A stretch of DNA of 64,000 nucleotides from Acidobacteriota bacterium (GTDB lineage: Bacteria; Acidobacteriota; Vicinamibacteria; Vicinamibacterales; UBA2999), in the NCBI GenBank assembly GCA_947482665.1, contig CANKJK010000005.1, positions 66,674 through 130,673 on the forward strand, written 5' to 3'. The notes below the pieces were generated by a model. It did no database searches. It was not told where the DNA came from and was given only the letters and a program-made list of their open reading frames with translations. Below are positions 1-64,000 of the stretch, piece after piece. Numbering within the stretch: the stretch's first letter is position 1; every line of letters starts with the position of its first letter. The position numbers were made by a program, and so were the translations under genes.

Positions 1-605
1 ATCTCCAGGGACGCGTTCTGCACGTAGACCGGCGGCAGGGCCTGATACGGAGTGCTGTGCCACGGCGTCTCCGTCGCTGCGCCCGGTGCGCCCGCCCCCG
101 GCGCGGCAAACGGCAACAGCGGGAACATCCTGGCGCCGCGCACGACCCACATCTTGCCCGGATGCTCGGTGCACTTCTCGATGGCGCGAAGGGAGTCGAC
201 CCCCTGCTGGGCAAGGAACAGGGCCATGGCGCGGCGGATCGTGGCCGCCGTGCGGAACGGGCTGGTCGGCCTCAGCAGGCTGAAGCAGTCGTAGGGACGG
301 CCCGACGCGGTGAGCGTCGCGAGCGCGTGCTCGACCCACTCGATGTCGGGCGATGTGTCGCCGGCAAAAGACGCGGGCCTCAGGAACGGCACATCGGCGC
401 CGTAGTGCCGGGCGATGCGCGCGATGTCCTCGGATTCCGTGGAGACCATCACGGAGGCGAACACCCCGCTGGCCCGAGCTGCGGCGATCGAATACGCGAG
501 CATCGGGTGTCCGCCGAGCGGACGGATGTTCTTCCCCGGGACACGCTTGGAACCCTGCCGCGCGGGAATCAACGCGACGGCACGGGTGGACACGGAATCA
601 GGCAT
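1..605 (-). CDS. CMP-ulosonate (acylneuraminate) cytidylyltransferase family protein, 5-prime part only (gene runs off the left edge)
   Basis: Absent from the ORF track because it is edge-truncated. My own translation of the minus strand from ATG 605..603 gives MPDSVSTRAVALIPARQGSKRVPGKNIRPLGGHPMLAYSIAAARASGVF...HSTPYQALPPVYVQNASLEI. This carries the LIPARxGSKxxPxKN N-terminal signature of NeuA/KdsB-type cytidylyltransferases and is a paralog of 20554..21258. GGGGGA at 611..616 lies 5 nt upstream of the ATG. Confidence 0.75.
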   Translation of the reverse strand, partial: MPDSVSTRAVALIPARQGSKRVPGKNIRPLGGHPMLAYSIAAARASGVFASVMVSTESEDIARIARHYGADVPFLRPASFAGDTSPDIEWVEHALATLTASGRPYDCFSLLRPTSPFRTAATIRRAMALFLAQQGVDSLRAIEKCTEHPGKMWVVRGARMFPLLPFAAPGAGAPGAATETPWHSTPYQALPPVYVQNASLE

Positions 606-618
606 CGGACTCCCCCGC

Positions 619-2100
619 TCAGAGCCGGGCGGGATCGTGGTTGATGTAGATGGTCTTGAGGTCCGAGTACACGTCGAGCGCCGCAGTGCCTGCCTCGCGC
701 CAGCCGTTACCGGACTGCTTCAGGCCGCCAAACGGCATGTGCGGCTCGCTGCCGTAGGTCCCGCCATTGACCACCGCAACGCCAGCCTGCACGCGGTTGA
801 TGAACGTCATGGCGCGATGAATGCTGCGCGTGTGAATGGAGGCCGTGAGGCCGAAATCCGTCCCGTTGGCCAGCTGCACCGCCTCCTCGAAATCACGCAC
901 GCGGTAGAGGCACGTAATCGGGCCGAAGAGTTCGTGGCGCGAGATTTCGGCATTCGGGCCGGCGTGCTCGATGAGTGTCGGCGCGACGTAATAGCCCCCG
1001 TCACGGCCGGGCCCAGTGAGTCGTTGCCCGCCAGTCAGGACGGTCGCGCCGTCCGTCCGCGCGCGCTGCACGGCCGCCAGCATGTTCGTCATCTGCTCTT
1101 CGTTGATGACGGGGCCGTAGTCATCCGCGTCCGTCGAGCCGACCTTCAGGGCGTCGGTCGCGGCCACCAGCTTCGCCTTGAACGCGTCGTAGACCGCATC
1201 GAACACGATGATGCGGCTCCCGGCCGCGCAGCGCTGGCCCGCGTTGCTGAAGGCGGAGCCGATCGTCCACTTCACGGCATTGTCGAGGTCCGCGTCGTCG
1301 CAGACCACGAGCGGGTTCTTCCCGCCGAGCTCCAAGCAGGTCTTCGCCAGTCGCCGTCCGGTCGTTTCAGCGATCCAGCGGCCGACGGACGTAGAGCCTG
1401 TGAAACTGATGATGTCGACGTCCGGGTGCTCGACCAGCGGCGCACCGGCCTCCTCGCCCAGACCGTGCACGGTGCTGTAGACGCCGTCGGGCACGCCCGC
1501 GAGGCGCGCCAGCACGCCGAACGCCCAGGCCGATAGCGGCGTATCTTCCGATGCCTTCATCACCGCCGCATTGCCGCAGAGCAGCGCCGGGAAGGCTTTC
1601 CACGCCACGTTGGCGATGGGGGTATTGGCCGCAATGATGAGACCCGCCACGCCGAGCGGCTGGCGGATGATGAGCGCGGCCTTGTTCGGCACGGCACTCG
1701 TCGTCGTGGTGCCGTAGAAACGGCGCCCCTCGCCCGCCACAAAAAATCCCATCTCGATGGCCGCATCGGTCTCGCCGAGCGCGTCCTTCATCGACTTGCC
1801 CGTTTCGCGTGCCACGAGCGAGGCGATGGCCGCCTTGTGCTCGACCATCAGCATCGCGATGCGGCGCAGTGCATCGCCCCGCGCGACCACCGTCTGGGCG
1901 GCCCAGGCTGGCTGCGCGGCGCGGGCGGCCGTCACGGCGCGCTCGACATCCTCGCGGCGCGACCGGGCGACACGGCACAGCTCGCGCCCTGTCGCCGGCT
2001 CGAATTTCACGAAGGTCTCGCCGCCGGACGCCGGCGCGTCCTGGTGCCCGATCTGGTTCGGCACCGCCGCCGGAAACACGCGAAGGTCTGGCGTTACCAC
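619..2100 (-). CDS. NAD(P)-dependent aldehyde dehydrogenase family protein
   Basis: 493-aa ORF with ALDH hallmarks ELGGKNP, FSNAGQRCAAGSR (catalytic Cys region) and HELFGP. The GTG start at 2100 overlaps the upstream stop by 7 nt. Confidence 0.9.
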   Translation of the reverse strand: MVTPDLRVFPAAVPNQIGHQDAPASGGETFVKFEPATGRELCRVARSRREDVERAVTAARAAQPAWAAQTVVARGDALRRIAMLMVEHKAAIASLVARETGKSMKDALGETDAAIEMGFFVAGEGRRFYGTTTTSAVPNKAALIIRQPLGVAGLIIAANTPIANVAWKAFPALLCGNAAVMKASEDTPLSAWAFGVLARLAGVPDGVYSTVHGLGEEAGAPLVEHPDVDIISFTGSTSVGRWIAETTGRRLAKTCLELGGKNPLVVCDDADLDNAVKWTIGSAFSNAGQRCAAGSRIIVFDAVYDAFKAKLVAATDALKVGSTDADDYGPVINEEQMTNMLAAVQRARTDGATVLTGGQRLTGPGRDGGYYVAPTLIEHAGPNAEISRHELFGPITCLYRVRDFEEAVQLANGTDFGLTASIHTRSIHRAMTFINRVQAGVAVVNGGTYGSEPHMPFGGLKQSGNGWREAGTAALDVYSDLKTIYINHDPARL

Positions 2101-2903
2101 GCGGTGAAGCCTCCGTCGACGCGCAGTTCGTGTCCGGTCACATAGGATGCGGCACTGGACGCCAGGAACACGAGGGGCCCCTTGAGATCGACCGGCTCCG
2201 CCATGCGGCCGAGCGGCACGCGGCTGCCGAACTTGGCCTTGAAGTCCGGGTCCTGTCCGCCGAGCACACCACCAGGAGACAGGGTGTTCACACGCACGCC
2301 GGCCTTACCCCAGAGCGTGGAGAAGTACTTCGTCATGTTGACCACTGCCGCCTTCGAGGCGCCGTAGGCAGGCGACTTCAGGAACGGGAGGTTCCCGGGC
2401 ATGTGGTCGTAGAAGCGCTGGTCCGGGGAGACCGACGCGTAGAGTGAACCGATATTGATGATGGAGCCCCGGCCGGCCTTCGCCATCGCGCCGCCGATCA
2501 CCTGGATCACCTGGAGGGTACCCAGCAGGTTCACCTCCACCATCTTGCGGAACTGCTCCACCGGCACGTCTTCGATGGCGCTGCGACTGGTGCCGGAGTC
2601 TGGGGGCTGGTCAACGCCGGCGTTGTTCACCAGGATCGAAGGCACGCCGTACGCGGCGCTCACCAACTGGCCAGCCGCCGTGATGGATGCGCGATCCGTG
2701 ATGTCGCAGTCGTAGCGAACGACGCGGCCCTCGTACGTCCCCTCCAGCGCGGCGAATGCCGGGGAGGTCGTCATCGCCGGCAGTTCCAGCGCCGCAACCG
2801 TGGCGCCCGCTTCGAGGAGCGCCTCGACCCAGATCGGGCCGAGCTTGCCGCACGCCCCCGTGACGACGGCGATCTGGCCATCCAAACTGAACGCGGGGTT
2901 CAC
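2094..2903 (-). CDS. Short-chain dehydrogenase/reductase (classical SDR)
   Basis: 269 aa with VVTGACGKLG Rossmann start, LVNNAG and YGASKAAV (YxxxK). GTGA overlap with the stop of the upstream NeuB-like gene. Confidence 0.9.
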   Translation of the reverse strand: MNPAFSLDGQIAVVTGACGKLGPIWVEALLEAGATVAALELPAMTTSPAFAALEGTYEGRVVRYDCDITDRASITAAGQLVSAAYGVPSILVNNAGVDQPPDSGTSRSAIEDVPVEQFRKMVEVNLLGTLQVIQVIGGAMAKAGRGSIINIGSLYASVSPDQRFYDHMPGNLPFLKSPAYGASKAAVVNMTKYFSTLWGKAGVRVNTLSPGGVLGGQDPDFKAKFGSRVPLGRMAEPVDLKGPLVFLASSAASYVTGHELRVDGGFTAW

Positions 2904-3979
2904 GAGCGCGCCAGCCCGACCTTGTCCGCGCCGGCCAGCAGGTCCACGCTCAGGAAGTCGTCCTCTCGGAGCGCCTCGGTCGTCGTCAGCCCAATGACCT
3001 GTTCCAGCTCATAGGGGGGAATCCCGCCGCCGGGGGACTTCATCGTGATGTCCTCCACTGTCAGCACGTGACCCGCCGGAATGGCGCGTTTCGCGAACAG
3101 GCTCTTCCCCATCTTGAGAATGGGCGCCTTCTCGCTCTCGAAGATCTTCTTCTTCCCGTCGCCAAGCGCGAGACGGGTCCGTTCGAGATCGCGCACCATC
3201 TTCTTCAGGCCGAGCGGCTCCAGCGAGAACGCGTGGTCGGTGCCCTTCATCGCGCGGTTCAGCGTGAAGTGCTTTTCGATGACGCGCGCGCCCAGGACGT
3301 AGGCGGCCACGGCCATCGCGATCCCGTTGTCGTGGCCAGAGAACCCGACGACCGCTCCCGGGAACTCCTCACGGAACTGCGTGATGACGCGCAGGTCGAG
3401 TTCCTCGAACTTCGCCGGGTAGCCCGCGGTGCACTGCAGAATCACCAGTTGCGGGTTGATCGGCATGATCGCGTCGTAGGCCCGGCGGATCTCGTCGAGC
3501 CTGGCGCCACCGGTGGAGATGATCATCGGCTTGCCGAACGTCGCGACGTGCTTCAGGAGTGGGGTGCTCTTGATGTCGCCCGAGGCCAGCTTGTAGGCCG
3601 GCGGGTCGAGCGCCTCCAGGAAGTCCGCGCTCTCGGCATCGAAGGCCGTCGAGAAGAAATCCACACCGAGCTCGGCGGCATAGGCCTTCAGCTCCTGGTA
3701 TTCCTTCAGCCCGAACTCAAGGAACTCCCGGTGCTCGCCGTACGTGGCGCCGTAACTGTTCTCGTTGTCGTACGGCTTGTCGTAGGCGGCCTTGGTGAAC
3801 AGGCCGCGATTGTTGCGCTTCTGGAGCTTCACCGCGTGCGCGCCGGCCGCCTTGGCCTCCTTGAAGAGTTCGCGGCACTGCTGGAGGCTGCCCTGATGGT
3901 TGTGGCCGATCTCCGCGATGACGTAGCAGTCGGTGTGGTCACCAATCTCCCGGGACCCGATCCTGATGGTTGCTGACAC
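2900..3979 (-). CDS. Sialic-acid-synthase (NeuB) family enzyme, NANS-like
   Basis: Track ORF 2900..4087 trimmed to GTG 3979, which is preceded by GAGGAG (3986..3991) with a 6-nt spacer. Motifs CYVIAEIGHNHQGS, YGEHREFLEF, ILQCTAGYP and SGHDNGIAMAVAAYVLGARVIEKHFTL, plus a C-terminal SAF-like domain. From memory, the YGEHxxxLEF and PMIISTG blocks resemble animal Neu5Ac-9-phosphate synthase more than the second NeuB at 23364. Confidence 0.88.
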   Translation of the reverse strand: MSATIRIGSREIGDHTDCYVIAEIGHNHQGSLQQCRELFKEAKAAGAHAVKLQKRNNRGLFTKAAYDKPYDNENSYGATYGEHREFLEFGLKEYQELKAYAAELGVDFFSTAFDAESADFLEALDPPAYKLASGDIKSTPLLKHVATFGKPMIISTGGARLDEIRRAYDAIMPINPQLVILQCTAGYPAKFEELDLRVITQFREEFPGAVVGFSGHDNGIAMAVAAYVLGARVIEKHFTLNRAMKGTDHAFSLEPLGLKKMVRDLERTRLALGDGKKKIFESEKAPILKMGKSLFAKRAIPAGHVLTVEDITMKSPGGGIPPYELEQVIGLTTTEALREDDFLSVDLLAGADKVGLARS

Positions 3980-3985
3980 TGAAGA

Positions 3986-3991
3986 CTCCTC
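3986..3991 (-). promoter_or_regulatory. Shine-Dalgarno (GAGGAG) for the NeuB-like gene
   Basis: The reverse complement of ctcctc at 3986..3991 is GAGGAG, 6 nt upstream of GTG 3979. Confidence 0.6.
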
Positions 3992-4001
3992 TGGCCGGAA
4001 C

Positions 4002-4955
4002 CTACGCGAGGACAGCCGGCCGCAACTGCGCGACGAGCCGGTCCCACCCATATTGCGACTGCGCAACCTCGCGCGCCGCCCGCCCAATTCGCGTCGACTC
4101 CTCCACCCCGGGAAGGCCGTCGCATCGGTTGATATCCACGATGTTCGTCATGTGCTCGAAGCCGGTCGGCGAGTGGGCGTCGAGGTTGGTGATCACGGTG
4201 CACCCGCATTCCATCGCCGCGTTGACCGTGGTGTTGTTGGCACGCAGCCCCTTTTCGAAGAAGGCCGCGAGATACGAGCAGTCGAGCAGGTGGTTGTAGA
4301 CCGCCGTGTCCGAGAGATACCCCATGAAATACACGCGCCCATTGAAGAGCGCTTGCAGTTCCTCGAACCGAACCACGAAGGACCCGTCGAAGTTGGTGCC
4401 TTCGTGCAGCGCCGTTGAGACGAACACAGAATAGGTCTTCCCGGTGGCGTCGAGCAGGTCGCGGAGCCTCGTATAGAGCGGCACCCGGATCTTGTGGGCC
4501 ATGCCGAAGGTGAAGATCTTGAGCTCGGTATCCTCGAACCGCTGCGGGTTGAGAATGGTGCCGGGGCAGAACAACTCGCTGAGGTCTGGCCTCGACGGCC
4601 GGAGTTCCTGCGCCAGTTCGGAGTTGCCGCAGTAGACCTTTCCCGCGGCGGCCAGCAGGCGCTGCTCGATGGGTTCGCCCCGGAAATTGTGGAGGAACAG
4701 TTCAAAGTCACCGGCGTGAGCCTGACTCCACAGGTCGAGGTCCGCCGCGTCCGGCGCCGAAAACTCCTCGAGCTTGATGGACAGCAGCGGCCTCCGGTAC
4801 CGGCCCAGCTCGACCGCACGTATCCCGACCACCGGCACATCAAGGTGACCGGAGAGGATCGTGTTGAACTTGGCGATGCCGCAGGTCCACGGATTCAGGT
4901 GGTACCCGGCAATACAGTCAATCGTCGGCACGGACAGCATGGGCAGATTGTTCAT
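4002..4955 (-). CDS. Putative GT-B glycosyltransferase (GT4-like C-terminal domain)
   Basis: 317 aa. The C-terminal half (KIFTFGMAHKIRV...VYFMGYLSD...YLAAFFEKGLRANNTTVNAAMECGCTVITN) has the layout of a GT1/GT4 donor-binding domain. The N-terminal domain is short and unrecognised. The ATG at 4955 lies 1 nt after the upstream stop. Confidence 0.6.
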   Translation of the reverse strand: MNNLPMLSVPTIDCIAGYHLNPWTCGIAKFNTILSGHLDVPVVGIRAVELGRYRRPLLSIKLEEFSAPDAADLDLWSQAHAGDFELFLHNFRGEPIEQRLLAAAGKVYCGNSELAQELRPSRPDLSELFCPGTILNPQRFEDTELKIFTFGMAHKIRVPLYTRLRDLLDATGKTYSVFVSTALHEGTNFDGSFVVRFEELQALFNGRVYFMGYLSDTAVYNHLLDCSYLAAFFEKGLRANNTTVNAAMECGCTVITNLDAHSPTGFEHMTNIVDINRCDGLPGVEESTRIGRAAREVAQSQYGWDRLVAQLRPAVLA

Positions 4956-4956
4956 T

Positions 4957-5889
4957 CTATCTTAGGGACTCAGACCCATTACCTTGGGCTCCACGTCCGG
5001 CATGCCCCTCTACCAGGTAGACCGGCCGCCGGCGTGCCAGCTCAAGCGTGCGCCAGACATACTCCCCGACCACCCCGAGCGCCGTCAGGTGCAGCCCCGA
5101 CAGCGCGGCCAGGCCGGAGCCCAGGCCGAGGCGGAATCCGCCCCGCAGCACCCAGGCCAATCCGCAGACAAGCCCCGTAGCCAGAAGCAACACACCCGTT
5201 GCGGTCACGAACCGCACAGGCAACGCGGAAAACGCCGTCACCGAATCGGCCACGAGGGCGACTTTCCTGGCGGTGGTCCATCCGGAACGGCCCGCCGCGC
5301 GGGGCTGCTTGTCGTATTCGATGGTGGCCTGGCGAAAGCCCATCCAGGCCACGAGCGCAAAGACGGAGATCTGCCGCTCGGCGTGCTGCGCAAACGCGTC
5401 GAGGACCACGCGGTCGGCCAGGAAGAAGTCGGCGCCACGCTCGGGCAGCGCCGTCACGCCGACCAGCCGGCGCATGATCCAGTAGTAGATGGCCGCGAAG
5501 CCGGCGTGCGCCGGTGCGCCCGGTTGCTCCCGGCGCGTCCCCCAGACGACCTGCGCGCCTCCGCGCCAGGCCGCCAGCATGGCGCCGATCGTCTCTGGCG
5601 GATCCTGGAGGTCGGCAGCCAGCACCACAGCCGCGTCACCCCTGGCGTGATGGAGCCCGGCGGTAATGGCGACGTGCGACCCTTCGTTCCTCGCCAGCCT
5701 GAGGCCACGGACCCTGGGATCGGTCTCAGCAACGGCCCGGAGCACATCGAACGTGTTGTCCGTCGAGTGATCGTCCACGACGATCCACTCCCAGTCCTGG
5801 CCGAGCGTGTCCATCGTTGTCCGGATCCGGGCATGGAGGCCGCCCAGGTTCAGCGCTTCATTGAACGCCGGCGTGACCAGCGTGAGCAT
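4957..5889 (-). CDS. GT2 polyprenyl-phosphate glycosyltransferase (ArnC/GtrB/DPM1-like)
   Basis: Track ORF 4957..6054 trimmed to ATG 5889 (TGATG 1-nt overlap with the DegT stop). Motifs MLTLVTPAFNEALNL, VVDDHSTDNT, LARNEGSHVAITAGL and LAADLQDPPE. Two C-terminal hydrophobic helices, as in GtrB/ArnC. Confidence 0.85.
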   Translation of the reverse strand: MLTLVTPAFNEALNLGGLHARIRTTMDTLGQDWEWIVVDDHSTDNTFDVLRAVAETDPRVRGLRLARNEGSHVAITAGLHHARGDAAVVLAADLQDPPETIGAMLAAWRGGAQVVWGTRREQPGAPAHAGFAAIYYWIMRRLVGVTALPERGADFFLADRVVLDAFAQHAERQISVFALVAWMGFRQATIEYDKQPRAAGRSGWTTARKVALVADSVTAFSALPVRFVTATGVLLLATGLVCGLAWVLRGGFRLGLGSGLAALSGLHLTALGVVGEYVWRTLELARRRPVYLVEGHAGRGAQGNGSESLR

Positions 5890-7040
5890 CACGCCTCTAC
5901 CGCCTTCATCACCGAGGCGATGACCTGATCCTGCCTGGCTTCGTCGAGGGCGTGAAACAGAGGCAGCACCACGGTCGTGTCCTGCAGGTGCTCGCTCACC
6001 GCAAGCCCGCCTGGTGCCGCACGCCAGGCTCCTGCAGGATAGGCTCCCTCGCAATGGGCATTCATGGCGCCGCGCCGCGTGGCAATTCCAGCATCAAGCA
6101 GATGCTGCATCACGGGGCGCTGTCGCGTGGGATCGGTGAGCCTGATGGCGTAGCTCTGCCAGTTGCTCCGGGCCCACGACGGTTCGTGGGGCACGGTCAG
6201 CGCGGAAACACCGGTAAAAGCCCTGGCGTAGCGGGCGGCAAGTAGGCGGCGACGCTCGACGATCGCCGAAAGACGCGTCAGCTGCACGCGGCCGATGGCC
6301 GCCTGAATGTCGGTCATCCGGTAGTTGTAGCCAAGCGTCGGATAGGACTCCGTCACGACCGTCGAGGCCGCATGACGCACGGTGTCCGGCACGTCCATCC
6401 CGTGCTGGCGAAGCAGGCGGAACCGTGCGTCAAGGGCGGGGTCGGCGGTCGTCAGCATCCCGCCGTCTCCCGTCGAGAGGAGCTTTCTCGGATGGAAGGA
6501 AAAGCAGGCGATGTCCGCATGCGGAAGACCGATGCGTTCCCACGCTCCGGTCTCGCTCAGCACCTCGCTGCCGACGGCGCAGGCCGCATCCTCCACCACC
6601 GGCAGGCCATGCCGGGCTGCGATCGCTCGGACCGCACGCAGGTCGCACGGCATCCCCAGCTGATGCACACAGAGAATCGCCCGCGTCACCGGCGAAATGG
6701 CCGCCTCGATGAGTGTCGGATTGATGTTGCAGGTCTCCGGTTCCACGTCGACGAAGACGGGCGTCGCTCCGCAGTACCGCACGACATTCGCCGTGGCGAT
6801 GAACGAGTGGCTGACGGTGACCACTTCATGGCCGGGGCCCACGCCGAGCGCCACGAGCGCCACATGCATCGCCGTGGTGCAACTCGATACCGCGCACGCG
6901 TGCGAGGCGCCGACCGCCTCCGCGAACTCGCGCTCGAACGCCGCCACCTCCGGACCCTGGGTGACCCATCCCGAGAGAATCGCCCTGCGTGCGGCGGCCG
7001 CCTCCTCTTCGCCCATCCAGGGCTGCGCGACCGGTATCAC
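5889..7040 (-). CDS. DegT/DnrJ/EryC1/StrS-family PLP-dependent sugar aminotransferase
   Basis: Track ORF 5889..7112 trimmed to GTG 7040 (GTGA overlap with the upstream stop). VIPVAQPWMGEEE start, FSFHPRKLLSTGDGGML (catalytic Lys block) and NYRMTDIQAAIG. Confidence 0.9.
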   Translation of the reverse strand: MIPVAQPWMGEEEAAAARRAILSGWVTQGPEVAAFEREFAEAVGASHACAVSSCTTAMHVALVALGVGPGHEVVTVSHSFIATANVVRYCGATPVFVDVEPETCNINPTLIEAAISPVTRAILCVHQLGMPCDLRAVRAIAARHGLPVVEDAACAVGSEVLSETGAWERIGLPHADIACFSFHPRKLLSTGDGGMLTTADPALDARFRLLRQHGMDVPDTVRHAASTVVTESYPTLGYNYRMTDIQAAIGRVQLTRLSAIVERRRLLAARYARAFTGVSALTVPHEPSWARSNWQSYAIRLTDPTRQRPVMQHLLDAGIATRRGAMNAHCEGAYPAGAWRAAPGGLAVSEHLQDTTVVLPLFHALDEARQDQVIASVMKAVEA

Positions 7041-8026
7041 GCGGGCATCCAGTTCCGCACGACTTCGCGCTCGAGAAGAATCGCCGGGTCCACACCCTGT
7101 TCGCGATACCACGCAAGCAGGCGCGTGAGCCCCTCGCGCAGGCCGATGGTCGGCTCGTAGCCCAGCAGTTGCTTCGCCTGCGACATGTCGGCATAGAGCC
7201 GCAGCACGTCACCGGGCCGTCCCTCGACGTGCTCGACGGCAGCATCGGGCCGTCCGGCAGCCTCGGCCACGGCGCGGGCCAGATCGCTGACTGTTGTCTC
7301 CGCACCGAACCCGAGATTCATCGTCCGGCCGATCGCGTCTGGATGCGATCCGGCCAGCAGGATCCCTCGCGCCGAATCGGACACGTACGTGAAGTCACGT
7401 GTCTGGGAGCCGTCGCCAAAGATCACCATCGGCTTCCCCGCCAGACAGCGCAACAGGAACTTTGGAATCACCTCGCCGCTGTCGCCCTCGTGATGGCTCC
7501 TCGGACCGTAGGTGTTGAACGGCCGCACCACGACCGTCGGATAGCCGTACGTGCGGTGGTAGGCCCGCGCGTAGGACTCGCCGGCCAGCTTCGACCCGCC
7601 ATAGACCGTGCACGGGAAGGTCGGATGGTCTTCCGTCATCGGTGCCCAGCGCGCTGTGCCGTACACCTCCGAGCTCGACACGTAGACAAAGCGGCCCACG
7701 CCAGCCGCGCGCGCTGCCGCGAGCAGCCGGAGTGTTCCGGTCGCGTTGACCTCGTGGTTTTCCTCGGGCGCATGGACGGAGTGCCGTACACCCAGGCAGG
7801 CCAGGTGGAATACGACGGCCGTCTGCTCAAGCCAGGGCGCCAGCGACGCCGCATCACGGACGTCGGCCTCGACAACCGTCAGGCCCGCCTGTCCGTCAGG
7901 CAGGTTGGCGCGGGATCCATTGACGAAGTTGTCGACCACGACCACCTGTTCGCCACGGTCGAGGAGTTGATGCACGAGTTCGGACCCTATGAACCCGGCG
8001 CCACCGGTCACCAGCACACGTGTCAT
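7037..8026 (-). CDS. NAD-dependent NDP-sugar epimerase/dehydratase (extended SDR)
   Basis: 329 aa with MTRVLVTGGAGFIGSELV, SSSEVYG and YGGSKLAGE (YxxxK). Confidence 0.9.
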   Translation of the reverse strand: MTRVLVTGGAGFIGSELVHQLLDRGEQVVVVDNFVNGSRANLPDGQAGLTVVEADVRDAASLAPWLEQTAVVFHLACLGVRHSVHAPEENHEVNATGTLRLLAAARAAGVGRFVYVSSSEVYGTARWAPMTEDHPTFPCTVYGGSKLAGESYARAYHRTYGYPTVVVRPFNTYGPRSHHEGDSGEVIPKFLLRCLAGKPMVIFGDGSQTRDFTYVSDSARGILLAGSHPDAIGRTMNLGFGAETTVSDLARAVAEAAGRPDAAVEHVEGRPGDVLRLYADMSQAKQLLGYEPTIGLREGLTRLLAWYREQGVDPAILLEREVVRNWMPA

Positions 8027-8500
8027 CTAGCGCGTCTCTCCTGTGGGCGCCGCGATCACCTCATCGGCGTCGGGACCACACACCGCTTCGATGCCCGGTT
8101 GTGCGAGCAGCGTCAGCACATCTTTCGCATGGGCGCGCCCTGCGATGCAGAGCAGGTGCGCGCGATCCGCGTCCTCGATCGGCAGCCCCCGCGCCATCAG
8201 GAGACCCAGGATCCCCGCCCGATCCCGCAGGGCAGCGGCCTCCATGGGCGTGATGCTCCGGCGCGGCACCGGCCGCATCAGGTCGTTGCCAATCGGATAC
8301 CGCGCCAGACTGTCCCCACCCGCACGAAGGAGACGGACGACCTGTGGCGGGTCGTCCTCAACCACGGCTTCGGCCACATTCAACGGGCGATCCGTCAATG
8401 GCCGGAAGCCCAGGAGCTCAAAGCCCGTGTACACCGCCACCAGGACCGTCGCGGCCACCACTGGGCCCGCCGCCAGCCATCGCACCATTCGTTCCGTCAT
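8027..8500 (-). CDS. Signal-anchored small protein with ankyrin-like repeats (paralog K1 of 3)
   Basis: Track ORF 8027..8734 trimmed to ATG 8500 (ATGA overlap with the stop of M1). It has one N-terminal hydrophobic helix (WLAAGPVVAATVLVAVYTGFELL). This is followed by ITPMEAAALRDRAGILGLLMARGLPIED, which fits the ankyrin TPLxxAAxxGxxxxVxxLLxxGA pattern. Paralogous to 11045..11506 and 14693..15175. Confidence 0.6.
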   Translation of the reverse strand: MTERMVRWLAAGPVVAATVLVAVYTGFELLGFRPLTDRPLNVAEAVVEDDPPQVVRLLRAGGDSLARYPIGNDLMRPVPRRSITPMEAAALRDRAGILGLLMARGLPIEDADRAHLLCIAGRAHAKDVLTLLAQPGIEAVCGPDADEVIAAPTGETR

Positions 8501-9915
8501 TGGGTGGTGTCGAACCAGTCGCCGGGCCAACGCCAGTGGATCTGGATCCGGGGCGCCGCCGGTCTCTTCCACAGCGCATCGGCCATGAGCCGGTCCGTAA
8601 TCGCCCGCTCGCGCGGGCTTGCCAGGCTGACCTCCTGGTCCTTCAGCCACCCATCGGCGTAGGCCCAGGCCTTCCGCGTGGCGTGCGCGCTGTCGCGGAG
8701 GCTGTAGTGCACGCCTGCCATCTTGATACCCCACGAGAGCGACAGCACCGCCAGGAGCACCACCGTTCCGGCCGCTCGCGGTGACGGCCCTGGGCTGTCA
8801 ACCCGCGCCGCAAGTGCGCCCCCGGCCGCCAGGGCGAACAGTGCGCCGGCTGGACCCATGATGACGTCCTTCGTGTACACCAGATTCATTGTGGCGTTCC
8901 CGGCCAGTACGGCGGCAAACACCACGATGATCCGATCGGCCTCCGAGAGCTGCCACCGGCGCCAACGATCCCAGCCTCGCGCCACGTGCGTGACGAGCAG
9001 CAGCGTCGTCGCGCTGCAGGCCGCCACATTGACGACCATCCAGGGCGCGAGGTCGTCACGCAGCGCCGCGCGCGTCACCCAGAACACGCCGGCACGCGGC
9101 TCGGCGAACAACACCGACCCAGCAGACGCCAGCACGTTATAGGTAAAGAGCTGCCACGGATGGGCGCCAAATCGCGCCTGCACCTCCCGGGGCTCCAGCA
9201 CGGCAAACCCAAAGCCGGTCGCCCGCTCATCGAGTCCAGGCGTCCCGACGTGCAGCACCAGATACCGCATGCCGAGATACGCCACCACGCCAACAACCAC
9301 GGCGCCGACGCCCCAGCGGGAGATGCCCCGCCAGCCAGCGATGTAGGCAGCGACCACGATGACCCCGACGAGCAGTCCGCTCTCGACGGAGAGGGCCGCG
9401 ATGGCCAGCAGCACCACAGCGCCGGCATCGGACCACCAGTGATGCTTCGCTCGCGCCAGGAGCACCGTCAACAGACAGCACAGGACAATAGTCAGGTAGG
9501 CGTTGACCGGGAACGCCTCTCGAATGTTGTCGGCGAAGGTGTGCATCGAGAGCAGCACCGCCACGGCAATCGGCGCCGATGTCGCCTGCGCCCAGGTGCG
9601 AACGCCCAGACACGCCACCAGCGCCGCGATCGTCAGCGTGAGCTGCACCGCGTGCACACCACGAAACCACGTCGTGTAGTCGCCGTCCGAGGCGAGATAC
9701 GCGATCCGGATTGGGACGAAGAGCAGAGGCCGCATATAGCCGTTGGCCCAGAGGTTGTTGACGATCAGTTCGCGCAACGTCCGCCGGTCGGCCGAGAAGA
9801 TGTTCTGCAGGCTGTCGCTCAACTGGACCGGAATGTCGATCAGGAAGTACGACGCCAACGCCGCGACCACTGCCGCATAGATCCAGACAGCCCCCCTTGG
9901 GGTGAGACGCATCAC
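8497..9915 (-). CDS. Polytopic inner-membrane protein, paralog M1 of 3 (GT-C-like or polymerase-like, family unassigned)
   Basis: 472 aa and almost entirely hydrophobic helices. Blocks shared with M2 and M3: IPVQLSDSL.N after TM1, REAFPVNA(Y/F)LTI, ALSVESGLLV, GTPGL.ER(A/S)(T/S)GFGF, YTKDVIM(G/S)P and a soluble C-terminal tail ending WFDTTQ. Start is GTG 9915 (GTGA overlap) or ATG 9912. Confidence 0.7.
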   Translation of the reverse strand: MMRLTPRGAVWIYAAVVAALASYFLIDIPVQLSDSLQNIFSADRRTLRELIVNNLWANGYMRPLLFVPIRIAYLASDGDYTTWFRGVHAVQLTLTIAALVACLGVRTWAQATSAPIAVAVLLSMHTFADNIREAFPVNAYLTIVLCCLLTVLLARAKHHWWSDAGAVVLLAIAALSVESGLLVGVIVVAAYIAGWRGISRWGVGAVVVGVVAYLGMRYLVLHVGTPGLDERATGFGFAVLEPREVQARFGAHPWQLFTYNVLASAGSVLFAEPRAGVFWVTRAALRDDLAPWMVVNVAACSATTLLLVTHVARGWDRWRRWQLSEADRIIVVFAAVLAGNATMNLVYTKDVIMGPAGALFALAAGGALAARVDSPGPSPRAAGTVVLLAVLSLSWGIKMAGVHYSLRDSAHATRKAWAYADGWLKDQEVSLASPRERAITDRLMADALWKRPAAPRIQIHWRWPGDWFDTTQ

Positions 9916-11048
9916 GCGCCTGTCCGCCCGTCGCCGCGCACGGCGCCGTCCCGCAGAATGGCGGCCACGTAGTCGACCTGTTCGGGCGTCAGTTCCGGAT
10001 AAATGGGCAGAGAGAGCACTTCTCCAGCCGCGTGCTCGGCCACGGGAAAGTCGCCGGGCGCGCCGCCGAGATTCCTATAGGCGGGCTGGAGGTGCACGGG
10101 AATGGGATAGTGCACACCCGTCTGCACGCCCGCCGCCTCGAGCCGCACGCGCGCGGTATCCCGATCCGCCAGGCGCACTGCGAACACGTGATACACGTGC
10201 CGGTCACCAGGCCGCTCTGTGGGCACCCGCACGCCGGACCCGACGAGCGCGGCCACATACTGGGCGGCCCGGGCCCGTCTCGCTTCGGTCCAGGCCTGCA
10301 GATGCCGGAGCTTGATGCGAAGGATGGCACCTTGAATGCCATCCATCCGGTAGTTGAAGCCCTTGAGCAGGTGCTCGTACCGGCGCTCCTCGCCCCAGCT
10401 TCGGAGCAGCCGCGCCGTGTGCGCGATCGCGGGGTCCGCGGTCACAAGCGCACCACCTTCGCCATAGGCTCCGAGATTCTTGCCGGGATAGAAAGAGAAG
10501 CAGGACACATCGCCCATCGAGCCGCAGGGCTGCCCCTGGTACGTGGCGCCATGTGCCTGCGCCGCATCCTCGATCACGCGCAGCCCGTGCCGCCTGGCGA
10601 TGGCGAGAATCGGATTCATGTCCGCCGGGTGCCCGAAGAGGTGGACGGGCATGATGGCCTTCGTCCGGGGAGTAATGGCCGCCTCGATCTTCGCCGGATC
10701 CATCGTCAGGTACTCCGGCTCCACGTCCACGAGAACGGGTCTCGCGCCGGCGTATTCAATCGCTGAGACGGTCGCGACGAACGTGAACGGCACCGTGATG
10801 ACCTCATCTCCCGGTCCGATCCCGCAGGCCAGCAGCGCCAGATGGAGCGCACTCGTGCCGGAGTTCACGGCCACGCACTCCGAAGTGCCCGTAAACGCGG
10901 CGAACTCCTGCTCGAACGCGGTGACATCAGGTCCGAGAATGAACTGCGTGCTCCCAAGCACCCGCAACACCGCGGCATCAATCTCCGTCTTGAGGGCGCG
11001 GTACTGGGAGGCCAGGTCGAGATACGGAACCTTCATCACGATTCTCAC
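9912..11048 (-). CDS. DegT-family PLP-dependent sugar aminotransferase (second copy)
   Basis: 378 aa with KVPYLDLASQYRALKTEID, NSGTSALHLAL, FSFYPGKNLGAYGEGG (catalytic Lys) and FNYRMDGIQGAIL. Start is GTG 11048 (GTGA overlap) or ATG 11036. Confidence 0.9.
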   Translation of the reverse strand: MRIVMKVPYLDLASQYRALKTEIDAAVLRVLGSTQFILGPDVTAFEQEFAAFTGTSECVAVNSGTSALHLALLACGIGPGDEVITVPFTFVATVSAIEYAGARPVLVDVEPEYLTMDPAKIEAAITPRTKAIMPVHLFGHPADMNPILAIARRHGLRVIEDAAQAHGATYQGQPCGSMGDVSCFSFYPGKNLGAYGEGGALVTADPAIAHTARLLRSWGEERRYEHLLKGFNYRMDGIQGAILRIKLRHLQAWTEARRARAAQYVAALVGSGVRVPTERPGDRHVYHVFAVRLADRDTARVRLEAAGVQTGVHYPIPVHLQPAYRNLGGAPGDFPVAEHAAGEVLSLPIYPELTPEQVDYVAAILRDGAVRGDGRTGA

Positions 11049-11506
11049 TTCTCTGGGGGTAACGGACGGTCAGCCAAGGCCGCGCACTCCTCTGCCTGCG
11101 GGACACGGGGCAGGAGCATGGCCGCGATTTCCGCGTCTCCGTACGATAGCGCAGCGCACGCGAACTGGACGCGGCTCCCAGCATCCGGGGCCGCACCGAA
11201 ATCAAGCAGCACGCGAATCAGGTCTGGTTCATGCACGCGAAGCGCCTCCTGCATCGGCGTCGTGCGCCGGCCCGGCTGCTCCGGCGTCGGACTCGGATAC
11301 TCCGCGGTGACGGAGGCGCCAGCGTCTAGCAGGCGCACCGCCTGGGCGAAGTCCCGGTGGTAGATTGCCTGCGACGGCGTCATCGGCGCGTCCGCCCAGG
11401 GCGTGGCCACCAGCACACCTCCGACGAGGGCCCACACACCCGCCAGCGGCGCGACAGCCGCCACGGCGATGACCGCGGCGCCGAGCTGTCGTGAGAGGAA
11501 CGCCAT
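11045..11506 (-). CDS. Signal-anchored small protein with ankyrin-like repeats (paralog K2)
   Basis: 153 aa. N-terminal helix AAVIAVAAVAPLAGVWALVGGVLV, then TTPMQEALRVHEPDLIRVLLDFGAAPD (ankyrin-like). The start abuts the stop of M2 (11507). Confidence 0.6.
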   Translation of the reverse strand: MAFLSRQLGAAVIAVAAVAPLAGVWALVGGVLVATPWADAPMTPSQAIYHRDFAQAVRLLDAGASVTAEYPSPTPEQPGRRTTPMQEALRVHEPDLIRVLLDFGAAPDAGSRVQFACAALSYGDAEIAAMLLPRVPQAEECAALADRPLPPEK

Positions 11507-12973
11507 CTACTGCAGGTCGAAATAGGTGAAGTAGCCAGGCACAGGACGGGACGGCAACGGCACGGGCATGTCCAGCGCCCGGCGCCGGAGGGTCTCCACC
11601 AGTGCCCTGTCGGCGGGCGCATCGACACTGATGTGCTGGCCCTCGAGCCACGGGTACACGGTGGCCCAGTCGTTCCGGGTCTTGAAGGCCTCCGCCGTGA
11701 GCAGGACAGGGAGCGCCGCGGCGCGCACCGCCCAGCCCGTGGCCATCACTGCGACGACCGCGGCAACCGCGACGCGACCCGAGAGTGGGGCCCGGGCCGG
11801 TTCGGCCAGCGAGCGCACGGCCGCGTAGACGATCAGGGCTAAGCACACGCCACCCGGGCTCATGATCACGTCCTTGGTGTACGCGTAGCCGAGGCAGGCG
11901 TTCGCGCCGAGTACGGCACACCCGACCGCGGCTACGCGGTCGGCGTAGGTCATCCGGCAGTCCTGCCAGCGGCGAGTGGCCCCGATCGCCCAGACGACAC
12001 AGACGAGCGTGGTCAGCACCGAGACACCGATGTCCAGGGCGAGCCAAGGCGGCATCTCGCCATTCTCGAGCCACCGCTTCGCCGACAGGAAGATGCCGGC
12101 CCGCGGGTCTGAAACGAGCACCGTCATCAGGGACGCCGCTACGTTGTACGCATAGAACACCATGGGGTGCCCGCCGAACCGACGGATCAACTCCGGCGGA
12201 TCCAGAACCGAGATGCCGAAGCCGGAGGAGCGCTCCACGAGGCCGGGGAGGCCGTTGCCGGACACGCCGAAGCGCAGGCCTAGGTATCCCGCCACCAGTG
12301 CGATCGAGAGCGCCACACCGGCGCGGGAGATGCCCGTCAGGCCGACAAGGCGGCCCGCGAGGATGGCCACGGCCACCAGCAGCCCGGACTCTACGGTCAA
12401 CGCAGCGAAGACCAGGAGCGCGGCCGCCGCGACGTCCACCACTGGTCGCGGCCTGAGCGTGCTCAGATTGATGGCCAGCAGCACGCACACGACAATCGTC
12501 AGGAAGGCGTTGACGGGGTGCGCCTCGCGGACGGTGCCGCTGAAGGTGTGCAGTCCGAACACGACAGCCAGGGCGAGCGGCACGAAGGCCGCGTCGAGCC
12601 ACGACCGGACACGAAGGAGACGGACCGTGAGGACGGTCATGACCAGCAGCTGCACGGCATGGATGGTCTTCAGCACCAGCAGGAAGCCCGGCGACGCGAG
12701 GTCGTAGGCAAGCTTGATCTGGACCCACAACAGCGGCCGCAGGAAGCCCTTCGCCGAGAATTGGTCAATGAACACCCGCCGGTACGGCACGCTGCGGGCC
12801 TCCAGCATGTTCCCAAGGCTGTCGCTGACCTGCACGGGGATGTGCGCGACATACCAGGCCACCACGAGGGCCATGCCTGCACCCAGTGCGTAGGACACGA
12901 TCACCCAGAGGCGAGCCGCCCGGCCGTCGTGCACGCCTGGTGCGGCGCCCGAATCTGACGCAGACACGGTCAT
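11507..12973 (-). CDS. Polytopic inner-membrane protein, paralog M2
   Basis: Track ORF 11507..13015 trimmed to ATG 12973 (ATGA overlap with the acetyltransferase stop). Carries the same conserved blocks as M1 and M3: HIPVQVSDSLGN, REAHPVNAFLTI, ALTVESGLLV and YTKDVIMSPGG. Confidence 0.7.
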   Translation of the reverse strand: MTVSASDSGAAPGVHDGRAARLWVIVSYALGAGMALVVAWYVAHIPVQVSDSLGNMLEARSVPYRRVFIDQFSAKGFLRPLLWVQIKLAYDLASPGFLLVLKTIHAVQLLVMTVLTVRLLRVRSWLDAAFVPLALAVVFGLHTFSGTVREAHPVNAFLTIVVCVLLAINLSTLRPRPVVDVAAAALLVFAALTVESGLLVAVAILAGRLVGLTGISRAGVALSIALVAGYLGLRFGVSGNGLPGLVERSSGFGISVLDPPELIRRFGGHPMVFYAYNVAASLMTVLVSDPRAGIFLSAKRWLENGEMPPWLALDIGVSVLTTLVCVVWAIGATRRWQDCRMTYADRVAAVGCAVLGANACLGYAYTKDVIMSPGGVCLALIVYAAVRSLAEPARAPLSGRVAVAAVVAVMATGWAVRAAALPVLLTAEAFKTRNDWATVYPWLEGQHISVDAPADRALVETLRRRALDMPVPLPSRPVPGYFTYFDLQ

Positions 12974-13677
12974 ACGTGGCGGCCGGACGCCGGGACCCGC
13001 GGATCGGTGCGCCACCGCAGGAACCGGGCCGGAACGCCTGCGACGATCGCGCCCGGCTCAACGTCGGCCGTGACAACCGAACCCGCCCCGATGATGGCCC
13101 CCTTGCCGACGCGCACGCCCGGCAGGATTACCGCGCTCACGCCGACATCCGCCCACGCCTCGACCCGCACCGGCGCGATGACCAGGTCGGTGGCAATCAC
13201 GGGCCCATCCACCGGTTCGCCCGTGTGCTGGGAGCCCAGAATCCTGGCCCCCGAACCCCAGCCCACGTACTCGCCAATTTCCAGGTCGCGTGCATCGAGA
13301 TAGGCCTGTGGTCCGATCCACGCACGGTCTCCGATGACACACCGTCCGTCGAAGCGTCCCTGGATAAAGGACTGTTCGCCGATGAAGACGCCGTCACCCA
13401 CCTCGATGGTCTCTGGGTGGCGGACGAGGGCGCCGCGGCCGACCCGAAGGCCGTCCCCGCACCGCTTCAGCATCGCGCGCCAGGCCACCCGGCGCAGCCG
13501 CGCGTCCTCCTCCGTGTCGCCCCACGCGTGCGCCGCCGCCACGGCCCGCAGATCGGCCAGCGTGCGGTCACGGCGCCACGCGTCCGCCAGCGCCACGTCT
13601 TCGGCGGGGTCGGGCGCCACGGCCTGCTGGCCGTGCACGGCCGGCACGATCCGCGAGCCCGCGGGCTCGTCTCTCAC
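12970..13677 (-). CDS. Left-handed beta-helix (hexapeptide-repeat) acyl/acetyltransferase
   Basis: Track ORF 12970..13806 trimmed to GTG 13677 (GTGA overlap). Hexapeptide periodicity is visible in VGDGVFIGEQSFIQG...IGDRAWIGPQAYL...VGVSAVILPGVRVGKGAIIGAGSVVTADVEPGAIVAGVPA. Confidence 0.8.
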   Translation of the reverse strand: MRDEPAGSRIVPAVHGQQAVAPDPAEDVALADAWRRDRTLADLRAVAAAHAWGDTEEDARLRRVAWRAMLKRCGDGLRVGRGALVRHPETIEVGDGVFIGEQSFIQGRFDGRCVIGDRAWIGPQAYLDARDLEIGEYVGWGSGARILGSQHTGEPVDGPVIATDLVIAPVRVEAWADVGVSAVILPGVRVGKGAIIGAGSVVTADVEPGAIVAGVPARFLRWRTDPRVPASGRHV

Positions 13678-14696
13678 CGGAGGACCGGCTCCGTGGAAGC
13701 CGATGCCCCGCGCGCCGCGAGCGAGGTCGCCGCGGCCTCGAGCAGCCGCACCACGCGCAGGCCGGCCGCGCCGTCCGTGAGCGGCGTCGCCCCGGTTTCG
13801 ATGCACTCGGCGAAGTGCGCGATCTCGGTCTGCAGCGCCTCGGCCACGGGCAGGTGCGGCGCCGACATGTCGCCGGAGCGATACCCGACCAGGACCTGGT
13901 AGAGATTCTCTGGACTGGTGTCGACCGAGATGCCGCGGTCGTACACCTTCACCTTCTCGCTGGCTTCCAGGTCGTCGAAGACCACCATCCGGCGGCTTCC
14001 GCCGATGAGCGTCCGCCTAACCTTCACCGGGGCAAGCCAGCTCGCGTGCACATGGCCGAGGAGCGTCCCTTCGAAGAACATCGTCAGATAAGCCACGTCC
14101 TCGGGCTTGCCCGGCACGTGCGACATCCCTGTGGCGGACACCGAGACCGGGCTCCGTCCGAGCACGTAGTCCATGATCGAGAGGTCGTGCACGGCGAGGT
14201 CCCACAGCACGTTGACGTCGTGCTGGAAGAGGCCGAGGTTGATCCGCACCGAGTCGTAGTAGTAGATGTCGCCCAGCTCACCGTCTTCGACGAGCTGCCG
14301 GATCTTGCGCACCGCCGGCGTGTAGACGAACGTGTGATCCACCATCAGGGTGAGCCCGCGCCGCGCGGCCTCCGTCACGATCGCTTCCGCGTCGGCCACG
14401 GACGAGGCCAGCGGCTTTTCGACCAGCACGTGCTTCCCCGCCCTGAGCGCCGCCAGCGCCAGGGGAGCATGCGTGGCCACCGGCGTTGCGATGGCGACCG
14501 CGTCGATGTCGGGCGCGGCGAGGAGCGCCTCGGCGCTCTCGACCACCCGAGCGCCTGGGAACCGCCGGGCCGCCGCCTCCCGGCGCGCCCCCGACGGATC
14601 CGCGATGGCGACGAGCGCCGTGGATGGGCATTCGGCAAAGTTGCGCGCCAGGTTCGGCCCCCAGTAGCCGTATCCGATTACGCCGATCCTAATCAT
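13674..14696 (-). CDS. Gfo/Idh/MocA-family NAD-dependent sugar oxidoreductase (WbpB/UDP-GlcNAc 3-dehydrogenase-like)
   Basis: 340 aa with MIRIGVIGYGYWGPNLARNF Rossmann start and HVLVEKPLA. ATGA overlap with the stop of K3. Confidence 0.85.
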   Translation of the reverse strand: MIRIGVIGYGYWGPNLARNFAECPSTALVAIADPSGARREAAARRFPGARVVESAEALLAAPDIDAVAIATPVATHAPLALAALRAGKHVLVEKPLASSVADAEAIVTEAARRGLTLMVDHTFVYTPAVRKIRQLVEDGELGDIYYYDSVRINLGLFQHDVNVLWDLAVHDLSIMDYVLGRSPVSVSATGMSHVPGKPEDVAYLTMFFEGTLLGHVHASWLAPVKVRRTLIGGSRRMVVFDDLEASEKVKVYDRGISVDTSPENLYQVLVGYRSGDMSAPHLPVAEALQTEIAHFAECIETGATPLTDGAAGLRVVRLLEAAATSLAARGASASTEPVLR

Positions 14697-15175
14697 CGCT
14701 GCTGCACCGCCTCACCACAGGCATCGGGTGTCCAGTCCGGAGGGGAAATCATGTGACTCACGCTCGTCCGGCCCTTGCCTGCCAGAAAACACGCGACCTC
14801 GCGGGCCTCCGCCGGCAGCAGGGTCGCGCCAAACCGCTGCGCCAGCCGCACCATGTCGTCGTCCGACGTATACGCGGCGGCGGACAGGGGCCGGACACGC
14901 GTGCCGACATCGCTGGCGAGCATGCCCGGCCGAATATCGTACATTGCGGCCGGATCCGCTCCGTCCCGGAACATCCTGACAGCGGTCGCCGAGTCGCTGA
15001 GCGCCAGCGCTTCCGCCACGTTGCGCGGCGGGTCCGGCCGGAAAGGTCCCATGCCAGCCGCCCCTCCGAGGGTTACGGCCGCGACGAACCCCACGGCCGC
15101 CACGAGTGGCGCCACGATCACAAGGGGCACGGCCCACGGGCGGTTCATCGGGTCCCGGCGCTCACTGGGTCTCAT
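14693..15175 (-). CDS. Signal-anchored small protein with ankyrin-like repeats (paralog K3)
   Basis: Track ORF 14693..15247. Candidate starts are ATG 15175 (14-nt overlap with the M3 stop) and ATG 15148 (13-nt gap). Helix WAVPLVIVAPLVAAVGFVAAVTL, then NVAEALALSDSATAVRMFRDGADP and RPLSAAAYTSDDDMVRLAQRFGA. Confidence 0.55.
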   Translation of the reverse strand: MRPSERRDPMNRPWAVPLVIVAPLVAAVGFVAAVTLGGAAGMGPFRPDPPRNVAEALALSDSATAVRMFRDGADPAAMYDIRPGMLASDVGTRVRPLSAAAYTSDDDMVRLAQRFGATLLPAEAREVACFLAGKGRTSVSHMISPPDWTPDACGEAVQQR

Positions 15176-16583
15176 CGAACCATCCCGGGCTCCACGGCAG
15201 TCGTGGCCAGGGTGGAACAGGCAGTCGAGTGAGCGCGTCTGTTTCAAGCGCGTTCTTCACCGCCCGCTTCGCCGGGGTGTCGAGCACAATCTCCTGGCGC
15301 GCCAGCCACTGATCCACCTGCGCCCACTCCTTCCGGACCGAGACGCTCTCCTTGCGCACGCTGTAGTGAATGCCGATGAACTTGATGGCCCACGCGGCCG
15401 TGAGCATCGTCAGTGCCGCGGTTGCCACGACGGAGGCGGCCCGGCCCCGACGCAGCCACGGTGCCGCCAGCGCGTCGCGCATGGCCACGTAGGCGGCCGC
15501 GGCGACGAAGACGCCGGCCACCGACAGGACGACGTCCTTCAAGTACGCGTAGCAGAACGCCGCGTTGGCCGCGGCCATTACCGGCAGCATCAGGAGCACG
15601 CGGTCATGGTGCGTGAGGCCGTGTGTCCAGCCTCGACGCCGGCGCCAGAGCGAGATGGCCACCAGGAGTGTCACGCCGGTGGCACAGGCCACGTTCAGTT
15701 GCATCCAGGGCTCGTGCGGTCCGACCTCAAACCCCCGGACGAACCGGTACACGCCGCCCCGCGGTTCGCCGACCAACAGCGCCAGCAGTGCCCCGGACAC
15801 GTTGTAGGCGTAAAAGACGAGCGGACGGCCTCCGAACCGGCGCTGGATGTCGGCCGCGTCCATCGGGGCAAACCCGAAGCCGGATGCCCGCTCCACCAAA
15901 TCGGGCGTACCGGTGTGAAACCACCCGAACCGCACGACGAGGTAGGCGGCGACGCCCGCCGTGATCGTGATCACGGCTCCCCGCGAGATGCCGCGCCAGC
16001 CCAGCACCCACGCGGTCACCGCAGCGACCCAGACCAACAGGCCCGACTCGAGCGTCAGCACCGCGTAGGCAAACAGCAGCACGGCGAGGACGTCTTTGCC
16101 GAGGCGCGGGCGCCCGGCCGCGAGGACCGCCACCCACAGCGTGCACACAGCCATCGCCAGGAAGTGGTTGATCGGGAACGCCTCGCGGATGGCGCCGGGA
16201 AACGTGTTGCCGCCGACAAGTACCGCCACGGCGAAGAGAAACGCGGCCAGGTCCGTGCCCGTCTCGACCCGCACCCAGCGCGCCAGCAGTAGGAGGAGCC
16301 CGAGCAGCTGCGCCACGTGGATGGCCTTGAACCAGACGAAGTAGGCACCGCCGGACCAGTCCATGACGAGCCGGTACGGCGGCCACATCAGTGGCCGGAA
16401 GAATCCCTCATTCGTCATCTTCCCGACGAACACCTGCCAGGCGCTGACATCCGCCACGCTGATCATGTTGCTGGCGCCATCGGTCAGCTGAATCGGGATC
16501 CGCGTCATGAAGTAGCCGAGCGTGGCCGTCACCAAGACGGCGACCGCGATAGCCAGCGCCTTCCACGGCCGCGGGCCGCTCAA
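15162..16583 (-). CDS. Polytopic inner-membrane protein, paralog M3
   Basis: Track ORF 15162..16706 trimmed to TTG 16583 (TTGA overlap with the acetyltransferase stop). Blocks RIPIQLTDGASN, REAFPINHFLAM, VLTLESGLLV, GTPDLVERASGFGF and the tail ending WFDETQ. Confidence 0.7.
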   Translation of the reverse strand: MSGPRPWKALAIAVAVLVTATLGYFMTRIPIQLTDGASNMISVADVSAWQVFVGKMTNEGFFRPLMWPPYRLVMDWSGGAYFVWFKAIHVAQLLGLLLLLARWVRVETGTDLAAFLFAVAVLVGGNTFPGAIREAFPINHFLAMAVCTLWVAVLAAGRPRLGKDVLAVLLFAYAVLTLESGLLVWVAAVTAWVLGWRGISRGAVITITAGVAAYLVVRFGWFHTGTPDLVERASGFGFAPMDAADIQRRFGGRPLVFYAYNVSGALLALLVGEPRGGVYRFVRGFEVGPHEPWMQLNVACATGVTLLVAISLWRRRRGWTHGLTHHDRVLLMLPVMAAANAAFCYAYLKDVVLSVAGVFVAAAAYVAMRDALAAPWLRRGRAASVVATAALTMLTAAWAIKFIGIHYSVRKESVSVRKEWAQVDQWLARQEIVLDTPAKRAVKNALETDALTRLPVPPWPRLPWSPGWFDETQ

Positions 16584-17053
16584 CGGCCCTCCGAACGGCG
16601 CACGAGGCGCGCCGGCACCCCTGCGACGACGGCGCCTGCCGGTACGTCGTGCGTCACCACCGCACCCGCACCGACCATTGCACCCGCGCCGATTGTGACG
16701 CCGCACATCAACACAGCACCGCTACCGATGGAGGACCCGCGGCCCACGCGCGTCGGCACCACGGTCCAGTCAGCCTCCGTTTGCAGGCGACCATCGGCCG
16801 TGGCACGCGGGTAGCGGTCATTGATGAACATGACGCCGTGGCCCACGAAGACATCGTCCTCGATGGTCACGCCCTCGCAGACGAAGGTGTGGGACGAGAT
16901 CTTGCAGCGCGCGCCAACGGACGCGCCCTTCTGGATCTCGACGAAGGTACCGATCTTCGTGTCGGCGCCGATGGCACAGCCATACAGGTTCACCAAGTCC
17001 GGATGGTGAATGACCACGCCGGAACCCAGCACGACGGAAGGGGCGATAGGCAT
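16580..17053 (-). CDS. Left-handed beta-helix N-acetyltransferase (QdtC/WxcM-C-terminal-like)
   Basis: Track ORF 16580..17104 trimmed to ATG 17053 (1 nt after the upstream stop). Hexapeptide repeats are visible in IGADTKIGTFVEIQKGASVGARCKISSHTFV...VGRGSSIGSGAVLMCGVTIGAGAMVGAGAVVTHDVPAGAVVAGVPA. Confidence 0.8.
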   Translation of the reverse strand: MPIAPSVVLGSGVVIHHPDLVNLYGCAIGADTKIGTFVEIQKGASVGARCKISSHTFVCEGVTIEDDVFVGHGVMFINDRYPRATADGRLQTEADWTVVPTRVGRGSSIGSGAVLMCGVTIGAGAMVGAGAVVTHDVPAGAVVAGVPARLVRRSEGR

Positions 17054-17054
17054 C

Positions 17055-18251
17055 TCAGGGTGTCCTGCGGCGTCCGCGCAAGCCGAGCCGGTGCGTGAGC
17101 ACAAGCAGATCGTACATCGCCCGCTTCACACCACGTCGGACCAGCGCCATCCTGTGGTGCAGCACCTGCCCGGCCTCATAGCTCCAGGCCCTGGCATTCC
17201 GGCGTGCAACGGCGGCCTGATAGACCGCCGCCCGCACGAGGTGCAGCAGGTACTTCTCCGTGACGCGGGCGATGTGCTTGGGCCGCAGACGCATCCGCAT
17301 GCGGTACCAGAACCAACGGCCTTCGTAGCGCAGATCCTTCCACGCCTGGACGAGGGCCTCCCACTGTTGGTCGATGCGGTGGAGCAGGTAGCCCTGCTTC
17401 GTGTAGTGCCGAAACAAGTACATCGCCTGATACCGCAGCACCAGCACCGCCATGGCGAGGCGACCCAGGCCGGCAGGCCGCGGCCCCGTCACATACTCCC
17501 GGAACAGGACGCGCGAGTGCTGGAGCCAGATGGGCTGATCGAGCCCGCCCGGCGAGGCACCGGCAAAGAGCGACGTTCGCTGCTTCTCCACGCTCGCCTG
17601 TGCGGGCTGGCGCCTGAACCAGAGCACGTCCGAGACCTGGGCGAATCGACCGGCGAGGGCCAGCTCCACCATCAACAGGCGGTCCGGTTGAATCACCGTC
17701 CTGAAGACGCCAGCCCGCGTCAGGGCCTCGATGCGCATCAAACCGTAGACCATGTCTCCCGCGCCAACCGGCTCTGAGGCAAAAGCCATGACCCGGCGTG
17801 CAGGGTTGTCGAGGGTCGTCGTATCAAACGCCTTTGGCGGCTTGTCCAGTGGCTGACGAGCATCATCCACCCGCTGCGTGAGGGCATAGGCGAGGACGGT
17901 GCCGGGTTGTGCCTCGAGCGCGGCGCGCACGCGCCGCAACCAGTCTGGATGCCACCAGTCGTGGTCGCTGGCCCACGCAAAGTACTGCGCCGAGGGAAAC
18001 GTCGACACCGCCAGCTCGAACGCATCACGCCAGGTGGGCACCATCCCCTGCCGTACGGGATGCCGGAGGTAGCGGACACGCGGGTCTCCGAGATACCGAT
18101 GCACCACCGCTCCGGTGTCATCCACGGACGCATCGTCAACCAGGACCACACCGAAGTCCTGGTCTGTCTGCGCCAGAAGGGAATCGAGGGCTTCGGGCAG
18201 GTGACGCGCGTTGTTGTAGAGCGTCACGCCGAAGACCACGGACGGTGTCAT
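17055..18251 (-). CDS. Family-2 glycosyltransferase with unrecognised C-terminal half
   Basis: 398 aa. The N-terminal part, VVFGVTLYNNARHLPEALDSLLAQTDQDFGVVLVDDASVDDT, is a GT2 signature. Confidence 0.8.
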   Translation of the reverse strand: MTPSVVFGVTLYNNARHLPEALDSLLAQTDQDFGVVLVDDASVDDTGAVVHRYLGDPRVRYLRHPVRQGMVPTWRDAFELAVSTFPSAQYFAWASDHDWWHPDWLRRVRAALEAQPGTVLAYALTQRVDDARQPLDKPPKAFDTTTLDNPARRVMAFASEPVGAGDMVYGLMRIEALTRAGVFRTVIQPDRLLMVELALAGRFAQVSDVLWFRRQPAQASVEKQRTSLFAGASPGGLDQPIWLQHSRVLFREYVTGPRPAGLGRLAMAVLVLRYQAMYLFRHYTKQGYLLHRIDQQWEALVQAWKDLRYEGRWFWYRMRMRLRPKHIARVTEKYLLHLVRAAVYQAAVARRNARAWSYEAGQVLHHRMALVRRGVKRAMYDLLVLTHRLGLRGRRRTP

Positions 18252-18919
18252 GCGCCCTGCAGTTTCTCCACCACAATGACGCGGCCCTTGCCGCCCCAGT
18301 CCATCCTGGCTTCGAGATCCGGCCGCGACTTGCAGCCCTCCAGTATGAACATCAGCCGCAGCAGGTCCTTATTGAGGAGCGTGATGTGCGTCGGGTCGAG
18401 GTCGTCCTTCTGGTTGAAGTCCAGGAGGTCGGCGGGACTCGGATGGTAACGCGTCGTGACATAGATCAGCCGTGATGTCATGCGCACCATATTCGCGACG
18501 GCCTTCTTGACCTCGAACACCGTGAGGTGCTCGATCACCTCGCGGCAGATCACGAGGTCCACGCAGTTGGCCGGCTTGAGCGTGTCGTCGGTCACTGACC
18601 CGATGGCGATGCGATCGCGCACCTCCGGAGTCGCGAGCCGCCGGCTGCTCTCCGCGAAGTCAATGCCCTCGACGTCGACGCCCAGCTCCCAGAGCAGGTG
18701 CATCAAGGCGCCAGGACCGCACCCGAGGTCCAGCGCGCGCACGGGCTGAAACACCTCCTTGATGAGCGCGGGGTTGCGGCCCTCGATGCCTCGCCTGACC
18801 TCGAGGCTGTAGTTGTTGCCGGCATCGCGCCATTCGCCTGTGAAGTATTCGGCGTCGTAGTGCGTGGAGGCGGTGGGCTTCTGCTCCAGAATGCGGCGTT
18901 CAAACTCGGTGATGGTCAT
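18248..18919 (-). CDS. Class I SAM-dependent methyltransferase
   Basis: 223 aa with the SAM motif I VRALDLGCGPGALMHLL. ATGA overlap with the downstream GT2 start. Confidence 0.8.
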   Translation of the reverse strand: MTITEFERRILEQKPTASTHYDAEYFTGEWRDAGNNYSLEVRRGIEGRNPALIKEVFQPVRALDLGCGPGALMHLLWELGVDVEGIDFAESSRRLATPEVRDRIAIGSVTDDTLKPANCVDLVICREVIEHLTVFEVKKAVANMVRMTSRLIYVTTRYHPSPADLLDFNQKDDLDPTHITLLNKDLLRLMFILEGCKSRPDLEARMDWGGKGRVIVVEKLQGA

Positions 18920-18949
18920 GAAGGTCCTGACGGGAAATGAGGTGTCGTC

Positions 18950-19411
18950 TTACGGGCGAGGGGCCGCGGATGCCTCCGCGGACTGCCGGAAGCGCTCAAG
19001 GAGCCGGCTCGAGGAATCCAGCACCGTGTCCAGATACACGATGCCGATACCGTGCTCCGCGCAGATACGAACCTGCTCCGGCGGCAGGCGACCATCCCAG
19101 TCCTTGCCCTTGACGTAGTACTTCGGACGCAGGTGCCGGAGGATGGTTTCCGTATCGTGGGCGTTGATATGCGTGTAGGTGATGTAGCGAATCGCGTCGA
19201 TGACGATGGCCCGCTGGTCCTCCGGGAGGAGCGGCGTGTGCTTCGTGCGCACATAGCGATCCGATGCGACATTGCAGAGCAGCGGCACGTCGACCGCCGC
19301 AGCAGCGGCCCGGAAGTACTCGATGTGGCCCTTGTGGAGCGGATCGAATGCACCGTCCACCATCGCGACGGCGCCGTGATAGCGCGTCAGGTCGTCGAAC
19401 GCGAGGATCAC
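18950..19411 (-). CDS. HxGH-type nucleotidyltransferase (TagD glycerol-3-P cytidylyltransferase / RfaE domain II superfamily)
   Basis: Track ORF 18950..19498 trimmed to GTG 19411 (GTGA overlap). VDGAFDPLHKGHIEYF carries the HxGH motif. IDAIRYITY and YVKGKDWDG match the TagD layout as I remember it. Confidence 0.75.
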   Translation of the reverse strand: MILAFDDLTRYHGAVAMVDGAFDPLHKGHIEYFRAAAAAVDVPLLCNVASDRYVRTKHTPLLPEDQRAIVIDAIRYITYTHINAHDTETILRHLRPKYYVKGKDWDGRLPPEQVRICAEHGIGIVYLDTVLDSSSRLLERFRQSAEASAAPRP

Positions 19412-20544
19412 GACTGGACCAGCAGCCCTTTCGCCTTGAGCTCGTCCATCGCCTTGTCGAAGAAGTCGACGGCCACATCCGGCGTGGTCTTGGCCCACTC
19501 GATGAGTTCGGCGAAGCCCTGCTCCAGGGAGACCTTCGGCTCGAATCCCAGTGTGTCCCGAGCGCGGGTGATATCCGCCGTGTTGTGGCGGATATCGAAC
19601 GTCCTCCCCGCGTTGGTGACCTCGGGCTCGACGCGGCTCCCGAGCAGCCGCTGCAGCATTGTCGCAATCTCAAGGATGGTGACCGTGGTGCCGGAGCCGA
19701 CATTCACCGGGAGATAGTCGGCGCCGGGCTTTTCGAGCATCAGCGTCAGGCACGCCACGACATCGTGGATGGAGACGAAGTCGCGGAGCTGCCCACCATC
19801 CTCGAACACGATCGGCGCCTTCCCGTTCATCAGGCGGCTGATCCAGATCGCGGCCACACCGGCGTACGGGTTGCTCAGGCTCTGGCGGGGGCCGTAGACA
19901 TTGAAGAATCGGGGCGCGACCGCGGGAATCCCGTACGTCTTGCCGATGAGCAGCACCATCTCTTCCTGGTGATACTTCGTCATCGAATAGATGTTGTCGC
20001 GGTAGAGCGCCTTGTTCTCCGGCGTGGGAATAGAGACCACCGACGCGCCGCAGGAGGGGCAGCGCTGCTCCCAGTCCTTCGCGGCCATCTGCGCCTCGCT
20101 CCGGATTCCCGGCGCCACCGGTCCGCAGGCCGCACACTGATAGGCGCCTTCCCCATAGACACCGATCGAGGAAGCGACGATCACCTTTTCGACCTTGTGC
20201 TTCGCATTGACGAGGATGTCGAGCAGGACCGCCGTGCCGCGGGTGTTCACGTCCACGTAGCGGTCGATCTGATACATGGACTGGCCGATGGAGACAGCGG
20301 CCCCGAAGTGCACGACGGCTTCGGATGCGAGCACGAGAGGCTCGAAGACCGACCGGTCGCGGACATCTCCCTTCACATAGCGCACCTTGGGATTCGCGTA
20401 CGACGGCCAGGTTCCCGAGCGGTGCACCTGCGGCTCAAGGCTGTCAAGCACCACGACGTCATACCCGCGCGCCACCAGCGCGTCCACCAGATGGGACCCG
20501 ATATACCCGGCGCCGCCGGTCACCAGCACGTTCCGTATCGCCAT
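19408..20544 (-). CDS. NAD-dependent epimerase/dehydratase with a Cys4 zinc-ribbon-like insertion
   Basis: 378 aa with VLVTGGAGYIGSHLV, the SSIGVYG...YSMTKYHQE (YxxxK) catalytic pair, and an insertion YQCAACGPVAPGIRSEAQMAAKDWEQRCPSCG between them. Confidence 0.85.
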   Translation of the reverse strand: MAIRNVLVTGGAGYIGSHLVDALVARGYDVVVLDSLEPQVHRSGTWPSYANPKVRYVKGDVRDRSVFEPLVLASEAVVHFGAAVSIGQSMYQIDRYVDVNTRGTAVLLDILVNAKHKVEKVIVASSIGVYGEGAYQCAACGPVAPGIRSEAQMAAKDWEQRCPSCGASVVSIPTPENKALYRDNIYSMTKYHQEEMVLLIGKTYGIPAVAPRFFNVYGPRQSLSNPYAGVAAIWISRLMNGKAPIVFEDGGQLRDFVSIHDVVACLTLMLEKPGADYLPVNVGSGTTVTILEIATMLQRLLGSRVEPEVTNAGRTFDIRHNTADITRARDTLGFEPKVSLEQGFAELIEWAKTTPDVAVDFFDKAMDELKAKGLLVQS

Positions 20545-20553
20545 TCCGCTCCT

Positions 20554-21258
20554 CTACCCCTTTGCTCCGCCTGACGCCATGCGGCGCTCGGCGTCGGCCC
20601 AGTCCTCGGGGCCATCGATCGTGAGCGACTCCAGCGCCGACACCACCATCGGCCGACAGTCCCGCCCATAAATACTCTGCTGTTCCAGTAACGTTCTGCG
20701 CCAGAACGTATACACGGTCCCATCCCTGACGCAGGCGACGCGTGCGTCCTGCCGTCGCGTGATGCGCGCGCCTTCTGGCAGGAACGGCACCAGCCGTCCG
20801 GACTCGTCCACTCGCATTACGTAGTCGGGCGACAGGTGCCGGGGCAGTTCCAGAACCCCGACCACCGAGTCCGCGCCGGTCTCCTGCAGCAGTTCGACCG
20901 ACCGGCGGATGTGCGCCGGCGTCCTGAGGGGCGAGGTTGGCTGGAGCAGGACGATGATGTCCGGCTCCCAGCCCTGCTCGTCCAGATACCTCACCGCGTG
21001 CGCAATGACCGGGAGCATGGGCGTGTCGTCGGCCGCGAGCGTCGGGGGCCGTAGAAACGGCACCTCGAGACCCCACGCCCGGCCAACCGCGGCAATCTCC
21101 TCGCTGTCGGTGGAGAGCACGGTCCGGTCGATGACACCCGAACCGGCCGCGGCCTCCACGGCGTAGGCGAGCAGCGGCTTGCCGTGAAGCGGCAACGTGT
21201 TCTTCCCAGGCAGCCCCTTCGAGCCGCCGCGCGCCGGGACCAGCCCGAGCACGTTCAT
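20554..21258 (-). CDS. neuA: CMP-N-acylneuraminate (nonulosonate) cytidylyltransferase
   Basis: 234 aa. The MNVLGLVPARGGSKGLPGKN signature, in a neuC/neuB neighbourhood. Confidence 0.85.
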   Translation of the reverse strand: MNVLGLVPARGGSKGLPGKNTLPLHGKPLLAYAVEAAAGSGVIDRTVLSTDSEEIAAVGRAWGLEVPFLRPPTLAADDTPMLPVIAHAVRYLDEQGWEPDIIVLLQPTSPLRTPAHIRRSVELLQETGADSVVGVLELPRHLSPDYVMRVDESGRLVPFLPEGARITRRQDARVACVRDGTVYTFWRRTLLEQQSIYGRDCRPMVVSALESLTIDGPEDWADAERRMASGGAKG

Positions 21259-22185
21259 CTACACGCTCCGTCGCACATTCTGCACGTAGCGGATCTCGTT
21301 CAACAGCGCCCGCACGCCATCTCGTGACGGCAGCAGATCGCTGCGCGTCTGCACCGGACGGCAGACGTAGCTGATGTGCAGATGGTCCGCCGCGTAGTCA
21401 GCCCGGAGCGGCTCGAAGCCGGCGCGGCGCAGATACGCAATCATCGTGTCCTCGGTGAGGTAGTAGGGATGATCGATCTTGACCGCCTCCTCCACCGACC
21501 CATTTCGCAGATAGGCGGCGCGGAAATCGACGATGTCAACAAACAGCAGGCCGAGCGGATAGATGAGTGCACGGATTACGTTGAGCGTCCGCTCGATATC
21601 GAGCAGGTGATCGACGGTCTGGAAGAGGCCCACCACGTCGAACCGCCGCCCGTCCGGCTCATACTCCTCGACCAGGGCGGTGATCGTCTCGAGGCCGAGC
21701 GCCTTCGCCTCGTCCACCTCGAGCGGCGCGGGGTCGATCACCGTGGCGTTCAGACCAAAGGTCTGCGACAGGTGGTGGGCGACGACCCCGGTGGAGCCGC
21801 CGATGTCGAGCAGGCTCGTGAAGCCGGCGCCCTCGACGTACGGCGCCAGGAACTCGGCTCGCTCCCGCGCGTAGTCCAACTGCTCGCCCTGGATCGACTT
21901 CGCATCGATGAGCCGCCCGTGGTACGCGCTCACGAGGGGCCGGTATGAGCCGTTATAGAACTGTCCGTAGGCTTCGGGTGTCATCACCGGATTCAAAAAG
22001 ACGAGCCCGCAATCGGCGCACGCGCACGCTGGCGCGGGATACCCGTAGCGGTCGCGGTGGGTAATGACGACGAAGCGATCGCCGCCACAGAGGTTGCACG
22101 CCCGCACGGGCGCCTTGGGCTGTGCGGCGAAGTCAAAGGGTAGAGCGGCGATGCGGGCCGCACGCTCTGGATTCACGCTGGTCAC
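21259..22185 (-). CDS. SAM-dependent methyltransferase with N-terminal Cys4 zinc ribbon
   Basis: 308 aa with CNLCGGDRF...CADCG, then motif I LLDIGGSTGVVAHHL. The stop abuts the neuA start. Confidence 0.8.
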   Translation of the reverse strand: MTSVNPERAARIAALPFDFAAQPKAPVRACNLCGGDRFVVITHRDRYGYPAPACACADCGLVFLNPVMTPEAYGQFYNGSYRPLVSAYHGRLIDAKSIQGEQLDYARERAEFLAPYVEGAGFTSLLDIGGSTGVVAHHLSQTFGLNATVIDPAPLEVDEAKALGLETITALVEEYEPDGRRFDVVGLFQTVDHLLDIERTLNVIRALIYPLGLLFVDIVDFRAAYLRNGSVEEAVKIDHPYYLTEDTMIAYLRRAGFEPLRADYAADHLHISYVCRPVQTRSDLLPSRDGVRALLNEIRYVQNVRRSV

Positions 22186-22212
22186 GAATGACTCCTCGGG
22201 AAGTGTTCCGTG

Positions 22213-23367
22213 CTAGTAGGTCAGGCGCTTCTCGACGGTGAGTGCTGCCGTCGCGAGGCAATCCGCGATCCGGTGGCCGGCTTGGCCGTCGCCATAGAGA
22301 TGATCGGGGGCGGGGCGTCCGCGCCGTTGGTGCTCGCGGATCGCGGCGGCAATGGCCGTGCGATCGTGGTCGACGTCAATCACGTTGATGCCGCGCTCCC
22401 GGCCCTGCTGGCGCGACCCGACATTGACGGCGGGCACGCCGAGGAACGAACACTCACGGATGGCCACGCTGGAATTACCGACGATGGCGGTCGCACCACA
22501 GAGGAGACGGAGGAAGTCCTCCGGAAACATATTGCGGAAGAAGTGGAAGTGCTCCGGCTTCTCTTTCTCGCGGAACACTCGGATGCCCTTCGAGGTGCCG
22601 TCGCTACCGGCATCCACATTGGGCCAGAACCACAGCACGGGGAGCCCCGCGTCCTTGACGGCATAGAGCGTTTCGTCGACCTGATGGCGCGCCCCGTCGT
22701 ACTCGGTCGTCACCGGGTGCTGCATGACCACCAGATAGCCCTTCGACAGGTCCCCTCGGGCGCCAACGCCGCCGTATTTCTGGAACGGATCGAAGTCCAT
22801 GGCCGGGCTGGCTGCCACCTCCGCCGCGATGTCGATCGAGGGGCAGCCGGTCAGCAGCACATGCGCCGGCTCCTCGCCCAGGCGGATCACCCGCTCGCGC
22901 GCCTGCGCCGTGGAGACCAGGTGCAGGTTGGCGAGCTTGGTCACCGCGTGGCGGACCTTCTCGTCGATCGACCCGGTCACTTCCCCGCCCTGGACGTGCA
23001 CGACAGGGATATTCATGTACGAGGCCGCGACCGCCGTGGCGAGTGTCTCGTAGCGGTCGGCGATGGTGACCACTGCGTCAGGCCGGAGGTTGTCGAACAC
23101 CGTCGCCAGCTCGACCAGGCCCATGCCCGTCGTCTTGGCGGATGTGACGAGGTTCTCGCCCTCCACCACCATGTAGACGCGAGCGGCGGGGACGAACCCG
23201 TCACGCTCGATGGCCCCGATGGCGTTGCCGTAGCGCTCCAGCAGCGCCGAGGCCGCCACCACGAGCTGCAGTTCCAGGTCCGGGTGTTGCTGTATCGCCG
23301 TCAGAGCCGTGCGGATGCGCGAATAGCTCGGGCGCGCCGTCACAACCACGCAGATTTTTCGCTTCAT
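22213..23367 (-). CDS. neuC: UDP-N-acetylglucosamine 2-epimerase (hydrolysing), NeuC type
   Basis: 384 aa with MKRKICVVVTARPSYSRIRT and VVHVQGGEVTGSIDEKVRHAVTKLANLH. ATGA overlap with the neuB stop. Confidence 0.85.
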   Translation of the reverse strand: MKRKICVVVTARPSYSRIRTALTAIQQHPDLELQLVVAASALLERYGNAIGAIERDGFVPAARVYMVVEGENLVTSAKTTGMGLVELATVFDNLRPDAVVTIADRYETLATAVAASYMNIPVVHVQGGEVTGSIDEKVRHAVTKLANLHLVSTAQARERVIRLGEEPAHVLLTGCPSIDIAAEVAASPAMDFDPFQKYGGVGARGDLSKGYLVVMQHPVTTEYDGARHQVDETLYAVKDAGLPVLWFWPNVDAGSDGTSKGIRVFREKEKPEHFHFFRNMFPEDFLRLLCGATAIVGNSSVAIRECSFLGVPAVNVGSRQQGRERGINVIDVDHDRTAIAAAIREHQRRGRPAPDHLYGDGQAGHRIADCLATAALTVEKRLTY

Positions 23368-24395
23368 GCCAGATGGTCTTCCGTCAGGAGTTCGTCCAGA
23401 TCGAGCGCCCGCAGCAGCCGGCGTCCCACGACGTCAGCCAGCCGCGATTCGGGGAGGCCCGTGCCGGGCTTCTTCAGCACCAAATCCCCGTCAGCCAGTG
23501 TATGCCCCTCCGGGAGCGCTCGGACGGCCACGAGGCTGCGCGTGAAGATGGCGCGCAGTGGCTCGGTCGTCACGGCCGCCTCGTCCTTATCGAGCGGCGA
23601 AGCCTGCATCCGCTCGATGAACCGGATGCCCTCCACCAACTGCCGCAGTTCTGCCGTGGTCACCGACGCCGGCACATCCGGGCCAAACATCTCGCGGCTG
23701 AGGGTGACGTGGAGCTCCAGAATGTCGATGCCCATCGTGACCGCGGCGAGCCCTGGATAGATCGTGGCGGAGTGGTCGGAGAGGCCGACCCACCCGTCGT
23801 ACCGCTGCCGGAACAGGGGAATCATGTTGAGCCCGACCAGTTCGGGCGGACAGGGATAGGCCGTCGTGCACTGGAGGACGCCGGCCTGACTGCCGGCGAC
23901 CTGGATACGGGCCATGGCCGCATCCGTCTCCGCCAGCGGGCTCATGCCGCTCGAGATCACGACGGGACGCCCCGTGGCGATCATCCGGTCCAGGAGCGCC
24001 CGATGACCGATTTCCCCTGAGGCGACCTTCCAGAAGCGCTGGCCAATCCGGTCGAGCACCTCGACGGCCTGATTGGAAAATGGCGAGCAGATAAAGGCGA
24101 CACCGCGCTCGGTGCAGTGCTCCGCGAGGCCCTGCCACTGCTCCGGCGTGAATGCCATCCTGCGCCAGTAGTCATAGCGCGTCTGGTCCTGCCGGCTGAA
24201 CTTCACGCGGAAGGGCTCGGAGGGGGTGCTCTCCGCTTCCGCGATGTGCATCTGGAACTTCACGGCGTCGGCGCCGGCCGCGGCGATTGCGTCGACGAAG
24301 GCGTGGGCCTGACCGAGGCTGCCGTCGTGCGTGAGCGCAACTTCACCCATCACGTAGCAGCGTCCGGTTCCAATTTCGGGCTCTGTCTGACTCAT
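23364..24395 (-). CDS. neuB: N-acylneuraminate (nonulosonate) synthase
   Basis: Track ORF 23364..24488 trimmed to ATG 24395 (ATGA overlap with the FamA A1 stop). Motifs CYVMGEVALTHDGSLGQAHAFVDAIAAAGADAVKFQ, VLQCTTAYPCPPE and LSDHS, plus a C-terminal SAF-like domain. Confidence 0.88.
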   Translation of the reverse strand: MSQTEPEIGTGRCYVMGEVALTHDGSLGQAHAFVDAIAAAGADAVKFQMHIAEAESTPSEPFRVKFSRQDQTRYDYWRRMAFTPEQWQGLAEHCTERGVAFICSPFSNQAVEVLDRIGQRFWKVASGEIGHRALLDRMIATGRPVVISSGMSPLAETDAAMARIQVAGSQAGVLQCTTAYPCPPELVGLNMIPLFRQRYDGWVGLSDHSATIYPGLAAVTMGIDILELHVTLSREMFGPDVPASVTTAELRQLVEGIRFIERMQASPLDKDEAAVTTEPLRAIFTRSLVAVRALPEGHTLADGDLVLKKPGTGLPESRLADVVGRRLLRALDLDELLTEDHLA

Positions 24396-26062
24396 GGCAG
24401 GCTCGGTCCTCTCGACGATAATCCCGGCGCCACGCGGAGCACCGCGGTCTTCGCGGCGGCGACGACTCTGGCCCATCGCCGTCGCCATAACGTGGTCCGC
24501 TGTTCCCGGTACTTCTCCGCGTACCGGCGGGCGCGGTCCGCCTGAACCGCCGCCTTGTCTACCGCCTCGCGCGCCTGACGGGGGTCACCCAACCAGCGCC
24601 GTCCCCACGCGGTGTCCATCATCAGGGCCAGCCCGACCGCCTGGAGACGGCCGCGTGCTGTCACCACCTCTGGCAGACCCGGCCGTGCGGCCGCGACGGC
24701 TTCAACCGCCTCCACGAAACGCGGCGTCGCCGGCGCCGTCAGCCCATGAGGCCGCACGAACGCCTCGACAAACGGCGTATTCCGCCGGCTCGTCGTCCCG
24801 GTGAGCCCCGCGAGCAGTTGCCACGCGTGCTCGTCGAGTGAGCGGCTCGTGTGGAGGAAACCCTCACCCACCCGCAGCAGGTATTGGAAGTGGAGTGTGC
24901 CCTCCTGGTTCTCCCGAAACTCGGGCAGCAGGACGGTGTACACGGGCCGGTCGACGATGGCCGACTCGATGAGCGCGCTGGTGTTCAGCCCCACGACGGC
25001 CGCCGCGTGATACATCGAGTCGAAGTAGTCGGCGCGGGTCCCGGGGTCGAGCGGCGCCGAGCCAAACACGTGGACGCCGGGGAACTCCGCGGCGAGATCG
25101 ATGCCGTCCCACTCGGCGAGGCGCTGCGGATGCGGGCGGACGACAATCGGCACCTCGCGCAACCGGGCATCGGCATGTTCCCGAAGCGAGCGGATCCACT
25201 GGCGAACGAAGCCCGGTTCGGGCGGACTGCCCTTGAAGAGCGACGAGCACACATAGAGCACGAACGCGCGGTCGTCGGGCAATCCCACCCGTCCGCAGAA
25301 GACGTCTCTGGCGAGCGCGGGCTGCCGGTCGAACCACTGGTCGAAGCACTGCGCACCAGTCACGACGACAGCCTCGGGCGCCAGACCGTGCAGCTCGACG
25401 GCTTCGCGCCGTTGGGTCTCGTTCCACACGAGCACGCGGTCGGGACGCACACGGATGAGCGCCTTGCTCGTCAGATGATCCCAACTCCACACGGCGAGTG
25501 CGGTGCGGATCCCGAGCGCCCGGGCCGCGCGGAGATAGTCCAGCTGCGGCGACCCGAGCTCAATCAGCGGTGTCAGCACCACCAGGTCGGGAGCCTGCGA
25601 CGCGATGAACTCCCGGACGCGCGGGGACGGTTCGATCGCGCGTTCCACTTCCGCAACCCTGGTCACGGCCTCCCCGACGCCCCAGCGGTCGCGGGCCCAC
25701 GCCGCCAGCGCCGGTGTGCGCTCCGCCGCGCGCTGCCGGATCTTCGAGGCGTCGGCGTAGCGAGCGTCCTCATAGCGAAGGAAGTCGAGGCTGAACCTGA
25801 GCCCTTCCGAGAGGCGCCTCCGCCGCGTGGCCGGCACCTGCGGAGTCAGGCCAAAGGTCACGCCTGGAGTCTCGGCGGCCAGGCGCTCCACGAACTCACG
25901 GTTGTCGTCGCGATCGACGGCCAGGTGCACGCGGTGCCCACGCGCGGCCAATAGCCGGATGGCACCGTCGAAATTGCGGAAGTACGTGTAGTGCCGCGCG
26001 AGAAAGAGAATCGTCATGGTCCCGGACGGGCATCCCGCCTCGCGGCGTTGCTCATCGCTCAT
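24392..26062 (-). CDS. FamA paralog A1: putative GT-B-fold transferase, family unassigned
   Basis: Track ORF 24392..26374 trimmed to ATG 26062 (ATGA overlap with the B1 stop). By homology an alternative start is ATG 26017 (MTILFLARHYTYFRNFDG). Family blocks: LDFLRY, TPLIELGSPQLDYLRAARALGIRTALAVWSWDHLTSK, VVTGAQCFDQWF, FVLYVCSS, IVVRPHP, DYFDSMYHAAAVVGLNTSALIESAIVDRPV, ENQEGTLHFQYLL and FVEAFVRPHGL. Confidence 0.7.
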   Translation of the reverse strand: MSDEQRREAGCPSGTMTILFLARHYTYFRNFDGAIRLLAARGHRVHLAVDRDDNREFVERLAAETPGVTFGLTPQVPATRRRRLSEGLRFSLDFLRYEDARYADASKIRQRAAERTPALAAWARDRWGVGEAVTRVAEVERAIEPSPRVREFIASQAPDLVVLTPLIELGSPQLDYLRAARALGIRTALAVWSWDHLTSKALIRVRPDRVLVWNETQRREAVELHGLAPEAVVVTGAQCFDQWFDRQPALARDVFCGRVGLPDDRAFVLYVCSSLFKGSPPEPGFVRQWIRSLREHADARLREVPIVVRPHPQRLAEWDGIDLAAEFPGVHVFGSAPLDPGTRADYFDSMYHAAAVVGLNTSALIESAIVDRPVYTVLLPEFRENQEGTLHFQYLLRVGEGFLHTSRSLDEHAWQLLAGLTGTTSRRNTPFVEAFVRPHGLTAPATPRFVEAVEAVAAARPGLPEVVTARGRLQAVGLALMMDTAWGRRWLGDPRQAREAVDKAAVQADRARRYAEKYREQRTTLWRRRWARVVAAAKTAVLRVAPGLSSRGPSLP

Positions 26063-27318
26063 TGATTCCCAATCAACTCGCTCTTCGCGCCTTGCGATCC
26101 GGGCGCCCGGCCAGGACCATCTGTCAACGCCGTGAGCGGGTCGAGCGCGCGAAGGTCCAATGGGGAGAAGCGTCCCGCGCCGGGCAACCGGTGGCAGGCG
26201 CGCAGCGCCACTGAGAGGTGTGCGTGCAGGAACTCCGGGTCGGCGAGCACGGCGGAGGTATTGACGCCGAGCATGGGCGCCAGCCACGTGAGGCTTCCAC
26301 AGGTGCCGACGTAGGCCGAGGCGTGGGCGATGATGTCGGTCTGCGCCGCAAGATTCATGGAGGGCGTCAGCCACTCACGCGCACTGACGATGCGCGGATC
26401 ACCGGCGAAGGCGTAGTCGGCGTGGTCGTCAATGGCCAGGCCGGTATCAAGCAGCACCACGGTGCTCCGCTCCGCCAGCTCGCGGACCATACGCTGCAGC
26501 GCCTGCCGGATGGCCGGCGTGTCGGGCATCGAGCGCGCCGCGTAGAACTTCACCGCCACGTAGGACTCGGGCAGACTCGTCCGCGCGATGACGCCTGGCG
26601 GACGGTGGAGGCGGAAGCGCGTGTGGCTGTCGAGGAACCCGCTCGCCCGATGGCCGGACCAAAAGAGCTTGAAGAGCCGGAACATCAACGACGGATGCAG
26701 GACCCGCGCGCCCTCGAGCCCCTGCGCCTTCACGGCGGCCGCGACCAGGTCCGCTTCGAGCGGCGAATGCGTGAGCTGCTTGAGATCGCCACGCTCGGCG
26801 TTGCGGCGCGCGAACTCCTCCGGGGTGATGTGATCCCACATCTCCACGTAGCGTGACGCGATGCCGTCGTACCAGGCCGAAACACCACCGCGGGACACCG
26901 CGGTGACCCGGGCCGGATCGAGCTGATACGCCGCACTGACCCAGCGGAGGAACGGAATCCAGTAGAGGACTTCGTAGCCGACCTCGGCCAGCCAGGGTCC
27001 GATGATGATCGGCGCGTCGCCGTCAGTGAGGGCGGCAAGCTCACGCTCCACCTGCCACTCGGTCTGGTTCCAGCCGTCCTGTTCCTTCAGTTCAGCCAGA
27101 CGGTGGCGCCGCTCACGCAGAGGACGCCGGACCGCACGGTAAACGTCCTTACCGGCGTTCACCGCCCGGTTGGACACCCCCTCGCGCACGTGCCCCACGG
27201 CGTGCATGGCGTCCTTCATGCCCTCGAACACGACCTTCCACGTATGCCGGACGCGGTTCTGCGCACGGCGCGCCTGCTTCAGCGTCAGATTGCGGGCGGC
27301 GGTGAGGCGCTGGGGCAT
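26059..27318 (-). CDS. FamB paralog B1: basic helical head plus putative GT-B-like core, family unassigned
   Basis: 419 aa. An Arg/Lys-rich head of about 100 aa, then PIIIGPWLAEVGYEVLYWIPFLRW, SRGG, VLHPSLMFRLF, YVAVKFY, PDTP, DDHADY, NLAAQ and AYVGTCGSLTWLAPMLG. Confidence 0.7.
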   Translation of the reverse strand: MPQRLTAARNLTLKQARRAQNRVRHTWKVVFEGMKDAMHAVGHVREGVSNRAVNAGKDVYRAVRRPLRERRHRLAELKEQDGWNQTEWQVERELAALTDGDAPIIIGPWLAEVGYEVLYWIPFLRWVSAAYQLDPARVTAVSRGGVSAWYDGIASRYVEMWDHITPEEFARRNAERGDLKQLTHSPLEADLVAAAVKAQGLEGARVLHPSLMFRLFKLFWSGHRASGFLDSHTRFRLHRPPGVIARTSLPESYVAVKFYAARSMPDTPAIRQALQRMVRELAERSTVVLLDTGLAIDDHADYAFAGDPRIVSAREWLTPSMNLAAQTDIIAHASAYVGTCGSLTWLAPMLGVNTSAVLADPEFLHAHLSVALRACHRLPGAGRFSPLDLRALDPLTALTDGPGRAPGSQGAKSELIGNQ

Positions 27319-27327
27319 CGTCCGGTG

Positions 27328-29979
27328 TCAGTCGCGGGGCACGGCGGGCACGGCCGGCGGCATCGGAAACGCAGCGGCCAGCGCGCGCCTGTGTCGGATG
27401 TCCACTTCCGAAAAGCCTCCGCCGCCGAGGCTCGCGAACACGCGCTTGGCGACCTCGAGGTGATCCCAGCGGAAGCCGCCGGGCTCGGAGTAGAACGTGA
27501 TCGTGTCGGTGCCGGCCAGGGGCGCGAGATAGGAGAAGCCGCCATAGCTGCCGACATAGGCCTCGGCGCCTCGGATCACGGCCGTCTGCACGGCAAGGTT
27601 CGTGGCAGGCACCATCAGGTGATCGATGGTGTGGATGCGGCCGCGCATCTCGCGCGGGAAGTCGTCATGATCGTCGTAGCGGACGCCGGATCCGAGCAGC
27701 ACCACGTCGCCACCCTGCGCGAGGCCCGCTAGGCACTGTTCCACGAACGCACGGTTGTCGGGCGAGTCCGGTAACGCGACGTTGCCGTAGAACTTCGCCA
27801 CCACGTACCGGTCCGGCAACTGGCGGCGAATGGCCTGCTCGGCCTCCGAGGCCCCGATGCGCGCGTACTGCGTGAACAGCTCCACGAGCGTGATGGGCTG
27901 CTCCTGCCGCCAGAAGAGCTGGAAGAGGCCGTACATCAGCGACGGGTGCAGCACCTCATAGCTCGCGAGCTCGCGTGACGCGGCCACACGCTCGGCGATC
28001 TCCTTGTCGAAGCCGGCAAGCTGCACGTGCTTCAGCACGCCCTTCTGCTCGGTGATTCGCGCCTCGTTGCGCGTCCGGAACTCCTCGGGCGTGAAGTAGC
28101 TGAAGACGTCGTCGTAATTCGGCGTGATGTCCTGATACCAGAGCCCGGTACCACCGCGCGACACCACATGCAGGCGTGCCGGGTCGAGGTGCGCATACCG
28201 CTTCGCCCATCGGACGAAGGGCACCCAGTACAACAGCTCGAAGCCGGCCTCGGAGAGCCACGGGCCCACGATGATGGGCTTGCCTGATTCTGCCAGCCGG
28301 ACCACCGCCTCGCGCACCGCCTGCGCCTCGGGCGTCTGGCTGCCAGCCAGCACCTTCTGCTCGCGAAGCTTTCCAACTCTGGGCGCGAGCGCGGACGCGC
28401 CGCCGATGGCTTCGGCCCTCGCGTGCTCGGCGGCCTTGCGCTTGTCGGCTCCGCGCACGGTGACCCGGCCCGGGCCGGCGGCCTCCCGGTCGCGGCGACC
28501 CACAGCGGCCAGCACCCTCGGCAGGATCCGGCCCGCAATCCCGGCAAAGGGGACGCGCGCGGGCGCCGGGCTCGGACGGGAGCCAAGGCGCTCGATGGCC
28601 TCGACGAATTTCGGCGCGGCTGCGACCTCGAGCCCGAAGGGCCGGATGAAGTAGCGCGCGAAGTCGCGGCTCTTCGGATCGGCGTCCACATGCGCCGAGA
28701 GCGGAGCCGCGAGCTGCGCGACGTGCTCCTCGAAACTACGCGCCACGTGCAGGAGACCACCGCCCGCCGAGAGACCGGCTTCGCGCCCGGCACGGTCGCG
28801 CGTCCGCTCGCCCAGCAAATACCGGAAATGGATGGTCCCCTCCTGGTTCTCCCGCGAGTACTTCGGCAGGATCACCGTGTGGACCGGCCGGCCGACGACC
28901 GCCGACTCAAGGAACGCGCTCGTGTTGAGCCCGACGACCACCGCGGCATGGTGCATCGAGTCGAAGTAGTCGGCGCGCGACGCCTCGTCGAGCGGATGGC
29001 TCCCCCAGAAGGCCACATCCGTGTAACCCGACAGATCGAAGCCGGCCCACTCGTCGAGACGGCTCGGGTGCGGACGGATCAGGATCCCCGCCGTGGCGAC
29101 GGCCGGTTCCGGCGCTGACCGGATGGCCCGGATCCACTTCTCGACGAACACCGTCTCGTCGACCGTGTCCCGGAACAGCGACGAGCACACGTAGAGGATG
29201 TAGGGCCGATCAGGCGGGAGTCCAAGTTGTGCGCAGAGCTGCGCGCGTGAACGGCGGGGCGTCCAGCCGAACCAGTGATCGTAGGTGTGCGCGCCGGTCA
29301 CCTCGACGGATGCAGACTCGAGCCCGTGCAGACGGACGGCTTCGTCCTTCTGCAGCTCGTTCCACACCAGGATGAGCCCGGGGTTGCCGCGAACCGGCGC
29401 CTTGCTCGACAGGTGATCCCAGCTCGTCACGGGCAGCGCTGTCCGGAGGCCCAGCGCACCGGCCGCCTGGAGGTAATCCATCTGCGGCGACCCGAGCTCT
29501 ATCAGCGGCGTCACCAGCACGACATCCGGCTGCTCCGCGCGCAGCCACTCGAGGATGGGCTGACTCACGGGCACCGCCGCTTCCATCCACCGGAGGAACG
29601 CGGAGAGCAGCGCACGGCCAGGCTTGCGTCGGATGAGCGGCGCATTCAGCCAGCGAAGGATGGCGCCGGGCGCCCGGGCTTCCGCCCGGGCGCGCAGGTG
29701 ACGCGCCTGGTTGTAGAGCGGGTCGCGGAAGCGGACGGCGTCGATGCCGAGCCGGAGGTGCCGGACACGATCCGCCTGCTCCGTCTTGGCCCGCACTGGG
29801 GCCGTCGTGACGGAAACACCCGGACAGTCGGCCATCAGCGCGTCGAGCAGCCGCTGGCTGCTCGGGTCCTCGCGCTCGACCGACAGCCGGACGATGTGAC
29901 CTCGGGCCGCAAGTGCCCGGATGACGCCGTCGAAGTTGCGGAGGTAGCCGCTGTGGCGCGCGATAAACAGGACCTTCAC
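27328..29979 (-). CDS. Natural FamA-FamB fusion (A2-B2)
   Basis: Track ORF 27328..30171 trimmed to GTG 29979 (GTGA overlap), giving 883 aa. It starts VKVLFIARHSGYLRNFDG and carries all FamA blocks (VTSWDHLSSK, ILIRPHP, ENQEGTIHFRYLL). A basic linker of about 100 aa follows. The last 316 aa (from about nt 28278) form a complete FamB core: PIIVGPWLSEAGFELLYWVPFVRW, VLHPSLMYGLF and AYVGSYGGFSYLAPLAG. Confidence 0.75.
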   Translation of the reverse strand: MKVLFIARHSGYLRNFDGVIRALAARGHIVRLSVEREDPSSQRLLDALMADCPGVSVTTAPVRAKTEQADRVRHLRLGIDAVRFRDPLYNQARHLRARAEARAPGAILRWLNAPLIRRKPGRALLSAFLRWMEAAVPVSQPILEWLRAEQPDVVLVTPLIELGSPQMDYLQAAGALGLRTALPVTSWDHLSSKAPVRGNPGLILVWNELQKDEAVRLHGLESASVEVTGAHTYDHWFGWTPRRSRAQLCAQLGLPPDRPYILYVCSSLFRDTVDETVFVEKWIRAIRSAPEPAVATAGILIRPHPSRLDEWAGFDLSGYTDVAFWGSHPLDEASRADYFDSMHHAAVVVGLNTSAFLESAVVGRPVHTVILPKYSRENQEGTIHFRYLLGERTRDRAGREAGLSAGGGLLHVARSFEEHVAQLAAPLSAHVDADPKSRDFARYFIRPFGLEVAAAPKFVEAIERLGSRPSPAPARVPFAGIAGRILPRVLAAVGRRDREAAGPGRVTVRGADKRKAAEHARAEAIGGASALAPRVGKLREQKVLAGSQTPEAQAVREAVVRLAESGKPIIVGPWLSEAGFELLYWVPFVRWAKRYAHLDPARLHVVSRGGTGLWYQDITPNYDDVFSYFTPEEFRTRNEARITEQKGVLKHVQLAGFDKEIAERVAASRELASYEVLHPSLMYGLFQLFWRQEQPITLVELFTQYARIGASEAEQAIRRQLPDRYVVAKFYGNVALPDSPDNRAFVEQCLAGLAQGGDVVLLGSGVRYDDHDDFPREMRGRIHTIDHLMVPATNLAVQTAVIRGAEAYVGSYGGFSYLAPLAGTDTITFYSEPGGFRWDHLEVAKRVFASLGGGGFSEVDIRHRRALAAAFPMPPAVPAVPRD

Positions 29980-31337
29980 GCCGCGCCTCCCGGTTCCCGG
30001 CCGCTGTTGAGCGTCAGCCCCAGCGGCGCCAGCGCACCGAGATCGAAGGGCGTGAAGCGCCCAGCGCCGAGCACGCGATAGACCCGCCGCGCCACGTGCA
30101 GGTGCACGTTCAGGAACCGCACGTCGGTCATCACGGCCGTCGTATCCGTGCCGAGCATGGGCGCCAGCCACGCGATACTGCCGCAGGTGCCCACGAACGC
30201 GCGGGCGTTGGCGATGATCCGCGACTGCACGGCCAGATTGTTCCGTGGGTGCATGAAGGACCGGGCGCTGATGATGCGGTCGTGATGCGGGAAGTCGTAC
30301 TCGCCGTGGTCGTCGAGCACGAGGCCCGTATCAAGCATCACGAGCGGGTGACGCTCGGCCAGCGCGCCCAGCAGCTCACGGAGGATCCGGCGCGTCTCCG
30401 GCGTGTCCTGAAGCGACTGCGCGGAGTAGAACTTTACGGCGACGTAGTCGCGCGGCAACTCCGGCAGCGGGGCCTCGGCCTCGCCAGGTGGCGCGATGAG
30501 GCTGTAATTCGTGTGCTCGTCGAGGAAGCTCAATGCGCGGTTCCCGGCCCAGAACTGCTGAAAGAGGCGATACATCAAGGATGGATGCAGCACCTGCGCG
30601 CGGGGCACGCCCCAGTCGGCGCGCGCGCGCTCGATGAGGTCGCGCTCAAAGGCCGAGATGTCCAACTGCTTGATCGTGCCGCCGGGACCCTCCGCCTTCG
30701 AGGCGTTGTAGGCCGCGAAGGCCTCCGGCGTGATCTGGTCGAACACCTCGACACGGTTGGGCGTGATGTCGCCGTACCAGGCGCCGGCTCCACCGCGCGA
30801 AAGCACCAGCATCTGATCGGCCTTGATCCGGTAGGTGGCGCGGAACCAGCGGACGAAGGGCACCCAGTAGAGCGCCTCATAGCCGACCTCGGAGAGCCAC
30901 GGCCCGACAATGATCGGGTCACCAGGATCGGTCAGCCGCTCGATTTCCTGCTCGAGGCTGATCTCCGTCCGGACCGCCGACCACTTCTCCTGTACGCGCC
31001 GGCGGCGGGACCGCCAGCGCATGACGGGCCGCCGCAGGCTCCAGAGATAAAGCAGGCCCTTGCGCGTCAGGTTCCGCGTGATCACCGGGGCGTTCCGCAG
31101 CCGCTCCCCGGCAATCTTGAGCGGCTTGAGGAGCTTCGGTCCGCGCAGCTCCGTCTCGCGGGCAATCTTCCGGCCCCAGCGGGTTGCCACGCGGACGAGG
31201 GCGGCCTGCCGCCGCTCGAGGACGCGAGCGCCTTCCTTGCGGACGCGCTTGACCGCTCGACGTGCCTCGCCCACCCAGTGCCGCTTCTGCTCCCGGGCGA
31301 ACGTGTCGAGCCGCTGGAGCACCGACATAGCCGTCAC
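29976..31337 (-). CDS. FamB paralog B3 with about 140-aa Arg-rich helical head
   Basis: Track ORF 29976..31628 trimmed to GTG 31337 (GTGA overlap), with ATG 31328 as an alternative. Head: AREQKRHWVGEARRAVKRVRKEGARVLERRQAALV...RWRSRRRRVQEKW. Core: PIIVGPWLSEVGYEALYWVPFVRW, VLHPSLMYRLF and AFVGTCGSIAWLAPMLG. Confidence 0.7.
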   Translation of the reverse strand: MTAMSVLQRLDTFAREQKRHWVGEARRAVKRVRKEGARVLERRQAALVRVATRWGRKIARETELRGPKLLKPLKIAGERLRNAPVITRNLTRKGLLYLWSLRRPVMRWRSRRRRVQEKWSAVRTEISLEQEIERLTDPGDPIIVGPWLSEVGYEALYWVPFVRWFRATYRIKADQMLVLSRGGAGAWYGDITPNRVEVFDQITPEAFAAYNASKAEGPGGTIKQLDISAFERDLIERARADWGVPRAQVLHPSLMYRLFQQFWAGNRALSFLDEHTNYSLIAPPGEAEAPLPELPRDYVAVKFYSAQSLQDTPETRRILRELLGALAERHPLVMLDTGLVLDDHGEYDFPHHDRIISARSFMHPRNNLAVQSRIIANARAFVGTCGSIAWLAPMLGTDTTAVMTDVRFLNVHLHVARRVYRVLGAGRFTPFDLGALAPLGLTLNSGREPGGAA

Positions 31338-32350
31338 GACGCAACCGCCTCGGGCGCGCCAGCCGACACGGCGGTGAGCCGCAGCAGATCCGGGCCGAAG
31401 CCGGCGAAGACTGACTGGGCCAGGGCGAGGTGAGCCTGCGAGAAGCCCGCGGGGTTCGAGTACACGGCGCGGGCCGGGATGCCCCGGCTGGGCGCGAGGT
31501 AGGCGAAGCCGCCGTAGGTGCCGACCCAGGCACGAGCGCGCGCGACGATGGCGTCCTGCTCGGCGAGATTGGTGGCCGCGACCGGCGTCGGAAGGCCCCG
31601 CTGCGCGGCGTGCGCTTCCTCTTCCCACGCGACGTGGTCATCCACGCGCAGGCCAGTGGCCAGCGAGACAACGGGCCCCTCGGCCGACAAGCCCCGCACG
31701 ATACGGTCCGCGGCCGCGCGGTTCTCGGACGTGGGCGGGAAGGCCTCGTTGAAATAGAACTTCACCGCAGTGAAGGACGCCGGCAGTGCCACCGACGGGG
31801 GTGGCGCCGGCGGCAACAGCGTAAAGCGCGCGTGCGATCTGACCCAGCCCACATCCGCATGCCGCCACCAGAACGGATTGAACAGCCGGAACATCAGACC
31901 GGGGTGGAGTATCTCGGGGTTCCGGAGCCCCTCGGCTACGGCAACATCCCGCACAAGGCCCGCTTCGGACCCGGTGAGGCGTACCTGCTTCTGCTCGCCG
32001 AACCGCCTCACCCGTTCCTGGTGCATCCGCGGCAGGGCATCGGGAGAGAGGAACTCGAAAGCGTCACGGTAGCGCGCGGAGATGTGGCCGTACCACGCCG
32101 CTGGGCCGCCACGGGACACGACAACCAGCTGCTGCCGATCGAAACCGTGTGCCTCGATCGCCCACTCGAGGAACGGCCGCCAGTACAGCAGCTCGAAGCC
32201 GACCTCGCCGAGCCAGGGTCCGACGATGACGGGGCGTCCGCTCCGCGCCATTCGCGAGAGTTCGCGCAGCACCGCCCGCTCTATCCACGTTCGCCAGGCC
32301 GAAGTGGCCAGCGGGCGCAGGGGTGGGGGCAGCAGCCGGGCCAGAGTCAT
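31334..32350 (-). CDS. FamB paralog B4 (short about 40-aa head)
   Basis: 338 aa with ATGA overlap with the upstream stop. Motifs PVIVGPWLGEVGFELLYWRPFLEW, ILHPGLMFRLF and AWVGTYGGFAYLAPSRG. Confidence 0.7.
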   Translation of the reverse strand: MTLARLLPPPLRPLATSAWRTWIERAVLRELSRMARSGRPVIVGPWLGEVGFELLYWRPFLEWAIEAHGFDRQQLVVVSRGGPAAWYGHISARYRDAFEFLSPDALPRMHQERVRRFGEQKQVRLTGSEAGLVRDVAVAEGLRNPEILHPGLMFRLFNPFWWRHADVGWVRSHARFTLLPPAPPPSVALPASFTAVKFYFNEAFPPTSENRAAADRIVRGLSAEGPVVSLATGLRVDDHVAWEEEAHAAQRGLPTPVAATNLAEQDAIVARARAWVGTYGGFAYLAPSRGIPARAVYSNPAGFSQAHLALAQSVFAGFGPDLLRLTAVSAGAPEAVAS

Positions 32351-35013
32351 CGCGGGCCGGTCCCCGCCGGCGCCGTCTCGCGGTCGCCACCGCCGAGCAT
32401 GCGCCGCGTGACCGGCAGTTCGCGCAGGTCGAGCGGCGTGAAGGTTCCAACCTGCAGCGCCGAGAAGACGCGCCGGGCGACATCGAGGTGGTCGAACCGA
32501 AAGCCCGTCGGGTGCGAGTAGAACGCCACGGTGGGCACCCCAAGTAGCGGCGCGAGATACGAGAAGCCGCCGTAGGTGCCGACAAACGCCTCGGCGCCCG
32601 CAATCACAGCGGACTGCACTTCGAGGTTGTCTTCAGGACGCATCAGATCCGTGACGCGGTGCACGCGCGCGCGCACCTGCGAGGGCAGGTCGGCGTGGTC
32701 GTCAAAGCGGATACCCGTGTCGAGCAGCACGACGTCCGAGGTCTCGGTGAGCGCGGCAAGCGTCTCCGCGATGAACTGCCGGTTGCCCGCCGTATCCGGG
32801 AGCGCGCCGTTCGCGTAGAACTTCGCCGCGACGTACCGCTCCGGCAGGGCGGCGCGGACGTCCGGACGGTCCGGACGCTGCAGCGGGCCGTGCGCCGTGA
32901 ACGCATCAATGAGCGTCACCGGGGCGAGCTGCCGCCAGTACGCGTTGAAGAGCCGGTACATCGTCGAAGGATGGATCCGGTGCGTCTTCCCGAGCTTCAG
33001 GTCCGAGGCGACACGCTGCTCGATTTCGCGATCCCAGGCGGTCATCTCGAGATGCTTCAGCCGGCCCCCATAGGACGCCTGCCGCGCCTCGTTCATCGCG
33101 CGGAACTCGTCGGGTGAGCAGTAGCCGAAGAGGTCGACGTAGCGGCTGGTGATGTGCCGGTACCACGACGCCGTGCCGCCGCGCGAGATCACGACCAGGC
33201 GTTCCGGGTCGATGTTGCCGTAGGCACGGGCCCACGCGAGGAACGGAATCCAGTAGAGCAGCTCGAAGCCCGTCTCCGACACCCACGGCCCCAGAATGAT
33301 GGGCTCCTGAATGCGGCCGATGGCCGTCACAAGTGCTCGAACCTCCTGCACCTCAGGCACGTTCGGGAACTTCTCGACTTTCGCCGGATCGGCGCCCTTC
33401 CCCACCTTCGGCAGCATGGTGCCCTGATGGGGCGCGGGCGGCGCGGCCCCGAGCCACGCCAGCAGGCGCCGGCGCACCGGCGCCCACAGCCGCTCGACGA
33501 TCCGGCGCTTCATGCGCTGCACGAACGAGCGGGCCATCTTCCGCCCCAGCTCCGTCCATACCTGCGCGCCGGCCACCAGGAACCATGGCAGCAGGAGGAT
33601 GCGCGCGAGGAACGCCGCCGGGGCCGACACGCGCACCGGGGCCGGCGCCGGTCGCCCTCCAAGCGCCTCGATCGCGTCGGCGAAGCGAGGAGTACCCGCC
33701 TCCTCGCGCCCGAACGGACGGACGAACCCTTCGATGAACCGGCGGCTCTTGTCGGACGTCTCGCCGGCCAGCGTGCGCGCGAGCTGGCCGCGGTGCTCGT
33801 CGAAGCTGCGGGCCACATGCAACAGGCCGCCGTTCACTTCCATGAGGTACCGGAAGTGAAGCGTGCCCTCCTGGTTCCGGTCCGAGAACTCGGGCAGCAG
33901 TACCGTGAACACCGGCCTGTCCACGCAGCCCGCCTCGATGAAGGCACTCGTGTTCAGCCCCACCACGGCGGCGGCGTAGTGCATGGAGTCGAAGTAGTCG
34001 TTCTTGGACTCGGCGTCGATCGGGTGCGCGCCGTAGAGCACAACGTCCGTGAAGCCGGTGAGCTCCGTCGACGCCCATTCCTCCATCCGCTGCGGATGCG
34101 GCCGCACGAGAATCGACGCGTCGCGGAGCGCCGGGTCGGTGCTCGTGCGCACTTCCTGGATCCACCGCTCGACGAATCGGGCCTCGTTGCCCGTGCCCTT
34201 GAAGAGCGACGAGCAGACATACAGGATGAACGGCTTGTCGCGCGGGAGTCCCACGCGTTCGAGGAACGCCTCACGCGGGCGCGACGGCGCACGGTCGAAC
34301 CATTGGTCGAAGCACTGCGCGCCGGTGACGACCACCCGCTCCGGCGGCACGCCATGGAGCCTCACGGCCTCGTCGCGCTGGACGGGGTTCCAGACCGTGA
34401 CGAGCTCAGGCAGCTCGCGGAGGCGTGACTTGCTGGACAGGTGGTCCCAACTACCAACCGCGAGCACCGAACGCAGACCGAGCGCCTTGGCGGCAATCAG
34501 GTGGTCGAGCTGCGGCGTCCCGAGTTCGATGAGCGGCGTGATCAGCACCGCATCCGGCCGCTGGTCCCGCAGGAAACGCTCAAGGGGCTCGTTCGCGGGA
34601 ATGGCGCGCTCGAGCACCCGCAGCCAGCGTTCGAGCCGGCGCGCACCGTCGACGCCACCCAGCCCCGGCACGCGCTGCAGACGGAGCAGGATGTGGGGTG
34701 CGCGCTCACGGGCCCTGGCGCGCAAGTGCGGCGTGTCGTCGTAGAGAGGATCCACGAAGCGCAGGTAGTCAAGCGCCAGGCGCAGCCGGCGCGCCATCTC
34801 CACCCACGCACCGGACTCGCGGCCCTTCGTCCAGCCAAACGTGAGATGCCCGCCGGATTCAGCGGCCAGCCGGCGGACGAGCTGTTCGCCGCCGAGCAGC
34901 TCCCAGCGATCCGCCGACACGTGCACATCGTGCCCGCGCCGGACGAGCTCCATCACCGCGGACTCGAAGTTCCGCAGATAGGCGTAGTGCCGGACAAGGA
35001 AGAGGATACGCAT
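32347..35013 (-). CDS. Natural FamA-FamB fusion (A3-B5)
   Basis: Track ORF 32347..35136 trimmed to ATG 35013 (TGATG overlap), giving 888 aa. It starts MRILFLVRHYAYLRNFES and carries the FamA blocks (VGSWDHLSSK, ILVRPHP, RNQEGTLHFRYLM). After a linker, the last 318 aa (from about nt 33303) form a FamB core: PIILGPWVSETGFELLYWIPFLAW, RIHPSTMYRLF and AFVGTYGGFSYLAPLLG. Confidence 0.75.
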   Translation of the reverse strand: MRILFLVRHYAYLRNFESAVMELVRRGHDVHVSADRWELLGGEQLVRRLAAESGGHLTFGWTKGRESGAWVEMARRLRLALDYLRFVDPLYDDTPHLRARARERAPHILLRLQRVPGLGGVDGARRLERWLRVLERAIPANEPLERFLRDQRPDAVLITPLIELGTPQLDHLIAAKALGLRSVLAVGSWDHLSSKSRLRELPELVTVWNPVQRDEAVRLHGVPPERVVVTGAQCFDQWFDRAPSRPREAFLERVGLPRDKPFILYVCSSLFKGTGNEARFVERWIQEVRTSTDPALRDASILVRPHPQRMEEWASTELTGFTDVVLYGAHPIDAESKNDYFDSMHYAAAVVGLNTSAFIEAGCVDRPVFTVLLPEFSDRNQEGTLHFRYLMEVNGGLLHVARSFDEHRGQLARTLAGETSDKSRRFIEGFVRPFGREEAGTPRFADAIEALGGRPAPAPVRVSAPAAFLARILLLPWFLVAGAQVWTELGRKMARSFVQRMKRRIVERLWAPVRRRLLAWLGAAPPAPHQGTMLPKVGKGADPAKVEKFPNVPEVQEVRALVTAIGRIQEPIILGPWVSETGFELLYWIPFLAWARAYGNIDPERLVVISRGGTASWYRHITSRYVDLFGYCSPDEFRAMNEARQASYGGRLKHLEMTAWDREIEQRVASDLKLGKTHRIHPSTMYRLFNAYWRQLAPVTLIDAFTAHGPLQRPDRPDVRAALPERYVAAKFYANGALPDTAGNRQFIAETLAALTETSDVVLLDTGIRFDDHADLPSQVRARVHRVTDLMRPEDNLEVQSAVIAGAEAFVGTYGGFSYLAPLLGVPTVAFYSHPTGFRFDHLDVARRVFSALQVGTFTPLDLRELPVTRRMLGGGDRETAPAGTGPR

Positions 35014-36608
35014 CAGGCGGCGGTCTTCCGGGGCTTGCCGTCCTTCTTGCTCGGCCCCTTGGATTGGCGGCGGCGCTCCTTCTCCGCCGAGGCTTCGTCG
35101 GCGAGCCAGATCCGGCCGGCCGGCGTGCCAGCCCACCGTAGCGCCAGTCGCGCACCGAGCCGCGCCATGACACCGGGACCAGCGGGCGCGGCCGCGGGAC
35201 CGGACGACGGGAGCGTGGTGATCGCGGAGACGAACCGCGGCGTCGCGGCATCCGTCAGGCCATGCGGACGCACGAACGCTTCGACGAACCGCCGGCTCCG
35301 CGCGGCATCCGCCTCGCCACGGAGGGCGCCCGCGATCTGGATCGCGTGCGCCTCGAGCGAACGCGAGAGGTGCAGCAGGCCCGCGCCCGATCCATCGACG
35401 TCCGTCGACGTCGAGCCGTCCGGGGCCACCGCGGCGCCCAGCAGGTAGTGGAAGTGAATCGTGCCTTCCTGGTTGTCGTAGTACTCGGGCAGGAGCACCG
35501 TGTAGACGGGCCGTTCAGCGATGGCGCCCTCGATGAACGCGCTCGTGTTGAGCCCCACCACCGCGGCGCTGTAGTGCAGTGAGTCGAAGTAGTCGGCCCG
35601 CGGCTCCGGCGCGATGGGATTCCCGCCCCAGACGGTCACGCCCGCCTCCTGAGACAGATCCACGCTCTCCCACTCCTGGAGACGCGATGGATGCGGACGC
35701 ACGAGAATCCCGCACGACGCCAGCTCGGGATGCCCGCTCTCGCGAAGAGCGCGGATCCACCGCCGCACGAATTCCGCCTCGACGGGACTCCCCTTGAAGA
35801 GCGACGAACACACCCAGAGAAGGAACGGCCGGTCATCGGGCAGGCCCACGCGTTGGCAGAACTCGGCGCGCGGACGGGAGGGCGTCCGGTCGAACCAGCG
35901 GTCGAAGCATTGCGCGCCGGTGACCGTCAGGCGCGATGCCGGCACGCCGTGCAGGTCGATCGCCTCGCGCTCCTGTGTCGGGTTCCAGACGATCACGCGG
36001 TCCGGCACGGTCCGGATGATGGCCTTGCTCGAGAGGTGGTCCCAGCTCCATACGCAGAGCGCGGACGGAATGCGGAGCCGCCGCGCCGCATAGAGGAAGT
36101 CGAGCTGCGGCGAGGCCACGACTCCGATGAGCGGCGTCAGCAGCACCGCATCCGGCTGTTCGGCCCGGAGCAGGGCCTCGACCTCCGGCGCGGGGCCGAT
36201 CGCCTGTTCGACGGCGGAGAGCATCCGGCCGAGCCAGCGGCGCAGCGGCGCCCGACTGAATGGGCCGCGCTCGGTCAGCCGCACGACGCCGGACGGCGTC
36301 TTCCGGCGAGCCCGACCCTTCAGGCGCGGCGTCTTCGCGTAGGCCGGCTCCAGATACCGCAAGTAGTCGATGCCGAAGCGGAGGCGGACGGCCAGCGCGT
36401 AGCCGCGGCCGGCCGGGGCCGGCGACACGCTCGTCCGGATGCGACCGGGATAGGCGGCACTGAGGCGGTCGATGATCTGCGTGCCGCCGAACTCCTCGTG
36501 CTGTTCGACCACGATGTGCAGGTCGTGCCCGGCGCGGGCCAGCTCCTCGAGCGCGGAATCGAAGTTCCGCAGGTACGTCAGGTGCCGGGCCACGAAGAGG
36601 ATCTTCAT
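35013..36608 (-). CDS. FamA paralog A4
   Basis: 531 aa with ATGA overlap with the upstream stop. Motifs MKILFVARHLTYLRNFDS, VWSWDHLSSK, ILVRPHP, DYFDSLHYSAAVVGLNTSAFIEGAI, DNQEGTIHFHYLL and FVEAFVRPHGL. Confidence 0.7.
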   Translation of the reverse strand: MKILFVARHLTYLRNFDSALEELARAGHDLHIVVEQHEEFGGTQIIDRLSAAYPGRIRTSVSPAPAGRGYALAVRLRFGIDYLRYLEPAYAKTPRLKGRARRKTPSGVVRLTERGPFSRAPLRRWLGRMLSAVEQAIGPAPEVEALLRAEQPDAVLLTPLIGVVASPQLDFLYAARRLRIPSALCVWSWDHLSSKAIIRTVPDRVIVWNPTQEREAIDLHGVPASRLTVTGAQCFDRWFDRTPSRPRAEFCQRVGLPDDRPFLLWVCSSLFKGSPVEAEFVRRWIRALRESGHPELASCGILVRPHPSRLQEWESVDLSQEAGVTVWGGNPIAPEPRADYFDSLHYSAAVVGLNTSAFIEGAIAERPVYTVLLPEYYDNQEGTIHFHYLLGAAVAPDGSTSTDVDGSGAGLLHLSRSLEAHAIQIAGALRGEADAARSRRFVEAFVRPHGLTDAATPRFVSAITTLPSSGPAAAPAGPGVMARLGARLALRWAGTPAGRIWLADEASAEKERRRQSKGPSKKDGKPRKTAA

Positions 36609-39325
36609 GCGGGCCCCGCCCCTCGACGCGTGCGGCCCGTGAGATGGCGATAGTGCAGGCTGTCGCTGCTCTGGGTCCGGTCGCCCTTGCCCAGCTTCGA
36701 CGCCCGCGGCGCCTTCTTCATCGCCGACGTGTAATCCGTGTCGAGCAGCGTCACGTCTTGGACGACGTAGTCACGCCCGAGGATCGCGCTCACTGACGAT
36801 AGCTCGTCATTGTGCGCCGAGTGCTCCCGGTTGAGGCTGTAGACGCGCGGGCAGCCGGCCTTCGCGGCTAGGTCCAGATAGGCGGCCACTTGGTCGGCCC
36901 TCATCTCCTGGAACGACGCGATGTTCACGAGGAGCGACGGCGCGAAACCGGGGAGTTCGTGGGTCCGCGTGTGAGGCACGAAGACGACGTCGTACTCGCG
37001 CCAGCGGGCCTTCTCGGTCTCGGGCATCGCCGGATCCCAGATGAGCGTCTTCGCCGATGGCCGCACCGTGCGCAGGTAGGTCGCCGAGAAGAGGAACAGC
37101 TCCGGGAAGTCGGTGATGACGTAGGTGCACGGCGTCACGAGCGACGTGAACTGGTACGCGAAGCCGCCCCAGCCGGCGCCGATCTCCCAGACCACGGGCC
37201 GCGACAGGGCGTCGCGCGTGGCGGCGGCCTCCGCCCGGACCTCGTCGAGCATGCCGGTCCGGTGCAGCCCGGTGAGCACCTCCAGGTATTTCAGCGTGTC
37301 GAGATTGTGCAGAGTGCTGTCGATCTCGAAACCGAAGCCTCCGAGCGCCGGATGCTCCGGGACGACGAGACTCCCGCCACCCAGCTCCAGCAAGGCGCGC
37401 AGGCGCGCCTCGAAGGAGACGCGCTTCTCGCCATGGCTCTCTCGGTAGTCGTAGGGCCGGAGCCCGGTGATGTGGAAGGCGTGATGACGCAGCTTGGCGA
37501 TGACGAGCGGCGTCGCCTCGATCATGTAATCGATGTTGCCCAGCTCTTCGGTCCAGTAGGCGCTTGGCGACGACGTCCCGGAGAGGAGGCCCCGCTCGCG
37601 TGCCAGAATCGCGGCCACGCGACTCCGCACGTCGGCGAAGATCGCGACCGGATCCGAGGCGGCGGCGCCCGTCACGATCGCGGGGTGGATGCGCACGGGT
37701 GGGTGCACGACTGGTGCCTCGATCGTCGCGGGCGTCTTTCTCACCGTCTCTGGCTTCTCCACCGACGCGGCCACCGGCGTCGCCTTCGGAGCCTTCGTGG
37801 GCTTCGGCGGTTTCGGCGTCCGCTCATCCTTCGGCGGGCGCGCCTTCCCCTTGGGCGTTCCCTTCGGCTTCTTGCGTTCGGGCGCCCGGTTCACGAGCGC
37901 TGCCACGGGCCGGAGCGCCGTCCGGACCACGACATCGAGCAGGCCGTCACGATCCGCCACGGGCGCCGGCCCCGACGCGAACCGCTCGATCGTGTCGGCG
38001 AGAATCGGCGTGCACGGTGTCTCGATGCCATGCGGGCGGATGAACGACGCGACGAAGCGCCGCGTCTCGGCCGTCGCCGCCTCGGGGTTGCCCAGCACGC
38101 CCGCCAGTTGCCGCAGGTGCTCCTCGAACGTCGCGGCCACGCGGAGGAACCCGCCGTTCTCCGGCAGCAGATGGCGGAAGTGCAACGTGCCTTCCTGCGT
38201 GCCGGCGAAGTCGCCGGTCAGCGAGAAGACCGGCCGGCCCACGATGGCGGACTCGATCATCGCGCTGGTATTGACGCCGACGACGGCTGCGGCGTGGAAC
38301 ATCGAGTCAAAAAAGCCGGCCCGGTTCGCTTCGTCGACGGCGTTGTACGGCCCGCGCGGCCACACGGAGACGGCTCCGAGGTCGCTCAGGTCAGCGTGCT
38401 CCCAGGCGTGCCAGTTGTACGGGTGCGGACGCACGAGCACCGGGATGTCGCGCACCAGGGGGGCGGCGGAACGGCGCAACGCCTCGATCCACCGGCGCAC
38501 GAACGGCAGCTCGATCTCGGAGCGGGCGATGAAGACCGACGATGCCGTGTAGAGCAGATACGGCCGAGCGTCCGGGAGACCGGCAGCCGCGGTGAAGTCC
38601 TCGCGCGTCGTGCTGGCGGTCCGCTCGAACCAGCGGTCGAAGAGCTGCGCGCCGGTCACGGCCACCTTCGAGGCGGGCACCCCGTGATACCGCACCGCCT
38701 CGGCCTTCTGGGCTTCGTTCCAGACGATCACGAGGTCCGGCTGCACGCGCAGCAGCCCCTTGTTGGTCAGGTTGTCCCAGCTGGCGATCGCCACCGCGAC
38801 GCGAATGCCCAGGCGCCGCGCCGCGCGCACGACATCCACCTGCTCGGAGGCTGCGTCGATGAGCGGCGACACCACGACAACATCGGGGCGGTGGGTGCGC
38901 AGGAACTCCAGGACGCGGCCGCTCACCGGCACGCCGCGCTCGGCTTCGCCCAGCACGCGCACGGCGGCGCCCAGCGTGCCCGGGCGCAGGGACCGGATCC
39001 GGTCGAGCCCCTGCAGTGGGTGCGGCAGCACCTTCCGCCGCATGCGGTCCCGGAGCGCGGGTGCATCCGCGTAGTCAGGATGGAGGTAGCGCAGGAAGTC
39101 GACCGTGCCTCGCAGGCTCGTCGCGAGCCGCGCCCAGCGGTCGCCCCGGACCGGCACCAGCCCGAGCGAGTGGACGCCGTCGACGTCGTCGACGCGTGCC
39201 TGCTTCTGCTCCTTCACGTGACTCACCGCGACGGAGACGTCATGACCGCGACTCGCCAGCAGGCGCAGCACCGAATCGTAGAACCGGAGGTACTCCGGGG
39301 ACGCGAGAACGAAGAGCACCTTCAC
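36605..39325 (-). CDS. FamA paralog A5 fused via Pro/Lys-rich linker to a SAM-methyltransferase-like domain
   Basis: Track ORF 36605..39919 trimmed to GTG 39325 (TAGTG overlap), giving 906 aa. Residues 1 to about 480 are FamA (VKVLFVLASPEYLRFYDS, IASWDNLTNK, VLVRPHP, GTQEGTLHFRHLL). Residues 481-548 (nt 37682..37885) are the linker RKKPKGTPKGKARPPKDERTPKPPKPTKAPKATP. Residues about 550-870 contain VVWEIGAGWGGFAYQF (GxGxG SAM motif I) and VNIASFQEM. Confidence 0.7.
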   Translation of the reverse strand: MKVLFVLASPEYLRFYDSVLRLLASRGHDVSVAVSHVKEQKQARVDDVDGVHSLGLVPVRGDRWARLATSLRGTVDFLRYLHPDYADAPALRDRMRRKVLPHPLQGLDRIRSLRPGTLGAAVRVLGEAERGVPVSGRVLEFLRTHRPDVVVVSPLIDAASEQVDVVRAARRLGIRVAVAIASWDNLTNKGLLRVQPDLVIVWNEAQKAEAVRYHGVPASKVAVTGAQLFDRWFERTASTTREDFTAAAGLPDARPYLLYTASSVFIARSEIELPFVRRWIEALRRSAAPLVRDIPVLVRPHPYNWHAWEHADLSDLGAVSVWPRGPYNAVDEANRAGFFDSMFHAAAVVGVNTSAMIESAIVGRPVFSLTGDFAGTQEGTLHFRHLLPENGGFLRVAATFEEHLRQLAGVLGNPEAATAETRRFVASFIRPHGIETPCTPILADTIERFASGPAPVADRDGLLDVVVRTALRPVAALVNRAPERKKPKGTPKGKARPPKDERTPKPPKPTKAPKATPVAASVEKPETVRKTPATIEAPVVHPPVRIHPAIVTGAAASDPVAIFADVRSRVAAILARERGLLSGTSSPSAYWTEELGNIDYMIEATPLVIAKLRHHAFHITGLRPYDYRESHGEKRVSFEARLRALLELGGGSLVVPEHPALGGFGFEIDSTLHNLDTLKYLEVLTGLHRTGMLDEVRAEAAATRDALSRPVVWEIGAGWGGFAYQFTSLVTPCTYVITDFPELFLFSATYLRTVRPSAKTLIWDPAMPETEKARWREYDVVFVPHTRTHELPGFAPSLLVNIASFQEMRADQVAAYLDLAAKAGCPRVYSLNREHSAHNDELSSVSAILGRDYVVQDVTLLDTDYTSAMKKAPRASKLGKGDRTQSSDSLHYRHLTGRTRRGAGPA

Positions 39326-40851
39326 TAGCCGCGCTCCCGTTCGTCGGCGGCGGGCCCGCCGGCAGAGGCCTTCTTCCGTGCCTTCTGCAGGGCGGCGGCA
39401 CGGTCGACGGCGGCCGCGACCGGCGCGGCCGCCCAGGTGATCAGGCGATCCGTCATGGTCCGGGGCCGCGGGTGCGGCTTCACATCGACCAGCGACTCGA
39501 TCGCCCGCACGAAGGGTTCGGCTGCAGGCTGCGTCAGGCCGTGAGGCCGCACGAACGCCTCGATGAAGGCCCGACTCCGCGCCGCAAAGACCTCCGGTGC
39601 CGCCAGGATCTCGCCAAGCTGCGCGACGTGCGTTGACAGATCCGAGGCCAGATGCAGCAGGCCGCCGTTGACGCTCTTCAAGTGCTGGAAGTGCAGGGTG
39701 CCTTCCTGCGTGCCGGCGAAGTCCGCGGTCTGAATCGCGCAGACGGGGCGACCGACGATGCCCGACTCGATCTGCGCGCTCGTGTTCACGCCGACGACGG
39801 CCACGGCGTGAAACATCGAGTCGAAGTAGACGGCTCTCGCATCGGTGTCCACCGGGTTGGCGCCGGCGCGCGGCCAGATGGCCACGGCCTCGACGTCTCT
39901 GAGATCGACGTCCCGCCACTGCTCCGCGTTCTGCGGGTGCGGGCGGATCAGGACGCCGGCCGTCCGGACGCGCACGTCAGAGGAGGCGCGAAGCGCCGCA
40001 AGCCAGGTCCGGATGAACGGCACCTCGTGAGGCGTGATGAACGGCGACGAGCAGAGGTAGAGCACGAACGGCCGGCCCTCGGGCAAGCCGACCATCGCGC
40101 AGAACGCCTCGCGCGTCGTCGAGGGCTGTTGCGTGAACCAGTGGTCGTAGGCCTGGGCGCCGGTCACCATCACGCGGTCCGGGGGCACGCCGTGGATCTC
40201 AGCGGCTTCGCGGCGCTGGGCCTCATTCCACACCGTCAGTCGGTCGGGAATCTCATGAATCACGCCCTTCGTCGTCAGGTGGTCCCAACTGCCGACGCAG
40301 TGGCAGACGGGAATGCCGCGGTCCCTCGCCGCGCGCACGTAGTCGACCTGCACGGAGCCGAAATAGAGCAACGGCGTCACCAGCAGCACGTCGGGCTTGT
40401 GCTCATCCAGGATCTGGAGCGGCCCGCGCCCGTAGGGCAGCGCGCGCTCGACCCTTCGGACGAGGGCGCCCAGGAGTGCCATGCCCGGAACCGACCCGAT
40501 GACGGGCCAGCGGGCCACGCGCGAGGCGATGGGCGGCGCCTGCGTGGACGCGCGGACGCGGAGGCTCCGTGCCTGGTCGTACCGCGGGCCGAGATAACGC
40601 CAGTAGTCGAGGCACTGGCGGAGTCGCACGGCCAGCTGATGGAACGGATCGCTCTTCCGCGTGGGCGCGTAGCCGTAGGTGAATGCCTCGGGATGGGTGG
40701 CCAAGAGGTTGTCGATGGTCTTCGTGCCGCCGAGCGTGTCGCGCCGGTCGGCCAGCAGGTGAATGCGATGGCCGGAAGCCGCGAGCCGCCGCAGCGCCGG
40801 CTCGAAGTTCCGCAGGAACCCGAAATGAGAGACGGAAAAGAGAATCTTCAC
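39325..40851 (-). CDS. FamA paralog A6 (first gene after the intergenic promoter region)
   Basis: Track ORF 39325..40878 begins at a GTG with no SD. I prefer GTG 40851, which gives a VKILFSVSHFGFLRNFEP start homologous to the other paralogs and has GGGAG 12 nt upstream. Blocks VGSWDHLTTK, VLIRPHP, GTQEGTLHFQHLK and FIEAFVRPHGL. Confidence 0.7.
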   Translation of the reverse strand: MKILFSVSHFGFLRNFEPALRRLAASGHRIHLLADRRDTLGGTKTIDNLLATHPEAFTYGYAPTRKSDPFHQLAVRLRQCLDYWRYLGPRYDQARSLRVRASTQAPPIASRVARWPVIGSVPGMALLGALVRRVERALPYGRGPLQILDEHKPDVLLVTPLLYFGSVQVDYVRAARDRGIPVCHCVGSWDHLTTKGVIHEIPDRLTVWNEAQRREAAEIHGVPPDRVMVTGAQAYDHWFTQQPSTTREAFCAMVGLPEGRPFVLYLCSSPFITPHEVPFIRTWLAALRASSDVRVRTAGVLIRPHPQNAEQWRDVDLRDVEAVAIWPRAGANPVDTDARAVYFDSMFHAVAVVGVNTSAQIESGIVGRPVCAIQTADFAGTQEGTLHFQHLKSVNGGLLHLASDLSTHVAQLGEILAAPEVFAARSRAFIEAFVRPHGLTQPAAEPFVRAIESLVDVKPHPRPRTMTDRLITWAAAPVAAAVDRAAALQKARKKASAGGPAADERERG

Positions 40852-41114
40852 GTGGCGTACAGGCTCCCGCCCTCTCACCTACAGGCGGTGACGACGGCCG
40901 TCCCGGGCTGCGGCAAAGCGGGGCTTCGCGGTCAGCCGGAGGGACGGTACACGGGTTCAGTGCGACAAGGCCGCCCGTACCTGGCAATGGTGACGCCGGA
41001 ACGGCAGGCCTTCGCCGGGTCGGGGAGGCCCGATCAGGACAGCGAGACGAGCAGTTGGCGTGCGGAGCACCAGACCCGGAAAGTGGCGGGAGCGGTCATG
41101 CGCAATAGAGGTGA

Positions 41115-41143
41115 ATTTTAGCCGGATCTGCTCGATCTATCAA
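41115..41143 (-). promoter_or_regulatory. Putative sigma70-type promoter (TTGATA-17 nt-TAAAAT) on the coding strand
   Basis: The reverse complement of 41138..41143 is TTGATA and that of 41115..41120 is TAAAAT, with exactly 17 nt between them. The pair sits in the only obvious AT-rich island of the 426-nt gap, about 265 nt upstream of the A6 start. Confidence 0.5.
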
Positions 41144-41277
41144 CGGCTTAGCGGGAGTCGGGAGGTAGGCAAACCCAGCGGTCACCTGCCGGTCTAAAGG
41201 CGGGAAAAGCAGGCGGAACTGACGGGGAAGGCACCCCGAATGCCAGAGGCGGACACGGGGCGGGAGCCGGGAGCCGG

Positions 41278-42555
41278 CTACGGCAGGCGGGAGGTGGGGT
41301 GTGACGGCGCGCCCAGGATCCCGCGCAGCAACCCCGCCTGATGGACTGAGAGCGGAACCAGGGCGCCGCCGTCGACCAGTTCGAGGGCGTGCTGCGCTGC
41401 GTGCAGATGGGTCGTCTGGAAGTTGGACTCGGCGTGAAAGGCCACCGTGTCCACGCCGTAGAGCGGCGCCAGGTACGAGAACCCGCCATAGGTGCCCACG
41501 AAGGCGGAAGCACGACTGATGACGGCTGTCTGAATCGCGAGATTGGCCGAAGGATGCAGACCAGCGTCCACCAGGTGAACCCGATGTCCGCGCTCCGCGC
41601 CGGCGTCAGAGTGGTCGTCGAGTCCCACGCCCGCGCTGAGGACGACGACATCGGTACTGGCCGCGAGGCTTCTGATCGTCGTGGCGACAAAGGCCCGGTT
41701 CTCGGGCGTGTCCGGAAAGCACTGGCTGAAGTAGAAGCGCACGGCCGTATACGTGGGTGGCAGGGTCACGCCCGCGTCCACCGCCGGCAGCGGCTCATAC
41801 CGGCGGTACCGCGTGTACGCGTCGAGCCTGGCGATGGACGCGTCGCGCCGCCAATAGGGATAGAGGAGCGCGTACATCATCCCCGGATGAATGATCGACA
41901 CCGCGCCAGGGCCCGTGCCCTGCACGGCGCGCCGAAGCAGATCCCGATCGAAGGTACCCATCACGCGCTGCTTGGGATTTTCCGTCGTCCGCCGGCGGAA
42001 CTCCTCCGGCGTCGCCAGGTCGAGCGCGTCCACATAACGGCTCGCGAGGCCGTCGTACCAGGGAGCGGTGCCCCCGCGCGAGATCACGGTGACTCGGGCC
42101 GGGTCGATGCCGGCGTGGCCCAATGCCCACCGGACAAAAGGCACCCAATAGATCAGCTCGAAGCCGACCTCCCCCGTCCACGGCCCCACGATCACGGCGC
42201 CGCTGGACCGGCCCGCACGGGCCAGCCGATCGAGCACTCGCTCCTCATTCAGCTCGACGTTCCGGTCGCTCACCCGCTTGAGGACCCGCTCACTGAATTG
42301 CAGTTGGCGCGTGAGCCGGGACCGCAGCCCCGAGGTGTGCTTCCGCAGCACCTCGACCTCGCGATAGACCTCGGTCAGCCGCTCAGACTGCGACGACGCG
42401 CGGCGCTGCAGCACCTCGTTCACATCCCGCTGCTCACGCGCGAACTTCTCGAAGCGCGCGCGCTCCGCGTCGGCATCCGGGTTGAGAAGGGGCCGGAGGC
42501 GGCGACCAAGCCCCGCGAGCAGGCGTCCCGCGAGGGTGGGCGGGGACTGGCTCAC
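41278..42555 (-). CDS. FamB paralog B6 with about 120-aa coiled-coil-like head, coupled to the ABC exporter genes
   Basis: Track ORF 41278..43428 trimmed to GTG 42555 (GTGA overlap with the wzm stop), giving 425 aa. Head: ERARFEKFAREQRDVNEVLQRRASSQSERLTEVYREVEVLRKHTSGLRSRLTRQLQFSERVLKRV. Core: AVIVGPWTGEVGFELIYWVPFVRW, IIHPGMMYALL and AFVGTYGGFSYLAPLYG. Confidence 0.7.
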   Translation of the reverse strand: MSQSPPTLAGRLLAGLGRRLRPLLNPDADAERARFEKFAREQRDVNEVLQRRASSQSERLTEVYREVEVLRKHTSGLRSRLTRQLQFSERVLKRVSDRNVELNEERVLDRLARAGRSSGAVIVGPWTGEVGFELIYWVPFVRWALGHAGIDPARVTVISRGGTAPWYDGLASRYVDALDLATPEEFRRRTTENPKQRVMGTFDRDLLRRAVQGTGPGAVSIIHPGMMYALLYPYWRRDASIARLDAYTRYRRYEPLPAVDAGVTLPPTYTAVRFYFSQCFPDTPENRAFVATTIRSLAASTDVVVLSAGVGLDDHSDAGAERGHRVHLVDAGLHPSANLAIQTAVISRASAFVGTYGGFSYLAPLYGVDTVAFHAESNFQTTHLHAAQHALELVDGGALVPLSVHQAGLLRGILGAPSHPTSRLP

Positions 42556-43445
42556 AGTTCGTCCACCGCGGCCGCCTCTGAACTCGTGAAATACCAGAGG
42601 CCCGCGAGCAGGAGCACCAGGATGATCACGGCCGTGGACAGCAGCGGCAGCCCGGGAAAGACACCCACGCCGAGCAGCCCCCACTTGAAGGTCTCGACGA
42701 GGGACGCCATCGGATTGAGATAGATCACCCAGCGCAGGTGCGGAGGCACCTGGGACATCGGATAGATCACGGGCGTCAGGTACATCCAGAACCGGGTGAA
42801 GTAGCGGAGGCCGTAGCGCACTTCCTTGTGCCGCACCTGCCAGACGGAGGTGAACAGCCCGACCGCCGTCGCCATCAGGACCGCGCCGATCGCGGCGCCG
42901 AACGCCACCAGCCAGCCCGGACCGAACGCGAGATACCACCGGTGATCGGTGTAGAGGTAGTAACACGCGCCGACAACAATCAGACCGAGGTAGATGAAGA
43001 AATCCACGAATCCCGGAGCGGCCGCCGAGGCGGGCACGATCACGCGCGGAAAGTAGAGCTTCTTGATCACGCCCTTGTTCATGTCGACGCTGCGCGTCAC
43101 CCACAGCAGCGATCGTTCGAACAGGTGCCAGATGGACATGCCCGTCAGGAAGAACAGGAAATACGGCAGCCCGTCCGACGGCACCTTGAGGAACTTGCCG
43201 AAGATGAAGGTGCTGATGAGGATGGGGGCAAGCGGCCGCGCAAACAGCCAGAAGATGCCGAGGGTGGTGCCCTGATACTTCTGCGTCACGAGGCGCGTGG
43301 CGAAGAACCACCACAGCTTGCGATAGCGCCACGTTTCCTCGACGCGGGCCTGGAAGCCCATCGCGACCGGCGCAATCTCCCACGCAACGGCGTCCCCGGC
43401 CGGGGCCGGCAGGAACCGCCGTACCCAACGCTTAAGCAGGGACAT
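42552..43445 (-). CDS. wzm: ABC-2-type polysaccharide/teichoic-acid export permease
   Basis: 297 aa with about six hydrophobic helices. The N-terminal YRKLWWFFATRLVTQKYQGTTLGIFWLFARPL is typical of Wzm/TagG/KpsM permeases. 14-nt overlap with the wzt stop. Confidence 0.85.
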   Translation of the reverse strand: MSLLKRWVRRFLPAPAGDAVAWEIAPVAMGFQARVEETWRYRKLWWFFATRLVTQKYQGTTLGIFWLFARPLAPILISTFIFGKFLKVPSDGLPYFLFFLTGMSIWHLFERSLLWVTRSVDMNKGVIKKLYFPRVIVPASAAAPGFVDFFIYLGLIVVGACYYLYTDHRWYLAFGPGWLVAFGAAIGAVLMATAVGLFTSVWQVRHKEVRYGLRYFTRFWMYLTPVIYPMSQVPPHLRWVIYLNPMASLVETFKWGLLGVGVFPGLPLLSTAVIILVLLLAGLWYFTSSEAAAVDEL

Positions 43446-44706
43446 GCGCGGCCTCCACCGTCCACTCCAGACGTGGCGAGACGAATCCGGTGCGGTTCAA
43501 CTTGCCCTTGGACGTCACCGCACCCTCCGTGGCCGTGTTGTAGGCCATGAATGACAACGCGCTGTAGACAACCAGCGTGTACTCGCGCGCCTGCCCCTCA
43601 CGGAGCGTCGTCACGCTGACGTTGACGGTGTAATTGATGTCCGCGAGCAGATGCGCCGGAATCCGGGCCATGAGCGAATACATCCCCGGCTCCAGGATTT
43701 CCAGCCACTCGGTGGCCTGCGCCCGAAACACCAGCTGGTTTTTGGCCAGCAAATCGAGTCCACCCCGGACGGACACCCGCTTGAACGCCTCGAGGTCGAT
43801 GCGCACGAACACATCTTCCGTCGTGGGCGCGGCGCCGATCTCCTTGCCGGCTGCCGAGAGGAGCTTCACGCCCCTGATGGAGCAGAAGCGGCTCTCCTGG
43901 CGGCCACGCTCGTAGCGCGTCGCCTCGGAGTTGTCCCAGACCGAGGCCTGATACTCGGCGACGACCTCCTCGGGCTCCCCGAGGCTGGCCACCGTCCCCT
44001 TGTTGAGCCAGATCACCTTGTTGCAGACGCGCACGATGGCGTCCATGTCGTGCGAGACGAAGAGCACGATCAGCCCTTCGCGGCCGGCCTGCGCGACACG
44101 CTCGAGACACCGCTCCTGGAACACAAGATCCCCGACAGCCAGGATCTCGTCAGCCAGCAGGATCTGCGGGTTCATGTGAATGGCCACCGAGAACGCGAGC
44201 CGCAGGTTCATCCCGCTGGAGAAGTACTTGACCGGCTGATCGAGGAACTGGTCGATTTCGGCAAAGGCGAGGATGTCCCCCATCCGCTCCATCACCTCGG
44301 CCTTCGGCATGCCATGCATCGCGGCGTTCATGATCACGTTCTCCCGCGCGGTCAGGTCGGCGTTGAAGCCCGCCCCGAGTTCGAGCAGCGAGACGACGCG
44401 GCCGCTACCGCGGACCCGGCCCTCGGTTGGCGGGGTCACACGCGCCAGAATCTTCAGGAGCGTGCTCTTGCCGGCGCCGTTCGGACCGATGACGCCGAGG
44501 ATCGTCCCTGGCTCGACCTCGAAGGAGGCGCTCCTGAGCGCCCAGAAGTCGCGCAGCGCCGGGTCCTCCGTGCTGCCGAACCAATCCCGTGCGCGCCGCA
44601 GGGCGCCGCGCCAGCCACCGCCGGTGTCGGCGCGCTCGACGGGGGCGCGGTCCAAGCGATACCGCTTGCCAAGGTCCTCGACGATCAGTTTTCCCTGACT
44701 ACTCAA
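43432..44706 (-). CDS. wzt: ABC polysaccharide export ATP-binding protein with C-terminal glycan-binding-type extension
   Basis: 424 aa with Walker A GPNGAGKSTLLK, signature FSSGMNLRLAF and Walker B ILLADEILAVGD. An extra beta-rich C-terminal domain of about 170 aa sits where Wzt carbohydrate-binding modules occur. TTG start at 44706 with GAGGAG 10 nt upstream. Confidence 0.85.
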   Translation of the reverse strand: MSSQGKLIVEDLGKRYRLDRAPVERADTGGGWRGALRRARDWFGSTEDPALRDFWALRSASFEVEPGTILGVIGPNGAGKSTLLKILARVTPPTEGRVRGSGRVVSLLELGAGFNADLTARENVIMNAAMHGMPKAEVMERMGDILAFAEIDQFLDQPVKYFSSGMNLRLAFSVAIHMNPQILLADEILAVGDLVFQERCLERVAQAGREGLIVLFVSHDMDAIVRVCNKVIWLNKGTVASLGEPEEVVAEYQASVWDNSEATRYERGRQESRFCSIRGVKLLSAAGKEIGAAPTTEDVFVRIDLEAFKRVSVRGGLDLLAKNQLVFRAQATEWLEILEPGMYSLMARIPAHLLADINYTVNVSVTTLREGQAREYTLVVYSALSFMAYNTATEGAVTSKGKLNRTGFVSPRLEWTVEAAHVPA

Positions 44707-44713
44707 CCTGTTC

Positions 44714-45166
44714 TCACTCCTCTGACTGGCCGCCCGAGATTCGCCGCCTCACGCCGCCCGCCAGGCCTCGCACCTTCCCGGCTGTGCGACGAAGCGGACG
44801 GCCCATCATCCGGCTCGCTCCACGTCGCACCCGCCGGACTGCCGTGTCGGCGTTCTTGCCGACCGCACGTCGAAACCGCCGCCAGCGACGGCCGCCATCC
44901 TCAACACCGTGTCTCCACGCACGCGCTACCCGGTGGCGCCTTCGCCAGCGTTCATCAAACCAGAGCGCGGTGACGAACCAGCCGCGCCGCCCCCTCGCAC
45001 CCACGCGTGCCGCGACGGCAGGCACGGCGCGGGCGCCGTCAATCACGCCATACGGCACGGCCATGACCGCCACCACGACCCCGACCAGCGCCACGATCAG
45101 CCAGGCCCACGCCGGACGGGACGGCGCTCCGGAACCTCCGGCGGCGTCAGCGGGCTGGGCACTCAC
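44714..45166 (-). CDS. Small single-pass membrane protein with extremely Arg-rich tail (hypothetical)
   Basis: Track ORF 44714..45238 trimmed to GTG 45166 (GTGA overlap with the C1 stop), giving 150 aa. Helix AWAWLIVALVGVVVAVMAVPYGVI, then RRWRRFRRAVGKNADTAVRRVRRGASRMMGRPLRRTAGKVRGLAGGVRRRI. Coding status rests on the coupling geometry and on GC-rich third codon positions seen by eye. Confidence 0.5.
   Translation of the reverse strand: MSAQPADAAGGSGAPSRPAWAWLIVALVGVVVAVMAVPYGVIDGARAVPAVAARVGARGRRGWFVTALWFDERWRRRHRVARAWRHGVEDGGRRWRRFRRAVGKNADTAVRRVRRGASRMMGRPLRRTAGKVRGLAGGVRRRISGGQSEE
44717..44722 (-). promoter_or_regulatory. Shine-Dalgarno (GAGGAG) for wzt
   Basis: GAGGAG lies immediately before the TGA of the upstream small ORF, 10 nt upstream of TTG 44706. 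Confidence 0.55.
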
Positions 45167-46458
45167 CGTCCGGCACCGGCGTCCGCCTGAAACCGCACCA
45201 GCGCCCCGTCCCCCAGGAACCCTCCGTCGGCGCCCCACTTCCGGACGTAACCGAACTCAGCCCGCAAGCCATCCGCGGCCTCGGTGGCCATCGCGCGGAA
45301 CACGTTCTGCCCATCTGCGTCAGCCGGCTCCCCGACGCGTTCCAGTATCTCGTACGCCGCCAGGAGGATTTCCTCGCCCGTGTTGTCCCGGTAGACGTAC
45401 CGCCCCGGGTTCCGAAGTCCGCCCGCATAGTCGCGGCCCAGCAGGTCACGGGCCGTCAGGGACCCGCGTGCCGGGTCCTCAACGTGCTTCAAGAGAAACA
45501 GGCTGGAAGCACGGACGGGATAGGAGCCGATCGGATCGGTGGCATTGACGGTCAGCAGGGCCGTGCCCGCCAGATAGCTGGCGGCGCTGGGGCCCGACTC
45601 CCCGGAAATCAGGATGCGGCTCCTCAGCAGACAGTAGACCTGCAACAACGGGTCGTTGGCCGGCGATGCCGGCAGATCGAAGACGCCCGGGTGACGAAGG
45701 GGGGTCATGCTCGCGTCGCCGATGCGGACCACCGTGAAGCCCTTCTCCACCAGCATGTCGATCGCCGGGCCATAGGTTTCAATGCGCGCGTTTCGAAGAG
45801 AGTCGTCGCGATAGCCCTTCGCGGCCCCGTGCATCTGCGGCTTCTGATGAACCTCACGCCCGCCCCGCTTGTAGCCAGCCTCGCGGGCGTGAATCGTGAC
45901 CAGCGGTCCCTCAAGCGGCAATCCGGCGGCGCGCGCCAGCGCTTCGGCGCGCCGAAGGGCCTCGGGCCTGAGTGCGACGGGGATGGCCGCGCGGATCAGG
46001 CGGCGCCGGAAGTAGGGCGGCTGGAATCCCCGATGCTGCAGCCGGGTCCGGTGGCCGAGCCCCTGCTTCAGACCGCGCAGATGCCTGGCCAGCGTCGGTG
46101 GGAGCGGCGAATGATCGATGTGAAAGGTAACGGCGCGAGCCAGTTGGTCGAAGCATGACTCGACGACGGCATCCGCCGCGAACCGCCCGCCCCGCGTCAG
46201 CCCCGCAAGGCCAAGCCGCAGGCGAGCGAGGGGACGCAACACCGCTGGCAACCGGCGGAGCGGCACGTCCGGACACTCCACGTCGAGCAGCGCGGGGTTG
46301 GCAGCGCCCGCCGGAGGAACGAGCCACACGGAGGCGCCGCTCGCACGTGCCGCCGAGAGCGCCATGGCCCACTCCAGCGCGAGGTGCCCGAACTGGCGGC
46401 CGTCAGGGCACACCAGCAGCACCCGACGGCCGATGGGCGCCATGAAGTCAATGCGCAT
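45163..46458 (-). CDS. FamC paralog C1: putative glycosyltransferase-like protein, family unassigned
   Basis: 431 aa. Family blocks: LVTIHAREAGYK, DDSLRNARIETYGPAIDMLVEKGFTVVRIGDASMTP, RSRILISGESGPSAASYLAGTALLTVNAT, NTGEEIL and YVRKWGADGGFLGDG. Confidence 0.65.
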   Translation of the reverse strand: MRIDFMAPIGRRVLLVCPDGRQFGHLALEWAMALSAARASGASVWLVPPAGAANPALLDVECPDVPLRRLPAVLRPLARLRLGLAGLTRGGRFAADAVVESCFDQLARAVTFHIDHSPLPPTLARHLRGLKQGLGHRTRLQHRGFQPPYFRRRLIRAAIPVALRPEALRRAEALARAAGLPLEGPLVTIHAREAGYKRGGREVHQKPQMHGAAKGYRDDSLRNARIETYGPAIDMLVEKGFTVVRIGDASMTPLRHPGVFDLPASPANDPLLQVYCLLRSRILISGESGPSAASYLAGTALLTVNATDPIGSYPVRASSLFLLKHVEDPARGSLTARDLLGRDYAGGLRNPGRYVYRDNTGEEILLAAYEILERVGEPADADGQNVFRAMATEAADGLRAEFGYVRKWGADGGFLGDGALVRFQADAGAGR

Positions 46459-46505
46459 GGTTCAGCGCCAACCGCCTCCCACCGGGCAGGATGCTGGCGA
46501 GCCGT

Positions 46506-48365
46506 TCACCGCTCTGGCCGCTCGCTTACCGGTGTCGGCTTCGACGTCACCTTCCGCGCCGAGGCGGCACGGTCCGCTGCGGCCGCCCGCGACCGGCGCT
46601 TCCGCCACTTGCGCAGCTCGGCCGGCGCCCGGCGCAATCCGAGGGGCACATTCTTCGCCTGACGGGCGATGCGGCGCAGCGTCTCGCTCGGAGTCCGACG
46701 TTTGGCGGGCGGCGCGCCGCGGACTGAAGCACGCTTCCTCCGAAGCTCAGCGGAGGCTTGACGCGCCCGCTGCCACTCAGTGAATGCGGCGGCGGCCCGC
46801 AATCTCCCGACATAGGCGCGGATAGCCAGCCACACAAACGGAAACACGACCCACCACCATAGGGGATGGCCGGAGTCCGACTCCTTGCTCCAGCACCAGG
46901 CGATCAGGGGGGCCAACGGACGCGTCAGCCACTTCTGTATGACCACATCGGAGGGTGCGGCGCCTGTGCGTCTCGGCCGGTAGTCCGCAAGGCGCTCGAT
47001 CTCGCGGACGAGGCGCGGCGTGGCCGGCTGGTCCAGCCCGTGGGGGCGGACGAACCGACCGACGAAGGCTCGGCTCCGGGCCACCATGGCACTGGCGTCG
47101 GTAAGCGCTTCCTCCAGATCCCTGAGATGCGCGTCGAGTGTCGGTGCCACGCGAAGCAGCCCCGCGTCGGGATCGGCAAGGTGCTGAAAGTGAAGTGTGC
47201 CCGCCTGCGAGTGCGCGAACTCCTGAACCGTCACCGTGCAGACCGGGCGGCCCACGATGGCGGCTTCAATGAGCGCGCTGGTGTTCACGCCGACCACGAC
47301 GGCACAGTGGTACAGCGAATCGAAGAAGTCGTCCTTGAACTCTGGATCGAACGGGTCCGCGCCGAACGGCGGCCAGACGGCCACGCGATCCAGTCTGGCG
47401 ACGTCACTCTTCAACCACTGCACGGTGTTGTTCGGATGCGGGCGGACCAGGATCGGCGCTTGCGATAACCGCGAGGACGTGGAGGCGCGGATCGCCGCGA
47501 TCCACCGTTGGGCGAACTCGGCCTCGTTGGGCGCGATGAAGTAGGACGACCCGAGATACAGAATCCCGGGTACGTCGGTCGGCAGGCCCGTTCTCACGCC
47601 GAACGCCTCTCGGTCCCGCCGCGGCTGCCACTCGAACCAGGAGTCGAAGATCTGGGCACCGGTCACGGTGACGCGCTCCGCGGGGACGTCGTGGAACGAG
47701 ACGGCCTCCTGCTTCTGCGCGTCATTCCAGACGAACACCCGGTCGGGCACAACCCGCATGAGGCCCTTGTTGGTGAGGTTGTCCCAACTCGCCACGCACA
47801 GCGCGGACGGGATGCCCCGCTCGCGAGCCGCGCGAACGTAATCCGGCTGATCGGAACCCACGTCGACCAGCGGCGTCAACAGAATCAGGTCGGGCTGTTC
47901 GGCGTCCAGGAACGCACCGATCGCGGTGGACGACGGCACCGTCCGCTCGAGGACCTTCGTCAGCCGGCGGAGGGCACGCACCCCTGGCTGACCGAACAAC
48001 CGGGCGAAGCCGGCGATCCGCAGAAATGAGCGTGGGACGAGCTTCTCGACGCGGTCACGGAGCCGGTCGGCCTGGGCATACCGGGGGTCCAGGTAGCGCA
48101 GAAAGTCGAGGAAGGTCCGCAGCGACCGGACCACGACGGTCCAGACGCCCGGCTCGCGGCGCCGCGCAACGGACCCGGTTACCGCGGCGCAGTCGGCCAC
48201 CAACCGCTGCAGCAGCACATTTTCGCCCAGCTTGTTGCGATCCAGCTCATGGACGATGTGAATCGTGTGCCCCTGACGGGCGAGCTGTCGCAGCGCGGCG
48301 TCGTAGTTGCGGACGAACCCCGCGTGCAGCATGACGAAGAGGATCCGCAATGGGCGCTGACTCAC
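46506..48365 (-). CDS. FamA paralog A7 with hydrophobic segment and Arg-rich C-terminal tail
   Basis: Track ORF 46506..48431 trimmed to GTG 48365 (GTGA overlap), giving 619 aa. LRILFVMLHAGFVRNYDA, VASWDNLTNK, ILVRPHP, HSQAGTLHFQHLA and FVGRFVRPHGL. The tail is HPLWWWVVFPFVWLAIRAYV followed by RKRASVRGAPPAKRRTP...RKWRKRRSRAAAADRAA. Confidence 0.7.
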   Translation of the reverse strand: MSQRPLRILFVMLHAGFVRNYDAALRQLARQGHTIHIVHELDRNKLGENVLLQRLVADCAAVTGSVARRREPGVWTVVVRSLRTFLDFLRYLDPRYAQADRLRDRVEKLVPRSFLRIAGFARLFGQPGVRALRRLTKVLERTVPSSTAIGAFLDAEQPDLILLTPLVDVGSDQPDYVRAARERGIPSALCVASWDNLTNKGLMRVVPDRVFVWNDAQKQEAVSFHDVPAERVTVTGAQIFDSWFEWQPRRDREAFGVRTGLPTDVPGILYLGSSYFIAPNEAEFAQRWIAAIRASTSSRLSQAPILVRPHPNNTVQWLKSDVARLDRVAVWPPFGADPFDPEFKDDFFDSLYHCAVVVGVNTSALIEAAIVGRPVCTVTVQEFAHSQAGTLHFQHLADPDAGLLRVAPTLDAHLRDLEEALTDASAMVARSRAFVGRFVRPHGLDQPATPRLVREIERLADYRPRRTGAAPSDVVIQKWLTRPLAPLIAWCWSKESDSGHPLWWWVVFPFVWLAIRAYVGRLRAAAAFTEWQRARQASAELRRKRASVRGAPPAKRRTPSETLRRIARQAKNVPLGLRRAPAELRKWRKRRSRAAAADRAASARKVTSKPTPVSERPER

Positions 48366-49636
48366 TGGTTCCGCTCCGCGTAGAACCGGCACACGAGCCC
48401 GTCGCCAATGAACCCCCGATCCGAGCCCCACTTGCGCACGTAGTTCAGTGAGGTGCGGAACTGCTCGCCGGCCTCGGCCGCCAGATCACGGAAGCGGACC
48501 TGCTCCGGCGTCTCATGACGAACACCGCCCGTCCACTCCAGCATCTCGAGCACCGCCGACCGAATCTCCTCGGGCGTGTTTTCCTGATAGGTGAAGCGGG
48601 CCACATTCCGCAGGTTGCTCAGATGATCCTCGCTCACGAGTTCGCCGAGGGAGAGGGGCCGCCGGGTCGTCCGGTCGAGCACCGTTTTCGGGATGAAGAG
48701 TCCGTCAGCGCGAATCGGATACGAACTGATCGGGTCGGTCGCGTTCACAGTCAGGAGCGGCGTTCCAGTCAGGTAGCACACGCCGACGGGGCCGGCCTCC
48801 CCCGAGATGAAGAAGGCGCTGCGCAGCATGCAGTACAGCTCGAGGAGATTGCTGCGCCGGTCGCTCGTGGCCAGGTCCACGACACCGGCGCGCGCGATGG
48901 GCGTCATGCTCGGGTCCCCGAGCCGCACGACCACGAACCCACGGGACACCAGTTCGTCGATCGCGTCGTGATAGTGCGCGATCTGGGCATTGCGGGTCGA
49001 GTCGTCCCTGGACCCGGGCTTGGCGTCCTGCATCTCGCGGCCGAACTTCCAGCCGGCTTCGCGGACATGCAGGGTGACGATGGGCGCATCGGGATCAAGC
49101 CCAACGGCCTGCGCCGATGCGCGCGCCGCCGCCAGCGCGGCCGGACGGAGGTGAACCCCCTGGCGCTCCCGCAGCAGGCGGCGCTGGTAGTAGAGAGGAG
49201 GGCCCACGGCGCGTGGCTTGGGATCACCAAGGCGCTTGATCCAGCGTTGTGCCTTCTTGATGCCGTCCTGCACCGACTTCCGGCCCCGATTGGCGTCCAG
49301 TTGGCCGTCAAGCATCAGGGTCGCCTCGCGACGGCTCACGGCCCAGAAACGCGTCAGGAAGGCGGCGGCGGAATCCCTGCCGTCCGCGCACATCCAAGCC
49401 GTGCGCACCAGCGCACGCGCGACAGGTCCACGCAGGACGGTCACATCGTCCGGCTCGATCTCGAACATCGCTTCGGACACGACCTGGCGGGGCCGCAGAA
49501 AGCAGACGGCCGCCGCCTCGCGCTTTGCCAGCGCGAATGACATCGCCATCTCGAGACCCTGGTGACCGTACTGCCGTACGTTCAGGTGCGTGCCCAGCAC
49601 ACGCCTTCGCGGAAACTCGAACAACCTGTAGAGCAT
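48362..49636 (-). CDS. FamC paralog C2
   Basis: 424 aa with [81 protein letters not shown] and YVRKWGSDRGFIGDG. Confidence 0.65.
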   Translation of the reverse strand: MLYRLFEFPRRRVLGTHLNVRQYGHQGLEMAMSFALAKREAAAVCFLRPRQVVSEAMFEIEPDDVTVLRGPVARALVRTAWMCADGRDSAAAFLTRFWAVSRREATLMLDGQLDANRGRKSVQDGIKKAQRWIKRLGDPKPRAVGPPLYYQRRLLRERQGVHLRPAALAAARASAQAVGLDPDAPIVTLHVREAGWKFGREMQDAKPGSRDDSTRNAQIAHYHDAIDELVSRGFVVVRLGDPSMTPIARAGVVDLATSDRRSNLLELYCMLRSAFFISGEAGPVGVCYLTGTPLLTVNATDPISSYPIRADGLFIPKTVLDRTTRRPLSLGELVSEDHLSNLRNVARFTYQENTPEEIRSAVLEMLEWTGGVRHETPEQVRFRDLAAEAGEQFRTSLNYVRKWGSDRGFIGDGLVCRFYAERNQ

Positions 49637-49645
49637 GAGCGGCGG

Positions 49646-50902
49646 TTACCCCTCGTCCAGAAACCGGGCGGCAAAGGTTGCGCCGATGCGTCCGTGTCCC
49701 AGCAACTGGTGTGCCGGCTCTCCCTTGCGGATGCGTCCCGCGGCCACCAGCGGCGAATCGTACATCGCGGTGGCGAGGTCGTGGAACGTCTCCTGAGCCG
49801 GCGTGGTTCCGGTTCGGCTGCCCGCGACAACGGCGAGCAGTTCGTCGACGCCCTCGACAAGTTCGGAGGGCGTGTTGTCTTCAAACGCGTACCGCTCCAG
49901 GTCCTTGCGGTGCGCGAAGTAATCGGGTGACAGCATCTCACGTAACGAGAGCCGCCGCCCCGTCTGCCGGTCGACCGCGTGCTTGACCAGATACCGGTCC
50001 CCGGAATGGATGGGATATCCGCCAAGGATGTTGGTGACGTTGACGGCCAGACACGGCACACCGGTCAGATAGCTCGTGACGTACGGACCGGAATCGCAGG
50101 CCACGAACAGCGCGCTCCGCATCAGGAGCGCGAACTCCAGTTCCCCGGTTCGCGCCGGAGACGTCGCCACGTCGACCACGCCCGGTTGGGAGAATGGCGA
50201 CATGGACGGGTCACCAATCCTCGCGACGACATACCCGTTGCCGGTCAGCCGCTCGCAGAGCGCCCGGTAATCATCGATGCGTGCATTCCGAATGGCATCG
50301 ACCGGCGCCTCTTGCCCCTGCTTGAAGCCGGATTCCCGTACGTGGAGCGTCACCAGTGGCGCGTCCCGGCCGATGCCGAGCCTCGCGGCCGCGCGGTCTG
50401 CGCGGTCCTGCAGGTCGGCCGGCAGCCGGAACTGGAGGGGCTCCCTCGCATAGCACGCGCGAAAGTCGAGACCGCGGAAGTCTGGGACTGCGGAGCCGAT
50501 CTCGGCCGCGTGCCGCCCCATGTACCCCTTGAACTGCTTCCGCCACCCCTTGGCCGCGGGATATCGCCCGGCCAGCACACCGAGCCAGTCCAGCAGCGTC
50601 CGCTCACCCGCCGCCCGCCGTGCCGCGGACCACTGGCGCCAGCTGCGCTGCCGGCGCAGCTTCCCTTCCGCCGCCAGGGCCCGCTGGGCCTCGGCGCCTC
50701 TGAGGATCTCCGCATCCTGGCATTCGAGCGAAAACACCGCCGGATTGGCGGGCGCCTCGTCGAGCACGAATGTCACGGCCCCGCCCAGCGCCTGGGCCAG
50801 ATGGATGCCCATCAGGAACTCTAGGACCTGATGCCCCAGCGAGCCGCGCCGCGGCCGCACAACCACGACGGGGCGCTCCCCGGGCAGTACCGAAAAATTC
50901 AT
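49646..50902 (-). CDS. FamC paralog C3
   Basis: 418 aa with ATGA overlap with the C4 stop. LVTLHVRESGFKQGQE, IRNARIDDYRALCERLTGNGYVVARIGDPSMSP and RSALFVACDSGPYVTSYLTGVPCLAVNVT. Confidence 0.65.
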   Translation of the reverse strand: MNFSVLPGERPVVVVRPRRGSLGHQVLEFLMGIHLAQALGGAVTFVLDEAPANPAVFSLECQDAEILRGAEAQRALAAEGKLRRQRSWRQWSAARRAAGERTLLDWLGVLAGRYPAAKGWRKQFKGYMGRHAAEIGSAVPDFRGLDFRACYAREPLQFRLPADLQDRADRAAARLGIGRDAPLVTLHVRESGFKQGQEAPVDAIRNARIDDYRALCERLTGNGYVVARIGDPSMSPFSQPGVVDVATSPARTGELEFALLMRSALFVACDSGPYVTSYLTGVPCLAVNVTNILGGYPIHSGDRYLVKHAVDRQTGRRLSLREMLSPDYFAHRKDLERYAFEDNTPSELVEGVDELLAVVAGSRTGTTPAQETFHDLATAMYDSPLVAAGRIRKGEPAHQLLGHGRIGATFAARFLDEG

Positions 50903-52353
50903 GCGTCGAAATGCACCGCCGCGAAGGCATGGACGACCCGGCCATCCCCGAGGAAGATCTCGGCGCTGCCCGTCTTCTCGAGCATCTTGGCCTGGCTCAA
51001 CGCGCCCTGGCGGGCCTTCCTGACCAGCCCCGCGTAGCGCCGCTGCGCCTCGGACTCGGGCGGTGCCGAACCGCCGACGGCGTCGAACATCTCACGCACG
51101 CCGGCCAGGATCTCCTCTGGTGTGTTGTCGACGTACTCCACCTCACCGGTCTTGAAGATGCGGCGGCGGATGCCGTAGATGAAGTCCTCGCGAAGCATGG
51201 TGACGAGCGGGACCAACTGCCCCGTCGCGATGTCCCGCAGGCGCTTGACCAGATAGCGATCCGCTGGACGCAGCGGAAATACGCCGAGCGTGTTCGTGAT
51301 ATTCACCGAGAGGCACGGCACCTCGAACAACCAGCTCAGCAGGTAGGGGCCCGAATCAGACGCGATGAAGAAGGCGCACCGCGCGAGGCACCACAGTTCG
51401 AGCGCCTGGGTCCGGCGCTGGTGCGTGGCCAGATCGATGACTCCCGCTCGCTCCAATGGCCTCATGCTGGGGTCGCCGATCCGCACCACGGTGTACCCAC
51501 GGGCCACGATCTCATCGATCGCCGGGATGAATGTCCCGATGTCCGCGTTGCGGACCGTGTCCTTTGAACGATCTTCGATACCCGCCGTGGCCTTGGTGCT
51601 CCCCTCGCGCACGTGCAGGACGACCAGCTTCTCCCGATCCAGCCCGAGGTCGGCGGCCACCGCCGCCGCGGCCGCCTCGTCCTCATCGGCCAGATGGGCG
51701 TGCAGGGGCTGGGTGAGGGACAGCTCTCGGATGTCGAAGCCGTGATGGACCTCGGAACGCCTGGGCAGAACGGGGCGAAGCTCCTCGAGCCAGTCATTCA
51801 CGCGGCCGCCGGTCTGCTTCCAGCGAACGCGTACATTCATCTTCGTCGCCGTGGTGTCCTGGAACTTCAGGCCCTCAATCGCGACCAGCCACGCCGGGAG
51901 AGGACGACGGCGATCTGTGTGGCACCAGCGAATGACGATACGCAGGAAGGTGTTCCACCTCCGTTTCGAGATGGCCTCGACGTCCGTGCACAGTTCCAGA
52001 AACCCGTTAACCCTCGGGTGCACGAACCGGAAGAGACGCTGGGCGAGGGAGATGCCGTGATTCCGCCAGTCCAAGACCCAGAGCCAGGCAGCCGAGGTCC
52101 GAAGACCAAGCAGGAACTTCGCGGTGGCGATCTGTCCGGCCGGAGAGCGCGGATCAATCCACGTGATGCCGGAACACCGCAAGCGCAGCAGGGGCGAGTC
52201 GGCCCTCTCCTCCGACCTGAGCAGCACCAGCGCCGCGCCGGAACTGCGGGCCACATGCAGGCTCACCAGCACGTCCGCCACCAGCAGACCCAGCGCCTGA
52301 TGGCGCGGCCGGCTGACCAGGACCCGCCTCCGCGATACGAACTGTGCGTCCAT
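50899..52353 (-). CDS. FamC paralog C4 (longest, about 60-aa insertion in N-terminal half)
   Basis: 484 aa with LVVLHVREGSTK, VRNADIGTFIPAIDEIVARGYTVVRIGDPSMRP and RCAFFIASDSGPYLLSWLFEVPCLSVNIT. Confidence 0.65.
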   Translation of the reverse strand: MDAQFVSRRRVLVSRPRHQALGLLVADVLVSLHVARSSGAALVLLRSEERADSPLLRLRCSGITWIDPRSPAGQIATAKFLLGLRTSAAWLWVLDWRNHGISLAQRLFRFVHPRVNGFLELCTDVEAISKRRWNTFLRIVIRWCHTDRRRPLPAWLVAIEGLKFQDTTATKMNVRVRWKQTGGRVNDWLEELRPVLPRRSEVHHGFDIRELSLTQPLHAHLADEDEAAAAAVAADLGLDREKLVVLHVREGSTKATAGIEDRSKDTVRNADIGTFIPAIDEIVARGYTVVRIGDPSMRPLERAGVIDLATHQRRTQALELWCLARCAFFIASDSGPYLLSWLFEVPCLSVNITNTLGVFPLRPADRYLVKRLRDIATGQLVPLVTMLREDFIYGIRRRIFKTGEVEYVDNTPEEILAGVREMFDAVGGSAPPESEAQRRYAGLVRKARQGALSQAKMLEKTGSAEIFLGDGRVVHAFAAVHFDA

Positions 52354-52433
52354 GGGATCAGCGCTCAGGGCTCAACGGCACGGTGGCGTACTTGCCCCTG
52401 AACTCGTGCGCCCGATCGCGGATTCGCCGGCCA

Positions 52434-55184
52434 CTACCTGAAGCAGGGCAGACCCAGTGATGGATACGTGCCGGTCGGTGTGCGCCGGCTGTCCGCCAGC
52501 ACCCAGAGGACCCGTCCGGCCAGCTGATCCTGCAGTACCGCGTGGCGGTTGGTGAATCGCTTGTCAACGTACTCGCGGACGAGCGGATATTGATTGAGAT
52601 TGTCCAATGGCTTCTCATTGCCCACCCCGAATACGATCGGGACGGGTTCCCTTTCCATCAGATCGATCATTCGCCGCTGATACGCCTCCGCGGTCATGAA
52701 TCCGTTCTGCCAAAAGATATGCCCAACGCCACGGCGCTCCGTGTAGTAGGGCAGGGCGTAGCTATCGGATGTGACGAAGATTCGGTCCTCAGGGCGCGTG
52801 CACTCGTACAGGTAGCGAATCACCGCGAGGTCTCCGCGCGCGTCCTTCGGTGCGTAGGCGTCGATGGCAGGAGACTTGGCGTGCCGCCTAATCTTGGAAA
52901 CCAGATCGTCCATCGCCCGCGGGAATTCCTGCGACAGACCGTACCGGTCGACGAATGTCGCCATGTCCGTATACGTGGCCGCCGCGATGACCGACACGAA
53001 CGCGAGCCCAACCGCTCCCGTGCGCACGGCGACACGCAGGGCGCCCCCTTTGCCCACGCTCCGCCACGCCAATGCCGCGACCCAGGAGCCGAGTATGACG
53101 GCAACGTCAGCGTGATCCGGGAAGTAGCCCAGCTTCCGCATCAGCCCATGATTGGCCACGACCATGAGTGTCGCCGCGGCGAACATCTTCGCGCCCTCGT
53201 GAGGCATGCCTTCAGGCACGGAAGACCCTTTGAGGTGCCGCGCCGCTAGCACGAGCAGGATGAATACAGGTAGGCCGTAGCACACGTAGTAGAGCCACAC
53301 TCCGGCGTTGTCGTCATGAAACAGTCGCGGCAAGGGCACAACCCGGAGCAACGGATACCGCCGCCATTGAGCGCGGAACCAGGACTCCCCATCTGGGCGC
53401 CACACGCGGTCGTCCACCCCATCGAACTTCGCGATTCCCGCTTCGTTCCATAGCGCCTGTATCCGCTCCGGCCGAGCATCGCGGAGCAGGTAATGGGTCG
53501 TGTTGGCCTCGGACTCCGCGACGGCGGTCAGGTGATAGGTCGCCTCCAGGGTCCGCCGCTTCTCAACAGTCAAAGGACCCAAGGTCGTCCAGAGGACGGA
53601 GAGATGCACCGGTGTCTTCTTGCCCCGCGGCGGGGCCTTGAACATCCCCGGAACACCAGTCGGGACGAATCCAGACGCATCCTTGAACACGGGGTCCGCG
53701 TAGAGTGCGGCGACGTTTGTGTCCGATGTATCCACCAGGTCGTAGCGGAAGGTCGGCTCCGGCCCCACACTGTCGACCCGCGGCTGCCTGAGGCCGTATT
53801 TGCTCTCCAGCAAGGCGCGCCCGGCCGGGTCGTCGTTCCTCCACTGCACGCGGACGTCCGGTCCCTCGGGGATCCGCTCCTCCAAGCCAAGAACAACCGG
53901 CACATGCACGAAGTACGTGCCGTCCACTCGCGCGGAGTCATCTGTCTCGTGAAGCGCTGTGACATTCTGAAGGGTGAGGTCATCGATGTCGTACACGAAC
54001 GGCCCGGTGTGCGCCGTGCCTGCCAGCGCTCGCGGCTTGGAGAGATGGAACCTGCGCTCCGCGTCGGCCACTGCGGCGGCACTCAACGCGGGCTTCCAGG
54101 CAACCGTCACCGTCCCGCGCCCACCAGCGGCATCATCGACCGCGAAACCCTGCCTGAACGAGCCGGTCAGCCCGTCCACCGACACCACATGCCGATCGGA
54201 CATCAGGGCCGTAAGGTTCTCGTTCGAGTAGTCGTCGAGAACGTATTGCATCCAACCGCCAGGGGGAGGCGGTGGCAGGCGCTTCAGCCCGTACCGATCC
54301 TCGATCGACGCCTTTGTCGCATCGCTGGCAACTGGCGTCCATTCGATCTGCACCGCCACGGGCAGTTGCGGCTCGACCTCGAACCAGAAAGGCTTCTCAT
54401 CCCTGAAGGCAAAGGGCACGGCGCGACGCCCCGCTTCGTCGATCTTTGTGGCGAACGCAATCCGTTCAGTGAAATACGAAATGAGGCCTTCGTTTACCTG
54501 AATCAGCACGAAGTATGGCGAAAGGACAAGGACCGTCAGCGCGCCAACGCGCACCAAACCCAGTGCCGTGGCCCGGACACCCTGTGGCCAATGGGCAGCG
54601 AGCGCCGCGGCCGTGATGCCCGCGGCGACGTACGCTCCATGGTCGTGCCTGTAGCCCCAGGCGATGGCTACCCCGACCGCCATCGCCAGAGAGCGCCGCC
54701 AGCCGGGTCGGTCGATGTAGCGCCACCCGAGCCAGATCGCCATCGGATAGATGAAGACCTTGGGATAGCTGTAAAGCTTGGTGGGCGCCAGCAGGAACGC
54801 GGCTACGACGGAAAAGCCGAGCGAGATGAGGACCGACCGGCTCGCACGCATGGCGAGCACGACACTCAGGGCCATGGCGCCGGACATAAGGAGGAACCCC
54901 AGCCCGATCTCGCCAATGGGGCGATAGCCGACGACTGTCTGGGCGAGCGCCGACATCGCCCAGTAGAGCGGGTCACCTGGGTCAACGAACTCCTGAAACG
55001 GCCGGTCCCCTTTGAGGAAGGTTGCTGCGGTCCACAGCGACCAGTGATCGTCTCCGCCAAGCGACCCCAGCGTCACCCACCGGAGAAGCAGCGTAAGGAG
55101 AAACACGAGAACACCGGCGGCGACTCCCCACGACACAAAGGTTGTCTGCCGCGCCGATGCCGCAGGAGGGGGACTAGCACGCAT
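52434..55184 (-). CDS. 916-aa polytopic membrane protein, GT-C-like, with large repeat-containing soluble insertion
   Basis: Track ORF 52434..55277 trimmed to ATG 55184 (TGATG overlap). The N-terminal helix bundle has LGGDDHWSLW in the first loop, an acidic DD motif as in GT-C enzymes. Four tandem soluble repeats span aa about 276-590. A second helix bundle follows, then a soluble C-terminal domain. Confidence 0.65.
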   Translation of the reverse strand: MRASPPPAASARQTTFVSWGVAAGVLVFLLTLLLRWVTLGSLGGDDHWSLWTAATFLKGDRPFQEFVDPGDPLYWAMSALAQTVVGYRPIGEIGLGFLLMSGAMALSVVLAMRASRSVLISLGFSVVAAFLLAPTKLYSYPKVFIYPMAIWLGWRYIDRPGWRRSLAMAVGVAIAWGYRHDHGAYVAAGITAAALAAHWPQGVRATALGLVRVGALTVLVLSPYFVLIQVNEGLISYFTERIAFATKIDEAGRRAVPFAFRDEKPFWFEVEPQLPVAVQIEWTPVASDATKASIEDRYGLKRLPPPPPGGWMQYVLDDYSNENLTALMSDRHVVSVDGLTGSFRQGFAVDDAAGGRGTVTVAWKPALSAAAVADAERRFHLSKPRALAGTAHTGPFVYDIDDLTLQNVTALHETDDSARVDGTYFVHVPVVLGLEERIPEGPDVRVQWRNDDPAGRALLESKYGLRQPRVDSVGPEPTFRYDLVDTSDTNVAALYADPVFKDASGFVPTGVPGMFKAPPRGKKTPVHLSVLWTTLGPLTVEKRRTLEATYHLTAVAESEANTTHYLLRDARPERIQALWNEAGIAKFDGVDDRVWRPDGESWFRAQWRRYPLLRVVPLPRLFHDDNAGVWLYYVCYGLPVFILLVLAARHLKGSSVPEGMPHEGAKMFAAATLMVVANHGLMRKLGYFPDHADVAVILGSWVAALAWRSVGKGGALRVAVRTGAVGLAFVSVIAAATYTDMATFVDRYGLSQEFPRAMDDLVSKIRRHAKSPAIDAYAPKDARGDLAVIRYLYECTRPEDRIFVTSDSYALPYYTERRGVGHIFWQNGFMTAEAYQRRMIDLMEREPVPIVFGVGNEKPLDNLNQYPLVREYVDKRFTNRHAVLQDQLAGRVLWVLADSRRTPTGTYPSLGLPCFR
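53415..54359 (-). repeat. Four tandem protein-level repeats (about 65-80 aa each) inside the 916-aa membrane protein
   Basis: The four repeat units read as follows.
- VQIEWTPVASDATKASIEDRYGLKRL...YVLDDYSNENLTALMSD
- VTVAWKPALSAAAVADAERRFHLSKP...FVYDIDDLTLQNVTALHET
- VRVQWRNDDPAGRALLESKYGLRQP...FRYDLVDTSDTNVAALYAD
- LSVLWTTLGPLTVEKRRTLEATYHLTAV...HYLLRDARPERIQALWNE
Shared pattern: V.V.W, then E..(Y/F).L, then Y.L.D.s..N..AL. Confidence 0.6.
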
Positions 55185-56455
55185 CAGAGGACTCGCGGCG
55201 TCGGCAGAGGCACGATGAACTTCCCGCGATAGCCGGCACGCCTCAGCTTGCCGGCCAGTTCCTCGCCGATGTGCCACGAGAGCAGCAGTGCGTACTCGGG
55301 CTGATCCTCGAAAAGGCGCGTCTCATCCAGCACGGGAATCAGCGTGCCAGGCATGTACTTTCCGATCTTGTAGGACCCGGCAATCTCGAGCACGCAATCG
55401 AGGATCGAGTCGTCGAGACCGACGTAGTTCACCAGAGTGCTCGCGCGGGACGGCGCACCCACCCCGTAGACCCGCGCACCCGTGGCTCGCACCTCCTTCA
55501 GCAGCGCCAGCAGGTCGAGCTTGGACTGCGACACGCGCCGCTTGAAGTCCCGCAGCCGCTCCGGCGCCAGCGCCACCGCTTCCTCGGCGAGCATACGCGC
55601 CACGTCCGCCGACACCGGGTGCGTGCCCGTGCGCGCCGCGTAGACCCGGATGGAGCCTCCGTGCGTGGGGATCGGCCGCGCGTGAATCACCTCGAGTCCG
55701 TGCATGGCCAGCAGGTTGGACAGGCTCCGCAGAGAGTAGTAGCGGAGGTGCTCGTGATAAATGGTGTCGTACTGGAGGGTCTCGACCAGTGGCGCAAGGT
55801 AGTGCGACTCGGAGATGAAGACGCCGTCCGGCCCAAGCAGGGAGAGAATGCCGCGCACGACATCGTGCACGTCCTCCATGTGCGCGAACACGTTGCACGC
55901 CGTCACGATCCGGGCCTGCCCGTGGCGCTCGCGGACCACGCCCGCCGTCTCCGCGGAGAAGAAGGCATTCACCGTCGTGATGCCGGCGGCCTGAGCGATC
56001 CGGCATGCGTTGGTCGGCTCGATGCCGCACACGCGGTGGCCGTGCCGGTGGAAGTTGCCGAGGAGCGTCCCGTCATTCGAGCCGACGTCGACGACCAGAT
56101 CGTCGGCGGCGAGCGGATACCGCTCCATCACCTCGTCATAGAGCTGGGCAAAGTTGTCCCGGAGGATCCGCGTCGTCCCGCTCGTGTAGGCATAGTGCGG
56201 AGGAAAGATCACGGCGGGATCCACGATCAGGCCTAATTGCACCAGCTCGCACGACGGGCACCGGAGCAACTCCGCGGGATACGCGGGCTGTTCGTTCGGA
56301 CGGCTTCCGATCGGGCTCATGGTGTTCACCGGCGGCAGATACCCGATGAACAACACGGGTTGCAGATCACGGCTACCGCACACCTGGCACCGATCCACGA
56401 GCACGCTGCCGCCGGTACCGGCGGTGCGGGAGAGGGGGTAGGCTGGCGTCGTCAC
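55184..56455 (-). CDS. NDP-hexose C-methyltransferase (TylC3-like: zinc ribbon + SAM domain + C-terminal C-methyltransferase domain)
   Basis: 423 aa with CQVCGSRDL...CPSCELVQ, motif I VVDVGSNDGTLL, and ISESHYLAPLVETLQYDTIYHEHLRYYS, which is typical of this family. Confidence 0.8.
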   Translation of the reverse strand: MTTPAYPLSRTAGTGGSVLVDRCQVCGSRDLQPVLFIGYLPPVNTMSPIGSRPNEQPAYPAELLRCPSCELVQLGLIVDPAVIFPPHYAYTSGTTRILRDNFAQLYDEVMERYPLAADDLVVDVGSNDGTLLGNFHRHGHRVCGIEPTNACRIAQAAGITTVNAFFSAETAGVVRERHGQARIVTACNVFAHMEDVHDVVRGILSLLGPDGVFISESHYLAPLVETLQYDTIYHEHLRYYSLRSLSNLLAMHGLEVIHARPIPTHGGSIRVYAARTGTHPVSADVARMLAEEAVALAPERLRDFKRRVSQSKLDLLALLKEVRATGARVYGVGAPSRASTLVNYVGLDDSILDCVLEIAGSYKIGKYMPGTLIPVLDETRLFEDQPEYALLLSWHIGEELAGKLRRAGYRGKFIVPLPTPRVL

Positions 56456-56468
56456 GGGATATCTCCTG

Positions 56469-57446
56469 TCAGGCCTGTTGCGCGTTGAGGTACCACGTCA
56501 CCGTGGACCGAATCCCTTCAGAAAGGGGTGTGTGCGGTGTGAAACCCAGCGCCCGAAGCATCGTGATATCCGGGCTACGCCGAGCCGTGCTACCCGCCTG
56601 AAGCGGACCTGGCTGGATCGCGATTGACCGCCGAAGAGCCTGAGCGACCAGTTGCGCGACCTCGGCGATAGGTACTTCGTCGTCAGTACCGATGTTGTAG
56701 ATCTGCTGGTGCCGACCTTGTTCCAGCACACGCACGAAGCCATCCGTAAAGTCATCGATGTGAATGAATGCCCGCGTCTCCTCACCAGTTCCCTGAATCG
56801 GAAACGGAAGGATGCCCGACGGCGTGGCCTTATCCGCACGGATCAACCGTTCCGCAAACTGCGGAATGACGTGCTCATGCCCCATGTCCGGCCCATACAC
56901 GTTATGGGGCCTGACAATCAGGACGCGACTAAGTCTCGAGTGTCCATAGTGATAAGCGAGAAGCTCGCTGATGATCTTTCCGCCCCCGTAGGAGAACCGG
57001 GGATTGGTGAGGTCCGGCACAACAAGTGGCACGGACTCCGGTGTCGGCACGACCGACGCTCGCTGGTACACCTCAGAGCTCGACGCCAGAAGCAGCTCGC
57101 CCACGCCGTGCGCCAGGCAGGCGTCCAGGACATTGATCATGCCCTTCACGGCAACTTCCAGAATCACGTCTGGCCGCTGGTAGAAAAACTCCGTGCCATT
57201 GACATAAGCGAGATGACAGACGGAGTCCATGCCGGCCACCGCGGTCTGCACGGCTGGGGCGTCCCGGATGTCCGCCTCACGGAACTCCACCTCGGGAAGG
57301 TCCGCCAGACGGCGGGCGTGGCCGCGCGATTGATCGTCGAGCACACGAACGCGTGCACCTCGCGCCAGAAGCCCGCGGACCACCGCGCTGCCGATGAACC
57401 CGGCGCCCCCCGTGACAAGAATGCGCCGGCCTGCTACAGGAATCAC
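56469..57446 (-). CDS. NAD-dependent NDP-sugar epimerase/dehydratase/reductase (extended SDR)
   Basis: Track ORF 56469..57617 trimmed to GTG 57446 (GTGA overlap). Motifs RILVTGGAGFIGSAVV, SSSEVYQ and YGGGKIISE. Confidence 0.88.
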   Translation of the reverse strand: MIPVAGRRILVTGGAGFIGSAVVRGLLARGARVRVLDDQSRGHARRLADLPEVEFREADIRDAPAVQTAVAGMDSVCHLAYVNGTEFFYQRPDVILEVAVKGMINVLDACLAHGVGELLLASSSEVYQRASVVPTPESVPLVVPDLTNPRFSYGGGKIISELLAYHYGHSRLSRVLIVRPHNVYGPDMGHEHVIPQFAERLIRADKATPSGILPFPIQGTGEETRAFIHIDDFTDGFVRVLEQGRHQQIYNIGTDDEVPIAEVAQLVAQALRRSIAIQPGPLQAGSTARRSPDITMLRALGFTPHTPLSEGIRSTVTWYLNAQQA

Positions 57447-58186
57447 AGTTCGCTCTCTCCTCGAAGCCCTACCGACCGGGGCCCACGGCCAAGCACGCGT
57501 GTCGCCAACCCATAGCGGACCCACACGAGATACGCCGGCAGCCATGCCAGCACGCGGAAGCGGCTGTTGCCGGTTCGCCGCTCGCGCCAGAGGAACGGCG
57601 TCTCCGCAATCGGCCACCCCAGTCTGTGCACCTTGACGAGCAGCTCAATGCTGTAGGCAAATCCCTCACGCGACTCGATCGGCACGCGGTCGATCACGCG
57701 ACGACTGAAGAGTCGCAGCCCGTTGGTCGCATCGTGCGTCGGCACGCCGACGACATGACACATAAACCACGCGGCGGTCCGGACCAACAGGGCCTTCAGC
57801 CACGGGCACCCTTCCATCGTCCCTCCAGGCATGAAGCGGGAGGCAGACACGAGGTCGTGTCCCTGGTGACCAAGTTGCACCAGGGTATTCACCCGGGGAC
57901 CGTTGTAGTCATCGTCGGCGGGGTAGGTGACCACGAACGGCGCGTCTGAGACGGCAAGCCCTGCAGCGATGGCACCAAACGCACCTCGGCCAGGGTTTTT
58001 CACGAGTGCCACGTCCAGCGGCGACGCGTCGTAGTCTCTCAGGGCCTCGAGTGTATTGTCCGTGTCCTGGTCGTAGCAGATCAGTACGCGCGTTGGGTGG
58101 GCGATCTCTTTCAGCGAGTTTAGAACTTGGCGGATGGTCGCGCCCTCGTTGAAAACGGGAATGACAATATCCACCTCAGCGGGCAC
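57443..58186 (-). CDS. GT2 polyprenyl-phosphate glycosyltransferase (DPM1-like)
   Basis: Track ORF 57443..58243 trimmed to GTG 58186, which has GGAGGAG (58196..58202) 9 nt upstream. Motifs VDIVIPVFNEGATI, YDQDTDNT and TYPADDDY, plus a C-terminal hydrophobic helix. Confidence 0.8.
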   Translation of the reverse strand: MPAEVDIVIPVFNEGATIRQVLNSLKEIAHPTRVLICYDQDTDNTLEALRDYDASPLDVALVKNPGRGAFGAIAAGLAVSDAPFVVTYPADDDYNGPRVNTLVQLGHQGHDLVSASRFMPGGTMEGCPWLKALLVRTAAWFMCHVVGVPTHDATNGLRLFSRRVIDRVPIESREGFAYSIELLVKVHRLGWPIAETPFLWRERRTGNSRFRVLAWLPAYLVWVRYGLATRVLGRGPRSVGLRGESEL

Positions 58187-59177
58187 GGGTCGGTTCTCCT
58201 CCGGCGGCGTCTGCGGCAGCAACCCATGCCTGGGCCCGCACACCGTCCCCGAGCCCAGGTGTCACGTGTCCCCCGCCCAGGATGGCGTCACAGAACCGCC
58301 TGGCGATCTTTGCCGTGACGGCAATTCGTCCGTCCTCAATCGCCGCTGGAGGCGCCGCCACGAGGGTCTCCCAGTCGGAGCGCCCACGCGTCGCCAACCG
58401 CAACTCGAAGCCGGAGACGTAGTCAGCGCCTGGATTCGCCAATACCAACGTTCCGTCCTCTCCGAAGATCTCGACCACGTGGCCCTGACCGCGGAACGCG
58501 TCCGCCCAGATCGAGAGGCGTCCAGGCACGCCCGACACGAGGTCCACGGCCGCATCCACGGTCAGGGCCGAACGGAGGTCACACCCGGAAAGACACCGAA
58601 TCGGACCGCAGAGCCACTCGATGTTGTGGAAAGCGTGCGGGCCGAAGTTGCCGAGCGCTCCCCCGCCTGCGTCCGGACGTGCCTTCCAGGAACCATCGAC
58701 AACGCGGGCTGCCCGCGTTTCCACGTGCCAGCGATACGAAATACGCCGAAGACGCCCAAGAGCGCCGGAGTCGACAACCCGCTTCGCGCCAATCCAGGCG
58801 GACGACTCAGGAAAGCCGAAGTTGATCGCGTTCACCACCCCGGCACGCGTGACTTCCTCGAGCATCGCCTCGGCCTCGGCGAGGCTGGCTGCCGCCGGCT
58901 TCTCGCAGAACACATGCACGCCAGCCCGCGCCGCGGCACTCACCACCTCGGGTTGCAGAGCCGGAGGCACGGCGACGGCGACGGCCTGGACACGCCCGCT
59001 GGCGATGAGGTCACGCCAGTCGTGAAACGCGGACAACCCCTCGGCGTCGGCCATCGCCGCCGTCCGCTCTCGGGACGCCCCCGCAACGGCTTCGACCGCG
59101 ACTCCCGCGAGCGAACGAAAGGCCGGCAGGTGCACACTCCCCGCAAACCTCGTCCCGATTAGACCGACGCGCAGCAC
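58176..59177 (-). CDS. Gfo/Idh/MocA-family oxidoreductase (second copy)
   Basis: 333 aa with LRVGLIGTRFAGSVHLPAF and HVFCEKPAA. The GTG start shares 1 nt with the upstream TAG (TAGTG). Confidence 0.85.
   Translation of the reverse strand: MLRVGLIGTRFAGSVHLPAFRSLAGVAVEAVAGASRERTAAMADAEGLSAFHDWRDLIASGRVQAVAVAVPPALQPEVVSAAARAGVHVFCEKPAAASLAEAEAMLEEVTRAGVVNAINFGFPESSAWIGAKRVVDSGALGRLRRISYRWHVETRAARVVDGSWKARPDAGGGALGNFGPHAFHNIEWLCGPIRCLSGCDLRSALTVDAAVDLVSGVPGRLSIWADAFRGQGHVVEIFGEDGTLVLANPGADYVSGFELRLATRGRSDWETLVAAPPAAIEDGRIAVTAKIARRFCDAILGGGHVTPGLGDGVRAQAWVAAADAAGGEPTRAR
58196..58202 (-). promoter_or_regulatory. Shine-Dalgarno (GGAGGAG) for the DPM1-like GT2
   Basis: The reverse complement of ctcctcc at 58196..58202, 9 nt upstream of GTG 58186 and inside the 3-prime end of the upstream gene. 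Confidence 0.55.
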
Positions 59178-60391
59178 TACCCTGCGTGACCGCGATGCAC
59201 CACGCCCCAGATGTCCGCGACGGGAACCGTGCCGGTATCGAGGTGGGCGTACTCCGCATGGGGCGTCGCCACGACCAGCAGGTCGCTGAGCGCGACGACC
59301 TCCTGCAGGGGCCGCAGTTCGGCATCACCGACCACATGTGGGTCCGTCGTCAGCACCGCCCGGGCATGCAGGCGCAGCTGTTTCTTGAGCCGATAGCTCA
59401 ACGACGAGCGCACGTCGTCCGTCCCGGCCTTGAATGCCATGCCCAGGATACCGACGGTCATCGTGCTGAGGGGATACCGCCGGCGGAGGTCCTCGACGAC
59501 AAACGCCGGCAGGCCTTCGTTCACCTGCATCGCCGCGTGGCCGAGGCCGAACTGCTGGCCTGAGGAGGCGGCCAGTTGCAGTGTGTCCTTGAGTAAGCAG
59601 GGGCCAGCCGTGAAGCCCGCGCCGGGAAATCCGCTCATACGCGGATAGTCCTCCTTCATGCCCGCCACGATGCGGTCGTAGTCGCAGCCAGCCTGCTGCG
59701 CCATCATGAAGAACGCGTTGCTTGCCGCGAATTGGATGTAGCGATAGGCATTGCAGAACAGCTTGGCGAATTCCGCCTCAGCCGGCTGCATGTACACCAG
59801 ACTCGGAGTGACGCGCGCGAAGATCTCAGTGGCCCGTGCAACGGCCAGTTCCGAGGTCCCACTCACAATCTGCGGCATCCGCTGGCTCTCATCGATCGCC
59901 CGGCCCTGGACCACCCGTTCCGGGCAGAACGCCACAGGCAGATTCATACCTTGAGCGTCGAGAAACGCCTGCAGGCGCGCCGTGGTCCCTGGCGCGACGG
60001 TCGAGCGAAGCACGAGCAGAGAGGCGTGCGCCAGCGACGGCAGCAGCGCCCGGACGCAGTCGGTCACAGCCTCCCACCGCGGATTCTGGAACTCGTCAAC
60101 GGGCGTGCCGATCGTGAGCAGCACCGTCGAGGCCCGTGCCACATCCGCCGGATCGCTCGATCCGAACAGATGGCCGGACGCCAGCGCCGCCACCAGGTGG
60201 GCATCGCCCTCGTGCTCGATGAAGGGAAAGCGGCCAGCCAGAATCGACGCGATGGCCTGCGCGTTGGTGTCATAGATGAGCGTGGAGAGGCCCTTGCTCG
60301 CGAGTACCGTGGCCATCGGCGCGCCGACGTGTCCAGCGCCGCCGACGACACAGATATCCACATGGCTGGGGAGAGTCCGGGGGTTCGTCAC
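59177..60391 (-). CDS. UDP-glucose/GDP-mannose dehydrogenase-family nucleotide-sugar 6-dehydrogenase
   Basis: Track ORF 59177..60886 trimmed to GTG 60391 (GTGA overlap), giving 404 aa. Motifs [38 protein letters not shown] (catalytic Cys block) and [14 protein letters not shown]. Confidence 0.85.
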
Positions 60392-60960
60392 AGTCCGAGA
60401 TCCTTCCAATCGGCGCGGACCATCGCAGCCGCGACAATGGCCCAGTGAAGCTGATGCCGAAATTCCAGCGTCCGCATCATGCGGAGCAGTTCGGCCGTCG
60501 TGACAAGACGGATCTCGAGACCCGTCTCTGCCGTGTAGAGCGCGGAGGCGCGGGTACGGATGAAGAACGCGTGCGATTCGACCTGGAGACGGCCGGTGTC
60601 CGGGATGAAGGTGCCGAGGTCCGTCACGGTGTCGGCCTCCAGCCCTGTTTCCTCCGCGAGTTCGCGAATCGCGGCCGCCTCTGGCGTCTCGCCCCGGTCC
60701 ACCGTGCCTGCCGGAAATTCCCAGGTCCAGCCTTCGACCGCCGGCCGATACTGCCGCACGATCGGGATGCGTCCGTCTGGCGTCACGGCGAGCACTCCGA
60801 CGTACGGGGCCTGCGTCAGGCAGTGATACGTCTGAGGCGCACCACGCTCTGCGAACTGGACGTCTTTCTCCACCAGTGTGACCCACGGCGACGAAAAGAC
60901 GTCTGTCTTCCGGATGATTCGCGGGAAAGCGCGTCCTCCGCCGGACTCCTGCTCAGCCAT
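60388..60960 (-). CDS. NUDIX hydrolase
   Basis: Track ORF 60388..61065 trimmed to ATG 60960 (8-nt overlap with the C5 stop). Nudix box [23 protein letters not shown]. Confidence 0.85.
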
Positions 60961-62128
60961 GTGCCGCACCTCCCAGTGACGCCGCCGCGAACGCCGCGCC
61001 GAAGAAACCATCGCCGGGATAGAACGGCGCGCCCTTCTGCTTCCGGCGTCCCCAATCGCCGTCAAGGAAGTCCACGATCGCCTGCCTGCCGCGCTGTTGA
61101 TCCGCCGAAGGAGAGCCGGCCCGCCCTTCGACGATCTCGGCCATTTCCTCGACCGCGGCCAGAATCTCGCCCGGCGTGTTGTCCTCGAAGTGAAATCGCC
61201 CCGGCGCCCAGCGGAATTTCATGTGACCGGGTGTGAGCATCTCGCCAAGCGAGAGGCGCCGGCCTGTGCCGGTATCCGTAACGTGCTTCAGAATCATGCG
61301 GTCATGCGACCTGAGCGGATACGCCCCCAGCAGGTGTGTGATGTTAACGCCGAGCGAGGGCACCCCGGTCAGCACGCTGAGATTGAACGGGCCACTGTCG
61401 CTCGCGACCAGGAATGCGCTCCGGAGCACGCACCACAACTCAAGGGCCAGCGTACGTCCGGGCGTCGTCGCCAAGTCAACGAGTCCAGGACGGGCCACTG
61501 GCGTCATCGTCGGATCGCCGATCCGGACGACGCGATAGCCGCGCGCGACAAGCCAATCCACCGCGTCACGGTAGGTACCGATCCGGGCATTGCGCGCCGT
61601 GTCCTTGTCCCGGTCCTGCACGCCGCGCGCGGCCGCGTGCCCGGCCTCGCGGACATGGAGCGTGACGATTCTCGCGTCCAGAAGACCAAGCCGTTCGGCC
61701 ACGGGTGCGACCGCCTCTGCCTCACGGGACGACAGTCGCACCGGCAGACCCGACGCCGCCGCCAGATGGCGGAAGTCCAGACCGAAGTACCCGCGGTCGC
61801 TGTCACTCCCCCTGCCCTGCGGGCCGAGTTCCGCCAGCGTTCCCACGACACGCGGCCAGGGCCATCCCAGACGTGACAGGCGCGCCATGCCGCGCGCCGC
61901 CCTGGCCATCACCGCACCCGCGTCCACTCGCCGGACACCGTCGCACTCCAACGTGGTGAGCGCGGCGAGACGCTCCGGTGCCAGCGGTGCGACGCAGAGC
62001 GCCGCCTCCAGCTCGCGCGCCAGGCGAAAGGACCAGGCCATGTTCAGGATGGCGTTGCCGTAGGCGTGCGTATCCGGGCGTGTGACCAGCATGCGCCGCG
62101 ATCCGGCGGTCAGCAGCGCGTACTGCAC
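60953..62128 (-). CDS. FamC paralog C5 (detached from the C1-C4 block)
   Basis: 391 aa with [49 protein letters not shown] and [29 protein letters not shown]. Confidence 0.65.
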
Positions 62129-62131
62129 GTG

Positions 62132-63838
62132 TCAGACCCGCACCGGATGCGCCAGGCAGTAGAGGCTCTCGTCACGCGCCGCGAGGATGCCCGGCACGTC
62201 GGCAGCCGCCCTCGTGACTTCGTCGGGGTCAAACGTGATCGGTGTAAAGCCAGCCGCCGTCAGCCTGACCGCCAGCTCGCCACGGCTCCACGCATTCTGA
62301 TGGTTGAAGTGGTACGAGGGTTCGTGCGCCACGACATAGGCACGCATCGCCAAGGCAAGTGCGTGCGGGGATGCGCTAGTGACGAGGCGGCGCAACTCGT
62401 CCGGCGGGATCGGTGCGGGGCCGTGGTAGGCGCCCTCCTTCACGGTGCGGTCGCCGAAGTGGTTCCCATAGGCGTCGTTCCAGAAACCGCAAAACACCAT
62501 CGAGGCGCGCGAGTCGAGTGTGTCCGGCACACCCCGGGCCGGCCACAGCGCCTTGAGCTTCCGGAGCCCCCACCGGTCCTCGTCGAAGAACTCGGGGCGG
62601 CCGGCGCGCCAGTCCTCCAGCGCGCGGTCGAAGTCCGGCAGCTTGATGACCAGACGGCCGTCCGGACGAATCACGCGTCGCGCCTCGGCGAGGACCTGGT
62701 CCACAGTGGCGTCGTCGAGGTGCTCCAGGCAGTGTGACGAGTAGACGGTGGACAGGGTGCGATCGCGCACCGGAAACACGCACTGCGGGTGAAACGAGAA
62801 GGGCGTGGGGTTGGCCGGACCACGGGCGCCATCCAGATTGACCCACCGGAACTCGGCGAACTCGGCGCCGCCCCCGATGTTGAGCGCCACGGGGGGCACC
62901 ATGCGATTGATGAGCCGCACCCACCGCTGGTGCCGCCGTCGCCGTGCGAGTTCGGCCCGGGCGCGCGCTTCCTTCGCGGCGCCCGCCGCCGCCTTCTGAG
63001 CCGCCCGTTCAGCCTTCTCGCGCGCCCGGTCCGGCTTTCCTGGTCCCGCCTGGGCCGGGTCCTCTGTCTCCGTAGCCCGGGCGGATGGCGCCGGCTCGGA
63101 GCCACCGCGAGACCAGGGATATTCAGGGTAGGTGGCGTTCAGGCCGGCGAAGACAGGTTCGGTAGAACGCCGCCACGACGGTGCCAGCGTGATCTCGATG
63201 GCCAGCCGCGTCCCGGTGGTCGGCGGGACGCCCCGATGGATGACCGTCGAATTCCTGAACAGCACCCACGTGCCGGCGGGCCCCTCTATGCAGGAGGTCG
63301 CCCCACCCTGCAGCTGGAACTCGGTCGTTCCGCATGCGGGCCCCGCGGGCGACAGGTACACCATGATCTTGAGCAGTTCGGGCGGAAACCCGTCGCCGTG
63401 CCAGGCGTTGGGGCCCATGATCGCCGCCGAGGGGAGCGTCTCCAGAATGCGCGTGTTCACCACCCGCCACTCGGTGCCGAGAGCACGGTGCACCTCGGGC
63501 CCGAGCGCGGCGATCAGTGACGAGAGGGCGACGCGATCCACGGGCTCCGGCATGAAGTACCGGTGTCCCGCGTTCAGCGTCTTCGCGACCTTATAGACCT
63601 TCTCGCTGCTCCGATATCCCGGGAGGCTGTCCCCGGCCCGCATCTCGATGACCCGGGCTCGGCGGACCATGGCCAGGGCGCGCTCCACGAGAACAGGCGG
63701 CAGGTGACCGACGAGATAGCCCCTGGCCGCGAACTCCGGAGACGGACGGCGCAGGCCGAACGCGTGCACGAACCGGCCATGCCACCGCCACGAGGCGTGA
63801 ATGGACCGGTCGTACCACGTGACCCCTGCCGCCGTCAT
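62132..63838 (-). CDS. Two-domain protein: 2OG/Fe(II)-oxygenase-like (PhyH-like) N-terminus fused to a class I SAM methyltransferase
   Basis: 568 aa. The N-terminal part has WHGDG (HxD), VIHRG (distal His) and TRLAIEIT. A charged linker follows (KPDRAREKAERAAQKAAAGAAKEARARAELARRRRH). The C-terminal part has LNIGGG, VYSSHCLEHLDD and RVIRPDGRLVIKLPD. Confidence 0.65.
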   Translation of the reverse strand: MTAAGVTWYDRSIHASWRWHGRFVHAFGLRRPSPEFAARGYLVGHLPPVLVERALAMVRRARVIEMRAGDSLPGYRSSEKVYKVAKTLNAGHRYFMPEPVDRVALSSLIAALGPEVHRALGTEWRVVNTRILETLPSAAIMGPNAWHGDGFPPELLKIMVYLSPAGPACGTTEFQLQGGATSCIEGPAGTWVLFRNSTVIHRGVPPTTGTRLAIEITLAPSWRRSTEPVFAGLNATYPEYPWSRGGSEPAPSARATETEDPAQAGPGKPDRAREKAERAAQKAAAGAAKEARARAELARRRRHQRWVRLINRMVPPVALNIGGGAEFAEFRWVNLDGARGPANPTPFSFHPQCVFPVRDRTLSTVYSSHCLEHLDDATVDQVLAEARRVIRPDGRLVIKLPDFDRALEDWRAGRPEFFDEDRWGLRKLKALWPARGVPDTLDSRASMVFCGFWNDAYGNHFGDRTVKEGAYHGPAPIPPDELRRLVTSASPHALALAMRAYVVAHEPSYHFNHQNAWSRGELAVRLTAAGFTPITFDPDEVTRAAADVPGILAARDESLYCLAHPVRV

Positions 63839-63874
63839 GACTTCACGAAACGCGGACTCCCGGCACCCGCCTGA

Positions 63875-64000
63875 TCACGTCCGGAGTACGTAGTCGGTCG
63901 GGACATCCCGCAGCTGGGGCAGATAGGTACGGCCCCACTCGACCATCTCCTTCAGTCCCTCTTCCAGGCTGATCTGGGGCTCCCAGCCGACATCCCGCTT
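63875..64000 (-). CDS. C-terminal 41 codons of an NDP-sugar epimerase/dehydratase-like protein (gene enters from the right edge)
   Basis: Not in the ORF track. My translation of the minus strand is KRDVGWEPQISLEEGLKEMVEWGRTYLPQLRDVPTDYVLRT followed by TGA at 63877..63875. The LGWEPxxSLEEGL block is a common C-terminal block of extended SDRs. Confidence 0.55.
   Translation of the reverse strand, partial: KRDVGWEPQISLEEGLKEMVEWGRTYLPQLRDVPTDYVLRT

Follow-up and report, generated by a model that had tools for sequence, protein, structure and literature searches.

Pairs of a putative GT-C-type glycosyltransferase and a predicted periplasmic ankyrin-repeat protein in a sugar-polymer locus of a soil acidobacterium

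Three-component periplasmic glycosylation has been described for the GtrA/GtrB/GtrC, ArnC/ArnEF/ArnT and CsbB/GtcA/YfhO systems and for the GT136 system of Citrobacter youngae (PMC11127046). In several enzymes with a GT-C core, the acceptor is recognised by a soluble extracytoplasmic domain, such as the TPR domain of TMTC1-4, the MIR domain of PMT or the CBM of EmbC, AftD and GT136 (PMC7801869; PMC11127046). Ankyrin-like repeats are also found outside the bacterial cytoplasm, for instance in P. aeruginosa AnkB, a periplasmic protein encoded beside the catalase KatB that it supports (Howell et al. 2000, as cited in PMC12754779). A full-text literature search found no described glycan system with an ankyrin partner, in line with the first-pass annotation of the DNA analysed here, which knew of none.

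Here, we describe a sugar-polymer locus of a soil bacterium (Acidobacteriota) in which an unannotated two-gene unit, M-K, occurs three times within a stretch of 64,000 nucleotides (the window). All six open reading frames lie on the minus strand where the first-pass annotation had placed them, with each K start overlapping or abutting the stop of its M. M1 (8497..9915, 472 aa) is a polytopic membrane protein and putative GT-C-type glycosyltransferase, with M2 (11507..12973, 488 aa) and M3 (15162..16583, 473 aa) as paralogs; K1 (8027..8500, 157 aa) has an N-terminal TM anchor followed by three ankyrin repeats predicted to be periplasmic, and K2 (11045..11506, 153 aa) and K3 (14693..15175, 160 aa) are the ankyrin partners of M2 and M3. 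The M1 stop and K1 start overlap as ATGA (8497-8500), the M2 TAG (11507) abuts the K2 ATG (11506), and the K3 ATG at 15175 lies 14 nt within M3, with a second ATG at 15148 as alternative start. M3 itself starts with TTG at 16583, overlapping the stop of the LbH gene upstream. In the M and K frames GC3 is 0.78-0.88 and GC2 about 0.5, as in neighbouring known genes.

The M paralogs are 35-38% identical in pairs (M1 and M2: 38% across 435 aa, E 1e-88, far above chance), and the M HMM matches M3 at E 1e-194. The K paralogs share 24-31% identity (28-31% in pairwise comparisons with E 2e-8 to 2e-7) and the K HMM matches K2 at E 3.8e-27 and K3 at E 5e-43. The sequence motifs listed earlier for M are all present (IPVQLSD / IPVQVSD / IPIQLTD, REA(F/H)P(V/I)N, ESGLLV, YTKDVIM / YLKDVVL and the tails), although M2 deviates in one, reading GLPGL..GFGI. 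The description as a triplicated cassette stands as a count of three, but a recent triplication is rejected because each cassette has closer relatives in other MAGs than among its paralogs: the nearest relatives of M1 are 71-78% identical and come from Vicinamibacterales MAGs, that of M3 is 73% identical and that of M2 (locus L001) 51%. The number of cassettes varies among loci that are otherwise syntenic.

The neighbouring genes likewise lie on the minus strand, and those upstream of the M genes were correctly named at first reading. A DegT-type aminotransferase gene (DegT_b, 9912..11048; PF01041, E 9e-128) precedes M1, genes for an LbH (hexapeptide) acyltransferase (12970..13806; PF00132) and a Gfo/Idh/MocA oxidoreductase (13674..14696; PF01408, E 1e-29) precede M2, and an LbH acyltransferase gene (16580..17104; PF00132, E 9e-18) and GT2_b (17055..18251; PF00535) precede M3. 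GT2_b encodes an SpsA-like family-2 glycosyltransferase (best PDB match SpsA, E 5e-9) that is not of the polyprenyl-phosphate type. Directly 3' of K1 lies an SDR epimerase/dehydratase gene (7037..8026; PF01370, E 2e-63), and farther on are genes for a DegT-type sugar aminotransferase (DegT_a, 5889..7112; PF01041, E 2e-108) and the glycosyltransferase GT2_a (4957..6054; PF00535). Besides these amino-sugar genes, the locus contains NulO biosynthesis genes and an ABC transporter ATPase gene (43432..44706, minus strand; PF00005, E 3e-21), which pairs with a reading frame of five TM segments found in the TM scan (42552-43445); together they probably export the polymer of the locus, which is the candidate acceptor. 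The same scan recognised no flippase in the window, whether of the GtrA, ArnEF or MATE type. A 947-aa protein is encoded at 52434-55277.

Neither M nor K reaches the cut-off of any Pfam or NCBIfam model, and no characterised family was matched by the sequence of M. PDB sequence and profile searches with M gave no match and alignment with E. coli ArnT (hhalign) a probability of 1.7%; these searches thus provide no sequence-level link between M and GT-C families. The AF2 model of M1, a confident one (pLDDT 85.5, pTM 0.89), has short helices at 34-44 and 47-57 after TM1. Its only superposing Foldseek matches are the GT-C enzymes AftA, AftD, STT3 and Pmt4 (probability 0.75-0.87, TM-score 0.34-0.42), in a search where every E-value exceeds 0.06, every TM-score is below 0.5 and the lowest E-values nominally belong to transporters, for which no true superposition was obtained (TM-score 0.10-0.16, rmsd 20-28 A, probability <0.2). 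K+R statistics over 87 family members predict about 11 TM helices with the N-terminus inside and two large loops, one being loop 1 and the other preceding the final four TM helices, a topology derived from the positive-inside rule only, for which a 12-TM alternative would place the C-terminal tail in the cytoplasm. This predicted topology matches both the general GT-C layout (PMC6801728) and that of GT136 (PMC11127046). D34, just after TM1, is invariant across the family, and the remaining polar motifs that are conserved (E133/N138, E178, R231, Y259/N260, E272/R274 and Y347/K349/D350..P355) all map to the predicted periplasmic side; past the last TM helix only about 70 aa remain. On the best reading, the M proteins would form a new, previously unclassified sequence family within the GT-C-type glycosyltransferases, with polyprenyl-phosphate sugars as donors and sugar transfer most likely outside the cytoplasm. 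Of the two roles offered by the first-pass annotation, membrane transferase or polymerase, the former is favoured and the latter is less likely.

In K, three ankyrin repeats form a domain held by a type-II membrane anchor. Profile, AF2 and Foldseek results agree with the earlier description of such repeats behind one N-terminal helix: the K profile matches ankyrin at E 3e-45 and single DARPins at E ~1e-16, the AF2 model of K1 (pLDDT 84.8) has a helix at 3-29 followed by three helix pairs, and its top Foldseek matches are all DARPins or ANK proteins (probability 1.0), with superposition on 3ANK (1n0q) at TMt 0.73 and rmsd 2.2 A. K2 also has a weak Pfam Ank match (E 0.014). The first-pass annotation had left open whether the domain lies in the periplasm or the cytoplasm; the periplasm is predicted because K+R is 1.69 before the TM helix vs 0.52 after it and because a pair of Cys is conserved (C118 and C141 in K1), exactly two Cys being present in the soluble part of 60 of 81 K proteins. 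The TM helix contains a conserved Pro.

GT2_a is a GtrB/ArnC-type polyprenyl-phosphate glycosyltransferase with hydrophobic C-terminal segments (C-terminal TM segment) and likely makes the lipid-linked donor; its matches to GtrB (5ekp, E 6e-47) and to ArnC (E 2e-30) cover almost the whole protein. The second GT2 of this kind, GT2_c (57443..58243, minus strand; PF00535), has DPMS (E 8e-9) and GtrB (E 4e-7) as best PDB matches, and there are only these two polyprenyl-phosphate-type genes in the locus vs three M genes. The gene order M-K-Epim-DegT-GT2 is kept in about 10 loci. A DPMS/ArnC/GtrB-like GT2 shares one reading frame with M in six loci and immediately precedes M-K in another eight; in one such GT2::M fusion (P0071) the GT2 part best matches DPMS, ArnC and GtrB. 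The fusion also points to a cytoplasmic N-terminus of M.

The pairing was assessed where the sequence downstream of a full-length M was available, in 85 distinct genes that nearly all come from Acidobacteriota/Vicinamibacterales MAGs. As the first-pass annotation had expected of homologous loci, K lies directly downstream in 81 of them, at -21 to +94 nt from the M stop (median 6 nt); one further K is joined to M by a frameshift artefact, one lies divergently upstream, and two M genes have no K. Because the M lineages L003/L034 and L023 are without an adjacent K, K is not universally required, and the partner is near-constant while "obligate", the earlier wording, is slightly too strong. Contigs found in reverse via K contained the M-K pair in 5/5 cases. 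The M and K distance matrices co-vary (r 0.79, Mantel 0/999), as expected from co-inheritance alone, and this is no proof of contact. In most loci the pairs sit amid polysaccharide genes, with NulO synthesis, numerous putative glycosyltransferases and an ABC exporter encoded alongside, and small GT2-M-K modules occur outside large polysaccharide clusters in some, e.g., L055, L058 and L072.

We propose that M is a GT-C-type transferase family and K its cognate, co-translated periplasmic ankyrin partner in an Und-P-sugar pathway, a reading to which, taken as a whole, we give about even chances. The genes and their homology, the ANK fold of K, the conserved and co-diverging pairing and the link to GT2 are observed; the GT-C assignment, the topology, the donor, the acceptor and any contact of M with K are inferred. 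The SDR dehydratase/epimerase, DegT aminotransferases, LbH acyltransferases and Gfo oxidoreductase encoded next to the cassettes would make nucleotide-activated amino sugars in the cytoplasm, and GT2_a, perhaps with GT2_c, would place the sugar on undecaprenyl phosphate, after which the lipid-linked sugar would be flipped across the membrane. At the periplasmic face, M would hand the sugar over to an acceptor, and the invariant Asp34 may serve as catalytic acid/base; the most likely acceptor would be the nonulosonic-acid-containing polymer built by the same locus and exported by the ABC transporter. The TM helix of K, with its Pro, may pack against M, so placing the ankyrin groove beside the active site as an acceptor-recognition or specificity subunit. 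K would thereby make up for the lack in M of a large periplasmic domain at the C-terminus, present in cis in other GT-C enzymes as CBM, TPR or MIR. If so, three cassettes could mean three different side-chain sugars or three positions of action.

Ankyrin repeats usually bind proteins, and a glycan acceptor fits K less well. M-K could then be a protein O-glycosylation machine like PMT/TMTC, in which M with an Und-P-sugar modifies a secreted or envelope protein recruited by K as by a luminal TPR or MIR domain. GT-C O-mannosyltransferases with extracytoplasmic helical-repeat domains are known (TMTC family, PMC7801869), Pmt4 belongs to the four structural matches of M, and the small GT2-M-K modules would suit such a role; nevertheless, no candidate substrate protein was identified and most pairs are embedded among polysaccharide genes, and we regard this as unlikely. 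That the pairing is merely syntenic, with K an unrelated periplasmic protein such as a folding or redox helper, has a precedent in the unrelated role ascribed to AnkB beside KatB (Howell et al. 2000, cited in PMC12754779) and is in keeping with the two M lineages without K. It is improbable given that start and stop repeatedly overlap or abut in 81 pairs, in which identity has fallen to about 25% for K and about 35% for M, that M-K is duplicated as a unit and co-diverges, that each independently retrieved K has an upstream M, and that the Pro in the K helix is conserved.

Two further alternatives change the role of M itself. As a flippase or transporter of the lipid-linked sugar with K as accessory, M would fill the place of the flippase otherwise missing from the window, and GT2::M proteins would be synthase-flippase fusions like GT2-GtrA fusions, GT2 fusion or adjacency being equally expected of a flippase. 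The nominal transporter matches fail to superpose, however, the conserved polar residues map to predicted periplasmic loops and not to a membrane-spanning pathway, TM1 followed by Asp and short helices is a GT-C signature, and the locus would be left without an enzyme using the Und-P-sugar unless the 947-aa protein served; we consider it very improbable. Slightly less credit still goes to a Wzy/WaaL-like polymerase or ligase acting on Und-PP-linked oligosaccharides, with K setting chain length like Wzz. A polytopic protein in a polysaccharide locus would suit it, "polymerase" was among the earlier options and three paralogs might serve three polymers, yet M has no Wzy_C or O-antigen-ligase Pfam signal, its structural matches include no WaaL, RodA or Wzy, the ABC exporter argues against a Wzx/Wzy pathway, and the GT2 fused to or next to M belongs to the monophosphate DPMS/ArnC/GtrB type. 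Wzz has a two-TM coiled-coil architecture, unlike the single TM helix and ankyrin repeats of K.

Read as a GT-C-type transferase with a cognate ankyrin partner, M-K resembles the three-component systems in that a GtrB/ArnC/DPMS-type polyprenyl-phosphate GT2 is encoded with a polytopic transferase (here M), in the Asp just after TM1, the small helical periplasmic domain and the approximately 11 TM helices predicted for M, and in lying within a polysaccharide locus that has an ABC exporter; DegT and SDR genes stand beside M as arnB and arnA do beside arnT. In contrast, M and ArnT share no sequence similarity, the window has no recognised counterpart of their flippases, and M ends in its short tail where GT136, Emb and AftD have a periplasmic CBM. 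Further, M has a near-constant extra component, the separate membrane-anchored K, in up to three pairs per locus.

The multi-subunit oligosaccharyltransferase, where STT3 is accompanied by subunits that cross the membrane once (Ost4 and OST2 among them), similarly joins a GT-C subunit to small membrane-anchored partners, and STT3 is among the four structural matches of M; unlike M-K, it is eukaryotic, uses Dol-PP-oligosaccharide as donor and has partners none of which is known as an ankyrin protein. K is comparable to AnkB, at the level of repeat type, as a bacterial ankyrin-repeat protein predicted to lie outside the cytoplasm and encoded beside its partner enzyme; the partner of AnkB is a soluble catalase and that of K a candidate membrane glycosyltransferase. 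With TMTC, PMT, EmbC, AftD and GT136, M-K would share a GT-C core combined with a soluble extracytoplasmic acceptor-recognition domain; here, ankyrin repeats would take the place of TPR, MIR or CBM, and instead of being fused in cis they belong to another protein, which has a TM anchor of its own and whose gene overlaps or abuts M.

All six open reading frames of the three gene pairs described in the first-pass annotation are present as described, on the reverse strand. Each pair combines a polytopic membrane protein of 472–488 aa (M), a putative GT-C-type glycosyltransferase, with a protein of 153–160 aa (K) that carries a transmembrane (TM) anchor and ankyrin repeats: M1 (8497–9915) with K1 (8027–8500), M2 (11507–12973) with K2 (11045–11506), and M3 (15162–16583) with K3 (14693–15175). 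The sequence motifs it had attributed to the M proteins were all found again, and Pfam annotation bore out the neighboring genes it had named for each pair (cassette). The cassettes lie in DNA of ~68% G+C, within what is essentially a single long series of minus-strand genes from ~600 to 64000. The M1 stop and K1 start overlap in ATGA, the TAG of M2 abuts the ATG of K2, and K3 starts 14 nt within M3, or 12 nt past it when counted from the second ATG; M3 itself starts with TTG, overlapping the stop of the acyltransferase gene upstream. The codon-position G+C of the M and K genes (GC3 0.78–0.88, GC2 ~0.5) is the same as in nearby genes with known domains. M1 and M2 share 38% identity over 435 residues (E 1e-88), and the K paralogs share 28–31% in pairwise comparisons (E 2e-8 to 2e-7).

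The pairing is strongly conserved. Scanning one genome per GTDB species yielded 78 homologous loci, all in metagenome-assembled genomes (MAGs) and nearly all from Vicinamibacterales/Acidobacteriota; four loci in MAGs labeled Bifidobacteriaceae, archaeon, Gemmatimonadales, and Acidimicrobiia (L008, L043, L073, and L075) may stem from wrong binning of Acidobacteriota contigs or else from rare transfer events. Local HMMs identified 88 distinct full-length M genes, and K follows directly 3′ on the same strand in 81 of them, with the aligned K start −21 to +94 nt from the M stop (median 6 nt, n = 81). Among the others, three lie at contig ends, one is merged with K by a 1-nt frameshift, one has K upstream and divergent, and two are truly without K (L003/L034 and L023). 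All five K proteins from a K-profile search made independently of M are likewise encoded directly 3′ of an M gene, including members of a divergent M subfamily with a Glu-for-Asp replacement. Apparent M-K fusions were left out of the evidence and the topology: the library protein P0154 has an out-of-frame Arg-rich stretch between its M and K parts, and at L056 (741–2660) a 1-nt frameshift masks the true M C-terminus (WYGD followed by a stop), and both are artefacts.

The distance matrices of M and K correlate (r 0.79, Mantel 0/999), and the pair has therefore been inherited and duplicated as a unit, with K evolving faster than M (paralog identity 24–26% versus 35–37%). As paralogs the three cassettes are old, and each has its own nearer relatives in other loci. 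M2-K2 (11045–12973) is absent from the otherwise syntenic L005–L007 of related MAGs, and the number of M-K pairs on other MAG contigs ranges from one to three, so that cassette number varies between strains, as would be expected if the cassettes were variable modules for side-chain modification. In L005, L006, and L007, the gene order is LbH-M-K-Gfo-LbH-DegT-M-K-Epim-DegT-GT2.

K agrees with the description of ankyrin-repeat proteins, in which helix-turn-helix units of ~33 residues, marked by a TPLH-like and a GA(D/N) consensus, follow one another in tandem. Single K sequences all stayed under the Pfam cut-off (K2 versus Ank, E 0.014) and gave nothing above the NCBIfam cut-offs. A profile of 41 K proteins matched single DARPins (~160 residues) with E ~1e-16 to 1e-17 over profile positions 48–139 and ankyrin-1/2 with E 3e-45. 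The AlphaFold2 (AF2) model of K1 (pLDDT 84.8) has a long N-terminal helix (3–29) followed by three helix pairs; its top 50 Foldseek matches are all ankyrin-repeat proteins, most at probability 1.0, and 3ANK (1n0q) superposes with a TMt of 0.73 and an rmsd of 2.2 Å. Among 81 K proteins, mean K+R is 1.69 in the ten residues ahead of the hydrophobic helix and 0.52 in the twelve after it, and 60 have exactly two cysteines in the soluble part, an almost invariant pair (C118 and C141). Because of this charge bias and the conserved Cys pair, the ankyrin domain is predicted to reside in the oxidizing periplasm behind a type-II anchor. P13 in the TM helix is kept in ≥90% of the sequences, which suggests a role for the helix beyond passive anchoring. 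In a clade in which a DPMS/ArnC-like family-2 glycosyltransferase (GT2) is fused to the N-terminus of M (L039, L045, L048, L052, and L053), the downstream K is shorter and its HMM match stops near position 115; these proteins seem to have two ankyrin repeats rather than three.

No Pfam-A or NCBIfam model matched M above cut-off, phmmer and profile searches of the PDB found nothing, and hhalign of the M profile against Escherichia coli ArnT indicated no relationship (probability 1.7%). Significant sequence or profile similarity to existing GT-C families such as GT83 (ArnT/Pfam PMT_2), GT39, and GT66 was thus not found, GT136 being compared by its published description. Marginal Pfam/NCBIfam matches of M or K, such as DUF4149 and CedA2, were dismissed as chance, and PDB matches of M to Importin-5 and OST2 (E 0.3–0.6) were disregarded. 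Against a representative library of 1.84 billion proteins, the M profile retrieved 743 proteins (clusters at 50% identity), 324 of them below 1e-30. Six library proteins of 730–925 aa (P0037, P0041, P0042, P0044, P0045, and P0112) have an extra unannotated polytopic membrane domain of ~260–430 aa preceding M.

The architecture of M points to the GT-C superfamily. K+R counts over 87 full-length members place the N-terminus and the loops 104–107, 156–159, 193–199, 314–324, and 374–380 in the cytoplasm, and these six cytoplasmic loops, with the AF2 helices, give 11 TM helices and an inward N-terminus, within the 7–13 TM helices and cytoplasmic N-terminus typical of GT-C enzymes; natural fusions of a cytoplasmic GT2 domain to the N-terminus of M fix that end inside. 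A 12-TM version, which would expose on the outer face the two short loops that are most basic, was rejected on the positive-charge rule alone. By the 11-TM topology, loop 1 (27–79, with D34), REAFPVN, ESG, the 70-residue loop 221–290, YTKD..P, and the C-terminal tail are predicted to be periplasmic. The AF2 model of M1, a confident one (pLDDT 85.5, pTM 0.89), shows TM1, short helices at 34–44 and 47–57, a helix bundle, and a tail of ~70 residues. D34 of the IPVQLSD motif is invariant (17/17 sequences), with Glu at the equivalent position in the divergent subfamily, so that M has the acidic residue soon after TM1 and the large outer loop 1 with short helices that characterize GT-C proteins. Loop 221–290 comes before the last four helices (291–313, 325–343, 350–373, and 381–400) and K349...P355 is nearly invariant, which, given the 11-TM topology, corresponds to the second large outer loop before the last four TMs and the R/K x4–14 P motif of the last short outer loop. 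In the general GT-C plan, TM1 is directly followed by an acidic residue, the first loop is large and the middle ones are small, another large loop precedes the final four TMs, the last short outer loop has a basic residue and then Pro, and the C-terminus is outside (PMC6801728); the experimentally characterized GT136 enzyme combines 11 TM helices with a helical domain behind TM1 and a catalytic D31 (PMC11127046); the layout of M is this general plan, common to GT136.

Foldseek searches of the M1 model against the PDB returned no match significant by E-value. AftA, AftD, STT3, and Pmt4 were the only superposing targets (probability 0.75–0.87, TM-score 0.34–0.42, rmsd 10–14 Å, E 0.25–0.78; no TM-score >0.5), while transporters that nominally outrank them had TM-scores of 0.10–0.16 and an rmsd >20 Å. 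With topology and motifs in agreement and all fold scores below a TM-score of 0.5, M would be assigned to the GT-C superfamily with qualification.

The genes around M bear on its donor. GT2_a (4957–6054), one of three GT2 genes in the window, lies 2.4 kb from M1, matches GtrB (5ekp, E 6e-47) and ArnC (E 2e-30) over nearly its full length, and has hydrophobic segments at its C-terminus; GT2_c (57443–58243) best matches DPMS and GtrB, and GT2_b is SpsA-like. In the library protein P0071, M is fused to a GT2 part (GT2::M) that best matches DPMS, ArnC, and GtrB. A DPMS/ArnC/GtrB-like GT2 shares one ORF with M at six genome loci and stands directly 5′ of M-K at eight more, so that such a GT2 is fused or adjacent to M at no fewer than 14 loci. 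The order M-K-SDR-DegT-GtrB-like GT2 found 3′ of M1-K1 recurs in about ten loci and parallels arnB, arnC, and arnT. Fusion and adjacency indirectly support a polyprenyl-phosphate-linked sugar as the candidate donor of M. They are compatible as well with M being a flippase for the lipid-linked sugar rather than a transferase, as a flippase too would be expected to be fused or adjacent to the lipid-sugar synthase, but the fold of M and the siting of its conserved residues in loops favor a transferase. A hydropathy scan revealed no small GtrA-/ArnEF-like flippase among window ORFs of ≥80 aa. A Wzy/WaaL-type polymerase or ligase is unlikely: M has no Wzy_C or O-antigen ligase Pfam match, and WaaL and SEDS are absent from its Foldseek matches.

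By Pfam annotation, the window is a glycan locus of very large size. Nonulosonic acid synthesis is indicated by two NeuB-family synthases together with a CMP-sugar cytidylyltransferase and a hydrolyzing UDP-GlcNAc 2-epimerase (located at 2900–4087, 20554–21258, 22213–23367, and 23364–24488); therefore, the locus makes at least one, perhaps two, nonulosonic acids. It also encodes several SDR epimerases/dehydratases, two DegT aminotransferases, two LbH acyltransferases, two Gfo oxidoreductases, methyltransferases, and a UDP-sugar dehydrogenase, next to the three GT2s and one ABC-transporter ATPase. The ATPase (43432–44706, minus strand) adjoins a 5-TM ORF (42552–43445), which suggests ABC-transporter-dependent polymer export; the 5-TM ORF overlaps a longer unannotated 716-aa ORF in another frame (41278–43428), and either may be real. 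The most likely putative acceptor is the polymer exported by this transporter, the main rival being a protein, as for PMT and TMTC.

More than 15 large locus proteins lack a Pfam match, and a Pfam search at E ≤ 1 gave nothing useful for ten unannotated locus proteins besides M and K. Nine large soluble minus-strand ORFs (338–1104 aa, 24392–40878), without a Pfam match at E ≤ 1, contain two recurring domain types, one of ~480 aa that begins K(I/V)LF(V/L)ARH..YLRNF and one of ~330 aa with PII(V/L)GPW(L/V)SE.G(F/Y)E(L/A)LYW; their families also flank M-K pairs in many Acidobacteriota loci, and a possible role for them is that of cytoplasmic glycosyltransferases, so far unclassified, for the nonulosonic-acid polymer. 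Another polytopic membrane protein, of 947 aa and without a Pfam match (52434–55277, minus strand), has GGDD directly behind TM helix 1, and its periplasmic insert contains about four internal repeats. Its homologs are often directly 3′ of M-K in other loci, and it may be another GT-C-type enzyme. A 317-aa soluble protein (4002–4955, minus strand), also without a Pfam match, is a conserved neighbor of NeuB and the GtrB-like GT2 in about ten loci; on visual inspection, the C-terminal half of this protein looks like the nucleotide-sugar binding motif of GT-B (GT4-like) enzymes.

In the mechanism we propose, amino sugars would be tailored in the cytoplasm, loaded onto Und-P by the GtrB/ArnC-like GT2, and flipped as lipid-linked sugars, after which M would transfer the sugar in the periplasm and K, anchored beside it, would give the acceptor-binding module in trans. 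In other GT-C enzymes, this module is a C-terminal CBM, TPR, or MIR domain (PMC11127046; PMC7801869). We put forward only tentatively, judging it rather less probable than its opposite, that M and K form a two-subunit GT-C glycosyltransferase, the first in bacteria, in which the co-evolving, membrane-anchored periplasmic ankyrin protein K is needed for activity and sets the specificity for the acceptor, a glycan or possibly a protein. If so, swapping K between cassettes would retarget the enzyme, the pair could become a modular glycoengineering tool, and both a GT family new to CAZy and a new role for bacterial ankyrin repeats outside the cytoplasm would be defined.

No precedent emerged from full-text literature searches that combined ankyrin with GT-C, undecaprenyl, or periplasm. 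Among known ankyrin proteins of the periplasm, the nearest is AnkB, which reportedly serves a catalase (Howell et al. 2000, cited in PMC12754779), whereas the partner of K is a putative membrane glycosyltransferase. M is a candidate new GT family, large and, as far as sampled, confined to Acidobacteriota; K would be a rare example of ankyrin repeats acting beyond the bacterial cytoplasm, and together they offer an entry to the almost unstudied envelope glycans of the abundant soil Vicinamibacterales. Surface glycans owe much of their diversity to post-assembly glycosylation by GT-C enzymes in the periplasm, a process whose known forms, to our knowledge, consist of a lipid-sugar synthase, a flippase, and a single-chain transferase. 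The M-K locus is functionally like these three-component systems, and M belongs by sequence to none of their families. Since this large family carries a dedicated ankyrin partner in >95% of cases, the comparison suggests that the acceptor-binding module is provided differently here, in trans and in exchangeable form.

Follow-up and report, generated by a model that had tools for sequence, protein, structure and literature searches.

Two unclassified protein families with a predicted GT-B fold form a conserved gene array in a putative surface-glycan locus of Vicinamibacterales

The window analysed here is a stretch of 64,000 nucleotides covering a locus of approximately 60 kb from an uncultured soil/water bacterium of the Vicinamibacterales (Acidobacteriota). 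Within it, nine tightly coupled minus-strand genes at 24392-40851 encode six domains of one paralogous family, FamA, and five of another, FamB. Two further genes, A7 and B6, are located near this nine-gene array, giving 13 FamA/FamB domains in the window (7 FamA and 6 FamB). The order A6, A5-MT, A4, A3-B5, B4, B3, A2-B2, B1, A1 and the domain content had been proposed in an earlier sequence-only reading and were both borne out. The FamA/FamB genes and a promoter match are given below in the direction of transcription, with identities to positional orthologs in other MAGs, of which L001 and L006 are named.

46506-48365, minus strand: A7, FamA among TIGR04372 genes; start overlapping the stop of the FamC gene upstream
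41278-42555, minus strand: B6, FamB; start overlaps the Wzm stop (GTGA); L001 ortholog, in the same position, 60% identical
41115-41143, minus strand: sigma-70-like promoter match TTGATA-17-TAAAAT in the 426-nt gap upstream of A6; consensus match only
39325-40851, minus strand: A6, stand-alone FamA, 508 aa, 42-46% identical to the other FamA copies by BLASTP; L001 ortholog 74% identical, dN/dS 0.21
36605-39325, minus strand: A5-MT, FamA domain (approximately residues 1-490), Pro/Lys-rich linker and C-terminal putative sugar O-methyltransferase domain
35013-36608, minus strand: A4, stand-alone FamA, 531 aa; the FamA copy chosen for an AF2 model
32347-35013, minus strand: A3-B5, FamA-FamB fusion, 888 aa, both domains by BLASTP; L001 and L006 orthologs 88-89% identical, dN/dS 0.09
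31334-32350, minus strand: B4, stand-alone FamB, 338 aa; the FamB copy chosen for an AF2 model
29976-31328, minus strand: B3, FamB with an N-terminal basic/helical extension, 450 aa, start uncertain; 50.6% identical to B1; L001 ortholog 81% identical and called at 373 aa
27328-29979, minus strand: A2-B2, second FamA-FamB fusion, 883 aa
26059-27318, minus strand: B1, FamB, 419 aa; ortholog 80% identical, dN/dS 0.17
24392-26017, minus strand: A1, FamA, 541 aa; L001 ortholog 82% identical; stop overlaps the NeuB start (ATGA)

The junctions from A6 to A1 measure -1, -4, -1, -4, +5, -4, +9 and +41 nt, the first being the 1-nt overlap of the A5-MT start with the A6 stop. The unit extends past 24392, since the ATGA overlap couples the array to the next gene, NeuB. 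The promoter match was the single site in the gap upstream of A6, compared to 0.0 expected from shuffles. The C-terminal part of A5-MT matched TIGR04371 (methyltran_NanM; putative sugar O-methyltransferase) with 70.3 bits against a cut-off of 44 (E 1.9e-19), the alignment of residues 707-822 to positions 148-263 of 273 covering a part of the model. The proteins are without predicted transmembrane segments, save for a single hydrophobic stretch in the linker of A3-B5, and the C-terminal tails of the FamA copies are basic, which suggests that FamA and FamB are soluble or peripheral-membrane proteins.

The following genes surround the array.

60953-62128: fifth FamC copy, found by tblastn
45163-46458, 48362-49636, 49646-50902 and 50899-52353, minus strand: four FamC genes (TIGR04372 glycosyltransferases) flanking A7; 100-146 bits, cut-off 45
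43432-44706, minus strand: Wzt ATPase with C-terminal extension; PF00005 76.9 bits, TagH/Wzt-type NCBIfam matches
42552-43445, minus strand: Wzm permease, immediately upstream of the array and coupled to B6; PF01061 40.7 bits
23364-24395, minus strand: NeuB-like synthase, its start overlapped by the A1 stop; PF03102 205.8 bits
22213-23367, minus strand: NeuC; PF02350 221.2 bits, TIGR03568 364 bits against a cut-off of 236
21259-22185, minus strand: methyltransferase within the NeuB/NeuC/CMP-synthetase gene run coupled to the array
20554-21258, minus strand: CMP-nonulosonate synthetase; PF02348 80.9 bits
18950-19498: small cytidylyltransferase-like gene

NeuB, NeuC and the CMP-synthetase make up a CMP-nonulosonate biosynthesis set coupled to the array. 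The NeuB score against TIGR03569 (269 bits) lies below the 400-bit cut-off. The sugar pathways of the window comprise two NeuB/NeuA sets, LegB/LegC-like enzymes, a UDP-GlcNAc 3-dehydrogenase-like enzyme, aminotransferases, acetyltransferases, a C-methyltransferase and an NDP-sugar dehydrogenase. On the export side, residues 49-364 of Wzt align to residues 30-349 of the PDB chains 8dku/7k2t ('ABC transporter', 404 aa; E 2e-64), which we take to be the full-length Wzt of A. aeolicus. The alignment runs past the nucleotide-binding domain and suggests that the window Wzt has a carbohydrate-binding domain, a C-terminal domain for which Pfam gave no match. Together, the Wzm and Wzt genes point to glycan export by an ABC transporter. 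FamC, in five copies, is a third paralogous glycosyltransferase family of the locus, and three GT2 enzymes are also present. Profile comparison by hhalign gave no significant relation of FamC to FamB (E 0.14) or FamA (E 0.21); in the former, non-significant alignment a FamC segment was placed opposite a segment of the FamB C-domain. This context, that is, the operon with NeuB/NeuC/NeuA, the adjoining Wzm/Wzt and FamC, gives the array its meaning and was missing from the sequence-only reading.

The paralogs are 34-52% identical, with BLASTP E values from 1e-53 to <1e-150, far beyond chance. FamA pairs share 37.5-51% identity over approximately 450-520 aa (E 1e-96 to 1e-153) and FamB pairs 34.5-51% over approximately 290-350 aa (E 1e-53 to 1e-113). 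The two fusions, A2-B2 and A3-B5, can be aligned from end to end (47.7% identity over 881 aa), so the fused A-B module was duplicated as a unit. The motif blocks claimed for each family in the sequence-only reading proved to be invariant columns when all window paralogs were aligned with about 28 homologs per family. For FamA these are TPL, SWD.L..K, VTGA..D.WF, RPHP, D..DS, G.NTSA..E, Q.GT.HF and F...F.RP.G, and for FamB GPW..E.G.E..YW.PF..W, SRGG...WY, HP..M, FY, D.H, NL..Q and G..G....L.P. All of the invariant residues are present in every window copy. Repetition at the DNA level is absent, so the copies are old. Each paralog has a 1:1 positional ortholog in other MAGs, with 60-89% identity as against 35-52% between paralogs, and dN/dS was 0.09-0.29 across all ten genes compared, indicating purifying selection. 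The ancient duplications that had been proposed are thus supported. From orthology and conservation it is a reasonable inference that each paralog performs one distinct step.

Such arrays are the rule in Vicinamibacterales MAGs and not special to this window. In a FamA-seeded census of the most similar loci (n = 45; all MAGs, at least 15 kb, each a different GTDB species), at least two FamA were found in 44 loci and at least one FamB in 43. A NeuB, NeuC or NeuA gene was located within approximately 10 kb in 40 of the 45 loci, and shorter arrays adjoin NeuB directly. Among the 149 best FamB cluster representatives, A-B fusions occurred 29 times and A-B-A and B-A-B fusions once each; B-B fusions also occur. 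The array size depends on lineage, with 1-8 FamA and 0-6 FamB per approximately 21 kb. This variability, together with the signs of segmental duplication in A3-B5/B3 versus A2-B2/B1, would fit paralogs that are alternative or redundant enzymes diversifying the glycan, for instance by strain- or condition-specific decoration, instead of obligatory sequential steps. We regard this as rather unlikely, because at least four other genomes of the window lineage retain every copy and the order of the copies, with purifying selection acting on them, and because translational coupling joins all of the copies into a single unit.

None of the FamA or FamB paralogs reached a Pfam or NCBIfam cut-off, all matches to named families being far below, and profile searches against the PDB found zero sequence relatives. 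The named database homologs are all labelled 'hypothetical protein', as had been guessed. The sequence-only reading had considered the families to be of no nameable kind; this stands in that neither has a named family, and is revised in that both are predicted GT-B glycosyltransferases and FamA is remotely linked to nonulosonic-acid transferases. The fold was addressed with AlphaFold models and Foldseek. The A4 model (pLDDT 88.3, pTM 0.88) alternates strands and helices in residues 1-240 and 260-430, and carries a helical insertion at residues 68-150. A search of the PDB gave it 252 matches with E values of 1e-3 or better, and among the matches listed 50 of 50 were GT-B enzymes, with NeuC/WecB at 1e-9, TagF at 1e-7, and also WaaG and MshA. 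The B4 model (pLDDT 89.4, pTM 0.88) had 25 matches at this threshold, all GT-B (GT9, CalG and 2-epimerases). The best were of GT9, namely WaaF (1psw, 4e-5), TibC (4rap, 6e-5) and WaaC, in a range from 4e-5 to 1e-3 and with TM-scores of only 0.35-0.44. Both families are thus predicted members of the GT-B-fold glycosyltransferase superfamily, which is characterised by two Rossmann-like alpha/beta domains and by C-terminal helices that cross back. FamA resembles the 2-epimerase/TagF/WaaG group, and FamB is closest to the GT9 heptosyltransferases.

That FamA consists of nucleotide-sugar 2-epimerase-like modifying enzymes and not of transferases is highly improbable: the best structural matches of A4 are the 2-epimerases NeuC/WecB/MnaA rather than transferases (1e-9 to 1e-7; target-normalised TM approximately 0.65), but these share the generic GT-B fold, PF02350 (Epimerase_2) gave no match in the 34 FamA members (E up to 1) or in the window paralogs (E up to 0.1) while weak glycosyltransferase signals were consistent, a true NeuC is already in the locus, and no precedent is known to us for an epimerase occurring as seven paralogs, with a second GT-B domain attached to some of them.

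The FamA residues R304-P305-H306-P307 are invariant in 34 sequences and follow the strand 300-304 of the C-domain in the A4 model. In GT-B enzymes with CMP or CDP donors, namely bacterial sialyltransferases of GT38/52/80 and TagF, a C-domain His-Pro (the HP motif), of which RPHP is a possible counterpart, contacts the donor phosphate. The only NCBIfam model matched consistently by FamA was NF046086 (BFO_1060 family glycosyltransferase), found below threshold in 33 of 34 members with a best E of 6.3e-7. The seven window copies scored 12.7-27.2 bits against a cut-off of 200 bits, with approximately 70-130 residues aligned to part of positions ~41-189 of the 365-position model, which indicates remote homology and not membership. 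The N-domain model PF13439 (Glyco_transf_4) was weakly matched by 22 of 34 members (best E 1.3e-4), the best window copy, A5-MT, scoring 20.7 bits against a gathering threshold of 28.5. The NF046086 family includes Tanf_01245/TFUB4_00887, which are genetically required for Pse/Leg transfer in Tannerella forsythia (PMC5420450). The Tannerella genes lie beside genes for CMP-nonulosonate biosynthesis and near a methyltransferase gene, and the enzymes carry an HP motif (PMC5420450). FamA resembles these TagB-like GT-B enzymes in gene neighbourhood and likewise contains an HP sequence. It differs in being longer (a core of approximately 470 aa with the helical insertion and a basic tail), in having 4-8 paralogs per locus, and in often being fused to FamB or a methyltransferase, whereas those of Tannerella place a single residue at the end of a protein O-glycan. 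Judged by the invariant RPHP after the second Rossmann strand of the C-domain, the likewise invariant N-domain SWD(H/N)L..K and the remote Tannerella Pse/Leg match, FamA is the likelier of the two families to be a transferase using CMP-nonulosonates of the legionaminic/pseudaminic type.

A different donor class would apply if FamA were TagB/TagF-like phosphotransferases, using CDP-polyols or sugar phosphates for a teichoic-acid-like phosphodiester polymer. TagF/TagB enzymes (PF04464) are peripheral-membrane proteins that build ABC-exported lipid-linked polymers from donors with a CMP leaving group, employing a conserved His, and FamA shares their GT-B-like two-domain fold (TagF structures 3l7j, 3l7l and 3l7i, Foldseek approximately 1e-7). 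An HP motif also occurs in TagF. FamA is, however, below the Pfam threshold, as PF04464 (Glyphos_transf) was matched in the window by A3-B5 only (12.6 bits against 22.1, E 0.065) and sporadically in the family (1/34, E 0.022), compared to 33/34 for NF046086. The gene at 18950-19498 matched TagD weakly (TIGR01518, 4.9e-6) but scored higher against RfaE domain II, both below cut-off. No polyol-phosphate pathway, that is, no glycerol- or ribitol-phosphate supply genes, was seen in the locus, and the tightest linkage of the array is to NeuB/NeuC/NeuA. We find this alternative unlikely.

FamB had no sequence link to any named family in the Pfam, NCBIfam and PDB profile searches. PF01075 (Glyco_transf_9) was matched by 2 of 35 members at a best E of 0.14, and NCBIfam heptosyltransferase models gave single matches at E 0.05-0.06. 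An exhaustive HMM search returned 1,684 clusters at 50% identity, of which 1,467 at E 1e-10 or better, and showed a small and sharply bounded family that does not merge into GT9. FamB is like the GT9 enzymes WaaC/WaaF/TibC in its Gly-rich loop after a C-domain strand and its acidic residues after N-domain strand 1, but is unlike them in lacking PF01075 membership and in TM-scores of only ~0.4. The lack of similarity to any catalytic family, the recurring A-B fusions and the near 1:1 count in the window might indicate a non-catalytic GT-B-like partner for acceptor binding or scaffolding, with FamA as the sole enzyme, comparable to GtfB with GtfA in streptococcal serine-rich-repeat glycosylation. 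This is quite improbable in view of approximately 38 invariant FamB residues that cluster at the positions of GT-B active sites (E49 and E53 after strand 1, D237/H239 after a C-domain strand, and the Gly-rich G277..G280 loop), A:B ratios that differ widely between loci (7:0, 8:2 and 2:5) and the existence of B-B fusions.

The explanation we favour, and consider probable, is that FamA and FamB represent two GT-B transferase families, unclassified and isolated in sequence, whose members each add one linkage to a glycan that is lipid-linked, exported by an ABC transporter and built in part from nonulosonic acids, which are sialic-acid-like sugars. The array would be the glycosyltransferase core of a large Vicinamibacterales surface-glycan locus, in which a complex glycan is built up on the cytoplasmic side of the membrane, attached to a lipid carrier, and then exported via Wzm/Wzt. 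Each paralogous domain most likely makes one particular linkage, and conservation of the A-to-B fusions points to a FamA step that comes directly before, or is coupled to, a FamB step. The GT9-like FamB probably transfers another sugar whose synthesis the locus encodes. For a Wzt with a carbohydrate-binding domain, the fusion of A5 to a methyltransferase is a candidate for the enzyme that terminates or caps the chain. An initiating polyprenyl-phosphate sugar-phosphate transferase was not identified in the window, which counts against this explanation.

ABC-dependent assembly of O-antigens and capsules is known from E. coli O9a (WbdA/WbdD), Klebsiella O12 (WbbB), KpsC/KpsS and the polylegionaminic-acid O antigen of Legionella pneumophila. 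The present locus shares with these Wzm and an extended Wzt, multi-domain GT-B enzymes predicted to be cytoplasmic, nonulosonic/ulosonic acid donors, and an enzyme joining transferase and methyltransferase domains that might serve as a chain cap. The known examples work with a small number of transferase domains, taken from established CAZy families, and ABC-dependent polymers usually need few glycosyltransferases. In contrast, this locus has 13 domains from two unclassified families in addition to five TIGR04372 and three GT2 enzymes; like FamC, FamA and FamB are multi-paralog sets of putative glycosyltransferases. The presence of at least 13 transferase domains in one ABC-export locus is not predicted by the favoured explanation and is left unexplained by it.

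We tentatively suggest, as a possible but doubtful extension, that FamA and FamB, as two new families of glycosyltransferases, form an assembly line of at least 13 GT-B domains, each adding one defined residue, to give a long glycan of defined sequence, not a simple repeat, that is rich in legionaminic/pseudaminic-type acids. If so, FamA and FamB would be candidates for new CAZy families, FamA would be the first chain-building, and not merely capping, transferase family for 5,7-diamino nonulosonic acids, and the assembly line would be situated in an order of soil bacteria that ranks among the most abundant and yet the least cultured.

Translation of the long minus-strand ORFs and location of the conserved N-termini gave nine genes at 24392-40851, in the order proposed by the sequence-only reading, encoding members of two paralogous protein families, FamA and FamB. 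The G+C content of the window is 64-71%, and nearly all of its genes lie on the minus strand.

39325-40851, minus strand: A6, FamA
36605-39325, minus strand: A5-MT, FamA-methyltransferase fusion
35013-36608, minus strand: A4, FamA
32347-35013, minus strand: A3-B5, FamA-FamB fusion
31334-32350, minus strand: B4, FamB
29976-31328, minus strand: B3, FamB
27328-29979, minus strand: A2-B2, FamA-FamB fusion
26059-27318, minus strand: B1, FamB
24392-26017, minus strand: A1, FamA
41278-42555: B6, FamB, outside the nine-gene array
46506-48365: A7, FamA, outside the nine-gene array

The junctions from A6 to A1 measured -1, -4, -1, -4, +5, -4, +9 and +41 nt, and the genes had therefore correctly been called coupled. 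The division into two families was borne out by all-against-all BLASTP, in which FamA pairs were 37.5-51% identical over approximately 450-520 residues (E 1e-96 to 1e-153) and FamB pairs 34.5-51% identical over approximately 290-350 residues (E 1e-53 to 1e-113). The fusions A3-B5 and A2-B2 aligned end to end with 47.7% identity over 881 residues. The motif blocks first read by eye were found to be invariant columns in alignments holding every paralog of the window and approximately 28 database homologs. A sigma-70-like match to the consensus (TTGATA-17-TAAAAT, 10/12 positions) was located on the minus strand at 41115-41143, just upstream of A6 and within the 426 nt that separate it from B6, where G+C is approximately 68%; none was expected by chance in shuffled sequence, and the site may be the start of the array transcript. 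An Rfam search of the window gave no match. The start of B3 is uncertain (31100-31328): translation from the ATG at 31328 yields 450 aa, but the ortholog in the related locus L001 was called as 373 aa, from a start codon that overlaps the stop of B4. In A5-MT, a Pro/Lys-rich, low-complexity linker (approximately 37600-37830; residues approximately 500-575), KPKGTPKGKARPPKDERTPKPPKPTKAPK, connects the FamA and methyltransferase domains.

Locus L001, from a Vicinamibacterales MAG, matched the window in gene content and gene order from the ABC transporter to A1. In L001, L005 and L006, each window domain had a positional ortholog of its own with 60-89% identity, and most had one in L007 and L041 as well, while the second-best match of each domain was a paralog of only 40-53% identity. 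Since no nucleotide-level or tandem repeats were found in the array region and paralogs are less similar than orthologs, recent amplification was ruled out and the duplications are ancient, as had been proposed. Pseudogenes or catalytically dead copies were likewise ruled out: the frames are intact, the invariant residues are retained, and dN/dS against L001 was 0.09-0.29 for all ten genes, a rough range given that dS (approximately 0.9-1.2) is near saturation.

Scanning one genome per GTDB species identified 356 stretches encoding FamA relatives, and the 69 best loci were all from MAGs, mostly of Vicinamibacterales or Acidobacteriota. Among the 45 FamA-seeded loci of at least 15 kb, 44 encoded at least two FamA domains (median 4, maximum 8), 43 at least one FamB domain (median 3, maximum 6) and 40 a NeuB, NeuC or NeuA gene. 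The array is a lineage-wide feature of Vicinamibacterales and not peculiar to this window. Shorter arrays (A, A-B, B, A) directly adjoin NeuB, and we infer that duplication of an [A-B][B] module expanded such a form into the window array, in line with the pairing of A3-B5 with A2-B2, B3 with B1 and A4 with A1. A-B fusions were recurrent (29 among the 149 best FamB representatives), and A-B-A, B-A-B and B-B forms also occur. FamA arrays were also present in MAG contigs assigned to unrelated taxa, namely 'Bifidobacteriaceae' (L030, L038, L041), 'Acidimicrobiia' (L004, L028) and 'Gammaproteobacteria' (L053), with 50-64% identity to A4 (64% in L004 and 61% in L041, which retains the gene order of the window); the assignment of these bins to such taxa looks questionable.

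When every paralog and all members of the two family alignments were scanned against Pfam and NCBIfam, no match of FamA or FamB exceeded any cut-off, the sole exception being the C-terminal part of A5-MT, a putative sugar O-methyltransferase (TIGR04371, 70 bits against a cut-off of 44). PDB sequences matched the two family profiles at chance level only (E 0.04 or worse). Database searches scored more than 3,700 FamA and more than 1,200 FamB relatives among their candidates; those with names were all called "hypothetical protein" and came from Vicinamibacterales, Acidobacteria and a few other MAGs. A single precomputed Pfam domain (PF13439, in one FamA match) was present among the 120 best matches per family. 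A tblastn search of 72,556 plasmids gave no match to either family. Literature searches on TIGR04372, on nonulosonic acid in Acidobacteria and on legionaminic-acid polymer transferases yielded nothing on either family. The families are accordingly without a name, as claimed earlier, but their kind is familiar: AlphaFold2 models built from the family alignments, searched with Foldseek, place both in the GT-B fold, and both are predicted to be divergent, GT-B transferase-like and part of a pathway of recognisable type. In hhalign comparisons, FamA, FamB and FamC (the TIGR04372 glycosyltransferase paralogs of the window) showed no significant relation to each other, and the ideas that FamB is a divergent TIGR04372 member or that FamA and FamB are two halves of one family were dropped.

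For FamA, the matches listed for the A4 model (pLDDT 88.3, pTM 0.88) against the PDB were NeuC/WecB-type 2-epimerases (1e-9), followed by WaaG, MshA, GT1 enzymes and the teichoic-acid polymerase TagF (approximately 1e-7). NF046086 was the only model matched consistently, below threshold in 33 of 34 members (best E 6.3e-7); a GT4-type N-terminal domain was weakly matched in 22 of 34. The NF046086 family includes Tanf_01245/TFUB4_00887 of Tannerella forsythia, which were described as TagB-like enzymes of the GT-B type carrying an HP motif; when their genes are deleted, the O-glycan loses its terminal derivative of pseudaminic or legionaminic acid (PMC5420450). In FamA, R-P-H-P is invariant directly after the second strand of the C-terminal Rossmann domain and an equally invariant S-W-D-(H/N)-L..K follows one of the N-terminal-domain strands; these are candidates for the His that contacts the phosphate and for the catalytic base in CMP/CDP-dependent GT-B enzymes. 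FamA could instead comprise TagF-like phosphotransferases, in keeping with TagF among the fold matches and a weakly supported TagD-like gene in the locus, but the PF04464 signal in FamA is sporadic. The 2-epimerase matches raise the further alternative that FamA could be epimerase-like.

For FamB, the best PDB matches of the B4 model (pLDDT 89.4, pTM 0.88) were the GT9 heptosyltransferases WaaF, TibC and WaaC (4e-5 to 1e-3; TM approximately 0.4), and scans of its members with Pfam and NCBIfam detected no sequence relative in any described family. An exhaustive HMM search of 1.84 billion representatives, counted as clusters at 50% identity, returned 1,684 FamB clusters at E ≤1e-3, of which 1,467 were at ≤1e-10, indicating a sharply bounded family that does not grade into GT9. 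The invariant positions include acidic residues following strand 1, D237/H239 behind a C-domain strand and a Gly-rich G277..G280 loop, and in the model they appear to occupy sites where GT-B enzymes bind substrates; FamB could alternatively be a non-catalytic partner of FamA.

The array belongs to a far larger unit, in which it is embedded between genes for export and for sugar biosynthesis.

3-8026, minus strand: second nonulosonic-acid set, with NeuA2 (3-719), NeuB2 (2900-4087), PseC/LegC-like (5889-7112) and LegB-like (7037-8026) genes
9912-24395, minus strand: first nonulosonic-acid set, with NeuA (20554-21258), NeuC and NeuB (23364-24395)
9912-11048: aminotransferase
12970-13806: hexapeptide acetyltransferase
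13674-14696: UDP-GlcNAc 3-dehydrogenase-like oxidoreductase
43432-44706, minus strand: Wzt
45163-46458, 48362-49636, 49646-50902, 50899-52353 and 60953-62128, minus strand: TIGR04372 paralogs
55184-56455: sugar C-methyltransferase
59177-60886: NDP-sugar dehydrogenase

A1, the last array gene, overlaps the NeuB-type synthase gene by ATGA, and NeuC (364 bits, above cut-off), a methyltransferase and a CMP-nonulosonate synthetase follow. Genes farther downstream encode a LegB/GalE-like dehydratase, a small cytidylyltransferase-like enzyme, a NeuD-type acetyltransferase, the oxidoreductase and PseC/LegC-like aminotransferases; the second NeuB/NeuA set, to which separate LegB- and LegC-like genes belong, is also located there. 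The two sets suggest two different nonulosonates or one that is heavily modified; two NeuC or NeuA copies were seen in 13 of the 45 related loci. Upstream of the array are Wzm and Wzt, with B6 coupled to Wzm by a GTGA overlap, and farther upstream five TIGR04372 paralogs, a C-methyltransferase, a dehydratase, a GT2 enzyme and an NDP-sugar dehydrogenase. The oxidoreductase, hexapeptide acetyltransferase, aminotransferase (9912-11048), NDP-sugar dehydrogenase and C-methyltransferase together suggest further unusual donors, such as diacetamido (uronic) sugars and a C-methylated deoxysugar. The TIGR04372 copies, putative glycosyltransferases of which four flank A7, are 31-43% identical to the first copy and had no detectable relation to FamA or FamB. 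Long minus-strand ORFs at 52434-55277, 15162-16706, 11507-13015, 8497-9915 and 4002-4955 had no significant Pfam or NCBIfam match; they include proteins of 947 aa and 514 aa, the latter with several long hydrophobic stretches and possibly a polymerase-, ligase- or ArnT-like membrane protein.

Residues 49-364 of Wzt aligned with residues 30-349 of the 404-residue chain 8dku/7k2t, which we take to be full-length Aquifex aeolicus Wzt with its carbohydrate-binding domain. As the alignment runs past the nucleotide-binding domain, it would imply recognition of a terminal glycan cap. Wzt has a C-terminal extension of approximately 170 residues, and Pfam gave no match to a Wzt C-terminal domain. Integral membrane proteins were ruled out for FamA and FamB, as hydrophobic 19-mers are all but absent, the exceptions being a stretch in the linker of A3-B5 and two others within predicted Rossmann strands. 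The lack of predicted membrane spans, together with the strongly basic C-terminal tails of FamA, fits peripheral-membrane enzymes acting on a lipid-linked acceptor before ABC export.

The proposed role of the array may be depicted as follows: FamA and FamB domains would be glycosyltransferases that lengthen a lipid-linked glycan in the cytoplasm, each domain forming one linkage and the FamA and FamB steps being coupled. This model draws on the GT-B-like families, the operon link to CMP-nonulosonate synthesis and Wzm/Wzt, the non-redundant paralogs and the recurrent A-to-B fusion; the paralogs could also be alternative decorators instead of sequential steps. The prediction that FamA and FamB are both GT-B transferases building a glycan in this pathway is one we regard as likely. 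FamA would be the likelier nonulosonate transferase of the two, based on the NF046086 link, the RPHP motif and the FamA-only arrays next to NeuC/NeuA (L004, L068), although this donor assignment could go either way; FamB would probably transfer another sugar made by the locus. By analogy with methyl-capped O antigens, A5-MT is a candidate capping enzyme whose cap would be read by the extended Wzt.

To our knowledge, few transferases are known for bacterial nonulosonic acids (pseudaminic, legionaminic and related), and we know of none assigned for polymers such as polylegionaminic acid. Like all functional statements on FamA and FamB, the following is a prediction: being large, conserved, unannotated and physically and translationally coupled to CMP-nonulosonate synthesis, FamA offers concrete candidates for these poorly known chain-building transferases and the missing polymer activity. 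FamB is a second family without sequence relatives, yet with a confidently predicted fold, and both clearly merit a model in Pfam, NCBIfam or CAZy. Vicinamibacterales is an order known chiefly through metagenomes, and because the arrays are typical of it, they probably specify a major component of the envelope or exopolysaccharide in bacteria that are widespread in soil and fresh water.

Follow-up and report, generated by a model that had tools for sequence, protein, structure and literature searches.

The window analysed here, a stretch of 64,000 nucleotides from an Acidobacteriota genome (contig CANKJK010000005.1), contains a minus-strand array of genes for two protein families, termed FamA and FamB, in which two genes encode an A and a B module within one polypeptide. 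Domain HMMs built from 41 fusion homologues detect seven A and six B modules in the window, the same numbers that an earlier reading of the DNA (hereafter the sequence-only reading) had arrived at; apart from the two fusions, the modules are carried by stand-alone genes, five for A and four for B. The genes of both families lie side by side in operons with translational coupling. Directly downstream of the array lie the nonulosonic-acid supply genes (20554-24488), and a Wzm/Wzt exporter is encoded about 7.5 kb from the nearer fusion. Furthermore, the locus holds five genes of a third family, FamC, which corresponds to TIGR04372 proteins, and the window also encodes aminotransferases. An initiating phosphoglycosyl transferase was not identified within the window, and no CDP-glycerol or CDP-ribitol synthesis genes were found among the ORFs scanned. 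The genes and features are the following:

20554-21258, minus: CMP-sugar synthetase
21259-22185, minus: methyltransferase
22213-23367, minus: NeuC
23364-24488, minus: NeuB
about 24392-26062, minus: stand-alone FamA; basic C-terminal tail of 92 aa; overlaps the stop of the B gene 26059-27318 by ATGA
26059-27318, minus: stand-alone FamB with a basic N-terminal head of ~97 aa, apparently helical by inspection
27328-29979, minus: A-B fusion gene 2, 883 aa, paralogue of 32347-35013 (49% identity overall)
27385-28311, minus: FamB module of this fusion, residues 557-865 (HMM E 1e-150)
28312-28557, minus: linker of this fusion
28558-29979, minus: FamA module of this fusion, residues 1-474 (HMM E 1e-208)
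29976-31328, minus: stand-alone FamB; head of ~130 aa, strongly basic (K+R 0.28); start codon inferred
31334-32350, minus: stand-alone FamB of 338 aa; short head; protein modelled by itself
32347-35013, minus: A-B fusion gene 1, 888 aa, open frame, the better conserved of the two fusions
32404-33333, minus: FamB module of this fusion, residues 561-870 (HMM E 2e-161)
33334-33627, minus: linker of this fusion, residues 463-560
33628-35013, minus: FamA module of this fusion, residues 1-462 (HMM E 4e-249)
35013-36608, minus: stand-alone FamA of 531 aa; basic tail of 59 aa
36605-39325, minus: FamA, a Pro/Lys-rich spacer and a NanM-type sugar O-methyltransferase (TIGR04371)
39325-40878, minus: stand-alone FamA
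41278-42555, minus: stand-alone FamB; head of ~110 aa resembling a coiled coil; overlaps the Wzm stop by GTGA; start inferred
42552-43445, minus: Wzm/KpsM-type ABC-2 permease
43432-44706, minus: Wzt/TagH-type ATPase
46506-48365, minus: stand-alone FamA amid FamC genes; tail of 153 aa, hydrophobic and polybasic

Both fusion ORFs run in a single frame with zero internal stops. The gene at 32347-35013 starts with an ATG inside a TGATG overlap, sharing one nucleotide with the stop of the upstream gene, and the gene at 27328-29979 starts with a GTG, part of the GTGA by which it overlaps the stop of 29976-31328. Across both genes, linkers included, GC3 in the annotated frame stays between 0.73 and 0.97 and thus gives no sign of a frameshift join. 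Long plus-strand ORFs overlapping the genes (e.g. 33154-34428) were discarded as high-GC by-products, the minus-strand frame having a GC3 of 0.87-0.88. As the sequence-only reading had described, the two ORFs each comprise a complete A module, a basic linker and a complete B module. The same reading had named assembly or frameshift artefacts as what would undo its case. That the fusions are artefacts of this contig has a negligible probability and is already refuted by the conserved full-length architecture: full-length homologues that keep the linker are spread over more than 120 clusters of proteins and 77 genomes, the work of many studies with various sequencing platforms, the frame here is continuous with uniform GC3, and apparent split forms are known only from other assemblies, where they look like errors.

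The homologues that match 32347-35013 over its full length are all annotated as hypothetical and share 53-99% identity with it. In genome loci we counted 185 A-only, 175 B-only and 82 A-B ORFs, the latter from 77 loci that belong mostly to Vicinamibacterales; carriers outside this order are Tistlia consotensis and MAGs of Deltaproteobacteria, Nitrospinota and Alphaproteobacteria. The Vicinamibacterales MAG and metagenome records retrieved originate mainly from soil and groundwater samples, and a tblastn search against plasmids gave no match. The B family comprises about 1,670 representatives at 50% identity; among the top 150, 116 are B-only and 30 are A-B. In most cases the fusion lies where a block of A genes meets a block of B genes. 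Of the 84 multi-module ORFs in genome loci, 82 are A-B, which makes this type the commonest by a wide margin. Other types are A-A (12 contigs), B-B, A-B-A, B-A-B and A-methyltransferase, the TIGR04371 methyltransferase standing alone in 26 related ORFs and joined to A in five. The numbers of A and B modules vary between loci: L064 contains five A to one B, and L103 about seven A modules and zero B in 17 kb. A strict 1:1 stoichiometry of A and B was rejected on account of L064, L103 and L092.

The sequence-only reading had regarded the two fusions of the window as independent events, a view which the phylogeny contradicts. Their B domains are mutual closest relatives (51% vs 35-42%), and one clade holds 98% of all fused B domains. 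The two genes are paralogues that go back to one ancestral fusion, which was later duplicated. Nine members of the fused B clade appear to be split, yet no genuinely split orthologue is found among them: six are truncated at contig ends, and the remaining three (L062, L067, L077) are ORFs in overlapping frames. The latter probably represent assembly errors in error-prone long-read MAGs, since other family genes of the same assemblies are also fragmented. This bears on the domain-fusion (Rosetta-stone) argument, reportedly introduced by Marcotte and Enright in 1999, in which a functional link is deduced for two families that are separate in some genes and fused in others. In this loose sense the argument holds here, and the survey of fused and split states proposed by the sequence-only reading bears out that the families occur both ways. 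In the strict sense, with the same orthologues fused here and separate there, it does not hold: the fused B clade is never genuinely split, so that the link is one between paralogues. Given this paralogy within one operon, the lack of split orthologues and the existence of A-A and B-B fusions, the Rosetta-stone inference adds little beyond operon co-location.

To what fold the two modules belong was assessed from AF2 models. For the fusion 32347-35013 the mean pLDDT is 80, with values mostly between 85 and 97 in FamA (residues 1-460). A Foldseek search of FamA against the PDB yields 289 matches at E<=1e-3, of which the top 50 are all GT-B proteins. The best matches are generic GT-B structures (E 5e-10, TM 0.6-0.69 normalised to target), with UDP-GlcNAc 2-epimerases, GT1, MshA and WaaG among them; sialyltransferases, TagF and Kdo transferases are absent from the top fold matches. 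By its model, FamA is hence a GT-B protein with two Rossmann-like alpha/beta domains facing a cleft. Invariant across 250 A domains are SWDxLxxK, WNxxQxxE, TGAxxxD, RPHP and E360. The residues R304-P305-H306-P307 are 98-100% conserved and follow strand 300-304 in the C-terminal half, which provides FamA with the HP motif expected of BFO_1060 and bacterial sialyltransferase-like enzymes.

Sequence comparisons place FamA near, and not within, a named family. Pfam scans of A, B and fusion proteins returned no family at threshold, NCBIfam none at threshold for A, with a weak BFO_1060 signal alone, and PDB sequence searches with single proteins and with a 41-sequence profile gave nothing meaningful. 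Sub-threshold Pfam matches of FamA are of GT4 type in 8 of 41 fusions, to Epimerase_2 in four and to Glyphos_transf (PF04464, TagB/TagF) in one, the last (E 0.065) reaching 12.6 bits against a cut-off of 22.1. NF046086, the BFO_1060 family, matches 39 of the 41 fusions weakly (best E 2e-9), spanning residues 202-289 in 32347-35013, and the A modules of the window score 20-27 bits, below the curated cut-off of 200 bits. The BFO_1060 family (Tanf_01245, TFUB4_00887) is thereby the sole named family with consistent similarity to FamA. Its Pse/Leg transferases of T. forsythia, which are genetically implicated in this role, carry the HP motif (PMC5420450). FamA and BFO_1060 have this motif, the character of a type-B glycosyltransferase and a nonulosonic-acid gene context in common. 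However, with ~27 of 200 bits and ~90 aligned residues (about 105-189 of the 365 profile positions), FamA is not a member of this family, and the Tannerella enzymes cap a protein O-glycan whereas the locus in the window has an ABC exporter.

The gene context was quantified in 48 related loci of at least 20 kb. Within 10 kb, a NeuB homologue is present in 47 of these, NeuC in 38 and a CMP-synthetase in 39, and Wzm or Wzt in 9-10. Based on the HP motif, the remote similarity to the Tannerella Pse/Leg transferases and the almost ubiquitous NeuB neighbour, FamA is most likely the module that is predicted to use a CMP-activated nonulosonic acid.

The FamB fold of the fusion was assigned via the model of the stand-alone paralogue 31334-32350 (pLDDT 90, pTM 0.89). 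Its top Foldseek matches are again all GT-B, the best being the GT9 heptosyltransferases TibC, WaaF and WaaC (E 3e-5, TM about 0.4), so that FamB, too, is a GT-B protein according to its model. GPWxxExGxE, RGG, K653, DxH, NLxxQ, TxG and H842 are invariant across 251 B domains. The invariant polar residues of both families are consistent with active sites, glycosyl transfer itself being a prediction. PF01075 (Glyco_transf_9) matches FamB below threshold in 2 of 42 stand-alone B proteins (best E 0.14) and in 5 of 41 fusions (best E 0.015), and NCBIfam returned no match. Read by eye, the FamB sequence has three motif positions that resemble GT9: an acidic residue directly behind strand beta-1, a Lys that follows the first strand of the C-domain, and a turn of the form G-[ST]-x-G-G. 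In contrast to GT9 stand the weak fold match, the sub-threshold Pfam scores and the window, in which no ADP-heptose pathway was seen. FamB is most likely an inverting, GT9-like transferase for another sugar. Merging FamB and TIGR04372 (FamC) into one family was dropped at a profile-profile probability of 0.4% (E 0.17).

In 32347-35013, the modules are connected by a linker of 98 aa with a K+R fraction of 0.17, a net charge of +11 and a maximum KD19 of 1.78. A hydrophobic LLLPWF segment is followed by a polybasic helix and a P-K-[VL]-G-K-x-x-D-P-A-K motif, which lies in a region predicted to be disordered; the AF2 model shows one uninterrupted 57-residue helix (464-520, pLDDT 58-74) and disorder at 522-550. 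The linker of 27328-29979 is shorter and different (82 aa, K+R 0.21, net charge +10). Linker features are conserved in 81 fusions, and 44% of linkers contain a hydrophobic stretch with KD19 >1.6, compared to 3% of control blocks. In maximal helical hydrophobic moment the linkers barely exceed the controls (medians 0.63 and 0.56), and their amphipathicity is thus not demonstrated. The sequence-only reading had likened the linkers to the heads of stand-alone B and the tails of stand-alone A proteins. In composition this is correct: within the window, K+R amounts to 0.21-0.28 in the heads and 0.21-0.24 in the tails, compared to ~0.10-0.14 in domain interiors, and over 78 genomes linkers and A tails have medians of 0.22 and 0.23, respectively, and domain controls one of 0.13. 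The likeness does not extend to the sequence, as a linker HMM searched against all tails and heads matches fusions only and no ordinary A tail or B head. On the same grounds we rejected the idea that tails, heads and linker form one conserved domain. The proposed role of the basic helical segment as an A-B tether is weakened as well, since stand-alone proteins bear this kind of segment on their free ends and have nothing there for it to connect. A function as membrane anchor is more likely for the basic segments than one as tether.

Taken together, we consider it probable that FamA and FamB are interchangeable putative GT-B modules of an assembly line for a nonulosonic glycan, that the fusions derived from the one ancient fusion are bifunctional, and that the basic segments are membrane anchors. 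The architecture of the fusions and its conservation, the modelled folds, the gene neighbourhood and the common ancestry of the fusions are results of the analysis; for donor sugars, transfer order and anchoring, we infer the following scheme. The FamA and FamB modules would form a multi-enzyme line building a glycan that contains a nonulosonic acid, i.e. a sialic-acid-like sugar. Assembly would take place at the cytoplasmic membrane face, and the Wzm/Wzt ABC transporter would export the product. Each A-B protein would perform two glycosyl transfers, probably consecutive ones. The basic, partly hydrophobic helices most likely hold the soluble enzymes at the anionic inner-membrane surface near a lipid-linked acceptor; they may also drive oligomerisation, and would not primarily serve to tether A to B. 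With a pair of GT modules per chain and Wzm/Wzt (KpsM/KpsT) genes nearby, the A-B proteins have the make-up expected of a bifunctional capsule or O-antigen polymerase of the ABC pathway. The many other paralogues of A, B and C would suit a longer, defined sugar sequence better than a plain repeat of two sugars.

The sequence-only reading had instead pictured A and B as a physical complex or a bifunctional unit. In its strong form, an obligate A+B heterocomplex comparable to GtfA/GtfB or Alg13/Alg14, the basic helix would dock the partners, one of which is perhaps catalytic while the other binds the acceptor, and the fusion would make the complex covalent. The co-arrayed genes, with A and B counts that are equal or one apart in 8 of the 10 arrays contained in full, the predominance of A-B among the fusions, their usual place at the border of the A and B blocks and the shared composition of tails, heads and linkers all agree with such a complex. 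We nonetheless judge it unlikely. Each family has a complete two-domain GT-B fold (as modelled) with invariant polar residues of its own, loci such as L064 and L103 combine many A with one B or none, the linker is not homologous to ordinary tails or heads, and the fused B clade is never genuinely split. In addition, the pTM of the fusion model is 0.58 despite the confident domains, so no A-B interface or interdomain packing is confidently predicted. The promiscuity of fusion, with A-A, B-B and further combinations, points to modular enzymes of one pathway rather than to a specific A:B interface. What stands of the earlier claim is the bifunctional unit and the functional link, which the conserved fusion, the invariant residues and the coupled operons support; the fusion supports a shared pathway and a bifunctional enzyme, and not a specific A:B complex.

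The uninterrupted helix between the modules also brings to mind a chain-length ruler of the WbbB/WbdD type, a precedent for which is said to be WbbB (Williams et al. 2017, PNAS). Hereby an oligomeric coiled coil would space A, as a nonulosonic-acid transferase that terminates the chain, from a chain-extending B module, and the fusion would set the glycan length and couple termination to ABC export. Some B heads that look like coiled coils (e.g. 41278-42555) and the ABC-transporter-type locus, which is rich in methyltransferases as typical terminators, would suit this idea. It appears improbable, however, in view of the low pLDDT of the helix, its hydrophobic, Pro-containing start and its polybasic rather than heptad-like character, the shorter and different linker of the second fusion, and the Wzt C-terminal extension, in which no Wzt_C carbohydrate-binding domain is recognisable. 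Even less probable, in our estimation, is FamA as a TagB/TagF-like phosphotransferase or epimerase-like GT-B enzyme of a teichoic-acid-like polymer. UDP-GlcNAc 2-epimerases are among its top fold matches, Epimerase_2 and Glyphos_transf among its Pfam matches, the BFO_1060 family is itself described as TagB-like, and the Wzt ATPase is TagH-like. Yet all those matches remain below threshold, the locus already has a genuine epimerase in NeuC (22213-23367), and the ORFs scanned include no gene for CDP-glycerol or CDP-ribitol synthesis, whereas they do include the CMP-nonulosonic-acid pathway, which is almost always linked. A far-reaching extension of the preferred reading, in which FamA and FamB are modules of a nonulosonic-glycan line, is tentative and, as a whole, doubtful: FamA may be a large unrecognised family of Leg/Pse/Neu-type transferases and FamB a new GT9-like family, which with TIGR04372 would form a modular line of 13-18 enzymes for a long, defined, heavily methylated and nonulosonic-acid-rich surface glycan in Vicinamibacteria and scattered other phyla, and the linker (hydrophobic hairpin, polybasic helix, PK[VL]GKxxDPAK) may be a dedicated element for docking to membrane or exporter.

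Tandem GT modules are well established in ABC-transporter pathways for O-antigen and capsule, where WbdA, WbbB, KpsC and Cps-type enzymes extend a lipid-linked acceptor on the cytoplasmic side of the membrane. The locus shares with these the joining of GT modules in various combinations; it differs in that its modules come from two families without Pfam or NCBIfam assignment and in its unusual paralogy, with 7 A, 6 B and 5 TIGR04372 genes. In Neisseria meningitidis W/Y, the polymerase locus combines sialic-acid synthesis genes with ABC-transporter export. The W/Y capsule polymerases carry a hexosyltransferase and a sialyltransferase in one chain and use CMP-nonulosonic acid and NDP-hexose donors (PMC8600345). 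The A-B proteins resemble them as single polypeptides with two (predicted) glycosyltransferase modules in a sialic-acid-type synthesis locus. No sequence family is shared, however, module order and linker differ, and in contrast to the lone polymerase of N. meningitidis the A-B fusion is found among 13 A/B modules of its locus, its polymerase role being putative. Multi-domain capsule polymerases have also been described as a family (PMC5974469). The A-B fusion is real, conserved and a fairly ordinary double glycosyltransferase (predicted) in a cell-surface sugar cluster; ordinary, since two-module glycosyltransferases are well known and little is gained beyond operon co-location.

Of wider interest are the families themselves. 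Knowledge of nonulosonic-acid transferases has been termed scarce (PMC5420450), and few families, the Maf proteins and the Tannerella enzymes, are implicated in this function. Our literature search found nothing on TIGR04372, on nonulosonic acid in Vicinamibacter or on nonulosonic glycosyltransferases of Acidobacteria. Here, two sizeable families of hypothetical proteins are linked to nonulosonic-acid biosynthesis by fold, motif and a near-universal neighbourhood. If FamA is indeed a nonulosonic-acid transferase, it would constitute a new glycosyltransferase family with possible use as a glyco-engineering tool, and would point to sialic-acid-like surface polymers in soil Acidobacteria. As a counterpoint, the four to seven A paralogues per locus are many if each of them adds a nonulosonic acid.

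The A-B fusion is genuine: a conserved GT-B glycosyltransferase with two modules, which come from two unclassified families, FamA (A) and FamB (B). Two such genes are present in the window:

32347-35013, minus strand: A-B fusion 1, 888 aa, ATG start, intact, without internal stop
27328-29979, minus strand: A-B fusion 2, 883 aa, GTG start, intact, without internal stop

At a window GC content of about 68%, GC at the third codon position stays between 0.73 and 0.97 throughout both genes, linker blocks included, and thus gives no sequence sign of a frame change. Self-BLAST and domain HMMs reproduce the module census of the sequence-only reading, i.e. seven A and six B modules, with each fusion supplying one of either kind; domain E-values from 1e-80 to 4e-249 rule out chance as a concern. 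Glycan-biosynthesis genes form an almost continuous minus-strand run between about 64 kb and 2.9 kb, and the gene junctions in the array are GTGA, ATGA or TGATG overlaps, indicating a translationally coupled operon.

A search with the 888-aa protein yielded 3,474 matches. In the best 120 (clusters), query coverage is 97-100% and identity 53-99%, and with one exception of 1,406 aa the length is about 880-920 aa; the named ones are 'hypothetical', the source is Acidobacteria or Vicinamibacterales, and no Pfam domain was found in any of the 120. A genome scan using one genome per species revealed 77 fusion loci, the majority in Vicinamibacterales MAGs; an identity of 88% to two of them (L001 and L003) makes a Vicinamibacterales origin most likely for the window locus. 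Beyond Vicinamibacterales, fusion loci were found in the cultured alphaproteobacterium Tistlia consotensis USBA 355 (L068) and in MAGs labelled Alphaproteobacteria, Deltaproteobacteria and Nitrospinota. Some locus-bearing contigs (L002, L050, L065) are labelled 'uncultured Bifidobacteriaceae', one being 87% identical to a window fusion, and further ones carry the labels Gammaproteobacteria, Gemmatimonadaceae or Acidimicrobiia; such oddly labelled contigs are probably mis-binned or mislabelled Vicinamibacterales MAG contigs. Surveying fused versus split states across the 77 loci and the window found both, as had been described for the window: 82 A-B, 185 A-only, 175 B-only and two A-A ORFs, with no simple B-A ORF. 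Similarly, a full HMMER search with a B profile, run against 1.84 billion representatives, identified 1,671 of the B family, the best 150 of which comprise 116 B-only, 30 A-B, two B-B, one B-A-B and one A-B-A protein.

For neither A nor B did any Pfam or NCBIfam model reach threshold, nor was a PDB relative detectable by sequence search. The AlphaFold2 model of the fusion is confident (41-sequence alignment, mean pLDDT 80), its well-folded parts being residues 1-460 and 553-870 (numbering of the 888-aa protein). According to Foldseek comparison against the PDB, A adopts a GT-B fold, with UDP-GlcNAc 2-epimerases, GT1 enzymes, MshA and WaaG as top matches (E down to 5e-10, target-normalised TM 0.6-0.69). 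The stand-alone B protein encoded at 31334-32350, modelled separately (pLDDT 90, pTM 0.89), likewise shows a GT-B fold, its best, weak matches being the GT9 heptosyltransferases TibC, WaaF and WaaC (E 3e-5, TM about 0.4). Across about 250 sequences of each module, invariant polar residues are found in A (SWDxLxxK, WNxxQxxE, TGAxxxD, E277, RPHP at 304-307, E360, Q381, H386) as well as in B (GPWxxExGxE at 575-584, RGG, K653, D771-x-H773, NLxxQ, TxG, H842), so that both modules look catalytic. Together with the conservation of the full-length protein, this corroborates the earlier proposal of a bifunctional unit. The only named family with a consistent A signal is NF046086 (BFO_1060 family), which gives weak matches for 39 of the 41 fusions (best E 2e-9; about 27 bits, with the cut-off at 200) and for stand-alone A proteins; judged by these matches, A is a remote relative of this family, not a member. 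BFO_1060, from strain 92A2, is homologous to Tannerella forsythia Tanf_01245 and TFUB4_00887, which are described as type-B, TagB-like proteins with a sialyltransferase HP motif, and whose knock-outs lose a terminal pseudaminic or legionaminic acid derivative (PMC5420450).

The two window fusions had been taken for independent events and as Rosetta-stone evidence for an A:B complex. Their B domains are, however, mutual closest relatives (51% identity vs 35-42% to other window B domains), and when 251 B domains are placed in a neighbour-joining tree, 98% of all fused ones fall into one bipartition. In the A-domain tree, one bipartition of 95% purity holds 86% of the fused A domains, both window fusions included. 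Both trees thus point to essentially a single ancient A-B fusion that was duplicated later. Nine stand-alone sequences lie inside the fused-B bipartition and might represent genuine splits. We reject this possibility, as six are truncated at a contig end and three are overlapping-frame ORFs, the latter in assemblies where other family genes are fragmented too, from which we infer sequencing errors. No genome was found with a genuine split of the fused lineage, and the separately occurring A and B proteins are paralogues of the fused modules. Hence, the Rosetta-stone argument is valid in its loose form only (the families occur both fused and separate), and the strict form, which needs a split of the fused lineage itself, falls.

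The basic linker had been assigned the role of a tether, based on its likeness to the C-terminal tails of free A and the N-terminal heads of free B proteins. This likeness holds for composition: the K+R fraction is about 0.17-0.28 in linkers, tails and heads versus 0.10-0.14 in domains, with medians across genomes of 0.22 for linkers, 0.23 for A tails and 0.13 for domain controls. A linker HMM matches only fusions, truncated forms of fusions and two A genes, which are recent copies of the A part of a fusion; by this measure the likeness is one of composition, not homology. The linker starts with a hydrophobic, Pro-containing stretch (consensus ARxLLLPWLAxA; KD19 >1.6 in 44% of linkers vs 3% of control blocks), followed by a polybasic helix as second element. 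The hydrophobic moment does not separate linkers (0.63) from controls (0.56). In the AlphaFold2 model residues 464-520 form a single long helix of lower confidence, and residues 522-550 are predicted to be disordered. This disordered part contains a conserved TPK[LV]GKxRDPAK motif (window 33370-33420, residues ~533-546; alignment A1) that looks like a candidate docking peptide; P535, K545 and E554 are invariant, K536, D542 and P543 nearly so.

Since the free ends of stand-alone proteins carry the same kind of basic segment, and the acceptor in an ABC-transporter pathway is lipid-linked at the inner membrane face, we infer that these segments serve mainly in membrane association or oligomerisation; what could be tested lends no support to the tether. 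The same applies to a specific physical A:B complex. With an overall pTM of 0.58, the fusion model does not confidently place the two modules relative to each other. Of 10 fully contained arrays, 8 have A and B counts that are equal or one apart. Obligate 1:1 pairing is not supported, given one locus with five A modules and a fused B as its only B (L064), and B-less metagenome loci such as L103, where about seven A modules adjoin Wzm/Wzt; B is absent from 8 of 27 A-side metagenome loci with a length of 12 kb or more, a result softened by limited flanks.

Further architectures occur in metagenomes (loci, L, and protein representatives, P), and one in the window:

A-A: L103, L092, L102, L128, L091, L140, L138, L099, L097, L133, L132, L122 (12 metagenome contigs); recurrent, about 1,080 aa, two complete A domains with a 44-aa spacer
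A-B-A: L145, L148, P0266
B-A-B: P0243
B-B: L120, P0241, P0247
36605-39325, minus strand (window): A and a NanM-type sugar O-methyltransferase (TIGR04371, E 2.5e-19) joined by a Pro/Lys-rich spacer

In contrast to A-B, the A-methyltransferase pair is seen in both split and fused states, the methyltransferase being its own gene in 26 ORFs of related loci and joined to A in only five.

The neighbouring window genes are the following:

23364-24488, minus strand: NeuB, directly downstream of the array
22213-23367, minus strand: NeuC, directly downstream
between NeuC and the CMP-sugar synthetase: methyltransferase, directly downstream
20554-21258, minus strand: CMP-sugar synthetase, directly downstream
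2900-4087: second NeuB paralogue
5889-7112 and 9912-11048: DegT aminotransferases
56469-57617: LegB-like dehydratase
42552-43445, minus strand: KpsM/Wzm permease, inside the array
43432-44706, minus strand: TagH/Wzt ATPase, inside the array
45163-46458 (E 1e-28), 48362-49636, 49646-50902, 50899-52353 and 60953-62128, minus strand: TIGR04372 (FamC) glycosyltransferase paralogues
52434-55277, minus strand: conserved unknown component, 947 aa

Judged by its gene content, the locus serves a nonulosonic-acid glycan pathway of the ABC-transporter type. The second NeuB and both DegT genes lie farther downstream, along with dehydratases and two GT2 genes, and the FamC paralogues and LegB-like dehydratase lie upstream of the array with more methyltransferases. 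The two NeuB, two DegT aminotransferases and LegB-like dehydratase suggest that more than one nonulosonic acid is made, e.g. of Neu/Kdn type and of Leg/Pse type. Within 10 kb of the fusion, 47 of the 48 related genome loci with a length of 20 kb or more encode a NeuB homologue, 38 NeuC and 39 a CMP-synthetase, an association that extends to loci of other phyla; metagenome loci selected by their A side have the same neighbours. The five FamC paralogues (mutual identity 30-43%) bring the locus, with the A and B modules, to about 18 glycosyltransferase modules; a profile comparison of FamB with TIGR04372 was not significant. The C-terminal extension of about 170 aa in the Wzt/TagH-type ATPase has no Pfam Wzt_C match and may be a divergent domain recognising the glycan terminus.

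Capsule and O-antigen pathways use bifunctional polymerases and multi-module transferases; by analogy, the fusion may work as these do, with the NmW/Y hexosyl-/sialyl-transferase (PMC8600345) as its closest functional analogue, although by sequence the fusion lies outside all these families. The locus matters chiefly as a pointer to new glycosyltransferase families associated with nonulosonic acids; the fusion by itself contributes little.

Among the window ORFs scanned, none was recognised as an initiating phosphoglycosyl transferase. The minus-strand ORFs 4002-4955, 8497-9915, 11229-12728, 15162-16706 and 18996-19703 matched no family, except that 8497-9915 had a sub-threshold DUF4149 hit. 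The 947-aa ORF matches nothing in Pfam, NCBIfam or the PDB; 15 of the 77 related genome loci carry a homologue, and so do some metagenome loci, there next to FamC.
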